Positions 1-64,000 of a stretch of 64,000 bases of DNA are shown here, piece by piece. Positions within the stretch are counted from its first letter, which is position 1, and each line of letters begins with the position of its first letter. The notes below the pieces were generated by a model. It did not search any database. It was not told the DNA's origin and worked only from the letters and a program-made list of their open reading frames with translations. The translations under genes and the position numbers were made by a program. The DNA is from an uncultured Chloroflexia bacterium (GTDB lineage: Bacteria; Chloroflexota; Chloroflexia; QHBQ01; JADMIH01), in assembly GCA_963797095.1 (NCBI GenBank), contig CAWCNY010000003.1, positions 512,001 to 576,000 of the forward strand, written 5' to 3'.

Positions 1-115
1 AGAAGGACGAAGGATCGAAGGCACTGGAGGATTGTCATGGAAATAGATAGGGTCCCCTTACGATGAAATTTTCGATCCCTTCGTGCTCTTCGCGCTACTT
101 CGTATCTTCGCGTAC
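1..115. repeat. Degenerate short CGAAG/CTTCG repeats in inverted orientation (REP-like intergenic element, may be truncated at the window edge)
   Basis: gaaggacgaaggatcgaagg at the start faces ccttcgtgctcttcgcgctacttcgtatcttcgcg at about 78-112. Confidence 0.35.
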
Positions 116-279
116 CAGTCTTGGTGTACCAGGCAAACTTACCCTGTGTGGAACTTTCCACCGGCAGCCTGCGTCATATAATGGGAACGTGATTGCGACG
201 TTACTCGCGTGAGCCTTGCGGTTCGCGGCTCGCTTGACTATTCGGAAAGAGAACATGGTGCCCCTGGAGGTACAAACCT

Positions 280-3200
280 ATGGCTATGGACACTAATGGA
301 CCGGCAAATCCAACGCAACCCTCGGATGGCGAGAAACCTGAAGCGTCGAATCTGCCTATGCTTGTGGGGCTGGGAACCGCCCTGGTCGCCATTATTGCCG
401 TCACTATCTGGGCTATCACGCGACAGGCGAACCCGGGCATTGTCGAACCGGAGCCGTTCCTGACACCCACACCGGGAGTGACAGCCACTAACGTGGCGCA
501 GTTGTCGCCAACGCCTTTTGCAGGGGCGGCAACCTTCACGCCTGAGGCAAGCTCGGTGATTTCCGGGCCTCATGTATTGGGCATCACCGCCGGGGTGGGC
601 ATGAGCCGTGGGGATATCGCAGGCCCAGCACAGATCGCGGTGCTCTTCTCGGATGATATGGACCAGGCGTCGGCGCAGTCGGCATTCTCGGTGGAGCCTG
701 CGGTGCAGGGCGATTTCAAGTGGCAGGAGCGAACGCTCTTCTTCACGCCTGAAACATCCCTGCAGCCCGCCACCGACTACACCGTTAATGTAAGTAAGGA
801 CGCCAGAACCAGGGGAGGCGCGCTGCTGGCCGCGCCCATGCAGGTTGGCTTCAAGACAGCGCCTGCGCCGTCCATCCTGCGCACTCTACCCACCACCGGC
901 GCGAGTGAGGTGCCAACCGATGTGGTGGTCACGATTTCGTTCAACCGCCCAATGATCCCTCTCACCGCGCTTGACAGCCAGCCCGACCCCTCGCAGTGGG
1001 TCACGATCTCGCCGCAGGTGGCGGGGCGATGGGTGTGGCTCGGCACGGCAGCAGTGGGCTTCCGTCCTGACAAAAACAACGGCTTCGCGCCCGCCGCCAA
1101 TTACACCCTTGAGGTAAAGGCGGGCTGGCCCGATGCTACAGGCGTTACGCTGGCCCAGGGCACGAGCGCCACTTTCACCACCATCAAGCCCGCCATCCTG
1201 AGCGTCAGCCCCTACAACGGCGCGGGCAGCGTCATGATCGACCAGCCGTTGGTTATTCGCTTCAACATGCCGATGGGCCACGCGACCCAATCGGTCTTCT
1301 ACCTCAGCAAGCAAGCGGGCGGCGACGCTGTAGCAGGCATAAGCGAGTGGTCGGCTGACAGCACCGTGATGACATACACGCCGTCAAGCCTGCTCGATTT
1401 CAGTACCCGCTATGTGGCGACCTTCCAGCGCGACGTGCAAACCGCTCAAGGGCAATCAAGCGAGCTTGCGGGCGGCGCGCAGACCAACACATGGGACTTC
1501 ACCACCACCAGCCCCACCCAGGTCTCGTCGCACTACCCCGATAGCTCGGACGGCGCAAGACCGCCATCCAACAGCTTCGGCTTCTCCTTCAACAACCCCA
1601 TCGCGCCCGACCAATCCCTGGGCCAGTATCTTGAGATCTCTCCGGTGCCTGAGGGATATGTCGGGCAGTTGACCGTCAGCCAATCCGGGGCCTACACCGA
1701 TGGGGTAAAACTGAAGGCCAACACCACCTACAGCTTCTCTCTGAAAGCCGGGCTGAAGGACAAGTGGGGCTTTGACATACCCGCCACCACCTGGCAGGTG
1801 CAGATCGGACCTCTACAGCCATCGTTCAACTTCAAGGGCGGCTCGTTCCAGCCGATCTACTCGGAGGGGCCGACCTTTGTGCAGATCAACGCCGCCAATC
1901 TCGCGTCGCTCAGTATGCACCTGAATACGCTCAGCCAGGACGATGTGCGCTCCTTGCTTGCGCGCGGGCTATATTTCGACCCGAACACCGCATTCCCCGG
2001 CAATGGTGTACGCGACTGGACCTTGCAGGTGCCCGGCGGGGCCAAAGTCGACGAAACCACCACCTTCTACAACACGATCTCGCGGGACGGCAACGGCGAT
2101 AGGCTGGCGAAGGGCTACTATCTGCTGTGGGCCACCGCACCCAACCCCTACGACGCCAGCTACCCGCTCTCGGCGGCTACCGTCCTCATCGTGGGGCGGA
2201 ACGGCGTGGTCAACAAGATCGACCAGCAGGGCAACATGCTGATGTGGGTGGCCGACCTGGGCACAGGCAAACCTACCGGCGGCTACAACCTGCGCGTAGA
2301 GCAGCTGCGCTCCGATTACAGCAACAACCAGCCGCAAACGGTGGTCGTGACCACTCAGAAGACGCAAACCGGCGCTGACGGCGTGGCTAAGCTCAAGCTC
2401 GACAAGGCTGACAACGTCTTTGTAACAGCAGTGTGGGCCGATGGGGATGACGCCTTGCTGGCGACCACCGGCTGGGCTAATAACATCAACCCCTACCAGT
2501 TCGGCATCTCCGGCGCATACGGCGACCAGGGTCTGCGTGCATCTGCCTACGTCGACAGGCCGATCTACAGGCCGGGCCAGACGGTCTACTTCCGGGGCGT
2601 CTACAGGCTGGACGACGACGCATCCTATACCTTGCCACCGGCGGGCCAGACGGTGAATGTACGCGCCTGGGTCTATACCTCTCAGGGCCAGACGAGCGTG
2701 TACACAGGCACCGCGAGCCTATCGGGCGACGGCACGGCAAGCGGCCAGTTCGTGATCCCGGTGGACGCGCCGGTCGGCAGCTACACCCTTGCGATGTCGA
2801 GGCCGGGGGCCGCGCTCGCCGATTACTACGACTACAGCGGGGCTTATACCTCTTTCAGCGTGGAGGAGTACCGCAAGCCCGACTTCCAGGTGAATGTCAG
2901 CTCCGATCCTGAGCACGTGAAAGGCGACCCCATCACGGCCACGATACAGGCGGGTTACTATTTCGGCGGGCCGCTCCAGAGCGTGACCACCACTGTGAAC
3001 CTCCAGGCCAGCGCCTACTACTTCTCCTGGGTTGACCCCGACACGGGCGAGACCTACCAGTTCGGCGAGTACCAGCCCCCGATCTGGCTGTACGACTACT
3101 ATTACCGCCCCGGCGTCTACCCCACACCTGAGCCGGTGCAGACGTTCCAGGGAGTGACCGACAAAGACGGCGTGATGGTCGCGGATGTGACGCAGTACAT

Positions 3201-6200
3201 CACCACCACCAATGGCAGCAAGTCGGTGCTTATCGAGGGCCAGGTGCAGGACCTGAGCAACCAGGCGGTTGCCAACAGCACCACAGTGGTGGTACACCAG
3301 GGCCTCTACTACATCGGCCTGCGCAACGAAGACTATATAGCGACCGCCAAAGTGCCAACCACCATCACAGTGCGTACGGTCGAGTGGTCGGGCAAAGCGA
3401 TCCAGCCGAACACCACAGTCAACCTGAAGTTCGTGCGACGCGAGTGGGTGGCCCCCACCGACCCGCAGGGCGAATGGAAGCTTAACGAGGTACCGGTGGG
3501 CAACACCACTGTCACCACCGACGCCAGTGGCCACGCCACCTACCTCTTCACGCCTCCCACGGCCGGCGAGTACGGCATCGAGGCCACCGGCACCGATGGC
3601 AGGGGCAACCTGATCCGCACCACCACCCAGTTCTACGCATCCGACAGCACGCCGGGCTACTACGTGCCGTGGCGCTATATGAACGACAACGCGGTGCAGT
3701 TGGTGGCTGACAAGACCCAGTACGAGGCCGGCGACACGGCTCATATACTCGTGACCTCGCCTTTCAGCGAGTCAACTGCCCTCCTCACCATAGAGCGCGG
3801 ACACCTGCGCCGCTACCAGGTGATCACCCTGGAGGGCACCGCTCCTACTATAGATGTGCCATTGCAGGATGGCGACCTGCCCAACGTCTACGTTGGCCTC
3901 ACGCTGCTTGGGCCGGGCAAAGCACCCGACGATGCGCCCAGGGGGTGGGTCAGCCAGGTCAACATGAGGCAGGGCTATGTCAATCTCTCGCTCGACACGT
4001 CGGGCAAAGAGTTGCAGGTAAGCGTGGAGCCTCAGGGCAACGGGCCTTTCCTGCCCGGCACCACCAACGCCGTGAAGATAACAACCACGGATAGCTCAGG
4101 CAAGCCGGTGCAGGGCGCGTTCTCGCTCGCTGTTGTGGACGAGGCGATCTATGCCCTGGAAGATGGCGGCACGCCCGGCCTGTTCAGCGACTTCTGGTCC
4201 GAGCGCGGGCTTGGAGTATCCACGTCCACTAGCTTCACAGCCGGAGATGTCTCGACTTACGGGCGGGGCGGAGGAGGCGATTTCTACAATGCGGGCGCTG
4301 TGCCATCGACGGCACCCGCTCCCACCACTGAGGATGCCTCCGCCGGAGCAAAGGACGGGGCAAGCGCTGCCCAGGCCCCTCAGAAGGTGAGAACAAACTT
4401 CCAGGACACTGCCTTCTGGATCGCTGAGGTGGCGACCGGCAGCGACGGCACGGCCACGGTGCAGGTGCCTTTCCCCGATAACCTGACCACCTGGCGGCTG
4501 ACCACTGCCGGGCTGACCAAAGATACATTGGCAGGCGGGGCCAGCGCGCCTATGACCGTCACTCAACCCCTCTTGTTGAGGCCGGTGCTGCCGCGCTTCC
4601 TGACCACGGGCGACAACCCTCAGCCGCAAGCTATCATCCACAACAACACAGGCAGCGACCTGGACCTGACGGTTAGCCTGGAGGTGAGCGGCTCAATCGC
4701 TCTAGAGAAGGGGCAAGCCGCCGACCAGAACATAACCGTCAAGACGGGCGAGCAAGGCGTGGTGACCTGGAAAGCCACCGTCGATAAGGGCGACACCGCC
4801 AGCTTCAGGTTCTGGGTGCGCACCACCAACAAGACCGGGGCCGACTACCACGAGGACGCGGTCGGCATGAGCCTGCCGGTCAAGCCGTTCGCCGCGCCGG
4901 AGGCGGTCGCCACCAGCGGCGAGGTGCAGGGGGTACACGGCTTCGAGGGAGTAATGATCCCCTACTCGGTCAACCCGCTGCTTGGAGACCTGACTGTGCA
5001 GGTGTCTCCTTCGCTGGCGGCGGCCACCATCGGCAGCCTGATCTACGTGAAAGAGTACGACTGGGAGAGCACCGACGCGACGGTGAGCCGCTTCCTGCCT
5101 TTGGTGGTGCTCGAAAAGGTGTATAACGAGCAGGGGCTGAAGACCCCCTACTCTCAGGACATACCGGGCATAGTGTCGAACGCCCTCAAGAGGCTGGCCG
5201 AGCTACAGCAGCCCGATGGCGGTTGGGCCTGGTGGGAGCGCGGACCTTCCAACTGGTTCGAGACGGCCTACGTGGTACAGGGCCTGAGCGCTCTGCACGA
5301 TGCGGGGTACAGCGTATCGACCGACATGGGGAGCATGTTCCAGCGCGGGCGCGACCGGTTGCAAAGCTTCCTGAGCGAGAACAGCACGAGCGGCATCGAC
5401 CAGACATACCATCTCGATATGAGGGCATACACGCTGTACGTGCTTGCCTATGCGAACGGCGCGCCACCGGAGAGCGAGGCGAGGGACCTGATCAACCAGA
5501 CCCCACGCCTGAGCGCGCACGCCCGCGCATGGCTGGCGATGGCGCTCGGCAAGATGGGCATGAGCGAGAGCAAGCAGGTGCTCGATAGCCTGGTGTCGGA
5601 GGCGCGACAGACAAGCACGCTGGCCCACTGGGAAGAAGGCACGCCCGACTACTGGAGCATGGGCACCGACAACCGCGCTACCGCGCTGGCAATCGACGCG
5701 CTGGTAACACTCCAGCCCGACGACCCGATAGTGCAGAAGGCGGTACGCTGGATTATGTCGGCTGAGCGCGAAGGGCACTGGCTCTCCACGCAGGAGACCA
5801 GCATAGTGCTGGTGGCGCTGGCCCACTACATGCAGCAGAGCAAAGAGCTTAGCGCCGACTATGTTTTCCAGGTGGACGCCTTCGGCAAGCTGCTTGGGCA
5901 GGGGCTCGCCAACTCCACCACCCTCACGCAGACGGCGACCTTCACGCTGCCTGTGTCCGACATGCCTGTGAACACGCTTGGCGATGTGAACCTGTCGCGT
6001 AGCAACGACAGCGGCAAGATGTACTACCAGATGTCGCTCAAGTACTACGTGCCGGGCGAGGGGATCAAGTCGCGCAGCGAGGGGCTGGCGATCAGCCGCA
6101 GCTACTACAAGATGACCGACGGGGTGGCGAGCGACCAACCTGTCACCGAGGCGCAGGCGGGCGACCTGCTGAAGGTGCGGCTGACCATCGTGGTGCCGGA

Positions 6201-6606
6201 GACCTCGTACTATGTGCGCGTGACCGACCCGCTGCCCGCAGGACTTGAGGGGGTGAACGGCTCGCTCAACACGACCAGCTTTACCGAGCGCCCACCTGCC
6301 CCGGCGGGGATCTTGGTGCCTGACGCAGTGCCGACCGGCGTTGCAGGCTCGTCGCCGACATCCGGCTATCCGGGTTATGACTACGACTACCTCTACTGGC
6401 GCTGGGGTCCATTCGACAATGTGGAGATGCGCGACGACAGCACCGTGCTCTTCGCCACCTATATGAGCCCAGGGACCTATGTATATGAGTACTACGCCAG
6501 GGCCACCACACCCGGCAACTACATGGACCTGCCCGCCAACGCCGAGTTGCTCTACTTCCCGGACGTATTCGGACGCAGCGACGGCGGGGAGTTCAAGGTA
6601 AGGTAA
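280..6606 (+). CDS. Bacterial alpha-2-macroglobulin family surface protein with N-terminal TM anchor and about 4 Ig-like (Big_5) domains; thioester motif absent
   Basis: 2108-aa ORF with A2M signatures DRPIYRPGQTV, VEEYRKPDF, VRTNFQDTAFW, FPDNLTTWR, RPVLPRFL, QQPDGGWAWW, WLSTQET, DPLPAGLE; repeated F(N/S)xxM Ig-like units; TM segment at about aa 26-46. Confidence 0.93.
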   Translation: MAMDTNGPANPTQPSDGEKPEASNLPMLVGLGTALVAIIAVTIWAITRQANPGIVEPEPFLTPTPGVTATNVAQLSPTPFAGAATFTPEASSVISGPHVLGITAGVGMSRGDIAGPAQIAVLFSDDMDQASAQSAFSVEPAVQGDFKWQERTLFFTPETSLQPATDYTVNVSKDARTRGGALLAAPMQVGFKTAPAPSILRTLPTTGASEVPTDVVVTISFNRPMIPLTALDSQPDPSQWVTISPQVAGRWVWLGTAAVGFRPDKNNGFAPAANYTLEVKAGWPDATGVTLAQGTSATFTTIKPAILSVSPYNGAGSVMIDQPLVIRFNMPMGHATQSVFYLSKQAGGDAVAGISEWSADSTVMTYTPSSLLDFSTRYVATFQRDVQTAQGQSSELAGGAQTNTWDFTTTSPTQVSSHYPDSSDGARPPSNSFGFSFNNPIAPDQSLGQYLEISPVPEGYVGQLTVSQSGAYTDGVKLKANTTYSFSLKAGLKDKWGFDIPATTWQVQIGPLQPSFNFKGGSFQPIYSEGPTFVQINAANLASLSMHLNTLSQDDVRSLLARGLYFDPNTAFPGNGVRDWTLQVPGGAKVDETTTFYNTISRDGNGDRLAKGYYLLWATAPNPYDASYPLSAATVLIVGRNGVVNKIDQQGNMLMWVADLGTGKPTGGYNLRVEQLRSDYSNNQPQTVVVTTQKTQTGADGVAKLKLDKADNVFVTAVWADGDDALLATTGWANNINPYQFGISGAYGDQGLRASAYVDRPIYRPGQTVYFRGVYRLDDDASYTLPPAGQTVNVRAWVYTSQGQTSVYTGTASLSGDGTASGQFVIPVDAPVGSYTLAMSRPGAALADYYDYSGAYTSFSVEEYRKPDFQVNVSSDPEHVKGDPITATIQAGYYFGGPLQSVTTTVNLQASAYYFSWVDPDTGETYQFGEYQPPIWLYDYYYRPGVYPTPEPVQTFQGVTDKDGVMVADVTQYITTTNGSKSVLIEGQVQDLSNQAVANSTTVVVHQGLYYIGLRNEDYIATAKVPTTITVRTVEWSGKAIQPNTTVNLKFVRREWVAPTDPQGEWKLNEVPVGNTTVTTDASGHATYLFTPPTAGEYGIEATGTDGRGNLIRTTTQFYASDSTPGYYVPWRYMNDNAVQLVADKTQYEAGDTAHILVTSPFSESTALLTIERGHLRRYQVITLEGTAPTIDVPLQDGDLPNVYVGLTLLGPGKAPDDAPRGWVSQVNMRQGYVNLSLDTSGKELQVSVEPQGNGPFLPGTTNAVKITTTDSSGKPVQGAFSLAVVDEAIYALEDGGTPGLFSDFWSERGLGVSTSTSFTAGDVSTYGRGGGGDFYNAGAVPSTAPAPTTEDASAGAKDGASAAQAPQKVRTNFQDTAFWIAEVATGSDGTATVQVPFPDNLTTWRLTTAGLTKDTLAGGASAPMTVTQPLLLRPVLPRFLTTGDNPQPQAIIHNNTGSDLDLTVSLEVSGSIALEKGQAADQNITVKTGEQGVVTWKATVDKGDTASFRFWVRTTNKTGADYHEDAVGMSLPVKPFAAPEAVATSGEVQGVHGFEGVMIPYSVNPLLGDLTVQVSPSLAAATIGSLIYVKEYDWESTDATVSRFLPLVVLEKVYNEQGLKTPYSQDIPGIVSNALKRLAELQQPDGGWAWWERGPSNWFETAYVVQGLSALHDAGYSVSTDMGSMFQRGRDRLQSFLSENSTSGIDQTYHLDMRAYTLYVLAYANGAPPESEARDLINQTPRLSAHARAWLAMALGKMGMSESKQVLDSLVSEARQTSTLAHWEEGTPDYWSMGTDNRATALAIDALVTLQPDDPIVQKAVRWIMSAEREGHWLSTQETSIVLVALAHYMQQSKELSADYVFQVDAFGKLLGQGLANSTTLTQTATFTLPVSDMPVNTLGDVNLSRSNDSGKMYYQMSLKYYVPGEGIKSRSEGLAISRSYYKMTDGVASDQPVTEAQAGDLLKVRLTIVVPETSYYVRVTDPLPAGLEGVNGSLNTTSFTERPPAPAGILVPDAVPTGVAGSSPTSGYPGYDYDYLYWRWGPFDNVEMRDDSTVLFATYMSPGTYVYEYYARATTPGNYMDLPANAELLYFPDVFGRSDGGEFKVR

Positions 6607-6687
6607 CAGCCAGGTGCCCCGGTAATCCTGGAACACGCAGAGGGGGAGGAGGGCGAAGGGCACGTAGGTTAATGGAGTTTGAGATGT

Positions 6688-6728
6688 GGGTGCCTGGGAC
6701 TCTGCGTCCCAGGCACCCTCTCTTTTTG
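6688..6728 (+). terminator. Intrinsic terminator after the A2M gene
   Basis: Hairpin gggtgcctgggac-tctgc-gtcccaggcaccc followed by tctcttttt. Confidence 0.75.
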
Positions 6729-7129
6729 CGTACCTTCAGGTAGTTGCGATCCGATTGCGCTGCCTTGCGCGAATGGAGGATTGGACTCGCCCTCCCATAC
6801 TAAATGACATCAGTGAGACAAAACTGGACAGATTTTGGGGTGTACTTTCGGGTAGTTTTTTGGGATGAAGGTGGTCGATTCCATTCACCCACAAAGCACG
6901 CCTAAACCATTCGGCTTATGACCTCGGATGGAGCCACTTGCGCAGTAGTAGGACTAATGAGCTATTGCTGCTAGCAGACTATCGCTTTAGAATGTGAGTA
7001 GCAAGAAGTTAGAGCCAAAGTGTGATGAGCACGTCTAAAGGATGAGTTGCAAGTGCAACGGGGCGGGCATCCTGCGCACTTACAAACAGTTTTGGGTGCA
7101 CAGTTAGCCTCAACACCGGGAATCTTAGA

Positions 7130-10100
7130 ATGCCAACAAATCGACAACGTTTAGGGGGAGCTTTGGTCATCGGACTACGCAAATTGGACCCGCGCCGCAG
7201 CCTCAGGGTGCGACTTGGATTCTCACTGGCGGCGCTCTCACTTGTATTTACGATATTGACAGGTATATTCTTCGGCCAGCTAGGTGACCAGCGCGAGCGG
7301 GATGTGGCAGGCGCTACACTGGCTGAGCAAGCATTCCACGCAGCCGACAAAATCGACCAGATCATGGTCGAGCGTTACAGGGACCTAGAAGTTGTCTCGG
7401 CCGGCGATCTATTTCGGAATGCTGCCCCCTACGCCTCCCGCCGCGCACTCCTTGAGACGATGCAGAATGCCTATCGCTACTACACCTGGCTGGGCCTGCT
7501 CGACACCAAAGGGAAAGTAGTGGTGGGCACAGGAGGTTTGCTCGAAGGAGCGGATTTCTCCAGGGAACCGCTTTTTACGCAAGCTCAAACGCATGTTTTT
7601 ATGGCAGAAGGAGAGATCAACGAACCACCCGGCGACAAGGTGTCCGATCTTGTGGAGGGACCGACCCACCCCACGATGGTATCTGCGCCTGTGTTTGACG
7701 CGAACGGGAATTTTGCCGGGGTAATAGGGGCTTATGTCGATTGGGATTGGACGCAGGATATTACGCGCACACTCTCAGATTCGCCTCAGGGTAACGGGCC
7801 GCTCGAGATGTTCGTGCTCGGTCGCGACAACTATGTGCTGCTAGGCACACCTGATCTGGTAGGAACACACCTGAACGTCACCTCAACACAAACCGCCCAG
7901 GATAGCACGCACAACTATGTGCAGGAGAAGTGGCCTGATGGACGCGAGTATTTGTCGGGCTTGAGCAGCACCGGAGGTTACGAGGATTTCCCCGGCCTGG
8001 GGTGGAAAGTACTGGTACGCCAGGATGCGTACAGCGCGCTGGCTGTAGCTCGCAAGTTCGAGGAAATCCAGGCCTGGTTTGGTTTGGCGATGGGTATCAT
8101 GTGGGCATTGGCAGGGTGGATGCTCGCAAGGCGGATGGCTGGCCCGATGATATCCATAGCAAACGCGGCAAACCGGATACGCAAGGGAAAATCGACCGTC
8201 ATCCCGAAGGTTAAAGGACGGGACGAAGTGGCGATGCTCGCAAGTTCGCTCAATGAGATGGTGGGGAACATCACCAATCAGGAGCAGGAGCTGAAGGCGC
8301 TTAACGACGAGATGGGGCTGGAACTTGACGAGCGCAAGCGAATCGAAGAAGCCTTACGCGACAGCGAGGAGAAGTACCGGGCTTTCGTTGCCTATAGCTC
8401 GGAGGGGATAATGCGCGTCGAGGCGGATGCCCCTATACCCACCAACCTGCCCGCAGATGAACAGATCGAGCTTTTCTTCAAGCACGGCTACCTGGCCGAG
8501 TGCAACGATGTAATGGCGCAGATGTATGACTTTGCCAGTAGCGATGAGATCATGGGGGCACGGCTCGGCAGCGTGTTCGCAAGGACAGACGAGATCAACG
8601 CGATGTACTTGCAGCAGTTCGTAAGGTCGGGATACCGGTTAATTGAAGCCGAGTCGTGCCGAAAGGATCGGGATGGGAACGACAGGCATTTCAGCAACAG
8701 CTTTGTGGGCGTGGTACAGGATGGGAAGCTTGTTAGCGTGTGGGGCACACAGCGCGACATCACCGAGCGCAAGGCGATGCAAACCGCCCTGCAAGAATTG
8801 GAGATCAAGTTCAGGTCGGTAGCCGAGTCGGCCACGGACGTGATCGCCTCTCTCGACACCAGGGGCAACATAGTGCAGTGGAACCATGCAGCCGAGGTCG
8901 CGTTTGGATATTCCGAAGAAGAGATGCTGGGCAAATCGCTGAGCCTGATCGTCCCCGACAACGTCACGCAACTGGAGAACTGGCAAAGAGCCTTGGCCAG
9001 GCCCGAGGAGTGGGAGCAGGTGAGGCAGCACCCCATGGAGATGGTGGGCTTGAGGCGCGACGGCAGCGAATTTCCCATAGAGCTTTCGATAGCAAGCTGG
9101 GAGATGGGCACCGAGACGTTCTACACGGCTATTGTGCGCGACATCACCGAGCGCAAGCGGGCTGAAGAATCACGTCTCGCCAGAGAAGCGGCCGAAAAGG
9201 CCAGCCGGGCCAAGAGCGAGTTCCTTTCGCGTATGAGCCACGAATTGCGCACGCCTCTCAACTCGATCCTGGGGTTCGGGCAATTGCTCCAGATGGACGA
9301 GCTTACCCAAAGCCAGGAAGAGAGCATAGGATATATCATGGGGGCGGGTAAGCACCTCCTCGGGTTGATCAACGAGATACTCGATATATCGCGCATCGAG
9401 TTGGGGCATATGAAACTTTCGCTCGAGCCTGTAGAAATCGCGCCGGTGATTGAGGAGTGTTTGGACCTGGTGAGACCTATGGCCGGTCAGAGGCAGCTAC
9501 ACATAGACACAGGGGAACCATATGAGAGGCTGCAAGGGAAGTATGTTTTTGGCGATCAGCAAAAACTGAGGCAAGTGCTTTTGAATCTATTGTCAAATGC
9601 AATCAAATATAATAGTGAGGGGGGAAGCATAAAGCTTCGATACGAAGAATGCACAGGTAGAGACGACAAGCACATGCGCATTAGCATCACCGACACCGGA
9701 TTCGGTATTCAAGTAGAAGAGTTGCCCAGGTTGTTTTCCCCGTTCGAAAGATTGGACGCCGAGCGCCAGGGTGTTGAAGGTACCGGGCTTGGGCTTGTAC
9801 TCGCCAAGAGGTTGATCGAGGCAATGGGCGGGACAATAGGCGTGGAAAGCATCGTTGGCAAGGGAAGCACTTTCTGGATTGAGCTACCCATGAAGGATGG
9901 TGAGATAGAAGCACGAGCAAACGAGCCGGACCTCAGAATCACAAGTGCCCTCAATGAAATGCACTTGCCGGAGGAAGCGAAAACCCTGCTCTATGTGGAA
10001 GACAACCTGGCTAATATGAAGTTGGTAGAGAGGATCGTGGAGCGAGTGCCTCAGATCAGGTTGCTGGCGGCCACACGAGGCTCCAGGGGGATCGAGATGG

Positions 10101-10357
10101 CACGCGAGTATCGTCCCGACCTGATATTCCTCGATATGAATCTGCCCGATATGTCGGGGCGCGAAGTGATAGCCGAGTTGAAACAGGACATCAGAACCGG
10201 CTCGATCCCGGTGGTGATAATTACCGCGGATGGAAGCGAATCGCAGATGGAAAGCCTGGCGTTGAAGGGGGTGCAAGCGTACCTGACCAAGCCTTTCAAC
10301 GTAAAAGAGTTGCTGGAGGTATTGCAGGCTTTAGCGTGTGACAAAGTGGGAGTGTGA
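7130..10357 (+). CDS. Hybrid sensor histidine kinase (Cache-like sensor, HAMP, 2 PAS, HisKA, HATPase, REC)
   Basis: Two TM helices; HAMP ([14 protein letters not shown]); PAS ends RDITERK x2; H-box [14 protein letters not shown]; NAIKYN, DTGFGI, GTGLGL; C-terminal REC (YVEDN, FLDMNLP, KPF). Confidence 0.95.
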
Positions 10358-10361
10358 GTGC

Positions 10362-11480
10362 ATGCCGGATAAAGGAACCTTCTCAGAAGAAATGAAGAGT
10401 GCCCGCATCTTGATCATAGACGACCAGGAGGCGAATGTACGGCTGCTTGAAGGGATATTACGGCGCGCCGGATTCACAGGCTGCGCTAGCATCACCGATG
10501 CCCGGCAGGCAATTCCTTCGTTTATGAAGTTGGAGCCTGATCTGGTGCTGCTCGACCTGATGATGCCATATGTGAACGGGTTCGAGATACTTGAGCATCT
10601 GAAGCGGCTGATATCAATCGCGAGCTATGTGCCTGTGCTCGTATTGACGGCGGATGTCACATCGGAGGCGAAGCAGAAGGCGCTTGCGATGGGCGCTAAG
10701 GACTTCCTGACCAAGCCGTTCGATCCGGCGGAGGTGCTCCTGCGCATCAAGAACCTCCTTGAGACACGGTATCTGCACCTGGAGATAGTAAAGCAGAACG
10801 AAGATCTTGAGGACAAGGTGAGGCAGCGCACACAGGAGTTGGAGGCAGCGCAGATCGAGATATTGGACCGGCTGGCGCAGGCAGCCGAGTATCGCGACGA
10901 CGATACGGGAGAGCATATCAAGCGGGTTGGGCTTATTTGCGCGCACATTGCGGCGGCGTTGAACCTACCTGAGAGGGCTCTTGAGTTGATCAGGCTGGCA
11001 TCGCCACTGCACGACGTGGGCAAGATCGCCATCCCCGATAGCATTTTGCTGAAGCCGGGCAGGCTAACGCCTGAAGAGTTCGAGGTTGTGAAGACGCACA
11101 CCACCATAGGAGCGCGACTCCTCTCGAATGGGCGCTCGGAGCTGATCCAGATGGCGGAAACGATAGCGCTCACACACCATGAGAGATGGGATGGGACAGG
11201 CTATCCACGGGGTCTCAGCGCTGAGGCGATCCCAATCGAGGGACGGATCACCAGCGTGGCCGATGTGTTCGATGCGCTGACCCACAAGCGGCCATACAAG
11301 GAACCCTGGCCTCTGGAGGACGCGGTGGCCGAGATCAAAAAGCAGACGGGGAAGCAGTTCGATCCACAGGTGGTGGAGGTGTTCGTGAACCTGGTGGCTT
11401 CCGGTCTGCTAATGGAAATGGACACGCAAACTCAGACGCGGGTACAGGTAGTTGAAGGCGAGCTAGTTTCTCAAGGCTAG
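10362..11480 (+). CDS. Response regulator with HD-GYP c-di-GMP phosphodiesterase domain (RpfG-like)
   Basis: REC (IIDDQ, LLDLMMP, KPF) plus [30 protein letters not shown]; ATG 4 bp after the kinase stop. Confidence 0.95.
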
Positions 11481-11529
11481 CATTTCGCGCGCCGAGGTGC
11501 CGTCGCACTATATTGAGCGATGCGAATAG

Positions 11530-12192
11530 CTACCTTGCGATGTTGTAGAGCGCGATAGTCGTTAGGGCAACAATCGCGAAGGCATAGAGGAAGCAAAGCA
11601 AGGCGCGCACTATTCGCACAACGGATGGACCTTGCCCGGTCTCAGTGGAGACGGGGGCAGGCACCGGCAGCAATGCCCTGGTGATCCCCTGGGCCAATTG
11701 CAGGCCAAGCCAGAAGAGGCCACCCAGTATGCCTACGAAGAGGGCAAAGAGGCAGTCGCCGAAGGGGTCGGAGTTGGCGCTGCTTGCGAGGGATTGCGGG
11801 GCCACCATGTAGGCCGAGGGGTCGAACAAAGAGAGGTCCACCTGCTTTTCCAGGTCAGGAGTGGCCTGCGTCCTAGTTGCGCTCTTTCGCCCGCGCTTCT
11901 TACGCTCGCGGACCACTATCCAGCCGGGGAAAAAGGTCTGCCAGCCGAAAGCCGCCAGGCCCATCGCGCACGCACCAAGCAGCAAACTCAGCAAAGCAAG
12001 TAACCAGAACCACCAGGGCGTAGAGGACTTGGGGGCCAATAGCCAGGCGATCAGGGCAGGCGTAAGCGACCCGACGATCAGCGCCAGAATATGGCCGATG
12101 TCAATAAGGCATCCCTGTTTGCGATTGGGAGTTGCGAGGGCAAGGGAGAGGACGAGCAGAAGGACGAGAGCCACCATCGCGGGTACGTACAT
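11530..12192 (-). CDS. Hypothetical multi-pass membrane protein
   Basis: 220-aa ORF with about 5 hydrophobic segments; fills the gap between flanking genes. Confidence 0.65.
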   Translation of the reverse strand: MYVPAMVALVLLLVLSLALATPNRKQGCLIDIGHILALIVGSLTPALIAWLLAPKSSTPWWFWLLALLSLLLGACAMGLAAFGWQTFFPGWIVVRERKKRGRKSATRTQATPDLEKQVDLSLFDPSAYMVAPQSLASSANSDPFGDCLFALFVGILGGLFWLGLQLAQGITRALLPVPAPVSTETGQGPSVVRIVRALLCFLYAFAIVALTTIALYNIAR

Positions 12193-12359
12193 TGGAGCGC
12201 CACCCAGTTGATTTATTGCGCAATGATAGCATATACGCCGCGATTGCGCCGCGACACTATCACTATCTCCCTCAAGGGGTCAGCGTTCTGGGCGACCAGG
12301 TAGCAGGCGCTGCCCAGCGCCTGCCGGAGCCTCTCTCCGAAAAGGAAAGAGCGTTCTAG

Positions 12360-12398
12360 AATAGAGAAATGGGCGGCTTCGCCGCCCATTTCTCTATT
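12360..12398 (-). terminator. Hairpin terminator after the VWA gene
   Basis: 18-bp perfect stem aatagagaaatgggcggc-ttc-gccgcccatttctctatt, 13 bp past the stop codon. Confidence 0.7.
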
Positions 12399-12411
12399 GA
12401 ACCCAAAGTTG

Positions 12412-13659
12412 CTACTTCTTCCGGCTCTGCTGTGTAGTTGACTTGGCGTAATGCATCGCCTTGCGGGCTATTGAGGTGAAGCCACCCGGAGCCTGGGCGC
12501 TCTCTTCCTTCAGGGCGTCGACCTCGGCCTGGGCCACCGGGGAGGCCGGTGCAGCCGCCGCCACGAAGTTGGCGGCCCCGGCCAGCACCTGCGCGCTGCG
12601 TGCGTAGTCGCCTGCCGCGTCGTACTTGAGGGCTTCCTCGCGTGCGCGGGCCGCTTCCTGCATCGCCACCTCCTCCATCACGGAGGGGTTGGCCTGCTCG
12701 CGCTCGCACTCGACTGCCGTGGCGTAAGTTAGCACCGCTTCGCTCGTAGTAACCGTGCGGCTCGCTCCATTATCTACATCCGTGTATGTAACGGTAACGC
12801 GCAGAGGGATGGTCGTGCCGACGTAGCCTGGGCGAACCGTCAGCTTGAACAAGGCCGAGCGCGACTCGCCGGCGATCATATCGTCGAGGCGCACGTTCAT
12901 CCCCGCACCCACCCGGTCGGTCTCGAAGGTGTTGAGCAGCTTGGCGTCAACCCCTGCGGGCAGATAAAGCTCGATCACTACATTGCGCGCCGAGGTGGAA
13001 AGGACCTCGCCCAACTCGCGGTGGAGGAAATCGGGGATCTGCTTGGCGTGCTCGATAAAGTAGAAGTGCCCCCCGCCCTTGATCGCCATCCGCTCCATCA
13101 GATCCTCGTTGAAGTCTGCCCCGATCCCCATGGTGGTGGTGCTGACCCCTCGCGAGCGCAACTCGGAGGCGTGGTGCTCCAACTCGGCGGGGTCGGTGAT
13201 GCCCACGTTGGCGAGGCCATCGCTCAGCAGGATAGCGCGATTGAGATATCCCGCCTCGTGCTGGTGGTTGGCTACCTCCTGCGCGCCGGTAAGCCAGCCG
13301 CCGCCCAGGTTGGTGCTGCCGCCGCTGCGGATATCGCGCACGGCGCTGATCATGCTGTTCTTGGTTTCGGCGGTGAGCACCCTGCTCGGCGATACCACGC
13401 GGATGTCGTCGTCGTAGGCGATGATGGCGGCGCGGTCGGCTGCCGTCAGGTTGCGGAGGCAGAAGATGGCGGCCTCTTTGGCCTTTTCCAGTTTGCTCCC
13501 TTCCATGGAGCCGCTCCTATCGATTACGAGAGCGAGATTGAGCGGCAGGCGCGTGCTCTTGCTGGCGGCTTCGGGCGCTGTGATTTGCACGCGCAGGTAG
13601 CGTTCGGCGGTGTCGGTCGAGGGGACCAGCCTGCGGTCGAGATTGGCATTAACCTTCAT
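12412..13659 (-). CDS. VWA domain protein (YfbK/Ca-activated chloride channel-like)
   Basis: MIDAS DRSGSM, GGSTN, LLSDGLAN, GGGHFYF; start placed at MKVNAN just after the upstream gene's stop (ORF track starts at 13779). Confidence 0.9.
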   Translation of the reverse strand: MKVNANLDRRLVPSTDTAERYLRVQITAPEAASKSTRLPLNLALVIDRSGSMEGSKLEKAKEAAIFCLRNLTAADRAAIIAYDDDIRVVSPSRVLTAETKNSMISAVRDIRSGGSTNLGGGWLTGAQEVANHQHEAGYLNRAILLSDGLANVGITDPAELEHHASELRSRGVSTTTMGIGADFNEDLMERMAIKGGGHFYFIEHAKQIPDFLHRELGEVLSTSARNVVIELYLPAGVDAKLLNTFETDRVGAGMNVRLDDMIAGESRSALFKLTVRPGYVGTTIPLRVTVTYTDVDNGASRTVTTSEAVLTYATAVECEREQANPSVMEEVAMQEAARAREEALKYDAAGDYARSAQVLAGAANFVAAAAPASPVAQAEVDALKEESAQAPGGFTSIARKAMHYAKSTTQQSRKK

Positions 13660-13666
13660 TTGTACC

Positions 13667-14333
13667 CTATTCTCCATTTCCTGGGTCCTTCCCCAGAATG
13701 CGTCGCGCGGCCTCAATGAGCTGTGCGACCCTACTCCTTGTGCGGGTGTCGGCATGTGTCGGGTAGTGTAGCTCGACACCCTCCCCTAAGTTCACGCGCT
13801 CCCATGTGGACGGTGGTTCCTGAGGTTGAGAAGGCGGGGCCATAATCGGCTCAGGTTCCTGCATGGGCGCAGGCGAAGGTATATACGTGGCAGCAGGTCC
13901 GGCGGTTGCTTGCTCCGGCGGTGCGGGTGCCTGTCCTCCTGGCGGTGGGGCCGGGGCGGGCGCAAAGGCGGCGACCGGTGGGGCCTGGCGCTTCAACTGC
14001 TCGCGCGCCACTCCCCTGCCAAGCACTCCAGAGATGTAGTCGGCTGCCGAGTTCGGGCTTTTGCCGCTCGGCGACCTCCTGCGACGATGGCGAATACTGT
14101 TCGACCAGTTGCTCTACCTCTGCGAGGCTGAGATGTTGCAAGGTATCGCGTATCTCCTCCAGCGGCAGGTATTGCTCCTTGAGTCGCTTGATAAGAGCCA
14201 GCCGCTCGACGTGCTCCTCGGTGTACTCCGCGGGCCGGCCCCGCTCCGGGGGAGGCAGCACGCCCTGCTCCACGTAGTAACGTATGGTGCGGGTAGTGAC
14301 CTCCGCCCTGTCTGCCAGTTCTTGAATAGTCAT
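13667..14333 (-). CDS. MerR-type HTH regulator with Pro-rich linker; apparent single-base frameshift near 14056-14062
   Basis: MTIQELADRAEVTTRTIRYYVEQGVLP HTH; after a 1-nt shift the frame reads NSAADYISGVL...WERVNLGEGVELH to the stop at 13667; GGAGG RBS. Confidence 0.85.
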
Positions 14334-14362
14334 GCCAACCTCCACTGTTACGTTACACTGGC

Positions 14363-14391
14363 ATTATAACAGTATTACGTCACTATGTCAA
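14363..14391 (-). promoter_or_regulatory. Consensus sigma70 promoter of the MerR-VWA operon
   Basis: Minus strand reads TTGACA-tagtgacgtaatactgt (17 nt)-TATAAT, 30 bp upstream of the ATG. Confidence 0.85.
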
Positions 14392-14592
14392 TAGGCAATT
14401 TCGCCTTCCGACCAACATTTCGAGCTAGCACGAAGATAGAGCGGGTGCGTGAGAAGATCACTGAGGTGGGCTTTATTCCATTTGATCGTGTAAAATATAC
14501 CCGTCATTTGGCCGAGCGTTTAGCACATGCAACCCGCCCAATAGCTAGTGCGCCGCTTGTGTGGTACTACTATGTGATGCGGAGGTAATACT

Positions 14593-15780
14593 GTGAGAAA
14601 ATTCGGCTTCAGTTCACGTTTCTTACTCGTCTTAGTGCTCGTAGCTATGGTTTTGAGCGCATGCGACAGTGGTGCGTCGCCCACCGCTACACCACCACCT
14701 GCTGCGGCCTCAACTCCCGAGGCAACTGCTACGTCTGCCGCAATGGCCGGTGAGACCCCTGGCAGCGGAAACACAGGTACAGTCAACTACCCGGGTGCTG
14801 ATGCCAACCTTACCGGCACCGGATCGACCTTCGTGCTGCCTGCCATGTCGGATTGGGCGCAGCGTTACAACCAGCTCTACTCCGGAGTGAAGGTCAACTA
14901 CCAGGGTACGGGCTCAGGCAACGGCAAAACTCAATTCCTCGGTAAGACCGTGGACTTCTCAGGCACCAACTCGGCCCTCAGCGACCAGGAGTTGCAGCAG
15001 GCTGGCGGGGCCGACAAGGCCATGCATATACCCGTTGTTATGGGCGGCGTGGTGCTGGCCTATAATATCCCCGGCCTCAGCTCGCAGTTGAAGCTGGACG
15101 GGCCAACGGTAGCGAACATATTCTTACTTAGAATAACCAACTGGAATGACCAGGCTATCGCTGATCTCAATCAAGGTGTTACCCTCCCCGACCTGCCGAT
15201 AGCGGTCGTCCACCGCTCGGACGGTTCAGGGACCAGCGACATATTCACCGATTACCTGAGCAAGGTCAGCCCCGATTGGAAGAGCCAGGTGGGACGCGGC
15301 ACCGCCGTCCAGTGGCCCGGCGGCATCGGAGGCCAGGGCAACGATGGTGTGACACAGTTGGTCAAGCAAACCAATGGCGGCATCGGCTACATCGAATTGG
15401 CCTACGCCAAGCAGAACAACATCACCTATGCGTTGTTGAAGAACCAGGCGGGCAACTACATCGATGCCAGCACAGATTCGGTATCGCAAGCCGCCGCAAG
15501 CTATATCGACACACTGCCCGCCGATCTTCGATACTCGATCACGAATGCCCCCGGCGATCAGGCTTACCCGATAGCGGGCACAACCTGGCTGTTGGTCTAT
15601 GTCGACCAATCGGACGCCACCAAAGGCAAGTCGTTGGCCTACTTCATCTGGTGGATCACGCACGACGGTCAGCAGTATTCTCAGCAGTTGCTTTACGCCC
15701 CTCTGCCCCCGGAGTTGGTGCAGAAGGACGAGGCTCAGGTCAAGAGGATGACCTGTGGCGGCTCGCCCTGCTTCCCGTGA
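14593..15780 (+). CDS. pstS: Phosphate ABC transporter substrate-binding lipoprotein PstS
   Basis: Lipobox LSAC; GTGSTF, YQGTGSGNG, VHRSDGSGTS, GQGNDGV, IGYIELAYA, AYPIAG; GGAGG RBS. Confidence 0.93.
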   Translation: MRKFGFSSRFLLVLVLVAMVLSACDSGASPTATPPPAAASTPEATATSAAMAGETPGSGNTGTVNYPGADANLTGTGSTFVLPAMSDWAQRYNQLYSGVKVNYQGTGSGNGKTQFLGKTVDFSGTNSALSDQELQQAGGADKAMHIPVVMGGVVLAYNIPGLSSQLKLDGPTVANIFLLRITNWNDQAIADLNQGVTLPDLPIAVVHRSDGSGTSDIFTDYLSKVSPDWKSQVGRGTAVQWPGGIGGQGNDGVTQLVKQTNGGIGYIELAYAKQNNITYALLKNQAGNYIDASTDSVSQAAASYIDTLPADLRYSITNAPGDQAYPIAGTTWLLVYVDQSDATKGKSLAYFIWWITHDGQQYSQQLLYAPLPPELVQKDEAQVKRMTCGGSPCFP

Positions 15781-15846
15781 GCCGGCTCCGCCGAACCCGG
15801 CAGAGAGGCTCAACGTGACTACTCTCCAGGTATGTAAGATCAATAT

Positions 15847-15902
15847 ATAGTCCCGCAGGGGCTTACGCCCTGGGTCACTCTCTACCGCCCCCGCGGGACT
15901 AT
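15847..15902. repeat. REP-like palindromic element
   Basis: Outer arms atagtcccgc / gcgggactat enclose an inner gggc-ttac-gccc hairpin; intergenic between convergent genes. Confidence 0.5.
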
Positions 15903-16210
15903 TCGCGAGGGCGGCATGCGAGTATGTCGCCGAGGGGGAGCGCTCGTACTCGGACCATCTTCGGGGTTTTTGTGCGACAGCATTCCACCTACCCCTACCC
16001 CTACATAGCACTCACCAACAACACAAACGTACTCTGCATTCCGCACTCAAAAACCACCCGAAAGTACACCCCAAAACCTGCCTCGTTTTGCCTCACCAAT
16101 GCCATTAAGTAAATGAGGGCAAGAATAACCAACTTCCTAACGACCACCCGAAATCTCGATCAAAGGTCGTACAAAAGCACACATCCTAGCCTGAATCTCG
16201 GCGGCATGCT

Positions 16211-16939
16211 CTAAATAGAACGCAACCCTTCTGTAAGATAGGCCAGAGCGTCACGAGGGCGGAGGTGTTCGGGATAGCGGGCGAAACCGGGGAAGCCACC
16301 CCACTTGAAGCAGGCACGCAGATAGTTTACAAAGGTAGTCTCGTGCCATTCGCCTTCCAGCGTGGCGTCAACGGCATGGCTGGGAACGAGGATCTTATAA
16401 GTTGAGCCGCTGCTGACCTGCGCCTTGCGAAACTCGTCAGGCGACACGGAAAGGGGGAAGCGCACGGCCTCCTCGCCCTCGAAGATCCCTTCGGAGAGAC
16501 CATACTGCCAGTAAACGTACTCATCGAACACATCAAGCAGCGGCTCAACCACCAGGGGGTCGCGAAAGGTATCTATGTCGTCCTCTTCGGGCCAGTCGGG
16601 GTGATTGCCCGTGAAATTCACCGACCCTACCTCTTCACACCACACGCGAATGGAGAGAGGGAGAGGGCCGGTAAGTTTCTCAAGGGTGGCAAGTCGATAG
16701 GGAGTATCAGGTTCAGGCGATACGAAAGTATAGCGGGGGTGAGAGAACCTGTAGCCAAGCACCTCCAGGCGGGGCACAAGTAGCTCGATGTTCTCGCGGG
16801 CGCGGCGCATAGTCTCGCGAACCACTGAACGAGCATCGGAAAAGAGCGGCTCGTGGCGCACCTTGCTGCCGTAGGCCAGTAGCTCGGCCCACACGGCGCG
16901 GTGTTCACCTTCGATATATCGTTCCAGGAGAGTCGGCAT
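16211..16939 (-). CDS. Conserved hypothetical protein (possibly SMI1/KNR4-SUKH-like)
   Basis: 242-aa ORF with its own promoter; LEKLTGPLPLSIRVWCEEVG resembles the SUKH N-terminal motif; ends TFVNYLR..FKWGGFPG. Confidence 0.65.
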   Translation of the reverse strand: MPTLLERYIEGEHRAVWAELLAYGSKVRHEPLFSDARSVVRETMRRARENIELLVPRLEVLGYRFSHPRYTFVSPEPDTPYRLATLEKLTGPLPLSIRVWCEEVGSVNFTGNHPDWPEEDDIDTFRDPLVVEPLLDVFDEYVYWQYGLSEGIFEGEEAVRFPLSVSPDEFRKAQVSSGSTYKILVPSHAVDATLEGEWHETTFVNYLRACFKWGGFPGFARYPEHLRPRDALAYLTEGLRSI

Positions 16940-16966
16940 TATCTACCCTTTATGTTTGCCTGCTTT

Positions 16967-16994
16967 ATTCTATGCAGTATTATGTATCTGTCAA
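16967..16994 (-). promoter_or_regulatory. sigma70-like promoter for the 16211-16939 gene
   Basis: Minus strand TTGACA-N16-TAGAAT. Confidence 0.55.
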
Positions 16995-17006
16995 TACCCA
17001 TAAGAT

Positions 17007-17639
17007 ATGAGGAATAGAGTGAGCGATCTTTACTATGGGCTCTATCTGATCCCGCCCCCGGCAATCGTGTACGCATTGAGTGTAGCACATGAGGCGTTTG
17101 AGCGAGAATTCGCGGCCATCACGGCGGGGCGCTTCATGGTGCACAGCACAATCAAGGGCTTTACAAAGCTGTCGACCCAGGCCGAGGCTTTGATCCCGGC
17201 CTTCGACGAATTGTTTGCCAATGCGCAGCCCTTCGATGTGGAGATCAAACCGCCGTGGGTGTCAACAGGAGGCAAGCCAGGGGAGAGCATCTTGCTGTGG
17301 CTGGAGAAGACGCCGGAGTTTCAGCAGTTCCACAACGATGTGTGGGAGATAATCAAGCCGCATGTAGCCGGGGACTGCCTCTTCACCCCCAGTGAATGGC
17401 TGGGCGACCGCTTCCCGCCTCACCTGACGCTGGTGCAGACCGACCTGCCAGCCGAGCCGGCGGTACTGGCGCAGGCGGTGGGGCTTGCCGATCATATCTA
17501 CAGCAATATGCCCGCGCGGAGTTTCCTGGCGCGGGAATTGCAACTGGTGGAGTTCGAGTCGGACGATTGGGTGGGGGCATGGTGGAGGACATTGAAGTTC
17601 AGGCAAATCAAGGGATGGAGGCTGGCTGGTGAAACCTAA
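17007..17639 (+). CDS. 2H phosphoesterase / 2'-5' RNA ligase family protein
   Basis: Two HxT motifs (VHSTI, PHLTL) about 90 aa apart. Confidence 0.8.
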   Translation: MRNRVSDLYYGLYLIPPPAIVYALSVAHEAFEREFAAITAGRFMVHSTIKGFTKLSTQAEALIPAFDELFANAQPFDVEIKPPWVSTGGKPGESILLWLEKTPEFQQFHNDVWEIIKPHVAGDCLFTPSEWLGDRFPPHLTLVQTDLPAEPAVLAQAVGLADHIYSNMPARSFLARELQLVEFESDDWVGAWWRTLKFRQIKGWRLAGET

Positions 17640-18657
17640 CGCTCCGTCCTCAGGTTGCCAACCGGACAATTTCCAACGCAAACTCCGGCGCAGCTTACCG
17701 GTTTTGGGGTTGCTGCTGCTCGTCGCAGCCCTGGTCGGAGGGGTAGGAGGAGTGTTCCTGGGAGCCGCCTTCCCCAATAAACCCTCGGCTACGGCCACAG
17801 CTACGGAGTCAGCCGGCGCAGCCACGGGCGCGCGTTCTTCTGCTACCGCAACTCCGGCAACCACGACGGCAGCTACCCCTCTCATGCCAACAGAAAGCGC
17901 GGCGGCAACAGCGGTACCGAATACGCCCGACCCGCAAATGCCCCTGGCCGGGCGGCGGATCGGGATCGATCCTGGGCATGGGCCTCGGGAAGACCTGGGC
18001 GCTGTGTACCTGGACCCGGATACCAGGCAGGTCTTGCTATCCGAGGCGGACTTCAACCTTGATGTGGCATTGCGCAGCCGGGATTTGCTGGTCGCCAGGG
18101 GCGCGGCGGTGGTGCTTACACGCGAGACGGCGGATACTTTCACGACAGAGTGGCCCAACGACGCCAACGGCGATGGGATCGTGGGCGCCTCGGGAGACGA
18201 TTTGCAGACGCGGGTGGACATCCTCAACGACTTCGGGGCCGAGGTGTTCTTGAGCATCCATGCCAATAGCTCGCGGGAGCCGGGCAACGGCGACGATTTG
18301 CAGATGCTCTACTGCGGCGCGTCCGACTGCCCCTTCTCCGCTGAGAGCAAGCGCCTGGGCAAGCTGATGCTCACACACCTGGGCGCAAGACTAGCGGAGA
18401 CAGGCTACACAATAAACGGCGGGTCACTGGTTGACGATCTGACGATAGACGCCACGGGTCTGCATATGTTTGTGTTGGGACCGGCCGCGCCGCCGAGACA
18501 TATACGCGCCACCAATATGCCGGGCGTCATAGGCGAAACGCTCTATGTGACCCTTCCTTCGGAGGCCAGGCTGCTGGCTAGCGACGGTGTACGCCGGGCC
18601 ATCGCGCTTGGATACGCGGATGCTTTGCAGGAATTCCTGCTGGCAGGCGGGCAGTAA
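17629..18657 (+). CDS. N-acetylmuramoyl-L-alanine amidase (Amidase_3), membrane-anchored with Thr/Ala/Pro linker
   Basis: IGIDPGHG, EADFN, VVLTRE, FLSIHANS, VIGETLY. Confidence 0.9.
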   Translation: MKPNAPSSGCQPDNFQRKLRRSLPVLGLLLLVAALVGGVGGVFLGAAFPNKPSATATATESAGAATGARSSATATPATTTAATPLMPTESAAATAVPNTPDPQMPLAGRRIGIDPGHGPREDLGAVYLDPDTRQVLLSEADFNLDVALRSRDLLVARGAAVVLTRETADTFTTEWPNDANGDGIVGASGDDLQTRVDILNDFGAEVFLSIHANSSREPGNGDDLQMLYCGASDCPFSAESKRLGKLMLTHLGARLAETGYTINGGSLVDDLTIDATGLHMFVLGPAAPPRHIRATNMPGVIGETLYVTLPSEARLLASDGVRRAIALGYADALQEFLLAGGQ

Positions 18658-18661
18658 GGGC

Positions 18662-21016
18662 CTAGCCGCCCGAAGGCAATGAGAGGACCACCCGCGTGTA
18701 TTCGCCTGGCGCGCTCTCAACCGCCAGCGAGCCGCCCACTACCGCCATCATCGTGCTGTGCAGGGCGAGGCCATGCCCGCCGCCCGATCTGGCATCCTGA
18801 ACCGGGGATTGAGGTCCGTGACCGTTTGAGCCGTTGCGGACACTATTACGATCCGCCGACATGCCGATGCCGTCATCTTCCACCAGGATCTCAAGGCCGT
18901 TGCGCCACAGGATGGCTATTCTGAGGTGGAGAGGCTTATTAGAATCGGTGGGGCGAGCGTAGCGGGCCGCGTTGCGGATGGCCTCGCGGGCGGCATAGTA
19001 GATCACTTCGGCGGACAGTGGGGATATGTCGTTCGTGTGGGCTGCGACCTGCGGGTCCACCTGCCACCATACCCTGTCAAACGCTTCGGCCAATTCCTCG
19101 TCCACCGATTTACGGAGCGCGCCCGCCAGACCAAGCCTGCCGATCTCAGGCGCGGCGGTGGAGGGCATATCGCGCAGGAGGTCGGAGATCAGGTGGTGAG
19201 CGTCCGTGAGGTTGTGGATCGCGTCGATTTTGGATTTTGGATTTTGGATTTTGGATTGAGCATCGGTGGAACCGTTGGTATTGTCTGAGGCATGCTGCTC
19301 ATCAGATTGTGCACCGTCGGACATGAGGTCGATCAAGGCGGTGTGTAGGAGAGGGAGCACGTCGTCGTGAAGGACGCGGCGGGCGCGGCGGTCGAGCACC
19401 TGGCTCTCGGCGAGGCGCTGGCGCTGGAGGTGCATCAAGCGGCCCGCAAGCTGCGCGCTGGCCTGGGTGTCGATCAGGCGCTCGCCCGTGGCGCGTGCGA
19501 TCTCGATCTCCTCCTGAGCGAAGAGGCCACCATCCAGCTTGTCAGCCAACAACAGAACACCGATCAGGCCGCGCTCGCTCCAGAGGGGCACAGCCCAGGC
19601 TGTACCTCCCCACCGCAAGGGCTCGACGGGCAAGTACATGGTCTGGGTAGAATCGAGCTTGCCTGTGATCTCGGTAATAGGAGGCAGCTTGGCGGCCAGA
19701 TTGGTCGGATAAGCCAGGGGCGGACCGACCAGCGGGGATAGCGGGCCAATCGCTATCAAATAGGCCGCACGCACGCCCAGCACGTCATGGCATAGCGCGT
19801 AGAACGCCGAGTGCGGAATGCGGAGTGCGGAGTTGCCGGGCTGTGTACCTTCAGGTAGAGGTTTCGTGCTGTCTTCATCCTGGTCCGCGATCTCGGAGGT
19901 CCCGGAAAGTAGCTCGTCGAAGAGGCCCTGGCTGGTTACGAAGGGGCGCAGGCTGTCGATGTACCGCTCGCGCTCGGCGTAGGAGCGCCACGAAAAGAGC
20001 GCGAAAAAGATCGACATCAACACAGTTGTGAGTAGGAGACCGGCGGAACCCACCACGGGGTGCTCCTGGCGGGCCTCGCTCGCGCCCACAACCACGCTAT
20101 AGATGACCGCCAGCAAGAGGGCGCTACGCCATTGGCGAACGAAACCGCGCCGGGGCAACGTCTTGCCGGTGAATATCTCGTAGGCCACTATCGCCTGCCC
20201 CAGCAGCGTGATCGCGATGGCAACCAGCGAGGCGGTAAGGAGGTCGAACCAGTAGACCAGCGGCTCCATCTCGTCATAGAACTTGGCGATGGGCCTGTCG
20301 CGAGCGCCCAGCACCAGCCAGATGATGGCCCAGGCCACCATCACGCCCACCGCCACCAGCACGAATGAGGTAGCGGCCAGCCAGGGGCGGGCACGCCTGC
20401 GCGCAAGGTCGCCCATCACCCTGCCCGAAGGCCCCGGTCTCACAACCACATCCAGCGACAGCCCGATACACATGAGCGCGTAGATCGGATAGAACACCGC
20501 CAGCAGTTGCAGGCGGGTGAGGCCCACGCGGATCGGCTCGAATGAGAGTTGCACAAGCTCTGTGTAGCTCGGCAGCGGGTTGAAGAAGACGAATAGCACC
20601 ACCAGCCCCGCGAACATGAGAGTGGCAAGGTAAAAGAGGAGGCGGTGGCGGCGGCGCATGATGCCAGTTCGGTCCTCCCAGAAGCCGGAGTACCAGAGCA
20701 TCACCACATACCACGCGTAGGGAAGGGCCACCACAGGTAGCCAGCCCACCTGCCACCAGAAGTCCATACCGGCGCTCACGTCGCGCAGCCCATGGCCCAG
20801 CATAGCCGAGTGGGCCACGAAGAAAATGCCGCCCAGGAGAAGACCGCTACCCGCCAGCCACACCCCCCAGCGCCGCCTCTCGCTGTTCAAGAGCACCGTC
20901 AACCCAAGCCACAGGAGCACGATCACGTTGAAGAGCGACACGGCCATCGTGGCCCAGTCGAGCAAGAACCGGGGATTGAAGATGTCGCCTAGAAGATCGA
21001 AGATATCGTCGATCAT
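18662..21016 (-). CDS. Multi-pass membrane sensor histidine kinase (HisKA_3-type, GAF-like region)
   Basis: About 10 TM segments; RVLHDDVLP H-box; EAIRNAARY, EDDGIG, GGHGL; ATG overlaps the response regulator stop (TAATG at 21014-21018). Confidence 0.85.
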   Translation of the reverse strand: MIDDIFDLLGDIFNPRFLLDWATMAVSLFNVIVLLWLGLTVLLNSERRRWGVWLAGSGLLLGGIFFVAHSAMLGHGLRDVSAGMDFWWQVGWLPVVALPYAWYVVMLWYSGFWEDRTGIMRRRHRLLFYLATLMFAGLVVLFVFFNPLPSYTELVQLSFEPIRVGLTRLQLLAVFYPIYALMCIGLSLDVVVRPGPSGRVMGDLARRRARPWLAATSFVLVAVGVMVAWAIIWLVLGARDRPIAKFYDEMEPLVYWFDLLTASLVAIAITLLGQAIVAYEIFTGKTLPRRGFVRQWRSALLLAVIYSVVVGASEARQEHPVVGSAGLLLTTVLMSIFFALFSWRSYAERERYIDSLRPFVTSQGLFDELLSGTSEIADQDEDSTKPLPEGTQPGNSALRIPHSAFYALCHDVLGVRAAYLIAIGPLSPLVGPPLAYPTNLAAKLPPITEITGKLDSTQTMYLPVEPLRWGGTAWAVPLWSERGLIGVLLLADKLDGGLFAQEEIEIARATGERLIDTQASAQLAGRLMHLQRQRLAESQVLDRRARRVLHDDVLPLLHTALIDLMSDGAQSDEQHASDNTNGSTDAQSKIQNPKSKIDAIHNLTDAHHLISDLLRDMPSTAAPEIGRLGLAGALRKSVDEELAEAFDRVWWQVDPQVAAHTNDISPLSAEVIYYAAREAIRNAARYARPTDSNKPLHLRIAILWRNGLEILVEDDGIGMSADRNSVRNGSNGHGPQSPVQDARSGGGHGLALHSTMMAVVGGSLAVESAPGEYTRVVLSLPSGG
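19226..19253. repeat. Heptamer tandem repeat (GATTTTG)x4 inside the kinase CDS
   Basis: Read directly; encodes SKIQNPKSKI. Confidence 0.85.
19809..19829. repeat. Heptamer tandem repeat (GARTGCG)x3 inside the kinase CDS
   Basis: Read directly; encodes SALRIPHS; a related unit is intergenic at about 16032-16048. Confidence 0.75.
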
Positions 21017-21754
21017 TACTCCCAGGGGATCCACTCGCCGCGCTCATTCAGAACGCTGGCGCATCCATCCTCGTCCCACCTCACGATGCGCCCCGCCCGC
21101 ATGATGATGGCAGCGCGCGTGCGGGCCACCTTCTCGTCGGTGGTGGTGTCGTTGAGGCCCCAAGCGCAGTATATCTGGCCGTTGGTGCGGCTGATGGTGC
21201 GCTTATCCTTGAAGCCCATACGTCCCGCGATCTGCTCGTTGGTCATGCCTGCCGCCAGCATACGCGCCACCGCCTGCTCGTTCGGCTCAAGCACCGACAT
21301 AGGAGATTGCTCGTCTTTGTGCCGCACTTCCTGCACACGCGAACTCGATCTCCGGGTCGATGAAGCTGTGGCCCGCCACCGCATCGCGCACAAGTGGCAC
21401 GATCATGGAAGGCAGTAGATAGTTGGACTTGCGCACATAGGCGTAGTGGCTCAGGATGCCCGACCGCCGGAAATCGCGGAAGTAGGCATCGTCGTCCTGG
21501 ATGGAGTAGAAGACCACCGGCAGGCGAGGGAACTCACGCCGGATAGCGACCGCCGCCTCGATGCCGTTCATCTGCCCCTCAAGGCGCACGTCCATCAGGA
21601 CCGCGTCAGGCTTGCGGCCTTTCAAGCAGTAGGCCAATGCGTTCTCGCCACTCGCACAGTCGTGTACGACCCTCACCTCGCCGGTGGCGGCCATGCCCTC
21701 GCGCATAGCGGGGCGAAGCTTGTCATTATCTTCAACCAGCAGCAGATCGATCAT
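21016..21754 (-). CDS. NarL/LuxR-type response regulator; apparent 1-nt frameshift near 21342
   Basis: REC (LLVEDN, VLMDV, YVRKS) in ORF 21287-21754; HTH (GMTNEQIAGRMG) in ORF 21016-21393; removing one T gives a continuous IDPEIESRVQEV. Confidence 0.85.
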
Positions 21755-21765
21755 ATACTCTCAAA

Positions 21766-21865
21766 ATAATACGCGAGACGAGATAACTTTATAATACGCG
21801 AGACGAGATAACTTTATAATACGCGAGACGAGATAACTTTATAATACGCGAGACGAGACAACTTT
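21766..21865. repeat. 25-bp tandem repeat x4 (VNTR) immediately upstream of the response regulator
   Basis: ataatacgcgagacgagataacttt x3 plus one copy with a single T>C change; no spacers. Confidence 0.95.
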
Positions 21866-21923
21866 CGGCAAGAATATTCGGCGCACCCTCTATATGAGCG
21901 TATCACCAGCAGCAAGGGGTGTC

Positions 21924-21988
21924 AAGCACCCAGGTGTGACATGCAGGCGCTTCGGAAGGTCGCAATGAGCTAACCGCGACGGTATTAT
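21924..21988 (+). promoter_or_regulatory. Putative activator site and promoter (copy 1 of a shared architecture)
   Basis: AAGCACCCAGGTGTG at 21924-21938; CAGGTGTGA at 21931, GGTCG at +27, TATTAT at +52. Confidence 0.5.
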
Positions 21989-22017
21989 GGCAAAAGAGAT
22001 ACTGTCGGGAGGGCGCT

Positions 22018-22689
22018 ATGGAACCTGGAACCGGGGTCGGCCTGTTGCTGATAGGGGTAACTGTCCTGGGCACAATCGTGATGCTCGTCGCTATTGTGGT
22101 CGCTAGCAAGAGTGGCAGACGCAGCATAGCGTTGGGGCTGTCCACCGGGCTTCTCATCTGGCTCGTTACTTACGGGATCGTGCTGGTGGGAACCTCTCTC
22201 GCCAGCCGGGAGCAGACCCTCACCGCAGGCCAACAGAAGTATTTCTGCGGATTCTATCTGGATTGTCACATGTCGGTGGCCGTAATAAACGTGCAGCAAG
22301 CGAAGATGCTGGGGAGCGGCGCAACACAGGCAGCAGCCCAGGGTAATTTCTACATCGTCACCGTGAAGGTAGGAAACGGCGCCAAACGTGAAACGATATG
22401 GCTGAACGAGCCGAAAGCCGTGGTGGTAGACAGCACCGGACGAGAATATGGCCCATCGGCTGCGGGACTTGTCGCGCTGGGAGTTGAGAGCAATATGGGC
22501 GAGAAGGTAACGGCAGGCTCCTCATACACAACCACGCTGGTGTTCGATCTCCCCATGGATGTGCAGAACCCACGCCTCGACGTAACCGAGGGCGTGTGGA
22601 TCGACCACGCAGTCGAATTCTTCATGATCGGCGATGAAGACAGCGCCCTGCACAAGCGCACGCTGCTTGGTCTCAAGTCCACTAACTAA
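22018..22689 (+). CDS. Membrane-anchored DUF4352-like (Ig-fold) protein
   Basis: Two N-terminal TMs; FYIVTVKVGN, VVVDSTGREY, LVFDLP; GGAGG RBS. Confidence 0.7.
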   Translation: MEPGTGVGLLLIGVTVLGTIVMLVAIVVASKSGRRSIALGLSTGLLIWLVTYGIVLVGTSLASREQTLTAGQQKYFCGFYLDCHMSVAVINVQQAKMLGSGATQAAAQGNFYIVTVKVGNGAKRETIWLNEPKAVVVDSTGREYGPSAAGLVALGVESNMGEKVTAGSSYTTTLVFDLPMDVQNPRLDVTEGVWIDHAVEFFMIGDEDSALHKRTLLGLKSTN

Positions 22690-22756
22690 GCGAGTTGCTT
22701 AGCAGGTAACAGCTCACAACTCCGACCTCATCTTCAAAATAGGCCTAAAGTACTAT

Positions 22757-22817
22757 TTGCATTCCATCTATCGTTCGTATATCATCGAACCACATGTTAG
22801 TTCGTTATATGACGAAC
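22757..22817 (+). promoter_or_regulatory. Promoter with two palindromic operators for the ArsR-MFS operon
   Basis: TTGCAT(22757)-N17-TATCAT(22780); GTTCG-N8-CGAAC at 22773-22790 and 22800-22817. Confidence 0.75.
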
Positions 22818-22822
22818 AAGGA

Positions 22823-23767
22823 ATGCCAATGCAAGTACAGATAGAATCCGGGGCATCCTACGAGCTATTGATGAGCCTCTACGCGTTTGTCCATCGGAAA
22901 GATCAAAGAACTCTTGATATCGGTGCCTCGTGGGCCTCGCAGGTGGAAGCCCAACTGGGAGCAGACTTCGCTGACAACCTGAACGACTCTGAGTACGCAA
23001 AGTCGGCATGGCTGCTGGAAGTCCTGGTGTGGCGGTGCCCCATGGATCGCGATGTTGCCCCATTCCTGCGCTGGATGGGCGCCCTTTCGCTGGGCGAAAT
23101 GTACGAGCTAATTATGCCCTACATAGGCGAGGGCACCCGCTCACTCCCACCAAACCTTGTAGAGATAAGAGATAAATGCCTTCAACTCCTCAACAGGTGG
23201 AATGACCTCTACTTCAGCACCATCGATCCAGGCATCTTGCCTGGCCTTGCCGCCGATGCCGAGCAGAAGAAGGCGTTGCTGGAAAAGCTCTCCCCTTACG
23301 AGGTTGTGGAGGTGGCAACCGAGGGTGTAGTGCTGGAGCCTAGCCCATCTCGCAAGCTCGTGGTGCTGGTGCCGCAATCCCACAATCGCCCCTGGAACAT
23401 CAACTCGGACCTGCAAGGTGTGAAGCTGCTATTCTACCCTGCTGATGTCCTACCCACCCATCCAGGCGAGCCTCCCGCCTCCCTGCTCCGGTTGACGCGA
23501 GCATTGGCCGACGAGAGTCGCCTTCGCATCCTCCGCCACCTCTCGGACGAGCGCCGTTCCTTCACCGACCTTGTGCGCCACACGAGGCTTGCCAAGAGCA
23601 CTGTACACCAGCACATAGTCCTGTTGCGCGCGGCGGGGCTGGTGCGCACATACGAAGCCCCCGACGGCTCACGCGACTACGGCCTCCGGGCCAGTGCCGC
23701 CGACAGGCTCGGTGAGCAGTTGAATGCCTACTTCACCGGTGGTCGCGAAACGAGAGGCCAAGATTGA
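22823..23767 (+). CDS. ArsR/SmtB-family regulator with C-terminal HTH and large N-terminal domain
   Basis: RALADESRLRILRHL...LAKSTVHQHIVLLRAAGLV; start placed downstream of the operators. Confidence 0.88.
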   Translation: MPMQVQIESGASYELLMSLYAFVHRKDQRTLDIGASWASQVEAQLGADFADNLNDSEYAKSAWLLEVLVWRCPMDRDVAPFLRWMGALSLGEMYELIMPYIGEGTRSLPPNLVEIRDKCLQLLNRWNDLYFSTIDPGILPGLAADAEQKKALLEKLSPYEVVEVATEGVVLEPSPSRKLVVLVPQSHNRPWNINSDLQGVKLLFYPADVLPTHPGEPPASLLRLTRALADESRLRILRHLSDERRSFTDLVRHTRLAKSTVHQHIVLLRAAGLVRTYEAPDGSRDYGLRASAADRLGEQLNAYFTGGRETRGQD

Positions 23768-25161
23768 GCGCCGTCGAAAATTACCATCCGCCGCCCAACG
23801 GCTTCCGCACATTCGTCATTGTCTGGGCAACCCAGTCTGTCTCCTTGTTCGGGAACGGCATCAGCTTCTTCGCCACCATAATCTGGCTGACGCAGGTGCA
23901 ATACCCCCACCCCGACCAGAAGGTGCAGTTGGGGTTTGCGATCTCGCTCATCAGCCTGTGCGCCGCCATCCCGGTCATATTCGGCGCTCCGCTGGCGGGG
24001 GCGTGGGCCGACCGCCACGACCGCAGGCGCACCATGATCGTCGCCAACCTGGCAAGCGGCGGAGTAAGCCTCCTCATCGGCATCTTCATGTTCACACACC
24101 TGCTCGACCTCTGGATCCTGGCGATCCTCACCATCGTCACCTCCATATCCGGCTCGTTCCATGCCGCATCTTTCGATACGTCATACGCCATGCTCGTCCC
24201 TGAGGCAAAGCTGCCTCGCGCCAACGGCATGATGCAGACCATCTATCCGCTCTCCTCCATCCTGTCCCCCTCGATAGCCGCCGCCCTGATCTCCCTGCCC
24301 GACCTGGCAAAGCAAGGCGGCATCGGCGGCTTGCCGGGCGATTGGCTGCGCACCCTCACAGACGGCACCCCGCTGGCTCTCACCGCCGATGCCGCTACCT
24401 TCGCCCTTATGGCGGTCGTGCTCCTCTTTCTGCACATACCATCTCCGCAGCGCACCGACCTCTACAGCAGCACCGGCAAGCGCAAAAGCATCTGGGCCGA
24501 CGTGCGCGAGGGCGCTACCTACATACTGCACCGCCGTCCGCTGATCTGGCTGTTAGCCACCTTCGCCGTTGCCAACCTCGCCAACTCCGGCATGGGCGTC
24601 TTTATCCCCCTGATGGCAAAGTTCAACCTGGCCGCCGACTGGTCGGCCCACGGCTTCACCTATGAGACCGCTCTGGCCCTCCTGGGTGCCGCCGCAGGCG
24701 CGGGCGAGCTATTGGGAGGGATCTTCATGAGCCTGTGGGGCGGCCTGAAGAAGCGCCGCGTCTATGGCGTGCTCGTATCGATGATCGTGATGGGCTTCGC
24801 GCAGGTGGCGTTCGGCCTCTCCTCAATGATCTATCTCACCGCAGCGACCCAGTTCATACTCCTGTCCACCTACCCGGTCATGGGCGCGCATTCGCAGGCC
24901 ATTTGGCAGAGCCAGACACCCCGTGTCCTTCAAGGGCGTGTATTTTCGGTGCGCAGGCTGATCGCCCAGTTCACGCGCCCCCTCAGCACAATGATCGCCG
25001 GAATTGCGGGCGGTCTGTTCAACCCCGGTATCGTCATGGCGACGCTTGGACTTATCCTCGCCGTCTTCTGCGTCTCTCAACTATTCAACCCCACTCTGAC
25101 AGCTTTGGAGTTAACTCCGACCCCAGAAGGGGCGAGCACCCTGCAAAGGGAAACATCCTGA
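23764..25161 (+). CDS. MFS transporter (DHA3/macrolide-efflux-like)
   Basis: GAWADRHDRR motif A, LPRANG, DVREGATY, LQGRVFS; about 12 TMs; 4-bp overlap with the ArsR gene. Confidence 0.92.
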   Translation: MSAVENYHPPPNGFRTFVIVWATQSVSLFGNGISFFATIIWLTQVQYPHPDQKVQLGFAISLISLCAAIPVIFGAPLAGAWADRHDRRRTMIVANLASGGVSLLIGIFMFTHLLDLWILAILTIVTSISGSFHAASFDTSYAMLVPEAKLPRANGMMQTIYPLSSILSPSIAAALISLPDLAKQGGIGGLPGDWLRTLTDGTPLALTADAATFALMAVVLLFLHIPSPQRTDLYSSTGKRKSIWADVREGATYILHRRPLIWLLATFAVANLANSGMGVFIPLMAKFNLAADWSAHGFTYETALALLGAAAGAGELLGGIFMSLWGGLKKRRVYGVLVSMIVMGFAQVAFGLSSMIYLTAATQFILLSTYPVMGAHSQAIWQSQTPRVLQGRVFSVRRLIAQFTRPLSTMIAGIAGGLFNPGIVMATLGLILAVFCVSQLFNPTLTALELTPTPEGASTLQRETS

Positions 25162-25171
25162 GTGCAGTCTT

Positions 25172-25258
25172 AAGCACCCAGGTGTGTCCGCCGCCGGCTT
25201 CAGGTGTGAATTGATCCCACCTCAAAGGGTCGTGTGAGTGAGGAAGGAGCTATACAAT
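25172..25258 (+). promoter_or_regulatory. Putative activator site and promoter (copy 2 of a shared architecture)
   Basis: AAGCACCCAGGTGTG at 25172-25186; CAGGTGTGA at 25201, GGTCG at +27, TACAAT at +52. Confidence 0.5.
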
Positions 25259-25302
25259 GCTGCCAGGCTACCTGCCAACTTTGAGAGGGGAGGCAACATG
25301 AT

Positions 25303-26010
25303 ATGGGATGGCTTGAGCACTTCGAGCAGAACGCTACTGACCGCGAAGAGATTCCATGGGATCTGGGGATTCACGTTGAGCCGTACTTGCGCGTGCCATT
25401 GATAAGGTCGCTGCAAAGGTTTCAGGTGGGCGAACAAGGGGACGGCAAGCACCTGATCCGGGCGGCGCGGTCGACCGGTGATCCCATCTATGCGCGCACG
25501 ATTGAGCTATTCATTCAAGAGGAGCAGGGACACTCACGGCTGCTGGCCTCGCTGCTGGTGGGGATGGGCGCTTCTCTGCTGGAGTGGCACTGGAGCGACT
25601 TTGTTTTCGTGCAGGTACGGCGATTATGCGGGCTAAAGCTGGAGCTAATTGTACTGCTGTCCGCCGAAATGATAGCCAAGCGATACTACCGCGCTCTGTA
25701 TGAGGGTACGGGCGACCCTGTGTTGCGTGCGGCGTTTGGCCGGATATTGAGGCACGAGTTGGGCCACGTGGCGTTCCACACCGAATTTCTGCGGCACGCT
25801 TTCGGCGATATGCCCGCACTGGTGCGCCAGATTGCGCGCCTGGGGTGGCGCGTGTTCTTCGGAGTGGCATGCCGGGTGGTGGCGCACGATCACCGAGGAG
25901 TATTGAACTCCACGGGCGTAGAGCGCGGCGAATTTTTCCGCGACTGCCACCGGATATTCAAAGAGACATCGAGCGAAATATTCGATGCGAAAATGGCTAT
26001 GGCTGTTTAG
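25303..26010 (+). CDS. Ferritin-like di-iron domain protein
   Basis: FQVGE, EEQGH, AEMIA..YY, HELGHVAFH (two ExxH motifs). Confidence 0.8.
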   Translation: MGWLEHFEQNATDREEIPWDLGIHVEPYLRVPLIRSLQRFQVGEQGDGKHLIRAARSTGDPIYARTIELFIQEEQGHSRLLASLLVGMGASLLEWHWSDFVFVQVRRLCGLKLELIVLLSAEMIAKRYYRALYEGTGDPVLRAAFGRILRHELGHVAFHTEFLRHAFGDMPALVRQIARLGWRVFFGVACRVVAHDHRGVLNSTGVERGEFFRDCHRIFKETSSEIFDAKMAMAV

Positions 26011-26097
26011 AACGCTTAACAAAACGTCGTTTCCAGATAGCTCCAACGGATGAAGGCGCAGCCAGGTCGAGTGTACATCAGCCGCTTTGGCATACAA

Positions 26098-26450
26098 CTA
26101 TTCACTGAGTGTGCGCAACCTGCCACGCACCTCCATCAGGATCTTGCCAAGCATATTCTTACCCGTGCCGTTGGTGCCGCACCCCAATAATAATCATCGC
26201 TCGTCTTCTCGATCAACTCTTCATCGCCGGTACTCAACAGGAGATCGCCTATATCGGTGTGCGACTCGAACTTGCGAAGAACCGCCCTGCGCATAACATC
26301 GTCCTTAACCTCATCCCAATCGGGGCGCATTGGTCGGACGCGGCTCCTGCCCGTGCGGGCAGCTACCATAGGCGGAGCAACCGACCTGATCTCATCGACG
26401 TGAGAGGTGCCAGCGAACTTTCGAGCCTGAAAGTAAAAGTAGATCGGCAT
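26098..26450 (-). pseudogene. NADAR/YbiA-family protein with an apparent N-terminal internal deletion and a 1-nt frameshift
   Basis: YFQARKF, RPDWDEVKDDVM..AVLRKF, LLSTG..LIE, DYYWG, then (shifted frame) CGTNGTGKNMLGKILMEVR; the FSNF...TSEH segment is missing. Confidence 0.75.
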
Positions 26451-26451
26451 G

Positions 26452-27090
26452 CTATTGCTGTGGAGGTCTCTCAGGTATGGAGGCGAACCAGCGGTTGGCC
26501 TCACGCGCCGAGCGTAACCTGATTTTGGTCACGTGGGAGTATTGAGGGTCGCCGAAGAGGACGGGATATTCCCTGCGCCGCCTCTTGTAGGTGGTCAGCA
26601 CCCACCAGTACATGCTATCTCTGGTGAAGAAGTGAGTGCGCAGGCTCTCTTTGTTGCCGTGCCAGATCTCCTCGTTGAGAATAGCGCGGCTAAAGGTCCT
26701 GCGGGTGAGCCGCCATAGGATCAGCGGTAGCGAGAAGTCGAGCCAAACCACCGTGTCGGCACGGGACCACACTATATCGCGCACCCGGCTGTAGTTGCCG
26801 TCAACAGTCCAGCTATCACTACCATCCAGCCGATTGAGGGTACGCTCTCGAAAGACCTCGTCCGGCTCCTCGGTCCAGTTTGGGCCCCAGTGCAAGGCAT
26901 CCAACTCGATATGAGGTACGTGAAGACGCTCGGCCAGCCTGCGAGCCATAGTGGTCTTGCCTGAGCCTGAGGTGCCTACTACCACGATCTTCCGGCCGGG
27001 TGGCGACCATTTACCCGCAGATTTGCGCGAGAGATCTCGCGTATTATGTAAAGTCGTGAATTGCATGGCTGGTGTGCAAGTACGTTGCAA
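26452..27090 (-). CDS. P-loop adenylate-kinase-like / topology modulation (FlaR-like) protein; true start probably near 27000
   Basis: IVVVGTSGSGKTT, IELDALHW, WTVDGNY, ADTVVWLD. Confidence 0.85.
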   Translation of the reverse strand: MQRTCTPAMQFTTLHNTRDLSRKSAGKWSPPGRKIVVVGTSGSGKTTMARRLAERLHVPHIELDALHWGPNWTEEPDEVFRERTLNRLDGSDSWTVDGNYSRVRDIVWSRADTVVWLDFSLPLILWRLTRRTFSRAILNEEIWHGNKESLRTHFFTRDSMYWWVLTTYKRRRREYPVLFGDPQYSHVTKIRLRSAREANRWFASIPERPPQQ

Positions 27091-27118
27091 AAAGTCGGAT
27101 TACCGGAAGGCAAGAGTA

Positions 27119-27157
27119 GAGGCAGCGGCCCCGAAGAACGGTAGCCCGCTGCCTCCT
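27119..27157 (-). terminator. Possible hairpin terminator after the multi-GAF kinase
   Basis: Arms gaggcagcgg / ccgctgcctc just past the stop at 27181. Confidence 0.4.
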
Positions 27158-27180
27158 ATGGTCTGTATCAGGTCCGATAA

Positions 27181-30100
27181 TTAGGTGGTCAATGCACTCT
27201 CGGAGGTCTGAACCCATGTTGGCAGGTCCTCTTCAGTTGTGCGAAAAGAATAGATAGGTAGTTGAACATGCATAGTTGTGCCTACACCCGGAGTGCTCTC
27301 AACCCAGATGCGCCCGTCATGAGTTTCCACTATATTCTTGCATATAGCCAGCCCGAGGCCCTGGCCGCGTTTGCGTCGGCTGGAATGGTTATCGGCCTGG
27401 AAGAAGCGGTCAAATATAGAATCGACCTGAGATGGCGGGATGCCGCAGCCGTTATCCCGGACACTGATAGTCACCTGATCGTCACCAACCTGGCAACTGA
27501 GGGCAATTAAGCCTCCGGGATCTGTGAACTTGGCAGCATTATCGAGCAAGTTATCGAACACCTGCTGCAAGCGTATCTCATCCCCTGTGATCATCAGGCC
27601 CTTGGGCACGACATCACTGGTAAGCACCAGATTGTCCTCTGTCATTCTGGCTGTGGCGCTGCGAATTACCCTGGTGATCAAGGTGGAGAGGTCCAGAGGC
27701 TCCATTTCCATGCGGAGGGTGCCGCTCTCAAGGCGTGAATAGTCAAGAAGGTCGCTTATCAACCGCTTGAGGACGGCCGTCTCTTGCTTGGCGGTGTTCA
27801 AGAAATCGACCTGCAAATCGCTGAGCGGGCCGGTTTTACCCGACAGAGTGATGTCAAGGAAGCCATAGATCGAGTTGAGAGGTGTGCGAAGCTCATGCGA
27901 GATCATTGAGAGGAAGTCTGATTTAGCCCTCTCATGAGCGCGCTCGGCGGTAATGTCGCGCAAAGTGAGCACCGCGCCAAAGACATCATCCTTACCACCA
28001 CCCAGGATCGGGTGGGCCGTAGCAGAATAAATGCGCAGTTCCTTATCGAGCGTAAGATCGAGGTCGATGGTTCCCGGCATGGAGTTGGTGATGCAGTCAT
28101 GCACCATCTTCAACAGATCATCATCTTTAACGAAGTTGGCAAGGGATTGCGGTTGATCTTTGTTGGTGGGCAAATCAAGCAAGCGGTTGGCAAGGTCGTT
28201 GCTGATTATCACGTTGAGATCAGCATCGGCGACCAGCACACCGTTGCTCGTAGAGAGCACAACTGCCTCGATTTCGCGCTTGCTTTCGAGAAGCTCTGAG
28301 TAAAGGCGGCTGCGTTCCAGCGCGCTGCCCGCGTGGGTAAGCAGTGTCTGGCAGAATGTGGCGTGGTTGCGTACGAATTCTTCAGGAGACATGTTGACCG
28401 TGAAGCGCATGATACCAAGTGCTTCCTCGCTACCCATTAAGCGGGCAAGCAGGACCGGCGAAGGCTCTGAGGCATCCTCCAGGCCATACGCAGGAACAGC
28501 ATACCAGTCGTTTTGTCCATCTGAGGTTTCAGATTGGGGCCGGATGTGAGCAGGATCGCTCACGAGGTCGGCCAGCATCAACCCGGGGGAGTGCAACACT
28601 TCAAACAGTACGGGGTTACCATTCGGGGATACGGTTTCAGGCCCCAGGGCCACCTGCGTCCCCCCCGTGTCTCGTTTGATTGCCTTGCCGTACCGCCGTA
28701 ACTGCTTCCGATCCTCCTCAAAGAGATATAACTCACAAGATTGGAGAGGAAGGGCATTTATTGTACCTTGCAAGGTCATATCTATGACTGTAGATGCATC
28801 GAGGGAACCCTGGACACGGGCAGCGATACTGTAGAGCATACCCGACTGGCGCATAGACCTCACGGTGGCCTCAAACAACTCGGTTCTTTCAAGAGCGACC
28901 GTGCTGTGCGAAATGGCCAGGCGAACCATTTCTTTGGTTTCTTCCTCGACAGGGGGATCGGCCTTGGGCTCGATCACAAGCAAGCCATAAATACGATTTG
29001 AGTTAGAGAGCGGAATGGTTACGCAATTGTTGCAGCCAAACGTATCCTTCACCTGCTGAGGAGCATTCGGTATCAGGAGGAGGTCAAGCGGTTCTGCTTC
29101 GATTAGTGAAGCGAGGGTACTGCTCATGAAAAGATCCCCGTGCATATTTAATGCTATGCCGGAAGCATCCTTGCGTGCCCATTCACCATCAGTGGCCCAG
29201 ACAGTGATCTGCGATTGCTCGTAATCCTCCATCAGAAGGGCCGCCGATTTGGCGCTCGTGATCTTACGCAGCTCTCTAACCACCACTGTTGCCAATTCTC
29301 CGCGGTCATGTGCGCTATTAACGCTGAGCATCAGGCGATACAGAGCCGTGGTCTGCTCTTGCTGAGAGATAACCTGGCTAAACAGCCTGGCCTTAAGGAT
29401 AGCGATGGTGGCGGCATCGGCCAGTTTCTCGATAGCATCAAGCTCCTCTGTGCTAAATGGAGTGGCTTCTTTGCGGGCCAGCAGGATACAACCGAGAGAT
29501 TCATTATCGTTAACCAGCCGGAAACTGAGCAGTGACATCCCGTCTGACCGCCAGCGAAACACGCGAGGTTGGCTTGCATCCTCCCACCATTCCAGGGCAG
29601 GCATACCTTCACGCAACTCAAGGCTAGCCGCGTGTGGGCCCTCTCCGCCTAAAGCTGATAGCTGTAGCTCGCCTGTGCGTTCATTGCGCAGGTAGATAAG
29701 AGCGTGATCGAAACTGACCAACTCGCCCATGCGTGGAATGATCGTGTCAAGTATCAGGGGCAGGTCGAGGCTGCCCAGTACGCTCTGAGTTACCACATTG
29801 AGACCGGTGATCAACTCCTCGCGCCGCTTAAGCTCATTGCGCTGGCGAGTTGTCTCGGCCAGCAACTGGCTCTTGTAGACGGCCAGGGTCGCCTGCTCGG
29901 CGAAGCTGGTTATCAGACGCTGGTCATCCTCGGTCAAAGCGTTCGGGAGGGAGTGGGTGACGGACAAGGCTCCGATTACCCGTTGCTCAATGATCAAAGG
30001 AGCGCAAAGCATACTACGCGTGCGCCGCCCCACAAACCCGTCATTATCGAGACTGATATAGCGAGGATCGACCGACACATCTTGTATCAACGCAGGTCGC

Positions 30101-31188
30101 CCATGCTGTATGACCCAGCCTGCCACGCCAACGCCGGGCAGGAAATGCCGCCCCTTCAATTGGGAGCTGTCAATGCCGGTCGCGCAACGAATGACCAGGT
30201 CGCCCGATTGTTCGTCAATCAGCCCTATCGTGCTCTGTTCGGCCTTCAAGACTCGTACAGCGTTGTTCACAATCATGTTAAGCAGGTCATCAAGTTCTAT
30301 GGCGGAATTGATGGCTTTGATGCTGCTTTGAAGCAGGTTGAGGCTCAGCACCTGCACCGACAAGACGCCGGCATCATGCTCGGCCTGCATACGAGCCTCT
30401 TCCAGCAGCCTCGAGACCTCTGCACCCTGTTCTTTGCCACGCAATCTGGTAAGGTAGCCCAGGATCAAGAAGGAAACTACGACAATGAGGACTTCGACCT
30501 GTTGCACGAGTGGCCATTTGAAGTCGATAGAGCCGAAAAAGCGGTAAATATCAAACAGCGCGCCCGCAAGCCCGGCGGTGAGCACAACAACAGGGGTGAA
30601 CTTCCCCATTAATTGCCCCAACAGTCTTGTGCTTGCCAGGGCCAACAGTACCGCCAGCAGCAGCCTCGTGTTCGGTATATATAATAGAAACACCCCCAAA
30701 GCGAAGATCAGGTCAAATGCAGGGTTGAGGAGCACCAGCAGTCGCTTACCACGCCAAATTGGCGTATCCAGAAAAGTCGATACACCTCGAATGCTCAGCA
30801 TCCCGTAAACGAGATTTAGCAAGATGCCAAAGGTGTAAAAGAGTAGGAGAATAACCCGCTCATAGAGGGTGCCGCTATTGCTAGTACCACTGGTCGACAG
30901 GGCTGATACCCCTAGTGCCAGCACAACGAGCATAAAGGGCACATCGAACCAGAGATTACTGCCAAAGGCTTGCGGCCAAGTTCCAGATGCTGAGTCAGGT
31001 TTGCCCACCCGACTAAGTACAGAACCATGTTGGGTAGAGACAACTAACCCTTGGCTCTCCCACAAAGGTGATTGTTTATTTCTTCCTTGCAATTTGAGCC
31101 CCCGATTCCTATTATTGCCCGATCTCGAAGCCCTGCGAAATATATACCTGAAGACCTTGAGAACCATGCGCCCTAAAACTCGCTGCAT
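27181..31188 (-). CDS. Membrane sensor histidine kinase with about 4 GAF domains and PAS (start uncertain)
   Basis: About 6 TMs; GAF signatures (GVGVAGWV..G, SMLCAPL, FSTEELD, VTIPL); [35 protein letters not shown]. Confidence 0.92.
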   Translation of the reverse strand: MQRVLGRMVLKVFRYIFRRASRSGNNRNRGLKLQGRNKQSPLWESQGLVVSTQHGSVLSRVGKPDSASGTWPQAFGSNLWFDVPFMLVVLALGVSALSTSGTSNSGTLYERVILLLFYTFGILLNLVYGMLSIRGVSTFLDTPIWRGKRLLVLLNPAFDLIFALGVFLLYIPNTRLLLAVLLALASTRLLGQLMGKFTPVVVLTAGLAGALFDIYRFFGSIDFKWPLVQQVEVLIVVVSFLILGYLTRLRGKEQGAEVSRLLEEARMQAEHDAGVLSVQVLSLNLLQSSIKAINSAIELDDLLNMIVNNAVRVLKAEQSTIGLIDEQSGDLVIRCATGIDSSQLKGRHFLPGVGVAGWVIQHGRPALIQDVSVDPRYISLDNDGFVGRRTRSMLCAPLIIEQRVIGALSVTHSLPNALTEDDQRLITSFAEQATLAVYKSQLLAETTRQRNELKRREELITGLNVVTQSVLGSLDLPLILDTIIPRMGELVSFDHALIYLRNERTGELQLSALGGEGPHAASLELREGMPALEWWEDASQPRVFRWRSDGMSLLSFRLVNDNESLGCILLARKEATPFSTEELDAIEKLADAATIAILKARLFSQVISQQEQTTALYRLMLSVNSAHDRGELATVVVRELRKITSAKSAALLMEDYEQSQITVWATDGEWARKDASGIALNMHGDLFMSSTLASLIEAEPLDLLLIPNAPQQVKDTFGCNNCVTIPLSNSNRIYGLLVIEPKADPPVEEETKEMVRLAISHSTVALERTELFEATVRSMRQSGMLYSIAARVQGSLDASTVIDMTLQGTINALPLQSCELYLFEEDRKQLRRYGKAIKRDTGGTQVALGPETVSPNGNPVLFEVLHSPGLMLADLVSDPAHIRPQSETSDGQNDWYAVPAYGLEDASEPSPVLLARLMGSEEALGIMRFTVNMSPEEFVRNHATFCQTLLTHAGSALERSRLYSELLESKREIEAVVLSTSNGVLVADADLNVIISNDLANRLLDLPTNKDQPQSLANFVKDDDLLKMVHDCITNSMPGTIDLDLTLDKELRIYSATAHPILGGGKDDVFGAVLTLRDITAERAHERAKSDFLSMISHELRTPLNSIYGFLDITLSGKTGPLSDLQVDFLNTAKQETAVLKRLISDLLDYSRLESGTLRMEMEPLDLSTLITRVIRSATARMTEDNLVLTSDVVPKGLMITGDEIRLQQVFDNLLDNAAKFTDPGGLIALSCQVGDDQVTISVRDNGCGIPPSQVDSIFDRFFQADNHSSRRKRGQGLGLAICKNIVETHDGRIWVESTPGVGTTMHVQLPIYSFRTTEEDLPTWVQTSESALTT

Positions 31189-31864
31189 ACTTGCAGCACT
31201 TGCAAAGTAAGAACCACGGACGTGTACTAATCATCCAATCGTCAAAGCCAGGCATCAAAGCCGGGCAGACTGTAATGAAAGAATACAAGCCAATTCTTAC
31301 AATGTGATGAAAAATGGCCGATTCCACTATCCGTAAGCCCAGAATCGCTGCAAGAACGTAGTTAATCGACCTATTTTGCCTGCGCGACGGGCGGGTTGCA
31401 CTTTCAGGGAATGGAAAGACCAGCGATCCGAGAGAAGCTTAACACTGACCTGCGGGCTTCTCCAGGCTGCCACTTCATCTCAAGAAGTAGCCCCTAATTG
31501 TAACAGACAAATATGATAGAAATCAATGGCCCTTTTCCCCAACACTGGTCTTTATGAACAGGAGCGGGCTGTACAGCGAGCCGCAGCCGGTTGCACGCTG
31601 GGCTTCCAGCACAAAAATGGAGGAGAATTGTTTCGCACGGACATAAGTGCTTACAAGCCTGTAAGAAGATGCCCGCTCGCAATAATATAAAGTCGCTCAA
31701 TCGAAGCGGGTCCCTGACAAAGCTGTAACCATACCCTCATCGGCAATTCAGTGCCTATATAGCCCACGCTGGTATATTCTTCAGTAGGCACCGGAGTATT
31801 GGGGCATCCCTATTCCCTGGTATGCACACGAAATCATAATATTTCAAAAGCAGGACCTCAAAAG

Positions 31865-33043
31865 TTGAAGCTATACATCGAATCGGCGCTAAGGATCAAA
31901 GGGCGCTTAATAATTTGCGCCCTATTAGTGGCAATTCTGGCCTGGGGCGCTCTCTACATGACAAAAGCTGGTGATTATACCTCATCGGCCACCGTGTGGG
32001 TGGAAAAACCACTCTACTTGGAGAGTAGCGCCAGTAGCAACCCGTATATTGACCCCTCTACCGCGCAAGCCAATATTCTTGAGGAATTGCTTCGCACGCG
32101 GCAGTTCACACTTGCCATAGCGCAGCAAGCAAATATCCCAACGCCTGATGTCGCCGCTGAGGACAGTGTCATTGATCGAATTCAGCGTCAATTGTATGTA
32201 GAGACTATAGGCGCACACCTGGTGCGCCTAAGTTGCACAGCCAACAAAGATAACCAATGCAAAGACATCATCACCCAGACTATAAATGTCTTTGTCAACG
32301 AACTGAACGCGGATCATCAGCACCAGGCCGATGTAGCTTTGCAGTTATATGAGCAACAGCGTACCCAATATGAAGAACAGATGGTCAAGTCGCGAGATGC
32401 ATACAATAAGTATCTTGCCCAGAATCCCAGTACTGGGTTCGACCCATCCGCGACTAATCCCACCCTGGTTGAGCTACAGCAACAATATATGACAGATAAA
32501 GGCCGGTATGATGATATCGTAGCCAAGATTGACGATATTCAGATCCAGTCAACCGCAGACTCCGAAGCCAATAGTAGCTTTTTCCGAGTGATCGATCCAG
32601 CCTCGGATGCTGAGCCATATAAGTTCTCCATGAAAGACTTGTTGAGAAATAGCCTTGTTGCTCTAGTAATGGCAATGCTTGCAATCGTAGCTATCACCCT
32701 TGTTGCTACCTGGGCCGATCCAGCTGTCTATACTTTGAATGATATCAGCTCGCTTGTACTAGCTGAAGATGAATCCGCGCCCGAGTTGTTCGTCAGCATT
32801 GTGCCCTACAATAAGGCCCTCGCGGCCATCAGGCGTCGAACCGACCAGGAGAGCAGAGCAAAGGCCAAAAGTATGAGCAAGAATGCCTCAGGCAGATCAG
32901 GTGGCGAACCGATCACGGGCATTGACACCGCCAGGCTGGGGCCAAAGCCACCACAAACTAACGTGGCCGCCCCAACCGGGCCACTTGTGGGGCCGGTAGA
33001 CGTTGCGGCATCGTCACAGACTCGTCAACAAGGAGTTTCATAA
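31865..33043 (+). CDS. Polysaccharide co-polymerase / chain-length determinant (Wzz/GumC-like)
   Basis: TM-YTSSATVWV-coiled coil-FRVIDPA-TM architecture; directly upstream of a BY-kinase-like gene. Confidence 0.8.
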   Translation: MKLYIESALRIKGRLIICALLVAILAWGALYMTKAGDYTSSATVWVEKPLYLESSASSNPYIDPSTAQANILEELLRTRQFTLAIAQQANIPTPDVAAEDSVIDRIQRQLYVETIGAHLVRLSCTANKDNQCKDIITQTINVFVNELNADHQHQADVALQLYEQQRTQYEEQMVKSRDAYNKYLAQNPSTGFDPSATNPTLVELQQQYMTDKGRYDDIVAKIDDIQIQSTADSEANSSFFRVIDPASDAEPYKFSMKDLLRNSLVALVMAMLAIVAITLVATWADPAVYTLNDISSLVLAEDESAPELFVSIVPYNKALAAIRRRTDQESRAKAKSMSKNASGRSGGEPITGIDTARLGPKPPQTNVAAPTGPLVGPVDVAASSQTRQQGVS

Positions 33044-33724
33044 ATGAACTTGGTAAAGGCCAGAAACCAGAGCAAAGCAGGTGATCCCGTGTTCACGCCT
33101 GAGTATCAGGCAATCTGTAGACCGATCTTTGTGCAAATGCAAAGCGAGATGTCACTAGGGAGCGCATTTGCCCTCGGGGTCACAAGTTCTTCGCGGGGAG
33201 ATGGACGTTCCACCCTGGCTCTTGGGCTTGCGGTGGCAGCCTCCAGCCAGATTGGTATTAATGGCCGGGTGCTGGTGGTCGATGCAGATATAGCGAACCC
33301 CACGCTGCATATTCGGTGCGGGCGTGCATTGGCTCCCGGCCTCAGTGAAGTAATGACTCAGCGCGTTCCCATGACCCAGGCCATAGTCGAGGTGATCCCC
33401 GGTGTTTGGGTGCTGCCGGGCGGCTCCAGCCCAACAAATGCCACCCGCCATCTGAAGAAACTCGAAGAACTAGCGCTCTTCGAGCAACTTGGCAAGCATT
33501 TCGACGTTGTCATTGTCGACCTGCCACCGGTACTAAGCCCGGAACTTGGTATGCTACCGTCACGTCTGGTTCCCAAACTGGTTGTGGTGGCGAGAGCAGG
33601 AGTTACGAAGAGGGATCAGTTGCAGAGCACGTTAGCGGTGTTCCCAACAGGCAGTGTTTCCGCTGTATTGCTGAACGAATACCGGGAGCGTACACCTGGC
33701 TGGATGAAGCGTTTCCTGCATTAA
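33044..33724 (+). CDS. CpsD/CapB-family tyrosine-kinase-like protein (degenerate Walker A)
   Basis: VTSSSRGDGRST, VLVVDADIANP, FDVVIVDLPP, VLLN. Confidence 0.85.
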   Translation: MNLVKARNQSKAGDPVFTPEYQAICRPIFVQMQSEMSLGSAFALGVTSSSRGDGRSTLALGLAVAASSQIGINGRVLVVDADIANPTLHIRCGRALAPGLSEVMTQRVPMTQAIVEVIPGVWVLPGGSSPTNATRHLKKLEELALFEQLGKHFDVVIVDLPPVLSPELGMLPSRLVPKLVVVARAGVTKRDQLQSTLAVFPTGSVSAVLLNEYRERTPGWMKRFLH

Positions 33725-34026
33725 CTTGTAACCGATAGTAGTCGCAGATAGGAACTTGTAGAACGTTCTTCCAATATGTAAGAATAGTCGCGGGCGTAGC
33801 GATACTCAAAATGATGGGTTGCGAATGACAAATACATCTGTCCTGGTAATAATACTGGTGATTGCGTGCCTTTGGTACACAGGCAGGCAATCTTCCAATG
33901 CCAAGGCGGGGAAAGCGGTAACTCTGCTCAACGCCCAAGTATATACCGCTCTACTTGCATTCGCGCTGATCCTAGCTTTTGTTTGGAGTTGAGGAGACAG
34001 TCATACTTCAAAATGTGAGGATCTTA

Positions 34027-35106
34027 ATGCAAGAGAAGAAGGTAGTGGTCATAGGAGGCGGAACCGGCACAGACATTACACTGGCCGGCCTGAAACGCTA
34101 TACCTCTCAACTGACGGCGTTAGTGTCGACATTCGATGCGAACTCGCGCAGCCGGGAGCAGGATAGCAATAACACAAGCGAAGGTGGCCCAGCGGCAGAT
34201 GACGTACGCAATAGCTTGCTAGCTCTTGGCGCTGATGCATCTACGACGCAAATCATGAGAAGTCTCTTTGCGTACCAGCTTGCACAATCTGCCGAACATG
34301 GTGGCCGCAGTTACACTCTTGGAAATTTGCTTATCTCAGCCCTCACCGACATTACTGGTGGTGCGGACCTCGCCCTGAAAGCAGCCGCGCGCGTGCTAAA
34401 TGTGCAGGGTCAGGTGCTGCCTCTGACATTACAGCCTTGCGCCCTTACCGCTCACTTGAATGATGGCACGGAAGTAACGATCGATTGCCCGGCAGACATG
34501 ATCGCAGCCGCAGCAGGAATAGGGTTGCGTCATATTAGTCTGGCTGAACATGCCCAAGCACTCGAAGCAGCACTGGATGCGATACGAAGCGCCGATATTA
34601 TTGTGCTTGGGCCGGCGGACTTTTACTTCAATTTGCTGGCACCCTTGCAGCTGGAAGGGGTCATCGAGGCATTAGCTGCATCGAGAGCAGTCAAGATATT
34701 CGTCTGCAACATTCTGACGCAGCCGCATACCACAGATGGTTGGCCTGCTTCGCGATTTATGCGTGTAATGCTTGAAAATATGGGGGGAGCAGGCACGTTG
34801 GATTATGTAATCGTGAACAGCACCTCCCTGGCTCTTGATGCTCTCGCCATCAAGGCAGCGAACGGCTATTTCCCGGTACGGCTTGATCTTGAAGAATGTC
34901 TTTCTCTTGGATTAGATGTGATTGTACGGCCTGTTGCCTCCCCGGATACCCTCCAACACGATCCGGAGAAACTGGTGCGAACGATCCTCTTCCTGGGAGG
35001 TTGGCGGTCCGCACGCCGCTCTGAGAAGCAGGGCATCTTTGGCAACGATCAATTCGAAGCTAAATCGGCAATAAACACCTTTACTCGTAGCGAAGCTATG
35101 TCATAG
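34027..35106 (+). CDS. YvcK/GlmR-CofD family protein (divergent)
   Basis: VVVIGGGTG, DVRNSLLAL, LGNLLISAL, ADIIVLGP, VCNILTQP, HDPEKL. Confidence 0.85.
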   Translation: MQEKKVVVIGGGTGTDITLAGLKRYTSQLTALVSTFDANSRSREQDSNNTSEGGPAADDVRNSLLALGADASTTQIMRSLFAYQLAQSAEHGGRSYTLGNLLISALTDITGGADLALKAAARVLNVQGQVLPLTLQPCALTAHLNDGTEVTIDCPADMIAAAAGIGLRHISLAEHAQALEAALDAIRSADIIVLGPADFYFNLLAPLQLEGVIEALAASRAVKIFVCNILTQPHTTDGWPASRFMRVMLENMGGAGTLDYVIVNSTSLALDALAIKAANGYFPVRLDLEECLSLGLDVIVRPVASPDTLQHDPEKLVRTILFLGGWRSARRSEKQGIFGNDQFEAKSAINTFTRSEAMS

Positions 35107-35158
35107 AAGATTGCACCGCCGGGACGTGGCATTAAAGTAGAGAGGATCAACCCAAGAA

Positions 35159-37060
35159 TTGTTCCGGTCCAGTAATATCAAGCGACTTATCATCCCGTTT
35201 GCGGCGCTAATGGTGCTAGGGGGCTGCATGGACCCAAATGTCCCTGCCGATCTAACCCCAAGCCCTGTTCCCACATCTCAGCTGCTCAATACGGCTACGC
35301 CTCCCAATACTCTCTCAGTTGCAACTGCGCCTCCATCCGTGGTAGTTGTTCCAACCCCCGAAGAGCAGACCCAGTCACCGGATCCGCCAAGTCCAACATC
35401 AATACCGCCAACATCAACGGCAGACACATCAGATGCTGACGATCCGACCAAGCTTGCCGTCGAAGTCAACGTCAATGCTTCCATCCGCCATCCGATCAGT
35501 CCCTGGATATATGGCCTGGCCGATAGCACATCCGATCATGAGGAGCAGTTACAATGGTTGGGGGCATCTCTTGTGCGTTGGGGAGGTAATGCACGTAGCA
35601 GGCACAATTGGGAAGTAAACGCTTCAAATGCAGGTTCGGATTGGGAATTTCGTAACGTGAGCCAGGGCGACAGCGTGCCGGGTAGCGCATCTTTGCTTTT
35701 CATGCAGCGCAACGAGCGTTTGGGTGCGCTGAGCCTGCTGACGATACCTACCATCGGCTGGGTAGCCAAAGACGGCGACAACGACAGCCAATCGATCAAC
35801 GTGCCTGAACACGGTGGACCTGCCGTATCGCCAGGCTCGGATACAGCGTTCACGAGTTTCAGCAACGGCAGTTGGTCACAGCCTTATGATCCTTCTGATA
35901 ACCGGGCGAGAACCAGCATCCAATCGCTGCCAAGCAAGAACGGGCCATACACTTACCCTCCCGATCTTACCGATGGGAAGGTTTACCAGGATGAATGGGT
36001 TGCGTATTTGCGCAGCCAGCGGCCAGAAGATGCGCTCCCCACGATATATGCAATGGATAACGAGCCTGAGCTTTGGTCCGACGACACGCACGTCGATGTA
36101 CATCCGGTTCGCCTGGGATTCGATGATCAATTGTCCAATTTCCTGACCTATGCCAGGGCTGTTAAGCATGCCGATCCGGACGGATTGGTAGCGGGACCTG
36201 AAAGCTGGGGAGTCACCGCCTATCTGCACTCAGCTCTAGATGATGGAGGCGACGGCTACCAGACATCCGCCGACACTGCCGCTCATGGAGGCATCCCCTG
36301 GTTGCAATGGTTCCTGAGAGCTGTGCGCGAGGACGATGAAGCACAGGGCAGTCGATCCCTGGATATACTAGATGTTCACTATTACCCACAAACAGGGGTT
36401 TCTTATGGTGATAATTCGCCGGATATGCAGGATAAGAGAATGCAAGCCCCGCGCTCACTCTGGGACACCACTTATATTGAACCCAGCTGGGTAGCGAGAA
36501 CCGAATGGCCCAACCTGGCGCTTATTCGCAGGTTGCAGAGGCTAATTGAGCAGAACTATCCCGGAACAAAGATTGGCATCAGCGAGTGGAACTTCGGAGG
36601 TGAGGACGACATTAGCGGCGCAATAGCCATAGCTGACACTTTGGGCATTTTCGGCAGGGAGAATGTCTATTCGGCTGCATGCTGGTGTCTCCCCCAGGAG
36701 AATACCCCGGCGGGTTGGGCATTTCGACTCTATCGCAATTACGACGGCAACGGCTCGACTTTTGGCACCGAGTCGGTAGCGGTCGACAGCACCAATACGA
36801 CAGAGTTCAGCGCATACGCCGCCACAACAGAGGATAATGGAAAGCTAACCGTGATGCTGATCAACAAGAATCGTGACAAGAGCGCAAGCGTTACGATCAA
36901 CACCCAAGACTTCACGCCCGGTGCAAACTCGATGGAGTACGGTTATGGCCCGGGCGATCTGGGTGAGATAGCCGGCAAGGCGTTAACCTCAGCCAGTTCA
37001 GAACCAATCAGAGTAACCATGCCACCCATGTCTATCAAGTTGCTGGTTTTCGATAACTAG
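35159..37060 (+). CDS. Glycoside hydrolase family 44 (endoglucanase/xyloglucanase-like) lipoprotein
   Basis: LGGC lipobox plus P/T linker; ISPWIYG, RWGGN, DNEPELW, LDVHYYP, ISEWNFGG, ADTLGIFG, LYRNYDG. Confidence 0.9.
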   Translation: MFRSSNIKRLIIPFAALMVLGGCMDPNVPADLTPSPVPTSQLLNTATPPNTLSVATAPPSVVVVPTPEEQTQSPDPPSPTSIPPTSTADTSDADDPTKLAVEVNVNASIRHPISPWIYGLADSTSDHEEQLQWLGASLVRWGGNARSRHNWEVNASNAGSDWEFRNVSQGDSVPGSASLLFMQRNERLGALSLLTIPTIGWVAKDGDNDSQSINVPEHGGPAVSPGSDTAFTSFSNGSWSQPYDPSDNRARTSIQSLPSKNGPYTYPPDLTDGKVYQDEWVAYLRSQRPEDALPTIYAMDNEPELWSDDTHVDVHPVRLGFDDQLSNFLTYARAVKHADPDGLVAGPESWGVTAYLHSALDDGGDGYQTSADTAAHGGIPWLQWFLRAVREDDEAQGSRSLDILDVHYYPQTGVSYGDNSPDMQDKRMQAPRSLWDTTYIEPSWVARTEWPNLALIRRLQRLIEQNYPGTKIGISEWNFGGEDDISGAIAIADTLGIFGRENVYSAACWCLPQENTPAGWAFRLYRNYDGNGSTFGTESVAVDSTNTTEFSAYAATTEDNGKLTVMLINKNRDKSASVTINTQDFTPGANSMEYGYGPGDLGEIAGKALTSASSEPIRVTMPPMSIKLLVFDN

Positions 37061-37393
37061 TCGGATTTTTGTGGTCCTACTTCTATAAAGCGACCAAAGT
37101 TATAATCTAAGTTTGTACAAACCGTAAGACAAAGATACGGTCAGTAGTCTTGAAACTTCCAAACCATACCCTTATAATACTTACCAATAATCGTTTCTGG
37201 AAGCTCCGGTCCTGGATCCCTGGGCCAACTCAGCGACTTCTATTTCGTAGCGGTGTGGCTCCCCTCTTCTTTTCCTAGTGATCGAGCCAATCGTTACTCT
37301 TCCTTGCTCAAGTGCTACACATTGAGTGTCGCGCCCCTTCCCTGGCTCGGATTGTCTCGAACACGGCGGACAAAGTCGATATTGGAGTCGTAG

Positions 37394-38626
37394 ATGAAGT
37401 CCTTTTTACCCTCGCTGGATAAGGTCAGGAGTTATAGAGAAAAGCCTGTTCACGTTTTCACTTCGGCGCAATTTCACGCCGAAAAGATCACCACTATTGA
37501 GCAGCTACGCAAGCTTGAGCACGATTGGAACACCCTGCATCGAGAGTCCAGCAATACCCTGCCATTTACAACCTATACATGGGCTTATCATTGGTGGCGA
37601 CACTTTCATGAAGAAAGGCTGGTGGTTAGAGACTCGCTTTCGATTCTGGTTGTCCGTAATAGCGTTGGTAAAGCCATAGCTATTGCTCCGATGATGACCA
37701 CAGCATATCCGGCATTCGGACCATTGCAGCTGAGATTCCTGCAATTCCTTGGTGCTGATCCGCAAATCACGGAGGTACGTGGGCCACTTTTGCACCCCGA
37801 TTTTGAGGGGCCTGCATTACGTTGCATAGTCTATGCCCTCGAGTCATCCTTTCACGGGTGGAATTGGATTAGGTGGACTGGTGTACGTGCGGATAGCAAA
37901 GCATCTGAAGTCCTCGAGCAAGCATACGGGAAGGAAGCCTCCACAAATGGGGTATGCGAATATGTACTGCCGTTGGCATCATCATGGGAAGAGTTCCGCA
38001 TGAGTTGCAAGCGCAATATTCGCGAGTCCTTACGAAAATGCTACAACTCACTTGCACGGGATGGATACGAGTACACCTTCAATGTTGCCGAAACACCTGA
38101 CGAGGTTAAGGCAATGCTGGAGCAATTCTTTTTGCTCCACAGGAAGAGATCTCAAGAACCACGGCCCGTTCGTCACCCAGACTACTTCCGCAACGCTCAA
38201 TCTCGTGCATTCCTGCGCGATGTGTGTAAGGATCTCGCAAAAAGCTGCTGCGTGAAAGTCTTTACCCTATCAGTAGGGGATAAAGTGGTAGCAGCCAGAG
38301 TAGGGTTCATCCTGAACAACTCCCTATATTTATATTACTCAGGGTATGATCCAGAGTGGGGTAAGTACAGTGTAATGACTACAACAGTCGCTGAAGCCAT
38401 CAAGTATGCGATTGCTCATGGGCTTCGAACTGTTGGCCTCTCCACAGGCAAGGATGTATCGAAAACTCGCTGGGGTCCTAATGAAGTTGCCTACAAACGG
38501 TACCTTCTGACTGCACCGTCAACTAAAGCGCAGCTAGCTTATAGTGCTTACTCCCATTTACAGCAGGTACGAACACAGCAGATGATGCAGCGCCTGGCCG
38601 GATGGCTGTTGCGGCGTTCCGAGTAG
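37394..38626 (+). CDS. GNAT acetyltransferase, CelD/BcsL (Acetyltransf_6) family
   Basis: PFTTYTW..WW, LASSWEEF, YYSGYDPEWGKYS, KTRWG. Confidence 0.85.
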   Translation: MKSFLPSLDKVRSYREKPVHVFTSAQFHAEKITTIEQLRKLEHDWNTLHRESSNTLPFTTYTWAYHWWRHFHEERLVVRDSLSILVVRNSVGKAIAIAPMMTTAYPAFGPLQLRFLQFLGADPQITEVRGPLLHPDFEGPALRCIVYALESSFHGWNWIRWTGVRADSKASEVLEQAYGKEASTNGVCEYVLPLASSWEEFRMSCKRNIRESLRKCYNSLARDGYEYTFNVAETPDEVKAMLEQFFLLHRKRSQEPRPVRHPDYFRNAQSRAFLRDVCKDLAKSCCVKVFTLSVGDKVVAARVGFILNNSLYLYYSGYDPEWGKYSVMTTTVAEAIKYAIAHGLRTVGLSTGKDVSKTRWGPNEVAYKRYLLTAPSTKAQLAYSAYSHLQQVRTQQMMQRLAGWLLRRSE

Positions 38627-38911
38627 GACAGAAGCCAGGCCAAAGATCCCGTACCCAATACTCCCCTAGAAAGCTGAATCAAACCATATCAAGAAGGACT
38701 GTAAGCTATAGCTTATCAGTTCCCGGTCGGGTTAAGGGAAGTTCGCGGTCTGCAATATGAGTTCTGTATAGATCGTAAGATATCGCGGTTGCGTTATTCT
38801 TATCGTGTTAAAGAAGTGCTCATATAATGATAGAGGTAAAGGTTCCCATCACACTCTTTTGGCCTGGGTTGGAATTCCCTGCCCGGGCAAATTAGGTCCA
38901 GGAGGCTGGTA

Positions 38912-40378
38912 ATGGCCGCAGCAAAAGTGGTCTGGCAGGTCATCTGCCCTACCTGCAGCAATGGCGCTCCGCAGGGTTCCCCGTATTGCGATAAATGCGG
39001 GACATCGCTGAGCAACATACCCGCGGTGCAGATCGAATCAAAGACAATGCAGATAGCCACTCCGGACCACGTGCTAAAGAAGTTTCTGAACGAAGAGCAA
39101 GATCCGGCACTGGTTCGTCAGATATATGAGAAAGCTTTGCAGATCATGGTGGAAGGCGAAGAGATTGAATATATCGCCACCGCAAACAAGACTATGGTAG
39201 GTATCTCGTTTGATTGCGTGGTCGCTACCAATAGACGATTGATAGACTACAAGAAGAAAATGCTTGGCAAGGTAGCCCTCGATGACTGCTTCTGGCGAGA
39301 TGTGCGAGAAGTCGAGATGAAAGAGGCACGCCAGGGTGTATCGCTCATGGTAGAAACGATCCAGGGCTGGCGTCTGACCGTGGAATCGCTGCCCAGGGCG
39401 CAGGCGTGGCGGTTATATGAGGTAGGAGCGGAATACAATCCGAAGCTCCAGGCGAGGCTGCACGACATGCTGGGGGCTGCCAGTGCCCAGCAAATCGATC
39501 ACGCCTCGGTGGACCACGCAACAGCCGTGCCTGTTCACCCATACGGAGAATTCGACCATGCCGGCACGGAGCACCATAACGTACCATGGGCTGGCCCAGT
39601 TAGCGATCATTTGGGCGGCGCACGGCCCGCAGACCCAGCTTCGACCGGACCATTGCCGTTGATCATGCCACCATCGACTGAGTCTTTTCCCGTGCAGGGG
39701 TGGCAGGCTGCGCCTGCTATGAGTGCAGAACCGCCCCACTATCTCCCGGAGAACATCAGTTTTGAGCAGCCTTCAATGCCCAGTCTCGATGATTTGTTCT
39801 CTCCGTTGATGGAGAAGGAGCTATCAAACTCAAGCCATCAAGAAGAGCAGCCTACGCACAATCCTACTCCGATGGCTCAGGCAGAGCAAGGATCAATACT
39901 GTTCGACGTGCCGGTAGGAGAACAATCCCATAACAATGAAATTGTTCCTGCACATGTAGCCAGCTATCAGTCGGCGACGAAACCCTCGCCAGTTGCGAGC
40001 ACGTCAAACGGCTCAAATGGCAACGGCTCAAATGGCAACGGCTCAAATGGCAATGGTAAGGGTATTGGCGCGCTCCAGCTGCCCCGGATGAATGGCCTGC
40101 TAACGCCGGAAGTCTCAGAAACTCCACATGTGGATTTGCCTAGAGCTCTACCACAGACAATGCAACCGGATATCCGGAGCACACATGAATCCCGGCAAAC
40201 GGAAACAGCCAACCAACACCTTCATTCCAATACGACTTCAGAAGAGCATCAGAAAGTGCCAACAAAGAACGAAAGTCCAATGCGGAAGTTGAGGCAATTA
40301 AAGCGTATGTTGGACGCAGGGCTGATCACTCAAGAGGACTATGAGGTCAAGAAAACCGACATATTGTCGCGAATATAG
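38912..40378 (+). CDS. Zinc-ribbon + bacterial PH-like + disordered linker + SHOCT protein
   Basis: CPTC...YCDKCG; EEIEYIA..VVATNRRLI; C-terminal KLRQLKRMLDAGLITQEDYEVKK; 15-bp repeat encoding (GSNGN)x3 at about 40010-40055. Confidence 0.75.
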   Translation: MAAAKVVWQVICPTCSNGAPQGSPYCDKCGTSLSNIPAVQIESKTMQIATPDHVLKKFLNEEQDPALVRQIYEKALQIMVEGEEIEYIATANKTMVGISFDCVVATNRRLIDYKKKMLGKVALDDCFWRDVREVEMKEARQGVSLMVETIQGWRLTVESLPRAQAWRLYEVGAEYNPKLQARLHDMLGAASAQQIDHASVDHATAVPVHPYGEFDHAGTEHHNVPWAGPVSDHLGGARPADPASTGPLPLIMPPSTESFPVQGWQAAPAMSAEPPHYLPENISFEQPSMPSLDDLFSPLMEKELSNSSHQEEQPTHNPTPMAQAEQGSILFDVPVGEQSHNNEIVPAHVASYQSATKPSPVASTSNGSNGNGSNGNGSNGNGKGIGALQLPRMNGLLTPEVSETPHVDLPRALPQTMQPDIRSTHESRQTETANQHLHSNTTSEEHQKVPTKNESPMRKLRQLKRMLDAGLITQEDYEVKKTDILSRI

Positions 40379-42246
40379 ATGTTACATGAGGTAATAAACC
40401 TGAGTATCAGCACAACAATTCAGAGGGGCGGCGTTTCTGTAGCGGAGATACAAAGAGGGCGGCGGTCGACAGGTATACCTGTCACCTTACTTGTGCTTCT
40501 GTGTTTCGTAGGCTTAGGACTGCTCTTTACCTCGGCGGCTGACAATCCAGCAATCATTATTGCCCTTGGCGTAAGTTTGATCTTCGCTGTTTGCATAATA
40601 CGCTGGCCCGTTACCGGTACTTATATGGCCGTCGTTATGGCCATCCTGTTCGACACTCTCCCTTCGGCATACGCTCATACATTCTTCTCGGATCTGGGTG
40701 TCTTTCGCAATCTCAGCTATGTCGGACTGCCGGAAGGCGTTGTCGTCAGTCTGTTTGAGTTGGTGGTGGTGCTGTCTTTGATTAGCGCACTCGTCCATCG
40801 CTTTCACAACCATATGAAGCTTGTGCAGGGACCACTTTTCTGGCCCATGGTACTTTTCGGAGTTATGGTCGTGGCCGGAGAGGCATCGGGAATCCTGTCT
40901 GGGAGGCGACTTCAAGATCTCACTTATGGGAAATTCGCGCCACTGATGTACCTGGTGGCGTTATATTTATTGGCCGTGAACACGATAAATGGAGCAGCGC
41001 AGATACGCACGTTGCTGTGGATCACAATCTTTGTATCAGCTATTCGTTGCGCGGAAGGCATGTGGCGATATTTCCAAATACCTGCAGCGACACGGGGCCA
41101 GGTTCCAACAGTTCTGGAGCATGAAGACTCTCTGTTTCCTGGTGATGCCTTTTGCATTGGCGCTGGTAGGGGTTCTATGGCGAAACTGGCTGCCCAGACA
41201 TATGCTATGGTGGCTTATAGCACTGATACCGGTCTGTTTTTACGTGATCCTAATCAATCACCGTCGCGCTGCCTTCCTCTGCATTTTCCTAAGTATTGCA
41301 AGTTGCTTGCCCATCATCTGGATCACCCTCAAGATCACAGCAGGAACGAAAGCGATTTCATTTATGCCTTGGTTGTAGCCGCCTTTCTTGGTGCCGCCTA
41401 CTTGGCGGCGTTTTGGAATAGTTCCAACGGCATTGCCGCTCCTGCACAATCAATCCGCTCAATGATTCAACCTGATGAGCGAGATTACCTTTCCAATCTT
41501 TACAGGGATGAGGAAAACACTCAACCTGAAATATACGATCAGCTTCAGCCCGATTACAGGCATTGGCTTCGGCAAGCCTATGCAGCTTATTACTCCCATG
41601 GTCGACCTGGAATTGGACTGGTCGTTACAACTTTACATGCCACACAATAATATGCTGTGGCTTTGGATGCGGATGGGCATTAGTGGGTTTTATTGAGTTT
41701 CTGGATGCTTTGCGGAGCAGGGATCCTGCTAATCGTCACAGCGTGAGAAAGCATTTGCACGATGGAGATTTCTCGAGTGGGAAGGGGACACAACTCTACC
41801 CGCCGACTCTTCGAGACAACAAAAGTAACAAGAAAAGGATCACAAAATTGGATCATCGGCATACATATCTGAACAGCAGTTACATCCAGCGAACCAGAGA
41901 TACAAGTACAAGGGACAGGCTCAAGAAATGGAGACAAGAGATGACAGAGTTTACCGAATTCATCATCTTCATCTTCCTGGCTCAAACAGTGTTGATATCA
42001 CTCATAGGCATCGCGATAGTAGATCAGGGCCTGATGAGTTTCCGGCTCGCCTCTTATGCAGGAGCAGTCCTGGGCACTTTGGCTTCTGCATGGCCTGCAT
42101 ATAGTGCATTCACAGCACCTCAAGCTCAAGGGGTAACCCCCCAAAAGGATCACCAAACTGGTAGCATCAAGCCCACGACGACGCGAGATACGCGTAATCG
42201 TGGGTGGCCAGTATTAGCTTTTAACTTACATAGCAGGCAACAATAG
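40379..42246 (+). CDS. O-antigen ligase/polymerase (Wzy-like) membrane protein, broken by several 1-nt indels
   Basis: Multi-TM; motifs spread over frames: LEHED, NHRRAAF, SNLYR, SPITGIGFGKP, HNNMLWLWMRMG, QGLMSFR. Confidence 0.75.
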
Positions 42247-42259
42247 GAAAGGAACAGGA

Positions 42260-43399
42260 ATGCTCAAGATTACCGAATACTCAGGTCTATACAAGAGCTT
42301 CTAGCAGTGAGCACCGAATGGAGCACGTCTACTTGATAAATGCGAAAATGCGTCCATCTTTGCCCAATGGGAATGGGCGGATGCTTACTTTAGGTTTGGC
42401 CCTTCCGGCAAACGACCCCTCATACTTGCGGCGTGGGATGATCGCGATACATTGGTCGGGTTACTGCCACTTTCAATAGCAACTCGGTTAGGTGCCTTGC
42501 GAACTTTTGAGGTATTAGGCTGTACTTCTTCAGGCTATCCAATCAGTGATTACGGAGGTCCTGTTGCAGTGCGCGGAATGGAAGGAACCGTATGGCAGGC
42601 AATGCTTGCACACCTTAACCAAAGTCCTTGGGCCATCATCGATTTGCGCAACTGCCCCCAAGGAAGTGATAGCGAAGAACGCCTAACCAATATCGCTAGC
42701 AGAGCTAAGCGTAATTCTGGCTGGACATTCAAAGTCCAGCCATCCGATGTATGCCGGGTTATTCCACTAGCCAATTCCTTCGATACTTATCTAGCTACAC
42801 TGAGTTCCAACGCCCGCCAGAATCTGCGACGCAAGTTGCGCAAACTAAAAGAAGCTGGATACTCATTAGAACAAGTGCCTTTACAGGATGCAACGGCCCG
42901 CGCAGAAGCAGTTGATGCGCTCATCGCACTCCACCGACAAAGATGGGCTATGTATGAAGGAGGGGGCTTCCCCGATGAGAGGTCTTGTACACTCCACAAA
43001 TATCTTATCGAGAAGCTGACTGTCAATGGACATGTAGATATGCGTATTGCTCGTTCTTCTGAGGGGAAGATCGCAGGAGTTATCTATAATCTACGGCGTA
43101 ATGGCATTAGTTCCTTTTACTCAATTGGTGTTTCTCAGGATCCTGCATTATCCCATCTCAGCTTGGGAGTTTGTCTATTAGCAGACAGCATACGCGCCGC
43201 AATTGAAGGAGGTTACCATACCTTCGATCTATTGCGAGGGGATCATGATTACAAAGCGCATTTCGGTGGATATACCACCCACAATCTACGTGTGACAATA
43301 TATCGCTATGGCTGGCTGCAAAAGGCAGAAGAGATGCTGCGCGGACTGAAGCACGTAGTGCGGGATCGACAGACCATGCACGCAGCCCCACAACAATAA
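42260..43399 (+). CDS. Second CelD/BcsL-family GNAT; 5' end frameshifted
   Basis: IFAQWEW upstream of ORF 42452; LVGLLPL, SDYGGP, FDTYLATLS..RQNLRR, FDLLRGDHDYK. Confidence 0.82.
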
Positions 43400-43435
43400 C
43401 TAGCCCATCTCAGTTACCCAAAGAGGTAGTAAGAA

Positions 43436-44596
43436 ATGACACGCGTTGCTGTCCTCGTCTCCACACAAATCAAGGAAGACCTTGCTGAAATGATCGCTGC
43501 GGGTAAAGCCCCGCGCCGCGATTACTTCGAGTTAAGGGACATGCTAAATGCTGAACTGATGAGCCCATCCGTATCCAAAGGTCTGATATACAAGATTTCG
43601 AAGCGAGGAAGTACAGTCCTGGCTACGGTGTGGTCAGCCTGGGCACGAAGATCAGAATATGACATTATCGTAACTGACCAGGAAACCACCGGACTGTTGT
43701 TGGCGCTACTCTTCAAGCTCACCCGCACGCGACGCGGGCATGTAATGATCTCACATTACCTGAGCCCTGCCAAGAAACAGGTGCTCTACCGCCTCTTGCG
43801 TGCACAAAGCCACATCGATATCACGGTATGCTACAGTACGGCTCAGGAAAAGGTAGCTATAGAAAAGTTGCATTTGAAAAAAGAGCAGGTTGGCTTGGTT
43901 CTTCACCCAGCCGATAGTCGATTCTGGAGGCCGGCCGCAAGCCATTCTGAGGCGCAAGCCGACCTTGAAATATTGCACCGGGCAGGTGTCTATCTTCCCG
44001 ACCATGCGCAGGTCGTTTGTAGCGCGGGCCTGGAGTTTAGAGATTATCCCACGTTGATGAATGCGGTCCAGGAACTACCCAAGAACGTGCGAGTGGTTAT
44101 CGCTGCCGCCAGCCCCTGGTCAAAGCGCAAGAACACTTCTGAAGAAGTGAAGTTACCTGAGAATGTACAAAGAGTATCCCTGACACCTCTACAGTTACGC
44201 GCCCTATACCGCCGATCACAGGTGGTTGCAATCCCTCTATATGATGTCGACTTCCAGGCAGGGTCACTCGTGGCATACGAGGCGATGGCATGTGGCAAGC
44301 CGGTTGTAATAACGCATACGCGCGGCCAGACTGATATTGTACGTGACGGAGTAACAGGATTATATGTGCCGCCTGGCGATCCCCCCGCAATGGCCCAAGC
44401 ACTTAACCGCCTGTTAGCCGATCCAGACCAAGCACAATCATTCGGCAAGGTGGCTCAGCAGATAGTTGAACAGGAACTGAACCTCGACACATATCTAGCA
44501 GCTATGATCGCACTCGTTCACAAGGTGACGGCCCGCCACTCACCTTACGCGGGGATAGACCCGCAAATCAATGCAACAAAACAGGTCGTCAGGTAG
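43436..44596 (+). CDS. Glycosyltransferase family 4
   Basis: SAGLEFRDYPTL, AGSLVAYEAMACGKPVV, GVTGLYVPPGD. Confidence 0.92.
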   Translation: MTRVAVLVSTQIKEDLAEMIAAGKAPRRDYFELRDMLNAELMSPSVSKGLIYKISKRGSTVLATVWSAWARRSEYDIIVTDQETTGLLLALLFKLTRTRRGHVMISHYLSPAKKQVLYRLLRAQSHIDITVCYSTAQEKVAIEKLHLKKEQVGLVLHPADSRFWRPAASHSEAQADLEILHRAGVYLPDHAQVVCSAGLEFRDYPTLMNAVQELPKNVRVVIAAASPWSKRKNTSEEVKLPENVQRVSLTPLQLRALYRRSQVVAIPLYDVDFQAGSLVAYEAMACGKPVVITHTRGQTDIVRDGVTGLYVPPGDPPAMAQALNRLLADPDQAQSFGKVAQQIVEQELNLDTYLAAMIALVHKVTARHSPYAGIDPQINATKQVVR

Positions 44597-45353
44597 CTCC
44601 ACGAATAGCATAGTTGATAAGCCTACCAACCAAGAGGACTTGGGCAAACATGCCCGACAGGACGAAACCGATATCATGACCAACACCGAGATGCCCCAAC
44701 CAGGCAAGACGCGCAGTCTAGTCGCACGGGCGAAGCTCTATATCAGCAAGCAAACCGAAGCCATTCACCTACGTTTAGGGGTCGCACAAATCTTGCTCCG
44801 ATTGATCCCATACGGCACCATGGGTAACTTGCGCAGTATGATCTACGGCTGGTGCGGTTTCGACATCAGTAGCAAAGCGTACATTGCCGGTGCTCTCGAA
44901 CTGCGTGGAGATGGTGACATCTATCCCCATTTGCATGTTGGGGAGCACACATTCATAAATACACCATGCTTCATCGAACTCAATGCTCCAGTTCATATTG
45001 GTGCACATGTGGGTATTGGGCATCATACTGTCTTCGTCACCAGCAACCACGAGCTTGGGCCTGCATCTGCCCGCATGGGTAAGCTCAAAGCAGGGCCCAT
45101 AACCATAGGCGATGGTGCGTGGATTGGGGCCGGCGCAATGATACTTCCCGGAGTGACAATTGGCCCTGGGGCATTCGTCACTGCCGGAGCCGTAGTAACT
45201 CGCGATGTGCCTGCGAATGCCAAAGTTGCAGGTGTTCATGCCCGGATAACTAGTTCACTGGATGGCAGAGACCCAGCGCTATGGCAAGCGATGGCTGGAA
45301 ACTCAGCCGAACATACCGAAAGCGTACAAGAATCCGACAAAGTGGTCTATTGA
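44571..45353 (+). CDS. Hexapeptide-repeat O-acyltransferase (maltose/galactoside acetyltransferase-like; start may be later)
   Basis: ITIGDGAWIGAGAMILPGVTIG..AGAVVTRDVP. Confidence 0.9.
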   Translation: MQQNRSSGSSTNSIVDKPTNQEDLGKHARQDETDIMTNTEMPQPGKTRSLVARAKLYISKQTEAIHLRLGVAQILLRLIPYGTMGNLRSMIYGWCGFDISSKAYIAGALELRGDGDIYPHLHVGEHTFINTPCFIELNAPVHIGAHVGIGHHTVFVTSNHELGPASARMGKLKAGPITIGDGAWIGAGAMILPGVTIGPGAFVTAGAVVTRDVPANAKVAGVHARITSSLDGRDPALWQAMAGNSAEHTESVQESDKVVY

Positions 45354-46433
45354 ATGAGCGACATCATGAACTTACCCCAAGCAAAAACATTGGATCTAAG
45401 TGTCATAGTTCCAACTCATAACCGACTGAGTTTTCTACCAGCCCTGATAGCGAGTTTGGCATCACAGGACTATCAACCGAACCTCTGGGAACTGATAATC
45501 GTAGTTGATGGCTCCTCTGACGGCACGCTGAAATATCTAGATTCCGTTACAGAGCCGACACTACCCAATCTACGTGTATTATCACAACCCCAGAGTGGTG
45601 TGGCCGCTACGCGCAATACTGGCGTAAAGGCCGCCAGGGGGCGTGCAGTGCTTTTCCTGGACGACGATATGATTGCGTCGCCCTCTCTCGTCCGTGAGCA
45701 TGCTCAGGTTCATCTACATGACCCAGAAGCGGTAGTAGTCGGTCACGTGAGTGTGCCTGCAGAGAAGCGAGATCCGTGGGTTGTCTGGGAGGATAGCCAA
45801 TTAGAGAGACACTTCACAGCGTTGAAAAAAGGCACCCGCATTCCAGGCCCACGAGATTTCTATACTGGCAATTGCTCGGTTTCTGGCGAACTATTCCAAC
45901 GAATCGGAGGGTTTAATATCAACCTCCCGAGAACCGAAGACGTCGAGTTGGGCTATAGACTAGCCGACGCGGGTGCACACTTCTTTTATCGCCCTGAGGC
46001 CCATAGCCTGCACCTCGGGCTCCATCCGTTTGCAAGTTGGCTGCGTAATGCGAGACTCTACGGACGCTGTGATGTGCTTCTAGCCTGGGACAAAGGCCAT
46101 ACCCATCTACAAGTTGAGCTTTTCCGGTGGTACCACCTTCGTAATGCCCTAAACAAAGCTCTTGTCCAGGTCTGCGCCCGCTGGCCCACGCTGGAAAAAC
46201 TGTCTATTAGTGGGGCACATCTTATTGGACGCGCACTCTACAAAGCAGGCGCTCGTCGCCTCTCTACTACGTGTTACAGCGCCATTTACAATCTCGCCTA
46301 CTGGCTCTCCGTCATCGAATCCATAGGTAAGGAGCGCTTTTGGTCTGAAATTAGGGCACAAAAAATCAACAAGGAGAACATAACCACAGACCTAAAAGAT
46401 CCGCAACCTACGAAGGTCATAGTCGAGAACTGA
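45354..46433 (+). CDS. Glycosyltransferase family 2
   Basis: SVIVPTHNR, VVDGSSDGT, FLDDD, TGNCS, EDVELGYR. Confidence 0.93.
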   Translation: MSDIMNLPQAKTLDLSVIVPTHNRLSFLPALIASLASQDYQPNLWELIIVVDGSSDGTLKYLDSVTEPTLPNLRVLSQPQSGVAATRNTGVKAARGRAVLFLDDDMIASPSLVREHAQVHLHDPEAVVVGHVSVPAEKRDPWVVWEDSQLERHFTALKKGTRIPGPRDFYTGNCSVSGELFQRIGGFNINLPRTEDVELGYRLADAGAHFFYRPEAHSLHLGLHPFASWLRNARLYGRCDVLLAWDKGHTHLQVELFRWYHLRNALNKALVQVCARWPTLEKLSISGAHLIGRALYKAGARRLSTTCYSAIYNLAYWLSVIESIGKERFWSEIRAQKINKENITTDLKDPQPTKVIVEN

Positions 46434-46454
46434 CAAGAGGTAGGAAGATCGTTT

Positions 46455-47279
46455 ATGAGAAGTGAGACGGGGCTGCTACGCACTTACCTGAACTGGATAC
46501 CAATACTCATGTTCCATGAGGTAGTGCTGGATGGAACCGATCCCATACCTCCATACGCAGTTTCTCAGGCTCAACTCCGCACAATTTTACATGATTTCGC
46601 CAGGCGAGGTTATACGTCGGGCACACTAGATCAGGTTGTAGGTGGTCCAGTCGATGACAGAAAGAAACAAGATACGGACGACGTAACCAATAAACCAAGA
46701 AAGCAGATAGTGCTCACGTTTGATGATGGCACCTCTGATTTTCTAGAAAATGCCCTGCCCGTATTGCAAGAATTCAGGTTTACTGCCACCATATTTGCAA
46801 TCGCCGGTATGGTGGGCGGAAAACGCGAGTGGAATAGTCTGCCAGGTCAAGCTCCTCTAACTCCCGTGCCGCTTATGAGCATTGCAGATTTGCGAGCATT
46901 GCGCGATAAGGGTTTCACTATAGGCTCCCACACAATTTCCCACCCGCGCCTTACTGACTTGAACATCGAACAAGCAGAAAAAGAAGTCGCAAATTCGCGA
47001 GCAATGTTAGTAAATATGCTGGGAGAACCGGTACGTTGGTTCGCATATCCTTACCTTGCTGCGAATGAAGTTACACGTAATCTGGTGAGGGCTGCAGGGT
47101 TTGTAGGAGCATGCGGTGGGCCTAATCAAAAGCATTCCAGATTCTATTTGAATAGGTTAGATGCTTCTTACTACAAGATCCCCCAACTACGCATACGCTG
47201 TAACGGTCTGTTCCATATGACACGCCAGATGCTCCGTCAGGCGCGGCATAGTGTAAGTGGAACTCCTACGCTGACTTAG
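46455..47279 (+). CDS. Polysaccharide deacetylase (CE4, IcaB/PgaB-like)
   Basis: PILMFH, LTFDDG, IGSHTISHP, FAYPY. Confidence 0.92.
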   Translation: MRSETGLLRTYLNWIPILMFHEVVLDGTDPIPPYAVSQAQLRTILHDFARRGYTSGTLDQVVGGPVDDRKKQDTDDVTNKPRKQIVLTFDDGTSDFLENALPVLQEFRFTATIFAIAGMVGGKREWNSLPGQAPLTPVPLMSIADLRALRDKGFTIGSHTISHPRLTDLNIEQAEKEVANSRAMLVNMLGEPVRWFAYPYLAANEVTRNLVRAAGFVGACGGPNQKHSRFYLNRLDASYYKIPQLRIRCNGLFHMTRQMLRQARHSVSGTPTLT

Positions 47280-47682
47280 CATCTGAGCAGCTAAACGGAA
47301 TCCTCCTCTTACATGCAGAGCACATAACTAGAGCCTTCTTGTTATTTCGACAAGACATGATTCTGACCTAGCCCCGAGAATCTAGTCCAGCACCAATGAG
47401 AGTTCCCGGTAAAATAGCACAATCAGAAAGGAGAACTCAAGATGAAAAGGGGCCAGTTTGTTTCTGATAATGCTCTATCTTTGCAGATTTTAGAACTGGC
47501 CCGTCAAGCGGCGAATAGGTCTGTTTCTGCTAATGTAAAAGGGAGCCATTCGATGAAATCTTGACAGTCAAAAAGGGAGCCACTTAGCTCTCTCTTTGCT
47601 ATCGTTGGGACAAGGCAAAGATGTTGCCTTTCGGTTACTCGGCTAGACCGTTAGACCGCAAACGATACGATAGCAAAGAGAG

Positions 47683-49377
47683 GTGGAGATGATTACCGTG
47701 GAACAACACGAAGCCATCCGCCGCGCCTTCTACCTCGAACACAAGAGTGTCAGGCAGATCGCACGAGAACAAAGGCACTCCCGCAAGACTGTTGACAAAG
47801 CCATTGCCCAAGCCCAAGCCCAGGCTCAGGACCCATCCCAGTCCCAATTCTACCAACCGTACCCTTACCCAACTTACCGGCGCACCAAACCTAGACCCGC
47901 TCCGGTGTTCGGCTCTTTCCAGACCCGTGTCGACGAACTCCTACAGCAAAACGACCGTCTCCCACGCAAACAACGCTACACCGCTCGCAAGATCTTTGAA
48001 CTTTTGGTCAAGGAAGGCTACCAGGGTAGCAAGTCTCGCGTGCGATTGCACGTGAGCAGATATCGCAAAGCCCATCACGCACCACCCCTGTTCATACCAC
48101 TAGAGTTCGAGCCTGGGAAGGACGCCCAGGTTGACTGGGGTGAAGCTGTTGCCGTCATCGGTGGCGAGCGCCAAACCGTGCAGTTGTTCATCATGCGTCT
48201 GAACTACTCAAGGCGATCCTTCGTGATGGCCTACCCCTCGCAGAAACAAGAAGCCTTCTTTGCCGGTCATGTGGCAGCTTTCCAGCACTTTGGTGGAGTT
48301 CCCCAACGTATCAGCTACGACAACCTGGCCTCGGCGGTGGATCCGGTTGCCTCTTTCAGCTCGGTGCGCCTCCTGATCGAAGGACGAGTACGACGAGAGC
48401 AGAGAGCATTCGTAGCCTTTCGTAGTCATTACCTGTTCGAGAGCCACTTCTGCACGCCTGGACAAGGGCATGAGAAGGGAGGTGTTGAACACAGCGTAGG
48501 GTTTAGCCGCCGCAACTTCCTGGTACCTATCCCAGATGTGGCCTCATTTGAAGCATTGAACATCTTTCTTCTGAGCGAGTGCCTGCGAGATGATCAGCGC
48601 CGGGTTGCGCGCCAACCCACCACCATCAAAGAAGCCTGGGAGCAGGAGCTACCTCATCTGCGTCCTCTACCTTCCTACCAATATGAATGTTGCGTGACGA
48701 GCACGGCACATCTCACTCCATACAGCCAGGTGATCTTTGAGACCAATCGCTACTCGGTGCCCGTCGAGAGAGCAAGGCGAGAAGTGATCGTCAAGGCTTA
48801 CCCTTTCCATGTGGACATATTCGACCCCAATCCCAACCCCAATCCCAACGATGGCCAGCCACGTAATCAATCGCATGACCAGCCCGGCCGCTCCGGCCTA
48901 CCAGGATTGCTTGCCCGTCATCCCCGCTGCTACGAGCGAGAGCAGGATATCTTCGAGCCACTGCATTACCTGCCTTTGCTCGCTCAGCGGCCAGGGGCAT
49001 TCGATTATGCCAAACCATTGCGCCGGTGGCGAGCCAAATGGCCACCTACATATGAGAAGGCGTTGGAACTGTTACGGGAGAAGTGGCCGGAAGGCAGAGG
49101 AGTGAAGGAGTTTGTCCGCATCTTGCAACTTCATCAGGATTATCCCGCTGTGCTTGTGGAGCGAGCAGTTGGGCAGGCTCTTTCGTATGGGTGTGTTCAT
49201 TTTGATGGAGTTACCCATTGTTTGAGGCAACTCACCACGCCTGAAACAGAGCTGACCATGCTTGCAGGTCTTGATCTGGTAGGGCTGGCCGATCACCCAC
49301 ACCTGCAAGCCATTGGCAAAATCGGCAGCCAGCCCATCGACTTACGTCGTTATGAGCAACTGCTTCAAGGAGGATGA
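47683..49377 (+). CDS. istA: IS21 transposase IstA
   Basis: AQVDWG, FGGVPQRISYDN, EKGGVE, NRYSVP, HYLPLLAQRPGAF. Confidence 0.95.
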   Translation: MEMITVEQHEAIRRAFYLEHKSVRQIAREQRHSRKTVDKAIAQAQAQAQDPSQSQFYQPYPYPTYRRTKPRPAPVFGSFQTRVDELLQQNDRLPRKQRYTARKIFELLVKEGYQGSKSRVRLHVSRYRKAHHAPPLFIPLEFEPGKDAQVDWGEAVAVIGGERQTVQLFIMRLNYSRRSFVMAYPSQKQEAFFAGHVAAFQHFGGVPQRISYDNLASAVDPVASFSSVRLLIEGRVRREQRAFVAFRSHYLFESHFCTPGQGHEKGGVEHSVGFSRRNFLVPIPDVASFEALNIFLLSECLRDDQRRVARQPTTIKEAWEQELPHLRPLPSYQYECCVTSTAHLTPYSQVIFETNRYSVPVERARREVIVKAYPFHVDIFDPNPNPNPNDGQPRNQSHDQPGRSGLPGLLARHPRCYEREQDIFEPLHYLPLLAQRPGAFDYAKPLRRWRAKWPPTYEKALELLREKWPEGRGVKEFVRILQLHQDYPAVLVERAVGQALSYGCVHFDGVTHCLRQLTTPETELTMLAGLDLVGLADHPHLQAIGKIGSQPIDLRRYEQLLQGG

Positions 49378-49378
49378 A

Positions 49379-50440
49379 TTGGAGAAAGAGAGGGAGAGAA
49401 CGGAGAGGACGCAGACCGTGAACACGGCGAATACGAACACGGTAAAGCCAGCAAGGGCAGCAAGGGCGACAGAACATCACATGTTGCTGGAAAGCTATCT
49501 ACGCCAGTTACGATTGCCCAGCTTCGTGCAACACTACCAGAAGTTGGCTCAAGATGCCGCACAGACCAACCTCAGCTATGAACGTTTTCTGTTAGCTCTG
49601 GCTGAAGGAGAGGTAGGCCAACGAGAAGTGCATCGAGTGGAACGCTCTATCGCCTCCGCCAAATTCCCGGTGCTCAAAGAGCTTGCTGACTTCGATTTCA
49701 GTGTCGTGCAGGGTTTAGCCAAGACGAGGGTACTTGAACTGGCTCAGGGTGGGTACATTCAGAGGGCAGAGCCGATCCTTTTGGTTGGCAATCCAGGGCT
49801 TGGCAAGACCCATATTGCCACAAGTCTTGCCCTTGCGGCTTGCCGTCAGGGCCATCATGTGCGCTTCTACAACGTAGCAGGCTTAATCAATGATATGATC
49901 CAGGCACAACAGGAGCTGCGATTGTCCCGTTTCATGACACAGATGTGCAAGCAGCAGGTGATTGTGCTGGACGAGCTAGGCTTCATACCATTTACAGCGG
50001 CGGGTGCGCAGTTGCTCTTCCAGTTCTGTTCGACCCTTTACGAGAGAGTGGCAATCATCATAACTACGAACCTGCGATTTGGAGATTGGAACAGTGTGTT
50101 AGGAGATGAGCGAATGACGGCTGCACTTTTGGACCGGCTCACGCACAAAGCACACATTCTGGAGTTTGTTGGAGAGTCGTTTCGTTTTCGCCAGCGTCTT
50201 CAACAGCAACAGGTGCAGGGGCAGGGGCAGGGGCGAAGTGAAAGAACAGGTGATGGTGCGAACGGGAATTTCGGGTACGGTTCTATTCAGAGTCTGGAGA
50301 GCCGAGAGATGGAAGGAGGGGAGGAAGACGAGGGGGCAGAAGCGGGGGAGATCGGGGAGAGCGGGGAGAGAAACGGGGAGAGCGGGGAGACAGAGGAAGC
50401 AGAACCGGCGCAAATGGCAAGCATCGCTGATCGGCCTTAG
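49379..50440 (+). CDS. istB: IS21 helper AAA+ ATPase IstB with acidic low-complexity tail
   Basis: GNPGLGKT, VLDELGF, ITTNL, ALLDRLTH, GESFR; TTG start after AGGAGG (ORF track starts at 49313). Confidence 0.95.
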   Translation: MEKERERTERTQTVNTANTNTVKPARAARATEHHMLLESYLRQLRLPSFVQHYQKLAQDAAQTNLSYERFLLALAEGEVGQREVHRVERSIASAKFPVLKELADFDFSVVQGLAKTRVLELAQGGYIQRAEPILLVGNPGLGKTHIATSLALAACRQGHHVRFYNVAGLINDMIQAQQELRLSRFMTQMCKQQVIVLDELGFIPFTAAGAQLLFQFCSTLYERVAIIITTNLRFGDWNSVLGDERMTAALLDRLTHKAHILEFVGESFRFRQRLQQQQVQGQGQGRSERTGDGANGNFGYGSIQSLESREMEGGEEDEGAEAGEIGESGERNGESGETEEAEPAQMASIADRP

Positions 50441-50481
50441 TTTTTTCGCAAAATTGACCTCAAAATGGCCGAAATTAAGTC

Positions 50482-50796
50482 ATGACCTCTAACTCCAGCT
50501 CTAACCCAAGCGCACTCCCAGCTAGCGAACCTGCCGTCGAACCGCCCTCGAAGGTGGTAACGACCTGCCGGGGCTACACACGAACCCTCCACGCTCAACT
50601 CGTTTCGTTCCGTTGCGAGTGGTGCAGCGAGGAGCGAGAGGTGTGGCAGTATCCAGGGGCAGCTCCGCGTTACTGCGATGGTTGCCGAAGGGAAGCCCAA
50701 AGGGCGATGAACACGGCGCGCCAGCGGGAGAAGCGCAAGCGAGACACTAGCCCCTACGGATGGCGACCACGGGTAGGACGGCCTCGCAAGCCTTGA
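50482..50796 (+). CDS. Small CxxC..CxxC zinc-binding protein with C-terminal AT-hook-like motif (IS21 passenger)
   Basis: CEWC-16 aa-CDGC, basic helix, GRPRKP; co-oriented 41 bp after istB. Confidence 0.65.
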   Translation: MTSNSSSNPSALPASEPAVEPPSKVVTTCRGYTRTLHAQLVSFRCEWCSEEREVWQYPGAAPRYCDGCRREAQRAMNTARQREKRKRDTSPYGWRPRVGRPRKP

Positions 50797-50907
50797 AATC
50801 GGTGAACTGAGCGTATCCTAATTGGCACACCGAGCCTTATTGCGTCTGGGTAAATGAGCAGGATGGTCCCTGTGCCTACTCTTCCGATGCCAAATGGCTA
50901 TAACCAT

Positions 50908-51444
50908 TCACTGTGATATCTCTAGCTTCAATATCACCGGATCCGAGGGATCGCCGTCTATGTGGGCATACCAAATCTTGACTTGTAGCCCCTCTTTCAT
51001 TGGCCCCCCAAGTGTACTTACATGGTGAAAGCCAAGGCTCTCGCTGTATTCGGAGTAACTAAACTGGACCCCTTGCACCCTAAAGCTCTCGGCCTTGCCA
51101 CTGGCCGTACTGGTTAGGTCTATTACTTGCCCCTCAGCAACCTGTGCCTGATTAGTGGCGAGCAAATCGCTGCCAGTATGATATGCGGAAAGCGTCGACG
51201 CAAAGAGGAAGATCGCAACGCACAAACCAGCACAGATCAGGGTTACAGATCCAGATATCCTTATGGCACTAGGTACCTTGGGTATGCGGCTGCGATTGAC
51301 CAATATTCCAACACCGACGAACGCAACCGCCAGAGGGATTATTACAACCCACCATGCAAACGATTGTTGCGAAGCGTCAAAGACCGTTCGATAAGCCACG
51401 ACCGTGCTGCGGTCCATGTTGTTCCAAATGTCGACTAAAGTCAT
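50908..51444 (-). CDS. Hypothetical two-TM membrane protein (IS21 passenger)
   Basis: 178-aa ORF with two TMs then an OB-like VAEGQV..ESFRVQGVQFSY..GLQVKIWY region; lies inside the IS21 ends. Confidence 0.7.
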   Translation of the reverse strand: MTLVDIWNNMDRSTVVAYRTVFDASQQSFAWWVVIIPLAVAFVGVGILVNRSRIPKVPSAIRISGSVTLICAGLCVAIFLFASTLSAYHTGSDLLATNQAQVAEGQVIDLTSTASGKAESFRVQGVQFSYSEYSESLGFHHVSTLGGPMKEGLQVKIWYAHIDGDPSDPVILKLEISQ

Positions 51445-51582
51445 GTCCGTGATGTCCCCACTAGACTTGCGATTTCCGTGTGGCCCCCTTTTCGATTATC
51501 AAATGGCTCCCTTTTTAATTATCAATATTTTCGTCGGGGAGGAGAAGTGGCTCCCTTTTTGGTTATCAAATGGCTCCCTTTT

Positions 51583-53079
51583 CTATTGACAAAAACATAG
51601 GTCATACAGATGCTCCTGAGCAACACCCGCCACAAACTGCTTATGCAGCCAATCCAGCAAGTGCCGCCGATGCACTCGCTGCATTTCTCGGCGCGCATCC
51701 CCGATGGTCACACGAACATGTTCAGTCTCGGTCGTGGTGGCCTGCAAACGGGCACGCTCCTCGTCCAAGAGCAGGTACGCCGCCAACACCAACGTCCAGA
51801 ACCGCTCGATAGCCGGGGCGCTCATCACTTGGTAGTGGTCAAGCCCCATCAACTCCTTGCAGTCGGCAAACAGCACCTCGATGTCCCAGCGTGCCGCTAC
51901 ATATTGCAGCAACTGCTCCACACTTGCCCCCAAGTCACTCGATGCCCAGTATCTGGTCTCGGACACAGGAGCACCCAGGCTGTGCCTCACTACCAGCACC
52001 TGGCACTTGTACAGCTTACGCACCATTGTGGTAATCGCATGCGCGTACACAGTGCTCACCTCCCCTTTGGCATCGGCATCGCGACCGCAACCGAGTTCGC
52101 TTCTGGGCCAGCGTACCAGCACGTAATCGGCCTCGCTCAAGCCCGCCACATATTCCGGCAGAGGCTGCCAACACCAGTCTGCAGCACTGGCGGCACTGGC
52201 GGCACTGGCGGCACTGGCGGCACTGGCGGCACTGGCGGCACTGGCGGCACTGGCGGCACTGGCGGCACTGGCGGCACTCGTACCGCCGACAAGCTGCTCT
52301 ACTCGGATGGAGCGATTGGCTTTCAGCCCACTGGTAATATGGAAGGCTCGCTGCCGAGCCGCCTTCCATACCGCCTTGCACCCAAACCAACTGTCCACCA
52401 GCACATGGGTGTCGGTCCCTTCCACCGGCTCGAAACTCTCAATCTGCTCCACCAGCAGGTCAACCTTGCTCTTGAAGGGCACACCCTCTCGCTCACAGAC
52501 CTCTCGCTGCCGATACAGACAAGGAGCCTGGGGACAGCACCTATCCAACGTAGGCAACACATACAGGGTGGTCAACATGTTGTGCCCTTGCACCGGGTGC
52601 CCCACCGTCGAGGAGAAGTGGCGGCCTATCCCAGCCATCTTGCGGCCTTTGGGCTTGTGCATGGTGGAGTCGTCTCCAATCAAGTAACCGGTCACAGAGG
52701 TTACACGAGCAGGAAGGCGACCCTTACGACCCCGACCGGTGTAGCGTCGGTGGTGACTACGCAAGGTGGCACGCTCTTGGGCTACCTGGGGGGCAAGTTG
52801 TGCTCGGAAACGGGCACACCAGGCAGCCACAACAGCCTGCCCTTCCCAAGGAGCGCGGCTCAAGAAGCGGCTCAGGCCACAGTAAGCGCGAGCGCGGGTG
52901 CGTACTCCGCCTCCGCACACAGCACGGTGCAGTCCACACAGGGTACGAGCTTCCATGCACAACAGCAAGGCCAGCAGTACGGTAACAAAGTACTGGAATT
53001 GAGGCTTGCTGAAGCAGTGACGGAAGGTCTGGGCGAAGTAGCGCACGCTCCCATCGGCGCATATAATGGGGGTAGGCAT
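51583..53079 (-). CDS. IS701-like DDE transposase containing an (SAA)x11 insertion; C-terminus altered by the IS21 insertion
   Basis: LIGDDS, VLVDSWF, RWDIEVLFADCKELMGL; GGAGG RBS before MPTPII. Confidence 0.88.
   Translation of the reverse strand: MPTPIICADGSVRYFAQTFRHCFSKPQFQYFVTVLLALLLCMEARTLCGLHRAVCGGGVRTRARAYCGLSRFLSRAPWEGQAVVAAWCARFRAQLAPQVAQERATLRSHHRRYTGRGRKGRLPARVTSVTGYLIGDDSTMHKPKGRKMAGIGRHFSSTVGHPVQGHNMLTTLYVLPTLDRCCPQAPCLYRQREVCEREGVPFKSKVDLLVEQIESFEPVEGTDTHVLVDSWFGCKAVWKAARQRAFHITSGLKANRSIRVEQLVGGTSAASAASAASAASAASAASAASAASAASAASAADWCWQPLPEYVAGLSEADYVLVRWPRSELGCGRDADAKGEVSTVYAHAITTMVRKLYKCQVLVVRHSLGAPVSETRYWASSDLGASVEQLLQYVAARWDIEVLFADCKELMGLDHYQVMSAPAIERFWTLVLAAYLLLDEERARLQATTTETEHVRVTIGDARREMQRVHRRHLLDWLHKQFVAGVAQEHLYDLCFCQ
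52181..52279. repeat. 9-bp tandem repeat (GGCGGCACT) x about 11, in frame
   Basis: Read directly; encodes SAA repeats on the minus strand. Confidence 0.95.
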
Positions 53080-53234
53080 AGTGGTCCTCCTCGGGTAAGG
53101 ATTGGTGTTCGCAACCCTCTTATACCCGATAGGCCCTATGCCTTCAATCATTCACTTTGAAATGTGCAAAGATAGAGTGATAATGTAAAAGGGGTGTACT
53201 GCGCCCTTGGTGTTGGACACAAATGGGGCTTAGG

Positions 53235-54240
53235 TTAGTCAATAGCCCCGACCGGCTGGGCTGACCGGCTAGCGGCGAGTGCGTCCTGGCTCCCCACGCC
53301 ACCACCCAGATATACCTGGTTGCAGCTCTGGTTGCGCTGAACCCACTGCGCCTCGAACTCAGCAGGGGTCATGTACCCCAGCGATGAGTGTATCCGCTTG
53401 TGCTGGTACACCTCGTCCAGGAACCGCCCGATCTGCTGGTAAGCATCATTGTAGTCGATGTATTCCGATAAATCTACCTCCTCTTCCTTGATGGTTCGAA
53501 TCACCCGTTCCGCGTACCCGTTCTGCCACGCCTGCCCCACCTCAGCCATGCTGATGGCAACTCCCGCTCCCACCAGCATCTGCACGTAGCCACCCGCCGC
53601 GTACTGTACTCCCTGGTCGGAGTGGTGGATTTGAGGAGTGCCAACGAGCAGTGCCCGCCGCAGTGCCGTTTCAGTAAGGTCAGCATCCAGCCACCGCGAG
53701 AGGTGCCACCCACGGATTGAGCGAGTGAACACATCCATGACCACAGCCAAGTAGACAAACTCGCTCCCGAGGCGCACGTAGGTGATGTCCCCGACCCAAA
53801 GCTGCTCTGGTCGCACCACCGCCAGCCCCTCTACCAGGTTGGGGTAGCGTGGGAACGAGTGGGCACTATTGGTCGTGCGCTTCTTACGGCGAGGGATGCG
53901 TCCTTGCAGGCCCATCTCACGCATCAACCGCCGCACTCGCTTGTGGTTGGCCCGAAGCTCGTACCCACCCGCTTCCTTGCTTCTGCGTAGCTGATGGGTG
54001 ATGCGCCTGTATCCATAGGTAGACCAGCGGTCAGCAACCGCTTGGATGGCCTCTTTTACCTCTTGGTCTGGCGCACTCTGGACCCGAGACGTGGTCTGAG
54101 CTTGAGTGTAATGGTAGTAGCTGCTGCGAGGGTAGTCCAGCAGACGGCAAACCAGCTGTACCGGGTAGCTCTCCTCTTGAACGAGCTTCACGACTGCCCG
54201 CCTTTTCTGCTCAGCTCTGCATTCAAGATCGCAGACCCCT
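53235..54240 (-). CDS. IS3 OrfB (integrase core), expressed via -1 frameshift
   Basis: YGYRRI, WVGDITY, HHSDQGVQY, NGYAER..RTIKEE, RIHSSLGY; A-AAA-AAG slippery site at 54239-54245. Confidence 0.92.
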
Positions 54241-54517
54241 TTTTTAGGATTTCCATCTCCAGAGTCATGCGTCCAACCAGCCTCTCCAACTCGGCTATCC
54301 GTTCTGCTTGTGGGTCGGCCACTCGTCCGGAAGGGCCGTTCTCGAAGAGCTTGGGGGCACTTGCCACGAAATCGGCTTTCCATCTGGACAGCAATTCGGG
54401 CTTGATGGAGTACTCGCGAGAGGCCTGAGCTACACTCTTGGCTCCTGTGAGGATTTCCAGCACTACCTGCGCTTTGAACTCGGCGCTGAAACTCCGCCGA
54501 TTTTGCATCTGAGGCAT
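54188..54517 (-). CDS. IS3 OrfA (HTH)
   Basis: RRSFSAEFKAQVVLE, LLSRWK, IAELERLVG..EILKK; AAGGAG RBS. Confidence 0.92.
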   Translation of the reverse strand: MPQMQNRRSFSAEFKAQVVLEILTGAKSVAQASREYSIKPELLSRWKADFVASAPKLFENGPSGRVADPQAERIAELERLVGRMTLEMEILKKGSAILNAELSRKGGQS

Positions 54518-55563
54518 CTTGTTGCGCTCCTTTCCGTTCTTGGACCATCATACGACATTGATTATCCGCTGTGTCCAAGTCCCGGGGCGCACTACAGAGG
54601 TAACTCCATCGAGTGGAGAGTTAGCCCTCTCCCAGTGGATTCTGTCCCACTGTCCCCACGTAAAAGGGTCTCTGACCCCGGCCACGCCAGTAGTAAGCAA
54701 TGAACCTGGTGGAATGCAGGCCACGCAAGCGCCGCTGACTGGTAGCCTAAACCTGGTCATGCGCAAGGGGAAGTCAGATAGGTCAACGCAAGTGAACTGC
54801 CATCTAAAGCTTCGTGATTCGGCAAGAGTGCAATAAGGCTGAGACACTCTCACCAAAATGGTAAGTGGGTGGTCGAGCAAATCCAGTCGCTGCTCGACGA
54901 CAGGACACACTCCCACCGGAGCATAGGCAGGACCTTCCCTGGACGCATCTCAACACCTGGAACTACGGTAAGCCCGTTGAGTTCTCCACTTGGCATGCGG
55001 AGTAAGCCGACCGTAAGGAAGGCAGAATTACTCATCGGGTAAAAGACGCTGGAGCAAGCGAAGGCCCGCAGTAATGCGCGGGATAGGGGTTCTTTTCAAG
55101 ATTTGCCCCACGCCGAAAGGCGGCTGACTTCCAGCTAGCTTCTGACGATAGAACTAATGTGAAGGAACCAAACTGACGTGCAAGATAGAGTCACTTCTGA
55201 CATCGGAACGCCAGGATCTGCTTTCAGCGAGATACCCAAACAAGGCACTCCCATTGATTGGGACGCTATTGACTGGGCTATTGTTAACAATCGGGTCAGG
55301 AACCTGAGACAAAGGATTTATCGTGCGACCGCAGCGGGTCAGTGGAATCAGGTGCGCAGCCTGAAGAAGCTGATGATGCGCAGCTACGCAAACCTGCTAC
55401 TGTCAACGCGAAGAGTGACCATGGACAATCACGGCAAGAAAACGGCTGGCATTGATGGTCAGACTGCTCTTACCGCCAAAACCAGGACGCAAGTGATCCG
55501 CGAGATGCCGGAGTACAAACCACGACAGGTCAAACCAGCCCGGCGGATATATATACCTAAGGC

Positions 55564-57039
55564 TATTGGTGACAAGTTAAGGTAATCACAGGGATGTCAA
55601 ACAGCAGATTGAGCATGAGAAGCACGACAACGACGTTTCTGCTTGAGCAGGTCAAGGTCCTTGGCCTTGCGAGCCAGGTAGTCTACCACATCAAGCTCCA
55701 GGGTAGGGTCTCGCCCTTGCTCTCGCAGACGTTGACAGGCTTGCGTGTAATGGTACAATGCCCGGAACACCATCTCCAACGATATTGCCTTGAATGGCTG
55801 CCTTACCGCCTCAGCCACTGCGTCGGTGAGGTCCACCAGCACCGCATACAGTATCCAGGTGGCCCATACCTGCACCTGCACGGCGTTGGACGCTCCACAC
55901 CAGAAGTAGGCCAGTCCCAGCAGACGCTTGACGATGTTGAAGGCATCTTCCATGCGCCACCGCTCAGCATACAACGCCGCCACCTGCTCAGCCGGCAATC
56001 TGTGGGGGTCGGTCACGTTGGTCAGGTAGCGGTACCACTTGCCTTTCACCGATATTTCCACTACCCGCATCGGGTGAGCACAGCGTGTGGTGCCCTGACC
56101 CAACACCACTTCATAGTCGTGTATGCTGTCCGTCTGTTGCAGCACCCGCACCACTTGTATGGCCGCATTCGCCTTGAGAGGGGTCAGCATACTCACTCCT
56201 CGCTCGGTGAGGCGGTCGAAGAAGGTGTAGTTGACAAAGCCCATGTCAAACAAGGCCAACAGCCCACTCTCCAACGTCTCGATGATCCCGTCCCAGAAGA
56301 GTTGGTCGTGCGCCGCACTATCCGGTTCATAAATGATGTGCACAGGCAAGCGAGAACACAGGTCGAGCACCCCCGCGATGCGCCCACCCAACAGGGCCGA
56401 GTGCTTGTCAGGGAGCTCTTGCAGCAGACCCACTTTACGCAGCAAAGTGTCAAGGGTGGACCCATCGAAAGCCACCACACCCGTGTAATGCCCCTTGGCC
56501 CAGGTGAGCACGCTTGGCAAGGGGCGCACTCGAGCGTGCCAGCGGTCATGCATGAGGGGCAGCACATCCAGGAGCACCTGCCTGAACAGCGAGGCGGGCA
56601 TAGTCCTCAGACGCTGGTTTACAGCTTGTTGCGACACCGACACAGGAGGCACCCACAGTACTCCATCTTCATGCAGTACCCTCACGGCTTCTCGCACCGA
56701 GCCGATCTGACGCCAGATCATGCTCAACGCGAAGGCCATCATCACCGGCAAAGTCAGGATGCGGTGGCGCAAGCCCATGACCTGATAGGCAGCTATCTGG
56801 GCATAGGTAGCAGGGTGGATAAGTTCAGTCAGCCTCTGCTCCACTGCAGCGGCAGGCGGTCCCACAGTAGGACGCTTGGAGCGGTCCCGCTGTATAGCGC
56901 GAGTATGGCGGACGCTGCTGTTCTTTGGTTTGGAAGGGTTGGAAGATGTGCTCATGCATGATTCTACCCAACCTCTCGACCCAAATCCAGCAGCAAAACA
57001 GCTTGACATCATGCACATGACCTTAACTTGTCACCAATA
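55564..57039 (-). mobile_element. IS4-family element, 9-bp TSD ACCTAAGGC
   Basis: 19-bp perfect IRs TATTGGTGACAAGTTAAGG; TSD at 55555-55563 and 57040-57048. Confidence 0.95.
55597..56955 (-). CDS. IS4-family transposase
   Basis: AFDGSTL, LFDMGF, YLTN, YREK-type YAERWRMEDAFNIVK (ORF track starts at 57018). Confidence 0.92.
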   Translation of the reverse strand: MSTSSNPSKPKNSSVRHTRAIQRDRSKRPTVGPPAAAVEQRLTELIHPATYAQIAAYQVMGLRHRILTLPVMMAFALSMIWRQIGSVREAVRVLHEDGVLWVPPVSVSQQAVNQRLRTMPASLFRQVLLDVLPLMHDRWHARVRPLPSVLTWAKGHYTGVVAFDGSTLDTLLRKVGLLQELPDKHSALLGGRIAGVLDLCSRLPVHIIYEPDSAAHDQLFWDGIIETLESGLLALFDMGFVNYTFFDRLTERGVSMLTPLKANAAIQVVRVLQQTDSIHDYEVVLGQGTTRCAHPMRVVEISVKGKWYRYLTNVTDPHRLPAEQVAALYAERWRMEDAFNIVKRLLGLAYFWCGASNAVQVQVWATWILYAVLVDLTDAVAEAVRQPFKAISLEMVFRALYHYTQACQRLREQGRDPTLELDVVDYLARKAKDLDLLKQKRRCRASHAQSAV

Positions 57040-57574
57040 ACCTAAGGCCAATGGCAAACAAAGGCCGATCGGCATCCAAACTCTCAAAGACCGCATCGCG
57101 CAGGCAGTTATCAAGAACGCACTGGAACCAAGTTGGGAGGCCCAATTCGAGCCGAACAGCTATGGCTTTCGTCCGGGCCGCAATTGTCATGATGCCATCG
57201 TGCAATGCTGGAACTGGTTTAAGGGCGCAAACGGACACAGCTTTGTGCTCGACGCCGATATCCGGGGTGCGTTCGACAATATCAGTCAGGAATATATCCT
57301 CGACGCCATTGGCCAAACGCCGGGACGCGAGTGGATAGAAGCATGGCTGAAGGCAGGCTATGTAGAGGCCGAGATCTTCCACGCCACTGAGAGTGGTACC
57401 TCACAAGGCTCTGTCGTCTCACCATTACTCGCCAACATTGCCTTGGACGGTATGGAACGCTGGCTTGGTCAATGGACTAACCAGCGAACTTACACCAACA
57501 AGCGCGGCAAACAGGTGGGATGTGTACATAAACAGGCTAATCCACGCTACGGTTACATCCGTTTTGCGGACGAC

Positions 57575-60081
57575 GTGCGCCACATAACCAAGATAATGGA
57601 TTCCTTTCGCAGAAAGGGGAGGTACGGAAGACAAGACCTCCGGGTCAACAGCTTACCTGGAAGCGAAAGCTGAAGGGAACAGTAGCATGCTGCTGAAGCG
57701 GAAGATACTTGAAGATGCTTAGGGTATCGTTCTGCAAGACCCGCGTGATATGGTGAGAGCCAAACTGCCCAAACCTTAGTCTCCAGCGATGCAAGCGAAT
57801 ATTCTCCGACCATAGCATCTATTGGCGGAGCCATTGTGATAGGGCGGTTAAGTCGTCGCCGCCTGAACCTTTCGCACAATGGGCGGTCAGGAACGACCTG
57901 ACTCAAGGAGACGGAACAGGCACCTACGTCACGCTCGATACGTCCATAACCTTGGGAATGTGGGATCGCCTACAGGGCGCGAGCCCCATGGCGACGGAGC
58001 CACCATATTACTCCGAGGACGGGAAAGCCGTCTACATGGCAACATAGCAACATAGCAACATAGCAACATGGCAATGCCTTGCAAAGAAGATAAGTTGCCA
58101 ATGGGGAAGGGTGGCAGGTGTTGTGAGACCCAATCAGGGAGGTACGCGAGATGCGAAACGCCGAAACTGTGCTGGGGATCATCCATGAACGCGGCAAGAA
58201 GGGCTTGCCATTGGAGGACGTGTACCGGCAACTGTTCAACCCAGACTTGTATCTACTCGCTTATGGGCATATCTACCGCAATAACGGGGCTATGACACCT
58301 GGCGTAACAGACGAAACTGTGGATGGGATGTCGCTGGCCAAGATCGAAGCCATCATCGGTGCACTACGACAGGAACGATATCGATGGACGCCAGTACGAC
58401 GCGTGTACATCGCCAAGAGAAACTCGACCAAAAGGCGTGGGCTAGGAATCCCTTCTTGGTCGGATAAGCTGTTGCAAGAAGTGATACGCCTTATCCTACA
58501 GGCATATTACGAACCGCAATTCAGCCCGGCCTCACACGGCTTTCGCCCTCAACGTGGGTGTCACACCGCGCTAAGCGAGATCCAACATAAGTGGGTAGGC
58601 ACAAAATGGTGGGTGGAAGGCGATATCAGAGCGTGCTTCGACACTCTGGACCACACAGTCCTGATATCAATCCTACGCGAGAAGATCTTCGACAATCGCT
58701 TCTTACGCTTGATCGAACGCCTCCTGCAAGCCGGATACCTGGAAGAATGGCGTTATCACTGCACCCTGAGTGGAAGCCCACAAGGTGCCGTGCTCAGCCC
58801 CGTTCTTTCGAACATCTACATGGACAAGTTGGACCAGTTTGTCGAGAAGACACTGCTTCCCAGGTACACGTGCGGAAACCGTCGTAGACTTAATCCTGAA
58901 TGGCAACGGCGACAACAGCTTGCTCGGCAATTGAAGGAACATGGTGACAAGAAAGAGGCCTGCAAAATGCGTCGTCTGATGCAGCAGGTCCCCTCCTTGG
59001 ACACACACGACCCCAACTACCGACGCCTGCGTTACTGTCGTTACGCCGATGATTGGCTACTCGGTTTCAGCGGCCCACGAGAAGAAGCCCAGGAAATCAA
59101 GTCTGCAATCCGGGACTTCTTACGAGAGGATCTCAAGTTGGAACTCTCTGAGGAAAAGACGCTGATTACCCATGCGCGGACCAAAGCTGCGCATTTCCTG
59201 GGCTATGATATCGTGGTGCTCAATAACGACCACAAGCTGGATCGCCGAGGTCACCGCAGCATCAACGGCGGGATCGGACTGAAAGTACCAGCAGAGGTTG
59301 TGAAAGTGAAATGCAAACGCTATCTGCGCCACGCCAAACCGATCCACCGACCGGAACTTGAACACGATGCTGTCTTCAGTATCGTGGCACAATACCAGCA
59401 GGAGTACCGGGGTCTCGTGGAATACTATCGACTGGCCTTCAACCTTCACAAACTCAACCAACTGAAATGGCTAATGGAACGCTCCCTGGCACAGACACTG
59501 GCCTCAAAACTCAAGATCAGTGTCCGATCTATCTACAAGCGATACCACACCTTAGTACGGACAGATCAGGGAACACGTGCAATCCTCGAAGTCAGGGTAG
59601 AGCGTGATGAGGGCGATCGTGATAAGGGCGATAAAGGAAGAAAACCGTTGATAGCGCGGTGGGGCGGTATTTCACTCGCACGCAACTCCAAGGCAATACT
59701 GAACGACGCGCCCCTACAAATCAGCGGACCGAGAGCGGAACTCGAACGACGCCTCTTGGCACAAGCTTGTGAGCTTTGTGGTTCACGAGAAAACATCGAG
59801 GTGCATCATGTACGAGCACTCAAAGATCTACGGACCAAAGGACGCGCAGAACCGCCTTTCTGGATGCAGGTGATGGCAGCTCGCAAGCGCAAGACGCTGG
59901 TGGTCTGTCGCGAGTGCCACGATAGCATTCATGCTGGTCGCAACACTCAAACTGCTGCCGTGAAAGCCGCGAGAAGGAAAACACTGGAGAGCCGGGTACT
60001 CCGAAAGGCGTAAGCCCGGTTCGGGGAGAGGCGGACAGAAAAGAGCTGCGCAAGCAGCACCTCGCTGGCCGCCCACTCCAC
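57575..60081 (+). mobile_element. Group II intron (inner; ML-class/IIA-like), apparently complete; forms a twintron
   Basis: 5' GTGCG; domain V GAGCCGGGTACTCCGAAAGGCGTAAGCCCGGTTC near 59989; ends CCCACTCCAC; precise removal restores RFADD|FIIT. Confidence 0.95.
58151..60013 (+). CDS. Inner intron-encoded RT/maturase/HNH endonuclease (LtrA-like)
   Basis: GAMTPG, LGIPSWSDKLLQE, SHGFRP, EGDIRACFD, PQGAVLSP, RYADD, FLGY, CELC..EVHH..CRECH. Confidence 0.95.
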   Translation: MRNAETVLGIIHERGKKGLPLEDVYRQLFNPDLYLLAYGHIYRNNGAMTPGVTDETVDGMSLAKIEAIIGALRQERYRWTPVRRVYIAKRNSTKRRGLGIPSWSDKLLQEVIRLILQAYYEPQFSPASHGFRPQRGCHTALSEIQHKWVGTKWWVEGDIRACFDTLDHTVLISILREKIFDNRFLRLIERLLQAGYLEEWRYHCTLSGSPQGAVLSPVLSNIYMDKLDQFVEKTLLPRYTCGNRRRLNPEWQRRQQLARQLKEHGDKKEACKMRRLMQQVPSLDTHDPNYRRLRYCRYADDWLLGFSGPREEAQEIKSAIRDFLREDLKLELSEEKTLITHARTKAAHFLGYDIVVLNNDHKLDRRGHRSINGGIGLKVPAEVVKVKCKRYLRHAKPIHRPELEHDAVFSIVAQYQQEYRGLVEYYRLAFNLHKLNQLKWLMERSLAQTLASKLKISVRSIYKRYHTLVRTDQGTRAILEVRVERDEGDRDKGDKGRKPLIARWGGISLARNSKAILNDAPLQISGPRAELERRLLAQACELCGSRENIEVHHVRALKDLRTKGRAEPPFWMQVMAARKRKTLVVCRECHDSIHAGRNTQTAAVKAARRKTLESRVLRKA

Positions 60082-61606
60082 TTCATCATAACAGCAGCCA
60101 CGAGGGAGGAAATCGAGGCTATTCAACCTCATGTGGTAGCCTGGCTGGCCGAGCGCGGACTCGAACTCAACACCGAGAAAACCCATATCCGCAACATTGC
60201 AGATGGTTTCGACTTCTTGGGTTTCAACATCCGTCGCTACGGCACGAAATGCCTAATCAAGCCCCAGAAGGAAAAGGTGCAGACCAAACTGCGTGAAATC
60301 AAGCAGTGGCTGGTCACGCATCCGAACGTTGGTCCCGACGACGTGATTGACGTGCTAAACCCGATTCTGAGGGGTTGGGCGAACTACTACAAGCATGGGG
60401 TGAGCAAGAAGATGTTCGCCACCTTCAGCCACCGGTTAGTGTTACTACTTATCCGATGGGCGAGACGGCGACACCCGGGTAAGGGTCCACGGTGGGTACT
60501 TCCGCGTTACTTCACGAGAGTAGGCGGGAACAACTGGGTCTTCTACGCCAAGACAAAGAACCGGCACGGTAAGATGACGAAGACCTATCTGTATCGGATA
60601 GGGCAGACGCCAATTACTCGCCACATCAAAGTCAAAGGCGCAGCATCCCCAGACGACCCAACGCTGGGCGAATACTGGGCGGCACGGCAGACAAGATATG
60701 GCAAAAGCTATTTTGCTGTGGGGTCAAAGCTATACCGGGTAGCCGCAAAGCAGCACTGGCGATGTCCCCTGTGCCGAATGCACTTGTTCAATGAAGAGCG
60801 TATTCATATTCACCATGAGCAATCGGTAGCAGACGGTGGAACAGATGAGGAGGAAAACCTCAGCATCTTACACGAAGTCTGCCACCGCGCAACATTTGGT
60901 AGAAGACCCGCAGTAAAGTCGGTGGAAGCCTGAGCCGGATGATCGGCGACGGTCTTGTCCGGTTCTGTGAGGAGGGAGGCGGGGCGACCCGCTCTCCCTT
61001 ACTCGATAAGTACCTGCTCTGCCTTGAACTGACCGACCCTGGTTTTGACCATACCGTGTTCAGCGAGTTTCGCACTCGCCTGTTGGATCACAACGCTGAG
61101 CGCCAACTGTTCGACACCATGCTTGCACTCGCTCAAGACCGGGGTCTGCTCAAAGCCGGTGGCCGTCAGCGCAGCGACTTAACTCATGTCCTAAGTGCTG
61201 CACGCACCCTCAACCGGCTGGAATGTGTTACCGAAACCCTACGTCACGCCCTCAATGTGCTAGCGACCTCCGTCCCGCAGTGGCTACGAGCACACACTAC
61301 ACCAGAGTGGGTGGAGCGCTATGGCTTACGTGCCAGTGAATTTCGGCTGCCCAAAGGCGATGCCAAACGGCTGGCGTGGGTTGAGCAAGTTGGGCGCGAT
61401 GGGATGGCCTTGCTCGATGCCATCTACGCAGCAGACCCGGCAGACCCGGCAGACCCGGCAAATGGTCCAACTCCAGCCTCTTTGCGCGAGGTGCGGGGTC
61501 TTGAGTAGGTGCAGATACTGCGCCGGGTTTGGATCCAGAAGTTCTGGATGAACCAGGATCAATTGCAATGGCGCGACAACGACAACACCCCACCAAGCGG
61601 CACTTA

Positions 61607-62893
61607 GGAGCCTTCCGCAGATAAGGTGATCAAAGTAGCTGAGGCTTGATAGTGTAGTTCCATTCCCCGTGGAAGGCATCTTTGAACAGATTGAGGGCAG
61701 CCACTTGCTCATCAGTGACCTTGATCCCTGTCGGATATGCATGGCTGTCCTTGAGCGCCCTCACCACTAACCCCTCTTGGGTGGTAGTATGCGAGATCAG
61801 TTCCAACACCACTTCCATAGACGTGAGCGGGGTGGCCCGCCAATTTATTGATATGTACGAAAACACTCGATGCTCTATCTTGTTCCATTTGCTGGTAGCA
61901 GGGGGATAATGCGCCACCGTGATGGCCAGTTGTTCTTCATTGGCCAGTGCCTGTAGCTTTTGCTTCCACAGGCGGTTTCTCACCCCATTGGAGCCTCCTC
62001 CATCAGCGGTGATCAGCAGTTCCTTTTTGCCTGGATAGAGGGTTTTGCCCCACTTCTGCCACCACCTGCGGATACTCTCCACCGCAAACTCAGCCGTATC
62101 ATGGTCAATACCCACATTCACAAACCCCACGTTCACAAACCCCACGTTATGCACCAGGTCATATATCCCGTAGGGGATGGCCTTGCCATCGGCCAGGGAA
62201 ACAAAGTCATACACCGATACCACCCTCTCTTCCCCTTGAGCCTGCCATTCCCGTCCGTTGTTCCTGAACTGGCCTATCAACTCCTTCTTCTTGCAGTCAA
62301 CGGAGATGATAGGAGCGCCTTTGTGTTCAAACTCTTTGCACCGAGCGTTGATGTGAGTAAATTGCTCATCCCGGTCAGGGTGCGATTGGCCTTCGATATT
62401 CTTCTTGTTGACGCGCAGAGAAAATCTCTGCTCGTGCAGCAATTCGGCCAGTGCTGACTTCTTGATGTGATGCCCTTTGCCTTCAAGGGCTTGCACCAGG
62501 TGTGCCAACGATTTGGTGGTCCATCGTACAAGGCTCATCGGGTCACCCTTGGGTTCCAATTCCCTCTCCAGATCGGGGAGCAGGGTGGGATCGGTCTGTG
62601 CAAGCTTTTTCATGCCCCCACCAGGCTTGCGGATGCGTTCTCCTGGTTGATAGTTGTCCCCTGCCTCCCGTTCTTTCAGACCCCGCTTGACCGTGTTGAG
62701 GGAGACCCCTGCCTCCCGAGCTACTGTGCTGGTGCTTCCTCTGCGTTGAGCCTCGGCTGCCAGGTACTGTCTCCACTGCTTCTCATTTAGCAGTGTCCGA
62801 AGCTGTTGGTATTCTTGTTCGGTCGAGAGCTTTTCCATACTCTCTATCTTCGCATATCTCCCTCTCTATGTCAACTAATTCTCGGAAGGCTCC
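61607..62893 (-). mobile_element. ISAzo13-family element, 3-bp TSD TTA
   Basis: IRs GGAGCCTTCCG / CGGAAGGCTCC; removal restores PSGT|YINSPYD of the IS1182 transposase. Confidence 0.92.
61630..62838 (-). CDS. ISAzo13 transposase
   Basis: GDPMSLVRWTTKS, ISVDCKKKE, ITADGGGSNG, HYPPATSKWNKIEHR, FHGEWNY. Confidence 0.95.
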   Translation of the reverse strand: MEKLSTEQEYQQLRTLLNEKQWRQYLAAEAQRRGSTSTVAREAGVSLNTVKRGLKEREAGDNYQPGERIRKPGGGMKKLAQTDPTLLPDLERELEPKGDPMSLVRWTTKSLAHLVQALEGKGHHIKKSALAELLHEQRFSLRVNKKNIEGQSHPDRDEQFTHINARCKEFEHKGAPIISVDCKKKELIGQFRNNGREWQAQGEERVVSVYDFVSLADGKAIPYGIYDLVHNVGFVNVGFVNVGIDHDTAEFAVESIRRWWQKWGKTLYPGKKELLITADGGGSNGVRNRLWKQKLQALANEEQLAITVAHYPPATSKWNKIEHRVFSYISINWRATPLTSMEVVLELISHTTTQEGLVVRALKDSHAYPTGIKVTDEQVAALNLFKDAFHGEWNYTIKPQLL

Positions 62894-64000
62894 TTACATC
62901 AACTCGCCTTATGACATTGATATACGCTACGCTCACAAAGGCTCCATCACCTGGACCGGCTTCAAGGTGCATCTGACCGAGACTTGTGACGATGAAGGAC
63001 CAAACTTGATTACCAACGTTGAAACCACTTCGGCCTCAGTAGCGGATGACGCTGTAACCGGGTCAATTCATGCTTCTTTGGCTGAGCACCAGTTGCTACC
63101 CGACAAGCATGTCGCCGACACGGGGTTCGTCAATTCGAAGCTGTTCGTCGAGAGTACACAAGAATACGGCATCACCCGGATCGGTCCGATGCGCTCTGAC
63201 AACAATTGGCAGGCTAAAGAAGGAGGCGGTTTCTCGGCACAGGACTTTGTGATTGATTGGGCGCAACAACGAGCCATCTGTCCACAAGGCCAAGTCAGCA
63301 GCAGTTGGACCAAAGCACTAGACCGTGTGAAGAACGAGGTCATCAAGATCAAGTTTGGCAAGCACGAATGTGGGGTCTGTCCGAGCGTAGCAAGATGCAC
63401 GCGATCAGACCCGCCGCGACGAAGCATCAGTATCAGACCGCAAGCGCAGCACGAGGCATTGGTGGCTGGACGGCGACATGAACAAAGTGAGGAATTCAAG
63501 CAAGAATATGCGCGACGGGCGGGGGTAGAAGGGACAATTGCGCAAGGGGTGCGGTCGTGCGGGCTGCGTGGTTCGCGCTACTATGGATTGGCAAAGAACC
63601 ATCTACAACACCTGATGATAGCGGCGGGAATAAACCTGATAAGGATTGTACGCTGGCTCATGGGCGAGGAGAAGGCCAAAACTCCTGTGTCTGCGTTCGC
63701 ACGTTTGTATCAGCAGGCCGCATGATCACTATTCGCCACCAATATCAAAGTGCGGATGAACCCCTTTCCCCTTTTTCGTTATCAAATGGCTCCCTTTTCT
63801 ATTGACAAAATCACCAGTTCAGCGAAGAGCAGATAATTGGGATCCTGCGGGAAGCCGAGGCAGGTCAGAAAGTGGCCGATGTCTGCCGCAAGTACGGAGT
63901 AAGCCAGAGCACCTTCCAGAGGTGGCGGCCCATCCTCTGTAAGGGCACTGCGTACCGCCAGACAGTAACCAAGGATCGCCTTTCCCAAGTCCTGGGCCTC

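Follow-up and report, generated by a model that had tools for sequence, protein, structure and literature searches.

An 18.5-kb pile of mobile DNA in the genome of a soil bacterium consists of one insertion sequence (IS) that has been invaded repeatedly by other ISs and by self-splicing introns. We put the probability at roughly 0.8 that this is a genuine nest, built serially through a filter for dead DNA together with true targeting by both of its retroelements. Positions given below are those of the window, the whole 64,000-nucleotide stretch analysed. A first-pass annotation had proposed ten elements, and all ten were found in place, their families assigned by Pfam and NCBIfam matches and their ends set independently through other copies in the genome. 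The five target-site duplications (TSDs) it named are exact (6, 8, 6, 9, and 3 bp), and removal of each TSD-flanked insert, or of the inner intron, restores the host frame or sequence.

Layers of the nest

The outermost element is IS407-like, of the IS3 family. Its left end (47364-47458, plus strand) carries a terminal repeat that begins TGACCT and the orfA start codon (ATG at 47442); orfA continues at 63814-63916 (plus strand), and the element extends past the window to 65904, with the right terminal repeat at 65867-65904. The two parts of orfA are separated by an IS21-family shell flanked by the exact 6-bp duplication CCAGTT (47453-47458 and 63814-63819). With the shell removed, orfA aligns to the IS407-like element of a relative, G015 (80% identity, 183 nt), and the joint is gap-free. 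The proposed splitting of orfA is upheld; the element exceeds the window and holds an eleventh piece. This piece (63917-65010, minus strand, 1094 nt; 63917-64000 in the window) is 100% identical to 490509-491602 of contig C2, and is a 3'-truncated gene with weak similarity to Mutator/IS256-like sequences. It replaces about 150 nt of orfA/orfB, after which come orfB and the element end at 65904. No TSD was found around the IS407-like element, so it did not arrive by clean insertion.

The left end of the shell is itself in two pieces: nt 1-14 (47459-47472, plus strand), and the continuation to nt 22/23 (53178-53194, plus strand). Between them lies an IS701-like element, whose exact 8-bp TSD, TGATAATG, occupies 47465-47472, the last 8 nt of the first piece, and 53178-53185. 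Without this insert the shell left end is 22 nt long, and mismatches the corresponding end of the intact IS21 described below at one position. The shell right end (63762-63813, plus strand, about 46-52 nt) shows 95.6-97.6% identity to the right ends of five full IS21 copies, and is the sole IS21 end in the genome that is not part of a full copy. Short IS21-end derivatives were found nowhere else in the genome, which fits a shell that was once full-length.

The IS701-like element, its transposase on the minus strand, comprises a 49-nt end piece (47473-47521) and a main part (51598-53177; transposase frame 51583-53151; NF033540 139 bits, under the cut-off of 150). The end piece matches three other copies at 100%. 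These pieces are separated by an intact IS21-family element of 4076 bp (47522-51597, plus strand), flanked by the exact 6-bp TSD TAGGTC (47516-47521, the last 6 nt of the end piece, and 51598-51603). Once the IS21 is removed, the IS701-like element aligns over its full length with all three other copies, from which it departs by 1-2 mismatches, one extra T, and a 45-nt repeat difference; a 9-nt tandem repeat lies inside it at 52163-52297. All four IS701-like copies occupy AT-rich sites, with TSDs of 6-8 bp. The intact IS21 encodes istA (47683-49377), istB (within 49313-50440), and an extra ORF (50908-51444, minus strand), and matches NF033546 (277.8 bits, cut-off 160) and NF038214 (265.6 bits, cut-off 200). 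Four further copies are present in the genome at 99.5-99.8% identity, three of them likewise with exact 6-bp TSDs.

Near the right tip of the shell lies an IS1182-family element, also in two parts. The first (61008-61606, plus strand) is the 3' exon side of the transposase gene and begins within the DUF772 domain, the match starting at profile position 39; the second (62894-63761, plus strand) holds the C-terminal half, with the stop at 63725. Profile NF033551 is matched at positions 87-230 and again at 246-488 (180.6 bits), and DDE_Tnp_1_6 at 94.4 bits. The right end is approximate, set only where similarity to the IS21 right end starts, and the left junction with the shell is lost, so that a TSD cannot verify this insertion. 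The two parts are separated by an ISAzo13-family element of 1287 bp (61607-62893, minus strand) with an intact 402-codon transposase (61630-62838; NF033519 530.8 bits, cut-off 200) and three further copies (99.6-99.9% identity). Its TSD, TTA, is exact over 3 bp (61604-61606 and 62894-62896). Removal restores the IS1182 frame over the joint as proposed, although the frame carries an in-frame TAG elsewhere (61506-61508).

Two introns and their target sites

The outer group II intron, on the plus strand, survives in three parts: nt 28 onward, which holds the 5' part of the ribozyme and the beginning of the reverse transcriptase (RT) ORF (54597-55563); the RT ORF as far as its FADD codons, read from the translation, with an RVT_1 match (57040-57574); and the remainder of the RT together with the maturase (GIIM) and HNH domains and domains V/VI (60082-61007; domains V/VI 60930-61007, RF00029 47.3 bits). 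RVT_N is matched in the ORF at 55178-55585 (101 bits), and the first part is 99.6% identical to the copy on contig C2. An IS4-family element of 1476 bp separates the first two parts (55564-57039, minus strand; NF033592 161.5 bits, cut-off 115), with the exact 9-bp TSD ACCTAAGGC at 55555-55563 and 57040-57048. Minus IS4, the intron differs from the C2 copy by 3 mismatches and 1 gap in 4935 nt; fully peeled, it reads as one 595-codon frame. The sole other IS4 copy, on contig C1, has the TSD CCCTTAGGC, and in both copies the target is palindromic, of the CCTNAGG type. What IS4 prefers here is a sequence, and not mobile DNA as such.

Two copies of the outer intron, on contigs C2 and C4, retain the 5' exon junction or both junctions; they lie at the identical codon of IS1182-family transposase genes, and the window copy has its 3' junction in common with them. 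The host proteins have diverged to 41% amino-acid identity, and the site is the same. These alignments support the view that the outer intron targets one site in IS1182-family transposase genes. The 3' junction and the paralogous copies likewise point to an intron strike on the window's IS1182, although there the 5' exon and left end are missing.

The inner group II intron (57575-60081, plus strand, 2507 nt) starts GTGCG, ends in domains V/VI (59987-60081; RF00029 54.5 bits, gathering score 40), and encodes an intact 620-codon RT/maturase/HNH protein (58151-60013; Pfam RVT_1, Intron_maturas2, and HNH). Over these 2507 nt, a single mismatch separates it from its counterpart in the C2 twintron. 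When it is removed, the RT frame of the outer intron rejoins, with FADD followed directly by FII. In every full copy examined, this lineage has inserted immediately downstream of the (Y/F)ADD codons in the RT of a different intron. The window, C2, and a relative (G013) each show this, as does a 72-74% related intron on contig C3 at about 115.8 kb. The lineage also follows YADD codons in six cyanobacterial genomes. Among genomic-contig loci, the post-ADD site is found at six of seven with IEP identity of at least 70%, and at none of 29 with identity of at most 67%. This distribution supports targeting of the RT YADD codons of other introns by the inner-intron lineage.

In nine of nine introns, the same alignment column holds a hexamer that could base-pair with the final six nucleotides of the exon; A-T covariation is seen in two of the three introns whose exon ends in T. 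Chance alone would supply about one such hexamer per intron, and the introns are interrelated, so this candidate EBS1 is weak evidence.

For the deepest chain proposed, from the IS407-like element through shell and IS1182 to intron within intron, the last step is borne out and the step into IS1182 rests on the 3' junction and the paralogous copies. That some elements target others is supported for both introns, but not for the transposase-driven ISs.

Deletion, probable order of events, and rival readings

An IS3-family element of 1402 bp (53195-54596, minus strand), which has TG...CA ends and one frame of 447 codons (53235-54578; NF033516 274.3 bits, cut-off 160), stands at the left end of the shell; two further genomic copies are 98.8% and 100% identical. 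Comparison of its left and right flanks revealed no TSD. Each flank comes from a different host, the left being the shell at nt 22/23 and the right the outer intron at nt 28. Full outer-intron copies on C2 and C4 begin GTGCG, 27 nt upstream of this joint. The element is therefore where it had been placed, but as the marker of a deletion joint, not as a simple insertion. The outer intron has lost its first 27 nt, the IS1182 its left end and 5' exon, and the shell its entire interior. Layers with TSDs peel cleanly; the deletion blocks full reconstruction, so that "reconstructable" was an overstatement. One-ended or intramolecular transposition, or recombination between two IS3 copies, could have produced the deletion, which would be the last event on that side.

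Containment suggests the following order. The IS407-like element would have landed between two convergent genes, and an IS21-family element would then have split its orfA. The dead IS21 would have taken the IS701-like element near its left tip and the IS1182-family element near its right; a live IS21 would have invaded the IS701-like element in turn. The IS1182 transposase gene would have taken the site-specific outer intron, and the RT gene of that intron the second. IS4 would later have entered the outer intron, and ISAzo13 the IS1182.

Seven inner elements have copies elsewhere in the genome at 98.8-100% identity, which argues that the nest was built in place from resident elements. It also makes it improbable that the nest arrived ready-made as a block, for example on a plasmid or island, even though the genome has no further copy of the shell variant, the IS1182, or the outermost IS407-like element. 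Ordinary chromosomal genes flank the locus directly, and no integrase or plasmid gene was seen within it. The left neighbour encodes a polysaccharide deacetylase, the right a NicO-like transporter. An assembly artefact, in which the order of pieces is a chimera of joined repeats, is slightly more improbable again. The inner elements are all multi-copy repeats of 1.3-5 kb, and the three public runs found contain only repeats, with no reads on unique flanks or junctions; no intermediate states of the nest were found among the relatives searched, all of them different species. However, full-length inserts are each flanked by an exact host duplication, and their removal restores the host; mis-joins within repeats would not yield this. 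Moreover, the assembly, of eight contigs, resolves five copies of a 4.1-kb repeat.

Serial insertion in place accords with the density of repeats. Across 11,746 windows of 18.5 kb the locus ranks top, with 86% repeated DNA (median 1.3%, 99th percentile 53%; 6.07% of the genome overall), and is the densest repeat region. The absence of mobile DNA to the left stands: positions 1-47521 contain no repeats, and blastx of this stretch against the genome's library of repeat ORFs gave no match. If insertion were uniform, ten or more of 165-293 repeat intervals (which include non-IS duplications) would fall in 18.5 kb with P of 2e-10 to 4e-8; with insertions restricted to about 12% permissive DNA, a crude Poisson estimate for ten hits gives P of about 0.01. 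Other copies of the nest elements adjoin repeated DNA in 5 of 14 cases (binomial P 0.001-0.02).

Might the ISs have been attracted, not merely tolerated? IS ends, transposase-bound, bent, or AT-rich, would then be hot targets. Three events crowd into the ~70 nt at the shell left tip (IS701-like at nt 14, IS3 at nt 22/23, and IS21, which sits 49 nt into the IS701-like end), and IS1182 lies about 50 nt from the right tip; the AT-rich sites of the IS701-like copies and the palindromic IS4 targets could be read likewise. Against this, non-repeated DNA makes up the immediate 60-nt flanks of the other IS21 copies (four of four) and of two of the three further IS701-like copies. Preferred targets resemble short motifs that occur anywhere, and no IS here was found solely inside other ISs. 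Attraction therefore seems unlikely, though less so than a block or a chimera.

Nests and twintrons in other genomes

Clusters of ISs inserted into one another are familiar from IS-rich bacterial genomes, as are nested transposons from plant genomes; such nests arise by serial insertion into inactive mobile DNA, and their layers can be read from TSDs. In principle the present nest is no different, but its depth is unusual for a bacterial chromosome, and it combines DNA transposons with two retroelements. Nested MULEs are the topic of PMC3903597.

As a review outlines them (PMC4424553, citing Dai and Zimmerly 2003), the group II introns that occur in nests in Methanosarcina acetivorans use others of their kind as site-specific homing targets, as here, and form arrays outside host genes; deletions balance these nests, which offer a perpetual homing site. 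The window nest adds eight transposase-driven ISs. Its inner intron encodes its own full RT/maturase/HNH protein, and homes to RT catalytic-motif codons.

Both twintrons and introns inserted in ISs occur in Thermosynechococcus elongatus (Mohr et al. 2010, PMC2882425); according to that paper, twintrons enlarge the non-essential DNA in which new targets are on offer. An IS breaks one intron ORF described there, much as IS4 breaks the outer intron. The inner introns of that species are ORF-less and lie between the first ATG of the host ORF and the second, whereas the window inner intron is autonomous and follows YADD. In T. elongatus the inner copies are identical and the outer ones diverged; between the window and C2, both layers are nearly identical, so the composite may have moved as a unit.

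RmInt1 of Sinorhizobium meliloti, with its homing site in ISRm2011-2, is likewise a bacterial group II intron with a natural target inside an IS. Studies of it (PMC1802570, PMC4181065) read homing to mobile DNA as a means of being tolerated. The IS hosting the outer intron belongs to the IS1182 family instead, with the target a DUF772-domain codon, and the intron keeps an HNH endonuclease domain, so its class probably differs from that of RmInt1.

The nest is real and its layers can be read one at a time, but structures of this kind are textbook material and not new: nested ISs, introns in ISs, and twintrons have all been published. The "safe-haven sink" of the first-pass annotation fits the repeat distribution, as a candidate mechanism. 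Insertion into dead mobile DNA would be free for the host, and so would persist and enlarge the harmless target; the retroelement RNAs, for their part, would recognise fixed sequences present only in other mobile elements.

Composition of the nest

The nest is an 18.5-kb pile of mobile DNA that begins at window position 47364 and runs past the window's end to 65904. Its element families were called by Pfam and NCBIfam scans of large reading frames between 47.3 and 64 kb, which found IS21 IstA and IstB; IS701-like, IS3, IS4, and ISAzo13 transposases; two group II intron reverse transcriptase (RT)/maturases; and an IS1182-family transposase in two halves. The ends of multi-copy elements were set without use of target-site duplications (TSDs), by BLAST of 47001-70000 against the whole genome (6.02 Mb in 8 contigs, the window being C3:512001-576000; 65 rows).

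IS21-family elements carry terminal inverted repeats with repeated internal sites, and generate a short TSD of fixed length. The intact IS21 in the nest (47522-51597; four other copies by BLAST) encodes IstA and the IstB helper ATPase in tandem (NF033546, 277.8 bits, cut-off 160; NF038214, 265.6 bits, cut-off 200), and has inverted repeats I2-I5, I14, and I15. A 6-bp TSD accompanies four of the five full copies and also the shell, the IS21-like copy that splits the outermost element; among the five full copies compared, the one at 43 kb on C3 is without a TSD. At 4.1 kb the element seems long for its family. It carries a third open reading frame (50908-51444, minus strand, 178 codons) with only a weak DUF4131 match, and the frame listed for istB is long, at 375 codons. 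The extra frame and length may represent passenger content.

The IS701-like element (47473-47521 and 51598-53177; three other copies by BLAST) has NF033540 as its best match, above the IS4 models. The score, in two stretches, is 139 bits and misses the family cut-off of 150, hence the name "IS701-like". The three other copies (C1:140424-142090, C2:259575-261241, and C2:915646-917312) differ from it in two respects: the nest copy is five units shorter in an in-frame tandem repeat of 9 nt (52163-52297), and one extra T in 51598-53177 joins the overlapping frames of the other copies (156 and 393 codons) into a single frame of 521 codons. The nest copy may be a fused variant; otherwise, the other copies depend on a frameshift or are defective.

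Four more IS families lie in the interior. The IS3 element (53195-54596; two other copies by BLAST) scores 274.3 bits on NF033516 (cut-off 160) and has TG...CA ends. TSDs in this family are 3-4 bp; one (GCT) flanks one of the three genomic copies, and the nest copy has none. The IS4 element (55564-57039; one other copy by BLAST) scores 161.5 bits on NF033592 (cut-off 115), with inverted repeat I1 and a 9-bp TSD in both copies. ISAzo13 (61607-62893; three other copies by BLAST) scores 530.8 bits on NF033519 (cut-off 200) and 416.8 bits on PF07592. The IS1182 pieces (61008-61606 and 62894 to about 63761) match NF033551 at positions 87-230 (75.6 bits) and 246-488 (176-181 bits), against a whole-protein cut-off of 270; DUF772 and DDE_Tnp_1_6 both exceed their Pfam cut-offs, and the N-terminal part and left end are deleted. 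Between IS3 and the IS1182 pieces lies a composite intron (54597-55563 and 57040-61007), for which BLAST finds one full copy on C2 and a 639-nt 5' fragment on C4; two group II domain V/VI motifs (59987-60081 and 60930-61007) are recognised by Rfam.

The outermost element extends past the window, to a right terminal repeat at 65867-65904. Its orfB (243.7 bits on NF033516, cut-off 160) and its TGACCT...AGGTCA ends point to the IS3 family; the subgroup name IS407, taken from the first-pass annotation, is putative, the subgroup being defined by ISfinder criteria. Both orfA and orfB are disrupted. A 1094-nt piece within the element (63917-65010), 100% identical to C2 490509-491602, takes the place of about 150 nt of orfA/orfB; it is a 3'-truncated gene with weak Mutator/IS256-like similarity. 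The element's ends show no TSD (ATTC versus GGAG), and it sits between the 3' ends of two convergent genes, for a polysaccharide deacetylase and a NicO-like transporter. In the stretch to the left (35,000-47,279), a family 2 glycosyltransferase gene (45354-46433) precedes the deacetylase gene (46455-47279), and beyond the nest is a gene of polysaccharide-synthesis/flippase type (locus L001, 4874-6415). Should these genes, the frames scanned here, be part of a cluster for cell-surface polysaccharide, the nest would lie inside it or at its edge.

Peeling the layers, and a deletion joint

The first-pass annotation had described ten elements nested five deep, reconstructable from their junctions. 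Its five TSDs are all exact (the right copy of CCAGTT is now placed, after correction, at 63814-63819), and every TSD-flanked insert, as well as the inner intron, can be cleanly peeled in silico, restoring host sequence or frame at each joint named here. Removing IS21 and one TAGGTC from the IS701-like element leaves a sequence that aligns end to end with all three other copies, with 1-2 mismatches, a 45-nt difference in the 9-nt tandem repeat, and the extra T. Taking the IS701-like element and one copy of TGATAATG out of the shell leaves 22 nt that match the intact IS21's left end at all but one position. The outer intron without IS4 and one copy of ACCTAAGGC differs from the C2 copy by 3 mismatches and 1 gap in 4935 nt. 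The inner intron starts with GTGCG at 57575, immediately after F-A-D-D codons, and past its end at 60081 the frame resumes with F-I-I; without IS4 and the inner intron, the outer intron contains a single 595-codon frame running from RVT_N to HNH. Removal of ISAzo13 and one TTA restores the IS1182 frame over the joint. Finally, when everything between the CCAGTT copies is removed from the IS407-like element, the start of orfA aligns, ungapped across the joint, with an IS407-like element from a relative's genome, G015 (80% identity over 183 nt). For each element, an exact flanking match has a chance probability of 4^-k, from 1.6e-2 for a 3-mer down to 4e-6 for a 9-mer; the TSD set as a whole therefore is not the product of chance.

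IS3 is the exception. It had been taken as a plain insertion into the left end of the shell, a view that fails at both flanks: there is no TSD, the left flank is shell nt 22/23, and the right flank is outer-intron nt 28. In the C2 and C4 copies of the intron, the GTGCG start lies 27 nt further upstream and is preceded by an IS1182-family 5' exon. Since its flanks come from two hosts, IS3 sits on a deletion joint. The deletion took the whole interior of the shell (no istA or istB remains), 27 nt of the intron, and, from IS1182, both the N-terminal exon and the left end. Each IS3 flank is compatible with a 3-bp duplication on its own side, so that either the shell end or the intron could have been the first entry site. 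The nest can be reconstructed only in part, because the IS3-associated deletion took away some of three layers. The IS1182 frame also contains an in-frame TAG at 61506-08.

The missing interior leaves two origins for the shell to be weighed. It may once have been a full-length IS21 that has since been deleted, or it may have arrived as a short, MITE-like derivative. A short IS21 derivative with the shell's ends was found nowhere else in the genome. The MITE-like origin is disfavoured in a genome without any short IS21 derivative, and for the same reason a once full-length IS21 is the preferred reading, though not a proven one.

Density, tolerance, public runs, and relatives

Self-BLAST assigns 6.07% of the genome to repeated DNA, in 293 merged intervals, of which the nest is the longest. 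Among 11,746 windows of 18.5 kb it ranks first, with 86.0% repeated; the next five reach 78, 71, 65, 56, and 56%, and the median is 1.3%. The other repeat-dense windows are mostly large segmental duplications and side-by-side elements. The 47 kb to the left of the nest show no insertions, as had been noted from sequence inspection: self-BLAST finds no repeats in 1-47521, and 1-47363 has no blastx match to a library of 656 frames from repeats. With exact TSDs, clean peeling, and the densest repeat window of the genome, the original observation is largely right and beyond chance.

Whether such density calls for elements that seek out other elements is a separate question. If 165-293 repeat intervals were spread uniformly, a crude estimate of the probability of at least ten in 18.5 kb is 2e-10 to 4e-8. 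Were insertions tolerated in only 12-20% of the genome, the equally crude estimate would rise to 0.012-0.0003. Nesting is a habit of this genome, since 5 of 14 other copies of the nest's elements adjoin repeated DNA on one side or both (within 60 nt), and at four more a flanking sequence resembles a repeat-library frame at the protein level. Tolerance alone could account for most of the nesting.

Three further repeated loci were noted in the same genome. Another IS21 copy (C5:167305-172698) is split by a 1.3-kb repeat with copies at C2:67597 and C2:1117840, forming a second, shallower nest; the interruption falls at the equivalent of window 51017-51020, inside the extra reading frame. At C3:77,361-89,425 lies a 12-kb mosaic of 6.1-, 2.6-, and 3.3-kb segments, 99.9-100% identical to segments on two other contigs (C1:574,438-587,729 and C5:163,087-166,395); it would represent either a multi-copy element or recent segmental duplications of large size. 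The sole other IS4 copy (C1:260,378-261,852) splits a frame about 78% identical in protein to sequence left of the C1 copy of IS3 (C1:434,849-435,270); the split frame may be a further unrecognised repeat family acting as host.

Three public soil-metagenome runs from one study contain 0.39, 0.27, and 0.11 of the sampled words. Over 45001-64000 their short contigs cover only repeated elements, with depth 0 on 45001-46902 and 62753-64000, and at their loose ends the sequence is that found beside other genomic copies. One contig of X1 jumps from 55554 to 57040, which is the IS4-free form as on C2, with only 24 letters on its shorter side. These contigs speak neither for nor against the assembly order. 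A DNA-level comparison with 30 relatives (one genome per species, mostly fragmented) found single elements at 63-92% identity; the genes flanking the nest were not found in these 30 at the DNA level. As to INTERMEDIATE states, no empty site or partial nest was present in the 30 relatives searched. The genomes G026 and G016, flagged as unpublished, support none of the claims made here.

Introns within introns

The outer intron (54597-61007) scores 47.3 bits on RF00029; its GTGCG start, lost from the window copy, is present in the C2 and C4 copies. Those copies interrupt an IS1182-family gene with only 41% amino-acid identity to that in the window, yet the site is the same: inside DUF772, with profile position 39 immediately after the intron in both hosts. 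Two other IS1182-family genes that align over the site are unoccupied, and differ in the 13 nt before it.

The inner intron (57575-60081) begins with GTGCG and scores 54.5 bits on RF00029 (gathering score 40). Its RVT_1, maturase, and HNH domains exceed their Pfam cut-offs, and its TIGR04416 score of 258 bits is under the equivalog cut-off of 300. Together the two form a twintron, one group II intron wholly within another with both sets of boundaries identifiable, and a second copy lies on C2. Only inside the outer intron is the inner intron known in this genome (window and C2), with 1 mismatch in 2507 nt; between the outer layers of the two copies there are 2 mismatches and a 9-nt indel over 2428 nt. 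With both layers near-identical between copies, rapid homing in succession and joint movement of the whole composite are indistinguishable.

Related introns occupy the same kind of site. At about 115.8 kb on C3, an intron 72-74% related to the inner one lies in another host intron, immediately after Y-A-D-D and before F-V-V, and in the relative G013 a 70% related intron again follows R-Y-A-D-D directly. A scan of one genome per species yielded 39 loci with relatives of the inner intron-encoded protein (IEP), 36 of them with enough upstream sequence to judge. In five of the 36, GTGYG is preceded by (Y/F)ADD codons at the expected distance, and a sixth (L038) has the same junction elsewhere in the locus. 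All six are cyanobacterial and belong to the seven loci whose IEP identity is at least 70%, the remaining one (L051) being a 3-kb contig; the junction is absent from all 29 loci at or below 67% identity. The 3' exon reads F/L-V/I-V/I by extrapolation in four of five loci, and in the fifth only after a 5-nt correction by eye. A hexamer able to pair with the last six exon nucleotides, GTCGTC or ATCGTC, occupies the same alignment column in all nine introns compared; ATCGTC occurs in two of the three introns with an exon ending in T. By chance alone, each intron should contain about one pairing hexamer, and the nine introns are related, so that the candidate hexamer is consistent with EBS1-IBS1 recognition and no proof of it.

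In a less likely reading, to which we assign a probability of about 0.3, the inner intron would belong to a lineage that obligately parasitises other group II introns. Its target would be the (Y/F)ADD codons of the host RT, which the host could not change without loss of mobility. Through G-U wobble, both Asp codons would be recognised by an exon-binding hexamer of the GUCGUC type, and synonymous changes would therefore give the host intron no protection. The lineage would span at least two phyla (six cyanobacterial genomes, together with this soil bacterium and its relative G013), and would help to seed nests such as this one. No description of a YADD-site homing lineage was found in the parts of the literature searched, a scope that has Dai and Zimmerly (2003) and the group II intron database outside it.

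Side observations broaden the picture of intron nesting. In L038, a Tolypothrix brevis MAG contig, an ADD | GTGCGCC junction at about 4616 falls inside a stretch matching the inner-intron IEP (308 residues over 2058 nt); a member of the lineage may here have invaded the YADD site of its own kind. A second twintron family comprises C3:115,000-119,400 (L014), with an rve-type transposase frame within 250 nt downstream, and C1:492,589-495,763, a 5'-truncated copy without about the first 360 nt of the inner intron and the 5' half of its host. A third type (C1:28,800-33,700; L015) immediately follows an IS3-type HTH_21/rve frame; here an intron with its own RT divides the host RT at NCBIfam profile position 136/137, a position other than YADD.

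Nested introns have precedents. Methanosarcina acetivorans is reported to carry up to five nested introns, which arise as introns home again and again to specific sites in other introns, and which deletions trim (PMC4424553); twintrons are described as enlarging non-essential regions and so providing new targets, and an intron ORF interrupted by an IS is also on record (Mohr et al., PMC2882425). RmInt1 homes to ISRm2011-2 (PMC1802570, PMC4181065). With nested introns, twintrons, and IS-homing introns all published, the earlier proposal of a safe-haven sink, built in part by elements that target other elements, amounts to established biology, of which the nest is a rich new example. That proposal is right in kind: targeting is proven for the two introns, and plausible for the insertion sequences.

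Current ideas on IS or intron biology are unchanged by the nest. The locus is a clean worked example of accretion, by which dead mobile DNA grows in a bacterial chromosome. About ten events can be put in partial order by their exact TSDs, and the trimming of such nests is illustrated by one IS-associated deletion. For annotation, eleven gene fragments resolve into pieces of six insertion sequences and two introns, and are not separate pseudogenes. The parasites also form a hierarchy, with one intron lodged in a transposase gene and another in the RT active-site codons of that intron. If YADD-site specialisation is indeed undescribed, it would provide a testable instance of a host element unable to escape its parasite by mutating the target.

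Follow-up and report, generated by a model that had tools for sequence, protein, structure and literature searches.

Group II introns inserted at the catalytic-motif codons of other introns' reverse transcriptase genes

Homing of group II introns into the RYADD codons of reverse transcriptase (RT) genes was reportedly described by Dai and Zimmerly in 2003, in the retelling of Tourasse and Kolsto in 2008. The RYADD-homing introns, M.a.I5 of Methanosarcina acetivorans, UA.I3, P.l.I2 of Photorhabdus luminescens and B.th.I3 of Bacillus thuringiensis, insert specifically at the RT catalytic motif, with IBS1 and IBS2 both lying within those codons, and twintrons result; in the part of the study that describes them, they are characterized by 58-67% sequence identity and a B-like RNA class, are about 1.8 kb long, En-less and presumed to use replication forks, and B.th.I3 sits in a retron-like RT (Tourasse and Kolsto 2008, PMC2504315). 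Homing into these codons is already published, which was unknown to an earlier note on the DNA analyzed here. Twintrons are also described in Thermosynechococcus elongatus, where TeI3 lies in TeI4 (Mohr et al. 2010, the twintron sections of PMC2882425), and IIA introns are known to recognize their targets by EBS1, EBS2 and delta (a portion of PMC3898094).

Here we analyze a pair of nested introns in the window, that is, the whole 64,000-nt stretch of DNA under study, which comes from an uncultured Chloroflexia bacterium. The inner element is very probably an intact, recently mobile, LtrA-like IIA intron, the homing site of whose lineage is the motif-5 codons of other group II intron RTs. The analysis establishes its anatomy, the insertion site across the lineage, the covariation of guides and targets, and a recent duplication of the twintron.

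Anatomy of the nested introns

The inner group II intron (GTGCG...CAC) occupies positions 57575-60081 of the plus strand, 2,507 nt, as delimited by the sequence, an Rfam domain V/VI match at the 3' end and a second copy on contig C2. The codons TTT GCG GAC GAC are read at 57563-57574, followed by GTGCG from 57575, and the 3' end ...CAC at 60081 is followed by TTC ATC ATA; the 5' GUGYG and 3' AY of the end rule are both present (GTGCG at 57575, ...AC at 60081). These ends and the match to domains V-VI (59987-60081, plus strand; RF00029, 54.5 bits, above the gathering score of 40) agree with the proposal of the earlier note that a group II intron is inserted in the RT gene of another intron exactly between FADD and F. 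Rfam searches of positions 54500-58200 at E-values up to 1, with the D1-D4 families included, gave no match. The RNAalifold consensus of eight sequences contains 145 pairs, 49 of them with compensatory change.

The intron-encoded protein (IEP; 620 aa, 58151-60013, plus strand) contains RT, maturase X, D and HNH endonuclease domains (Pfam RVT_1, Intron_maturas2 and AI2M-like HNH, the latter at 1.3e-16). It aligns with LtrA (5g2x_C) over residues 24-593 of 620 with an E-value of 5.6e-121, and scores 258 bits against TIGR04416, under the curated cut-off of 300. Its own YADD codons were read, as previously stated, as TAC GCC GAT GAT at 59042-59053, then TGG (to 59056). By IEP type and the arrangement of EBS1 and delta, the element is assigned to the ML (mitochondrial-like) class and to IIA, LtrA-like; it is presumably competent for splicing.

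The host is a CL/IIB-type intron, with the inner intron in the ORF loop of its domain IV. Its 5' part (54597-55569, plus strand), including the N-terminal portion of the outer RT ORF from 55178, was recognized by BLAST against the copies on contigs C2 and C4 and by Pfam RVT_N; the first ~27 nt of the outer intron and its 5' exon were not found in positions 50000-64000 of the window, and the 5' exon, ...RSRIDW, is visible at the C2 and C4 copies. Inside the outer RT ORF lies an IS element with a DDE_Tnp_1 transposase (element, 55570-57039; transposase, 55597-57018, minus strand), identified by Pfam and by comparison with the outer-intron copies; bases 55555-55569 recur at 57040-57054 as a flanking repeat, and a second copy of the element is located at C1:260369-261857. 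The middle part of the ORF (57040-57574, plus strand; Pfam RVT_1, TIGR04416) ends in FADD. Beyond the inner intron, the 3' part of the outer intron (60082-61007, plus strand) comprises the remaining RT ORF (FIITAA..., GIIM, HNH; stop at 60933) and domains V-VI (60930-61007), followed by the 3' exon, an IS1182-like transposase gene (61008-61508, plus strand; Pfam DUF772). The C-terminal part of the host protein is closest to the TeI4h RT (6me0_C, 7.4e-57). The end of an IS3-like element (53235-54597, minus strand; copies at C1:435270-435467 and C3:4370-4567) adjoins the outer intron where the latter is truncated on its 5' side. With two IS insertions and its 5' end missing, the host intron of the window is dead.

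The twintron on contig C2 is intact, the window copy being the dead one. The two copies differ at one of 2,507 bases in the inner intron and at none of 1,461 bases in the outer intron 3' of the IS site, and the 100% identity breaks off precisely at 61007/61008, the 3' exons being only 66% identical (73 of 216 bases different). On this comparison, the twintron was duplicated recently. Removal of the inner intron from the C2 copy in silico opens a 592-codon frame through FADDF. Because the inner intron lies in the domain IV ORF loop of its host, synthesis of the host RT would require that it be spliced out first. The previously suggested dependence of host RT expression on inner splicing is retained in this conditional form for the intact C2 copy; in the window it is moot, because the host there is broken by the two IS and the loss of ~27 nt, and its RT expression cannot hinge on splicing.

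Insertion sites across the lineage

The genome-derived set consists of the window element, L003 from the same genome, and six of the 39 loci, those with a full-length domain I match (254-287 bits; the next best locus scored 162 bits). All eight sit immediately after (Y/F)ADD of diverse RT genes. In the metagenome set, 14 of 80 loci had at least 68% identity; the 5' junction was readable in nine of these relatives and ended in GAY GAY in every case, and four of the five with only a 3' junction run on into GIIM or TIGR04416 RT sequence. None of the remaining loci was classed as an ADD site. The earlier note had suggested surveying insertion sites of homologues: relatives occupy the same codon boundary in RT genes, with 17 of 17 readable 5' junctions ending in GAY GAY, and the host RT genes differ widely downstream of the motif.

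This uniformity bears on the possibility of a one-off ectopic insertion, or of a general accumulation of mobile DNA where insertion is safe, without programmed RT-codon specificity. The window is indeed a heap of nested elements (the IS1182-like gene, the outer intron, and IS3-like, IS4-like and ISAzo13-type IS), and group II introns are reported to be frequent in other mobile DNA (a section of PMC7306698). However, all readable junctions, in widely differing RT genes, fall at one nucleotide boundary and the EBS covary with their targets, which renders such an accident scarcely credible; we therefore favor programmed insertion at the RT codons.

The ADD-site introns form one clade, with support of 100/100 in an IQ-TREE phylogeny of 27 IEPs; in a FastTree phylogeny of 105 IEPs, the clade has 19 rows and a local support of 100. 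The introns of the relatives are 2,405-2,548 nt long. Exceptions within the clade are L087, in a gene without an RT signature; L094, in a transposase gene; and L132, which has an RT 3' exon, a 5' junction that is not at ADD, and an internal deletion. A partial locus, L045 (71% identity), is uninformative, having lost its 5' end to an IS and running off the end of its contig. For the ORF-less relative L005, an EBS1 match to its exon was sought and none was clear.

A domain I DNA search in the same phylum matched 29 of 401 genomes, the window's own counted; the relatives it yielded all had different EBS and lay at unrelated sites. As a candidate counter-example, L011 was rejected: it has a GUCGUC loop, but in a shifted register (the exon is split between GA and CG), and it lies in a gene other than an RT. 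Every typeable RT host matches group II RT/maturase models and none lies outside group II, so that the suggested reach into other RT classes is not borne out among these hosts. Two sites of this genome that were judged by eye to be non-RT, C2:79131 and C6:632755, match the base-paired positions, including TT, and yet are empty, from which it follows that pairing alone is insufficient to define the target.

Guide pairings and the intron's own site

In the window copy, the 5' exon target (57563-57574, plus strand) consists of the FADD codons of the outer RT, namely, IBS2 TTTGC (57563-57567), an unpaired G at 57568, which is the third base of the Ala codon, and IBS1 GACGAC (57569-57574). Delta' is the TT at 60082-60083 (plus strand), with which the Phe codon following FADD begins. 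The corresponding guides are EBS2 GCGAA (57795-57799, plus strand) and an EBS1 hairpin (57842-57864, plus strand) with the stem 57842-57848 / 57858-57864 and the loop UAAGUCGUC, which contains delta AA (57850-57851) and EBS1 GTCGTC (57852-57857). On their own, the matches in the window are weak (GTCGTC occurs twice in the inner intron, with 0.46 expected, and GCGAA three times, with 3.8 expected); it is the comparison with relatives that lifts the pairings above chance.

Across 17 elements, 96.7% of 306 cells for the EBS2-IBS2, EBS1-IBS1 and hairpin pairs are paired, and 12 of the 18 pairs show compensatory changes on both sides. None of 500 shuffles reached the observed values of pairing or compensation, figures that overstate independence, since the structure under test came from these same 17 related elements; controls with a slid register were 17-59% paired. 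Changes on both sides were found for four of five EBS2 pairs, three of six EBS1 pairs and five of seven stem pairs, and in the RNAalifold consensus, EBS1 occupies the terminal loop of a stem that itself contains compensatory pairs. At position -12, the pairs are A-U (14 elements) and U-A (1); at -11, U-A (12), A-U (1, the window), G-C (1) and U-G (1); and at -1, G-C (12), A-U (2) and G-U (3), whereas all four bases are found at -7. The delta-delta' pair at +1 is A-U in 13 of the 17 elements and C-G, a compensatory change, in one (L082), with two wobbles and one unpaired position. L089 has two mismatches with its site, and L032 a delta mismatch. The covariation thus upholds EBS1, delta and EBS2 at the positions proposed by the earlier note, as well as the presentation of GTCGTC in a hairpin; together with the LtrA-like IEP, the pairing table supports a IIA-type intron that uses EBS2, EBS1 and delta to pair with the FADD codons and the F codon after them.

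The clade members in other genes carry new matching guides, EBS2 UAGUG in L094 (in a DDE transposase gene) and EBS2 GCGGU in L087. In distant relatives at unrelated sites, loops at the same positions complement the elements' own exons, with EBS1 paired at six of six positions in L053, L059, L060, L067, L012 and L014, and EBS2 at five of five in L053, L055 and L012.

A targeting scheme can be proposed from these pairings. EBS2 (GCGUA; in the window, GCGAA) would pair with positions -12 to -8, that is, the Tyr/Phe codon and the first two positions of the Ala codon; EBS1 (GUCGUC or AUCGUC) would pair with -6 to -1, both Asp codons; and delta (A, often AA) with +1/+2, the TT of a Phe or Leu codon. 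The base at -7, where the Ala codon is four-fold degenerate, would stay unpaired, and at -10, -4 and -1, where the codons end in a pyrimidine, the guide would mostly present a G, able to pair with C or U, so that synonymous variants of the motif would still be targets. On our reading of the pair table, the guides may tolerate codon degeneracy by design. EBS2 is GCGUA in 12 of 15 scorable elements and GCGAA in the window; GCGAA pairs with UUUGC, not UAYGC, and this U-to-A change, which places an A opposite a T of the Phe codon, mirrors Tyr-to-Phe in the host RT of the window copy, which a single EBS2 change has probably shifted to a FADD host. Retrohoming would proceed by reverse splicing and En-primed reverse transcription, given the homology to Ll.LtrB. 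We infer that there may be a selective reason behind the choice of target.

It had also been proposed that sequence differences keep the intron from targeting its own RT gene, its own YADD and the next codon pairing poorly with the EBS and delta. The own site indeed has two G-U wobbles in EBS1 and a mismatch at +2 in six of the eight genome-derived elements, and wherever in the clade the own motif is readable (22 members), the codon after the own YADD is TGG (20) or GTG (2), never TTN. Among the RT sites of this genome (RT context judged by eye), three of three followed by TT are occupied and none of nine followed by other bases, four of these nine being the parasites' own. Nevertheless, occupied sites tolerate each proposed mismatch: L080 occupies GATGAT with EBS1 GUCGUC, and hence two wobbles; L090 occupies ADD followed by TG, identical at +1 and +2 to the own TGG codon; and for L040 and L003i, the pairing of EBS1 and EBS2 with the own site equals or exceeds that with the host site. 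Furthermore, the own Asp codons differ among relatives (GATGAT, GATGAC, GACGAT), and W after YADD is frequent outside the clade too (35 counted), domain-V-targeting relatives included, so that this trait is either older than the habit or unrelated to it. Discrimination may instead rest on protein contacts, and we consider sequence-level self-avoidance unlikely.

Sister lineages and comparison with known systems

The targets of the sister lineages are ribozyme domain V and RT motif 3. L150 and L151 are located at RT motif-3 codons, between KC and FD; the domain V target is the distal stem just 3' of the tetraloop, with at least three subclades. In the 27-IEP tree, L022 bears a domain V label derived from its 3' exon only, its 5' junction being not collinear, with an inverted junction upstream. 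We tentatively advance, as a serious possibility, that En-bearing LtrA-like introns have diversified into a guild of intron hunters independent of the En-less RYADD lineage, with separate subclades each aimed at a catalytic element that does not vary among group II introns (motif 5, motif 3 or domain V), and with motif-5 guides fitted to codon structure (G at two-fold wobbles, the four-fold base skipped, one change tracking Tyr-to-Phe). If the lineage is independent, a stretch of a rival's gene that cannot be mutated would have been parasitized by retroelements at least twice, a clear case of convergent hyperparasitism.

The pairings also provide natural covariation data on IIA guides against codon degeneracy and on single-base retargeting, relevant to targetron design. 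Moreover, such twintrons split RT genes and conceal the outer intron from annotation pipelines, and exactly such missed outer introns are reported by the authors of one pipeline (in a passage of PMC8919778). The copy worth study is the intact C2 twintron, to which the window adds only a dead copy. In the literature searched, RYADD homing was described in PMC2504315 only, and neither an ML-class or En-bearing lineage with RT-codon homing nor the phrase 'inserted into domain V' was found; additional cases may be contained in Tables S14-S15 of PMC7306698 or in the PMC2504315 figures.

With Ll.LtrB/LtrA of Lactococcus lactis, the model mobile intron of the IIA/ML type, the present lineage shares full-length IEP homology and the same scheme of target recognition by EBS1, EBS2 and delta. 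Ll.LtrB resides in a relaxase gene, whereas the present lineage resides in the RT genes of other introns. We take the Ll.LtrB register, -12 to -8, -6 to -1 and +1, to be identical to that of the present lineage.

The T. elongatus twintrons are similar in that a conserved site in another intron is used, the inner copies are nearly identical, one host ORF is hit by an IS, and both composite and separate mobility are considered. Their inner intron, however, is ORF-less, belongs to the host's own family and lies between the first and the second ATG of the ORF (twintron sections of PMC2882425), whereas the present one, at motif 5, has an ORF for a 620-aa IEP.

The RYADD lineage is the closest parallel: compared at the level of the motif, both lineages insert at the codons of the RT catalytic motif and form twintrons. 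This shared target and outcome might suggest that the present intron is merely another member of the group of M.a.I5, UA.I3, P.l.I2 and B.th.I3. Yet, compared by description, those introns are B-like, ~1.8 kb and En-less (the descriptive part of PMC2504315), whereas the window intron is 2,507 nt long, encodes an HNH domain and aligns end to end with LtrA; such membership is very improbable. The present lineage as a whole is LtrA-like, 2.4-2.5 kb long, equipped with D/En domains and characterized by delta-delta' pairing at +1, and only group II RTs are found among its typed RT hosts, in contrast to the retron-like RT of B.th.I3 in that account. The present clade is an apparently independent second case of homing into RT codons, probably unrelated to the RYADD lineage.

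The inner intron and its host

The inner group II intron is complete at 57575-60081 by sequence reading (5' end GTGCG, 3' end CAC), with domains V-VI placed at 59987-60081 by Rfam. It encodes an intact intron-encoded protein (IEP) of 620 aa (58151-60013) with RVT_1, Intron_maturas2 and AI2M-like HNH endonuclease domains, residues 24-593 of which align with LtrA, the IEP of Ll.LtrB from Lactococcus (E 5.6e-121). Insertion exactly between the FADD codons and TTC, as proposed in the earlier note, was confirmed by sequence reading together with the Rfam domains V-VI at the 3' end: the intron follows GAC GAC (57569-57574) of a second reverse transcriptase (RT) gene and precedes TTC (60082), the translated junction being I-R-F-A-D-D/F-I-I-T (here and below, a slash marks the insertion point). 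Within its domain IV leader, the inner intron contains a tandem octamer, GCAACATA, at 58041-58072, in three full copies followed by one variant; the insertion carrying it is missing from cyanobacterial relatives (alignment columns 478-542).

The interrupted RT gene is part of a second, outer group II intron with domains V-VI at 60930-61007. The C-terminal half of the outer RT contains GIIM and HNH domains, and its closest solved structure is the TeI4h RT (7.4e-57). Because of their respective IEP domain content and closest structures (LtrA versus TeI4h RT), the parasite is classed as LtrA-like (ML/IIA), whose host resembles the chloroplast-like IIB type.

The copy of the host in the window is dead because its 5' end is lost at an IS3-like element, which adjoins it at 54597, and because its RT ORF is interrupted by a DDE_Tnp_1 IS (55570-57039) and once more by the inner intron; neither the initial ~27 nt of the outer intron nor its 5' exon was found within 50000-64000. 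The region 53235-63725 is a multi-level nest of mobile elements: the outer intron and an ISAzo13-type IS (61630-62838, minus strand) both interrupt an IS1182-like transposase gene (DUF772 part, 60939-61508; C-terminal DDE part, 62793-63725), and the outer intron has itself received the inner intron, the IS3-like element and an IS4-like one.

An intact twintron was identified on contig C2 of the same genome (about 822379-827331, minus strand). It interrupts an IS1182-like transposase gene; the 5' exon reads ...RSRIDW, and the intron sequence then opens with GTGCGAC. In silico removal of the inner intron from this copy yields a 592-codon open frame through FADDF. The window and C2 copies differ at 1 of 2,507 inner-intron bases, at none of 1,461 outer-intron bases downstream of the IS site, and at 4 of 973 bases of the outer 5' part (two of these at the IS junction), whereas the 3' exons share 66% identity only (73 of 216 bases different), with similarity breaking exactly at 61007/61008. 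The twintron, either as a composite or as two parts in turn, has therefore recently moved into a transposase paralogue of diverged sequence. A third, truncated copy of the host intron is present on C4.

Insertion sites and guide pairing among relatives

A scan of species-representative genomes produced 39 loci, six of which, all from cyanobacteria, match domain I over its full length (254-287 bits; next best, 162 bits); all six lie at YADD/ of RT genes with differing downstream sequences. In the window's own genome, L003 (C3:115831-118378; 69% DNA identity to the inner intron), of which L004 is a truncated copy, occupies R-Y-A-D-D/F-V-V of a different RT gene. The metagenome scan, from which 80 loci were kept, contributed 14 with at least 68% protein identity. 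GAY GAY/ ends the 5' exon at all nine readable 5' junctions; the other five loci are cut on the 5' side, four running into GIIM or TIGR04416 RT sequence and the fifth showing 7 codons only. None of the remaining metagenome loci was classed at a GAY GAY/ RT site. Insertion of close homologues into RT genes at the ADD site, which the earlier note had expected, was thus found in the six genome loci, in L003 and at the nine metagenome junctions. The ADD-site introns form one clade in both trees (100/100, IQ-TREE, 27 IEPs; 19 rows with local support 100, FastTree, 105 IEPs). The guides of L089 show two mismatches with its occupied site, and L132 is rearranged, with an RT 3' exon, a 5' junction elsewhere and an intron of 1,771 nt only.

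Two loci have unusual hosts. L079 (860-1690, 4100-4207) joins a 5' exon from a CL-like RT, up to YADD, to a 3' exon (FLLGVVGP...) resembling the LtrA-like IEP family; it is either a chimeric metagenome assembly across a repeated intron or a recombinant between two twintrons, and hints that ML-type RTs reading YADDF can serve as hosts. In L039, an extra domain V/VI (2255-2354; 59.3 bits) ends within the host RT gene just upstream of the SPLLANIALHG motif, so that RT motif 4 of this host apparently holds a third intron, besides the one at YADD.

From the window sequence alone, the guide assignment is weak (the inner intron has two occurrences of GTCGTC for an expected 0.46, and three of GCGAA for an expected 3.8); it is settled by comparison with relatives. 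The proposed EBS1 (GTCGTC, 57852-57857), EBS2 (GCGAA, 57795-57799) and delta (57850-57851) were borne out by covariation in 17 elements and, for EBS1 and EBS2, by relatives at unrelated sites. In the RNAalifold structure, GUCGUC lies in a 9-nt terminal loop closed by a stem that shows compensatory changes. Across the 17 elements, EBS2 pairs invariantly at -8 and -9 (G-C and C-G) and variably at -10 (G-U 7, G-C 6, A-U 1, unpaired 1), -11 (U-A 12, A-U 1, the window, G-C 1, U-G 1) and -12 (A-U 14, U-A 1); position -7 is unpaired, with all four bases found. EBS1 pairs at -1 as G-C 12, A-U 2 and G-U 3, and at -4 as G-U 11, G-C 5 and unpaired 1; delta pairs at +1 as A-U 13, C-G 1 (L082), wobble 2 and unpaired 1.

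A formal count on the alignment of 5' exon and domain I, the rows of which are kin and served to derive the tested structure, found 96.7% of 306 cells paired and changes on both sides in 12 of 18 pairs, values reached by none of 500 shuffles; slid controls gave 17-59% paired. Relatives at unrelated sites lend independent support, with loops at corresponding positions that are complementary to the exons of each: EBS1 matches at 6/6 positions in L053, L059, L060, L067, L012 and L014, and EBS2 at 5/5 in L053, L055 and L012.

Retargeting, self-avoidance and host range

EBS2 reads GCGAA in the window and GCGUA in most relatives, a change that exactly tracks that of the host from Tyr (UAY) to Phe (UUU). 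The window's site has at least one mismatch with every other intron's guide set, and the window's guide set has one mismatch on every YADD site. Two clade members that have left RT genes both carry new guides: L094 (EBS2 UAGUG, EBS1 AGUGUC) interrupts a DDE_Tnp_1_4 transposase gene, and L087 (EBS2 GCGGU) lies at ...ACC GCA GAC GAC/GTC of a gene that matched neither Pfam nor NCBIfam. The host of L085 and L086 is a group II-type RT reading YCDD; both introns have a changed EBS2, lengthened by one base.

The earlier note further proposed that mismatches protect the intron's own RT gene. Two wobbles and a +2 mismatch do occur at the own YADD site in six of eight genome-derived elements. However, exactly those two EBS1 wobbles are present at the occupied site of L080, L090 occupies ADD/TG, the own Asp codons vary across the wider clade, and, delta excepted, L040 and L003i pair equally well with their own and with their host sites; judged from these pairings, sequence-level self-avoidance does not appear to hold up. 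The sole constant is the codon after the parasites' own YADD, which is TGG in 20 of 22, GTG in two and never TTN; Trp after YADD is also common in non-clade relatives (35 counted), including domain-V-targeting ones.

Within the window's genome, with RT context judged by eye, an intron is present at all three RT sites that continue with TT and at none of the nine that continue with other bases. YADD is followed by CT, TG or GA in five further RT genes (G000 C1:429453, C1:29339, C1:30565, C2:711868 and C5:311489), with no intron at the YADD site in any of them. Two non-RT sites in this genome match all paired bases, yet are empty; therefore, protein contacts probably matter too in site choice. 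The suggested reach into other RT classes was not observed: all RT hosts that could be typed match group II RT/maturase models, with no retron-type or defence-type RTs among them.

Other targets and known twintrons

Many relatives with 50-63% IEP identity, also LtrA-like, interrupt ribozyme domain V of a different group II intron at a point 1-2 nt downstream of its GNRA tetraloop. Both junctions are of this type in 13 loci: in five, a canonical domain V forms on folding the two flanks once joined (L012, L014, L016, L029, L035), and eight were judged by eye (L099, L102, L106, L109, L111, L136, L140, L144). About 8-10 further loci have one such junction (L047, L048, L104, L022, L097, L098, L110, L112, L117, L139). 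These introns occupy three separate parts of the FastTree phylogeny of 105 IEPs; the phrase 'inserted into domain V' was absent from the papers returned by the literature search. A further subclade, L150 (3' junction at 2627) and L151 (1419-3812), lies in RT motif 3 (...LDIEKC/FDRINH...) of CL-type group II RT genes in which the downstream YADD is intact.

By contrast, nine relatives, mostly from Clostridia (L015, L017, L018, L019, L021, L023, L026, L031, L043), share the homing site ...DNMLKI/T.DG... in a conserved gene and form a 100/99 clade, a case of ordinary site-specific homing. In the window's genome, an ORF-less relative of the inner intron, L005 (G000:C6 about 301500-302215, minus strand), interrupts an IS3-family transposase gene (...DWHSR/YIVSW...), with no clear match between its EBS1 loop and its own exon.

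No ML-class or En-bearing lineage homing into RT catalytic codons came up in the literature searches. B.th.I3 occupies the RYADD codons of a retron-like RT, and the RYADD introns described with it are of the B-like class, about 1.8 kb and En-less (Tourasse & Kolsto 2008, PMC2504315); by that description they are set apart from the inner intron, which is LtrA-like, HNH-bearing and 2,507 nt long. Other known twintrons use sites other than RT catalytic codons: the stretch from the first to the second ATG of the ORF in T. elongatus (PMC2882425), domain I in Trichodesmium (PMC4649490) and domain IV in Porphyridium (PMC4476101). Homing into RT codons is thus an already known strategy; judged from the published descriptions, it is the lineage and the mobility apparatus that differ here.
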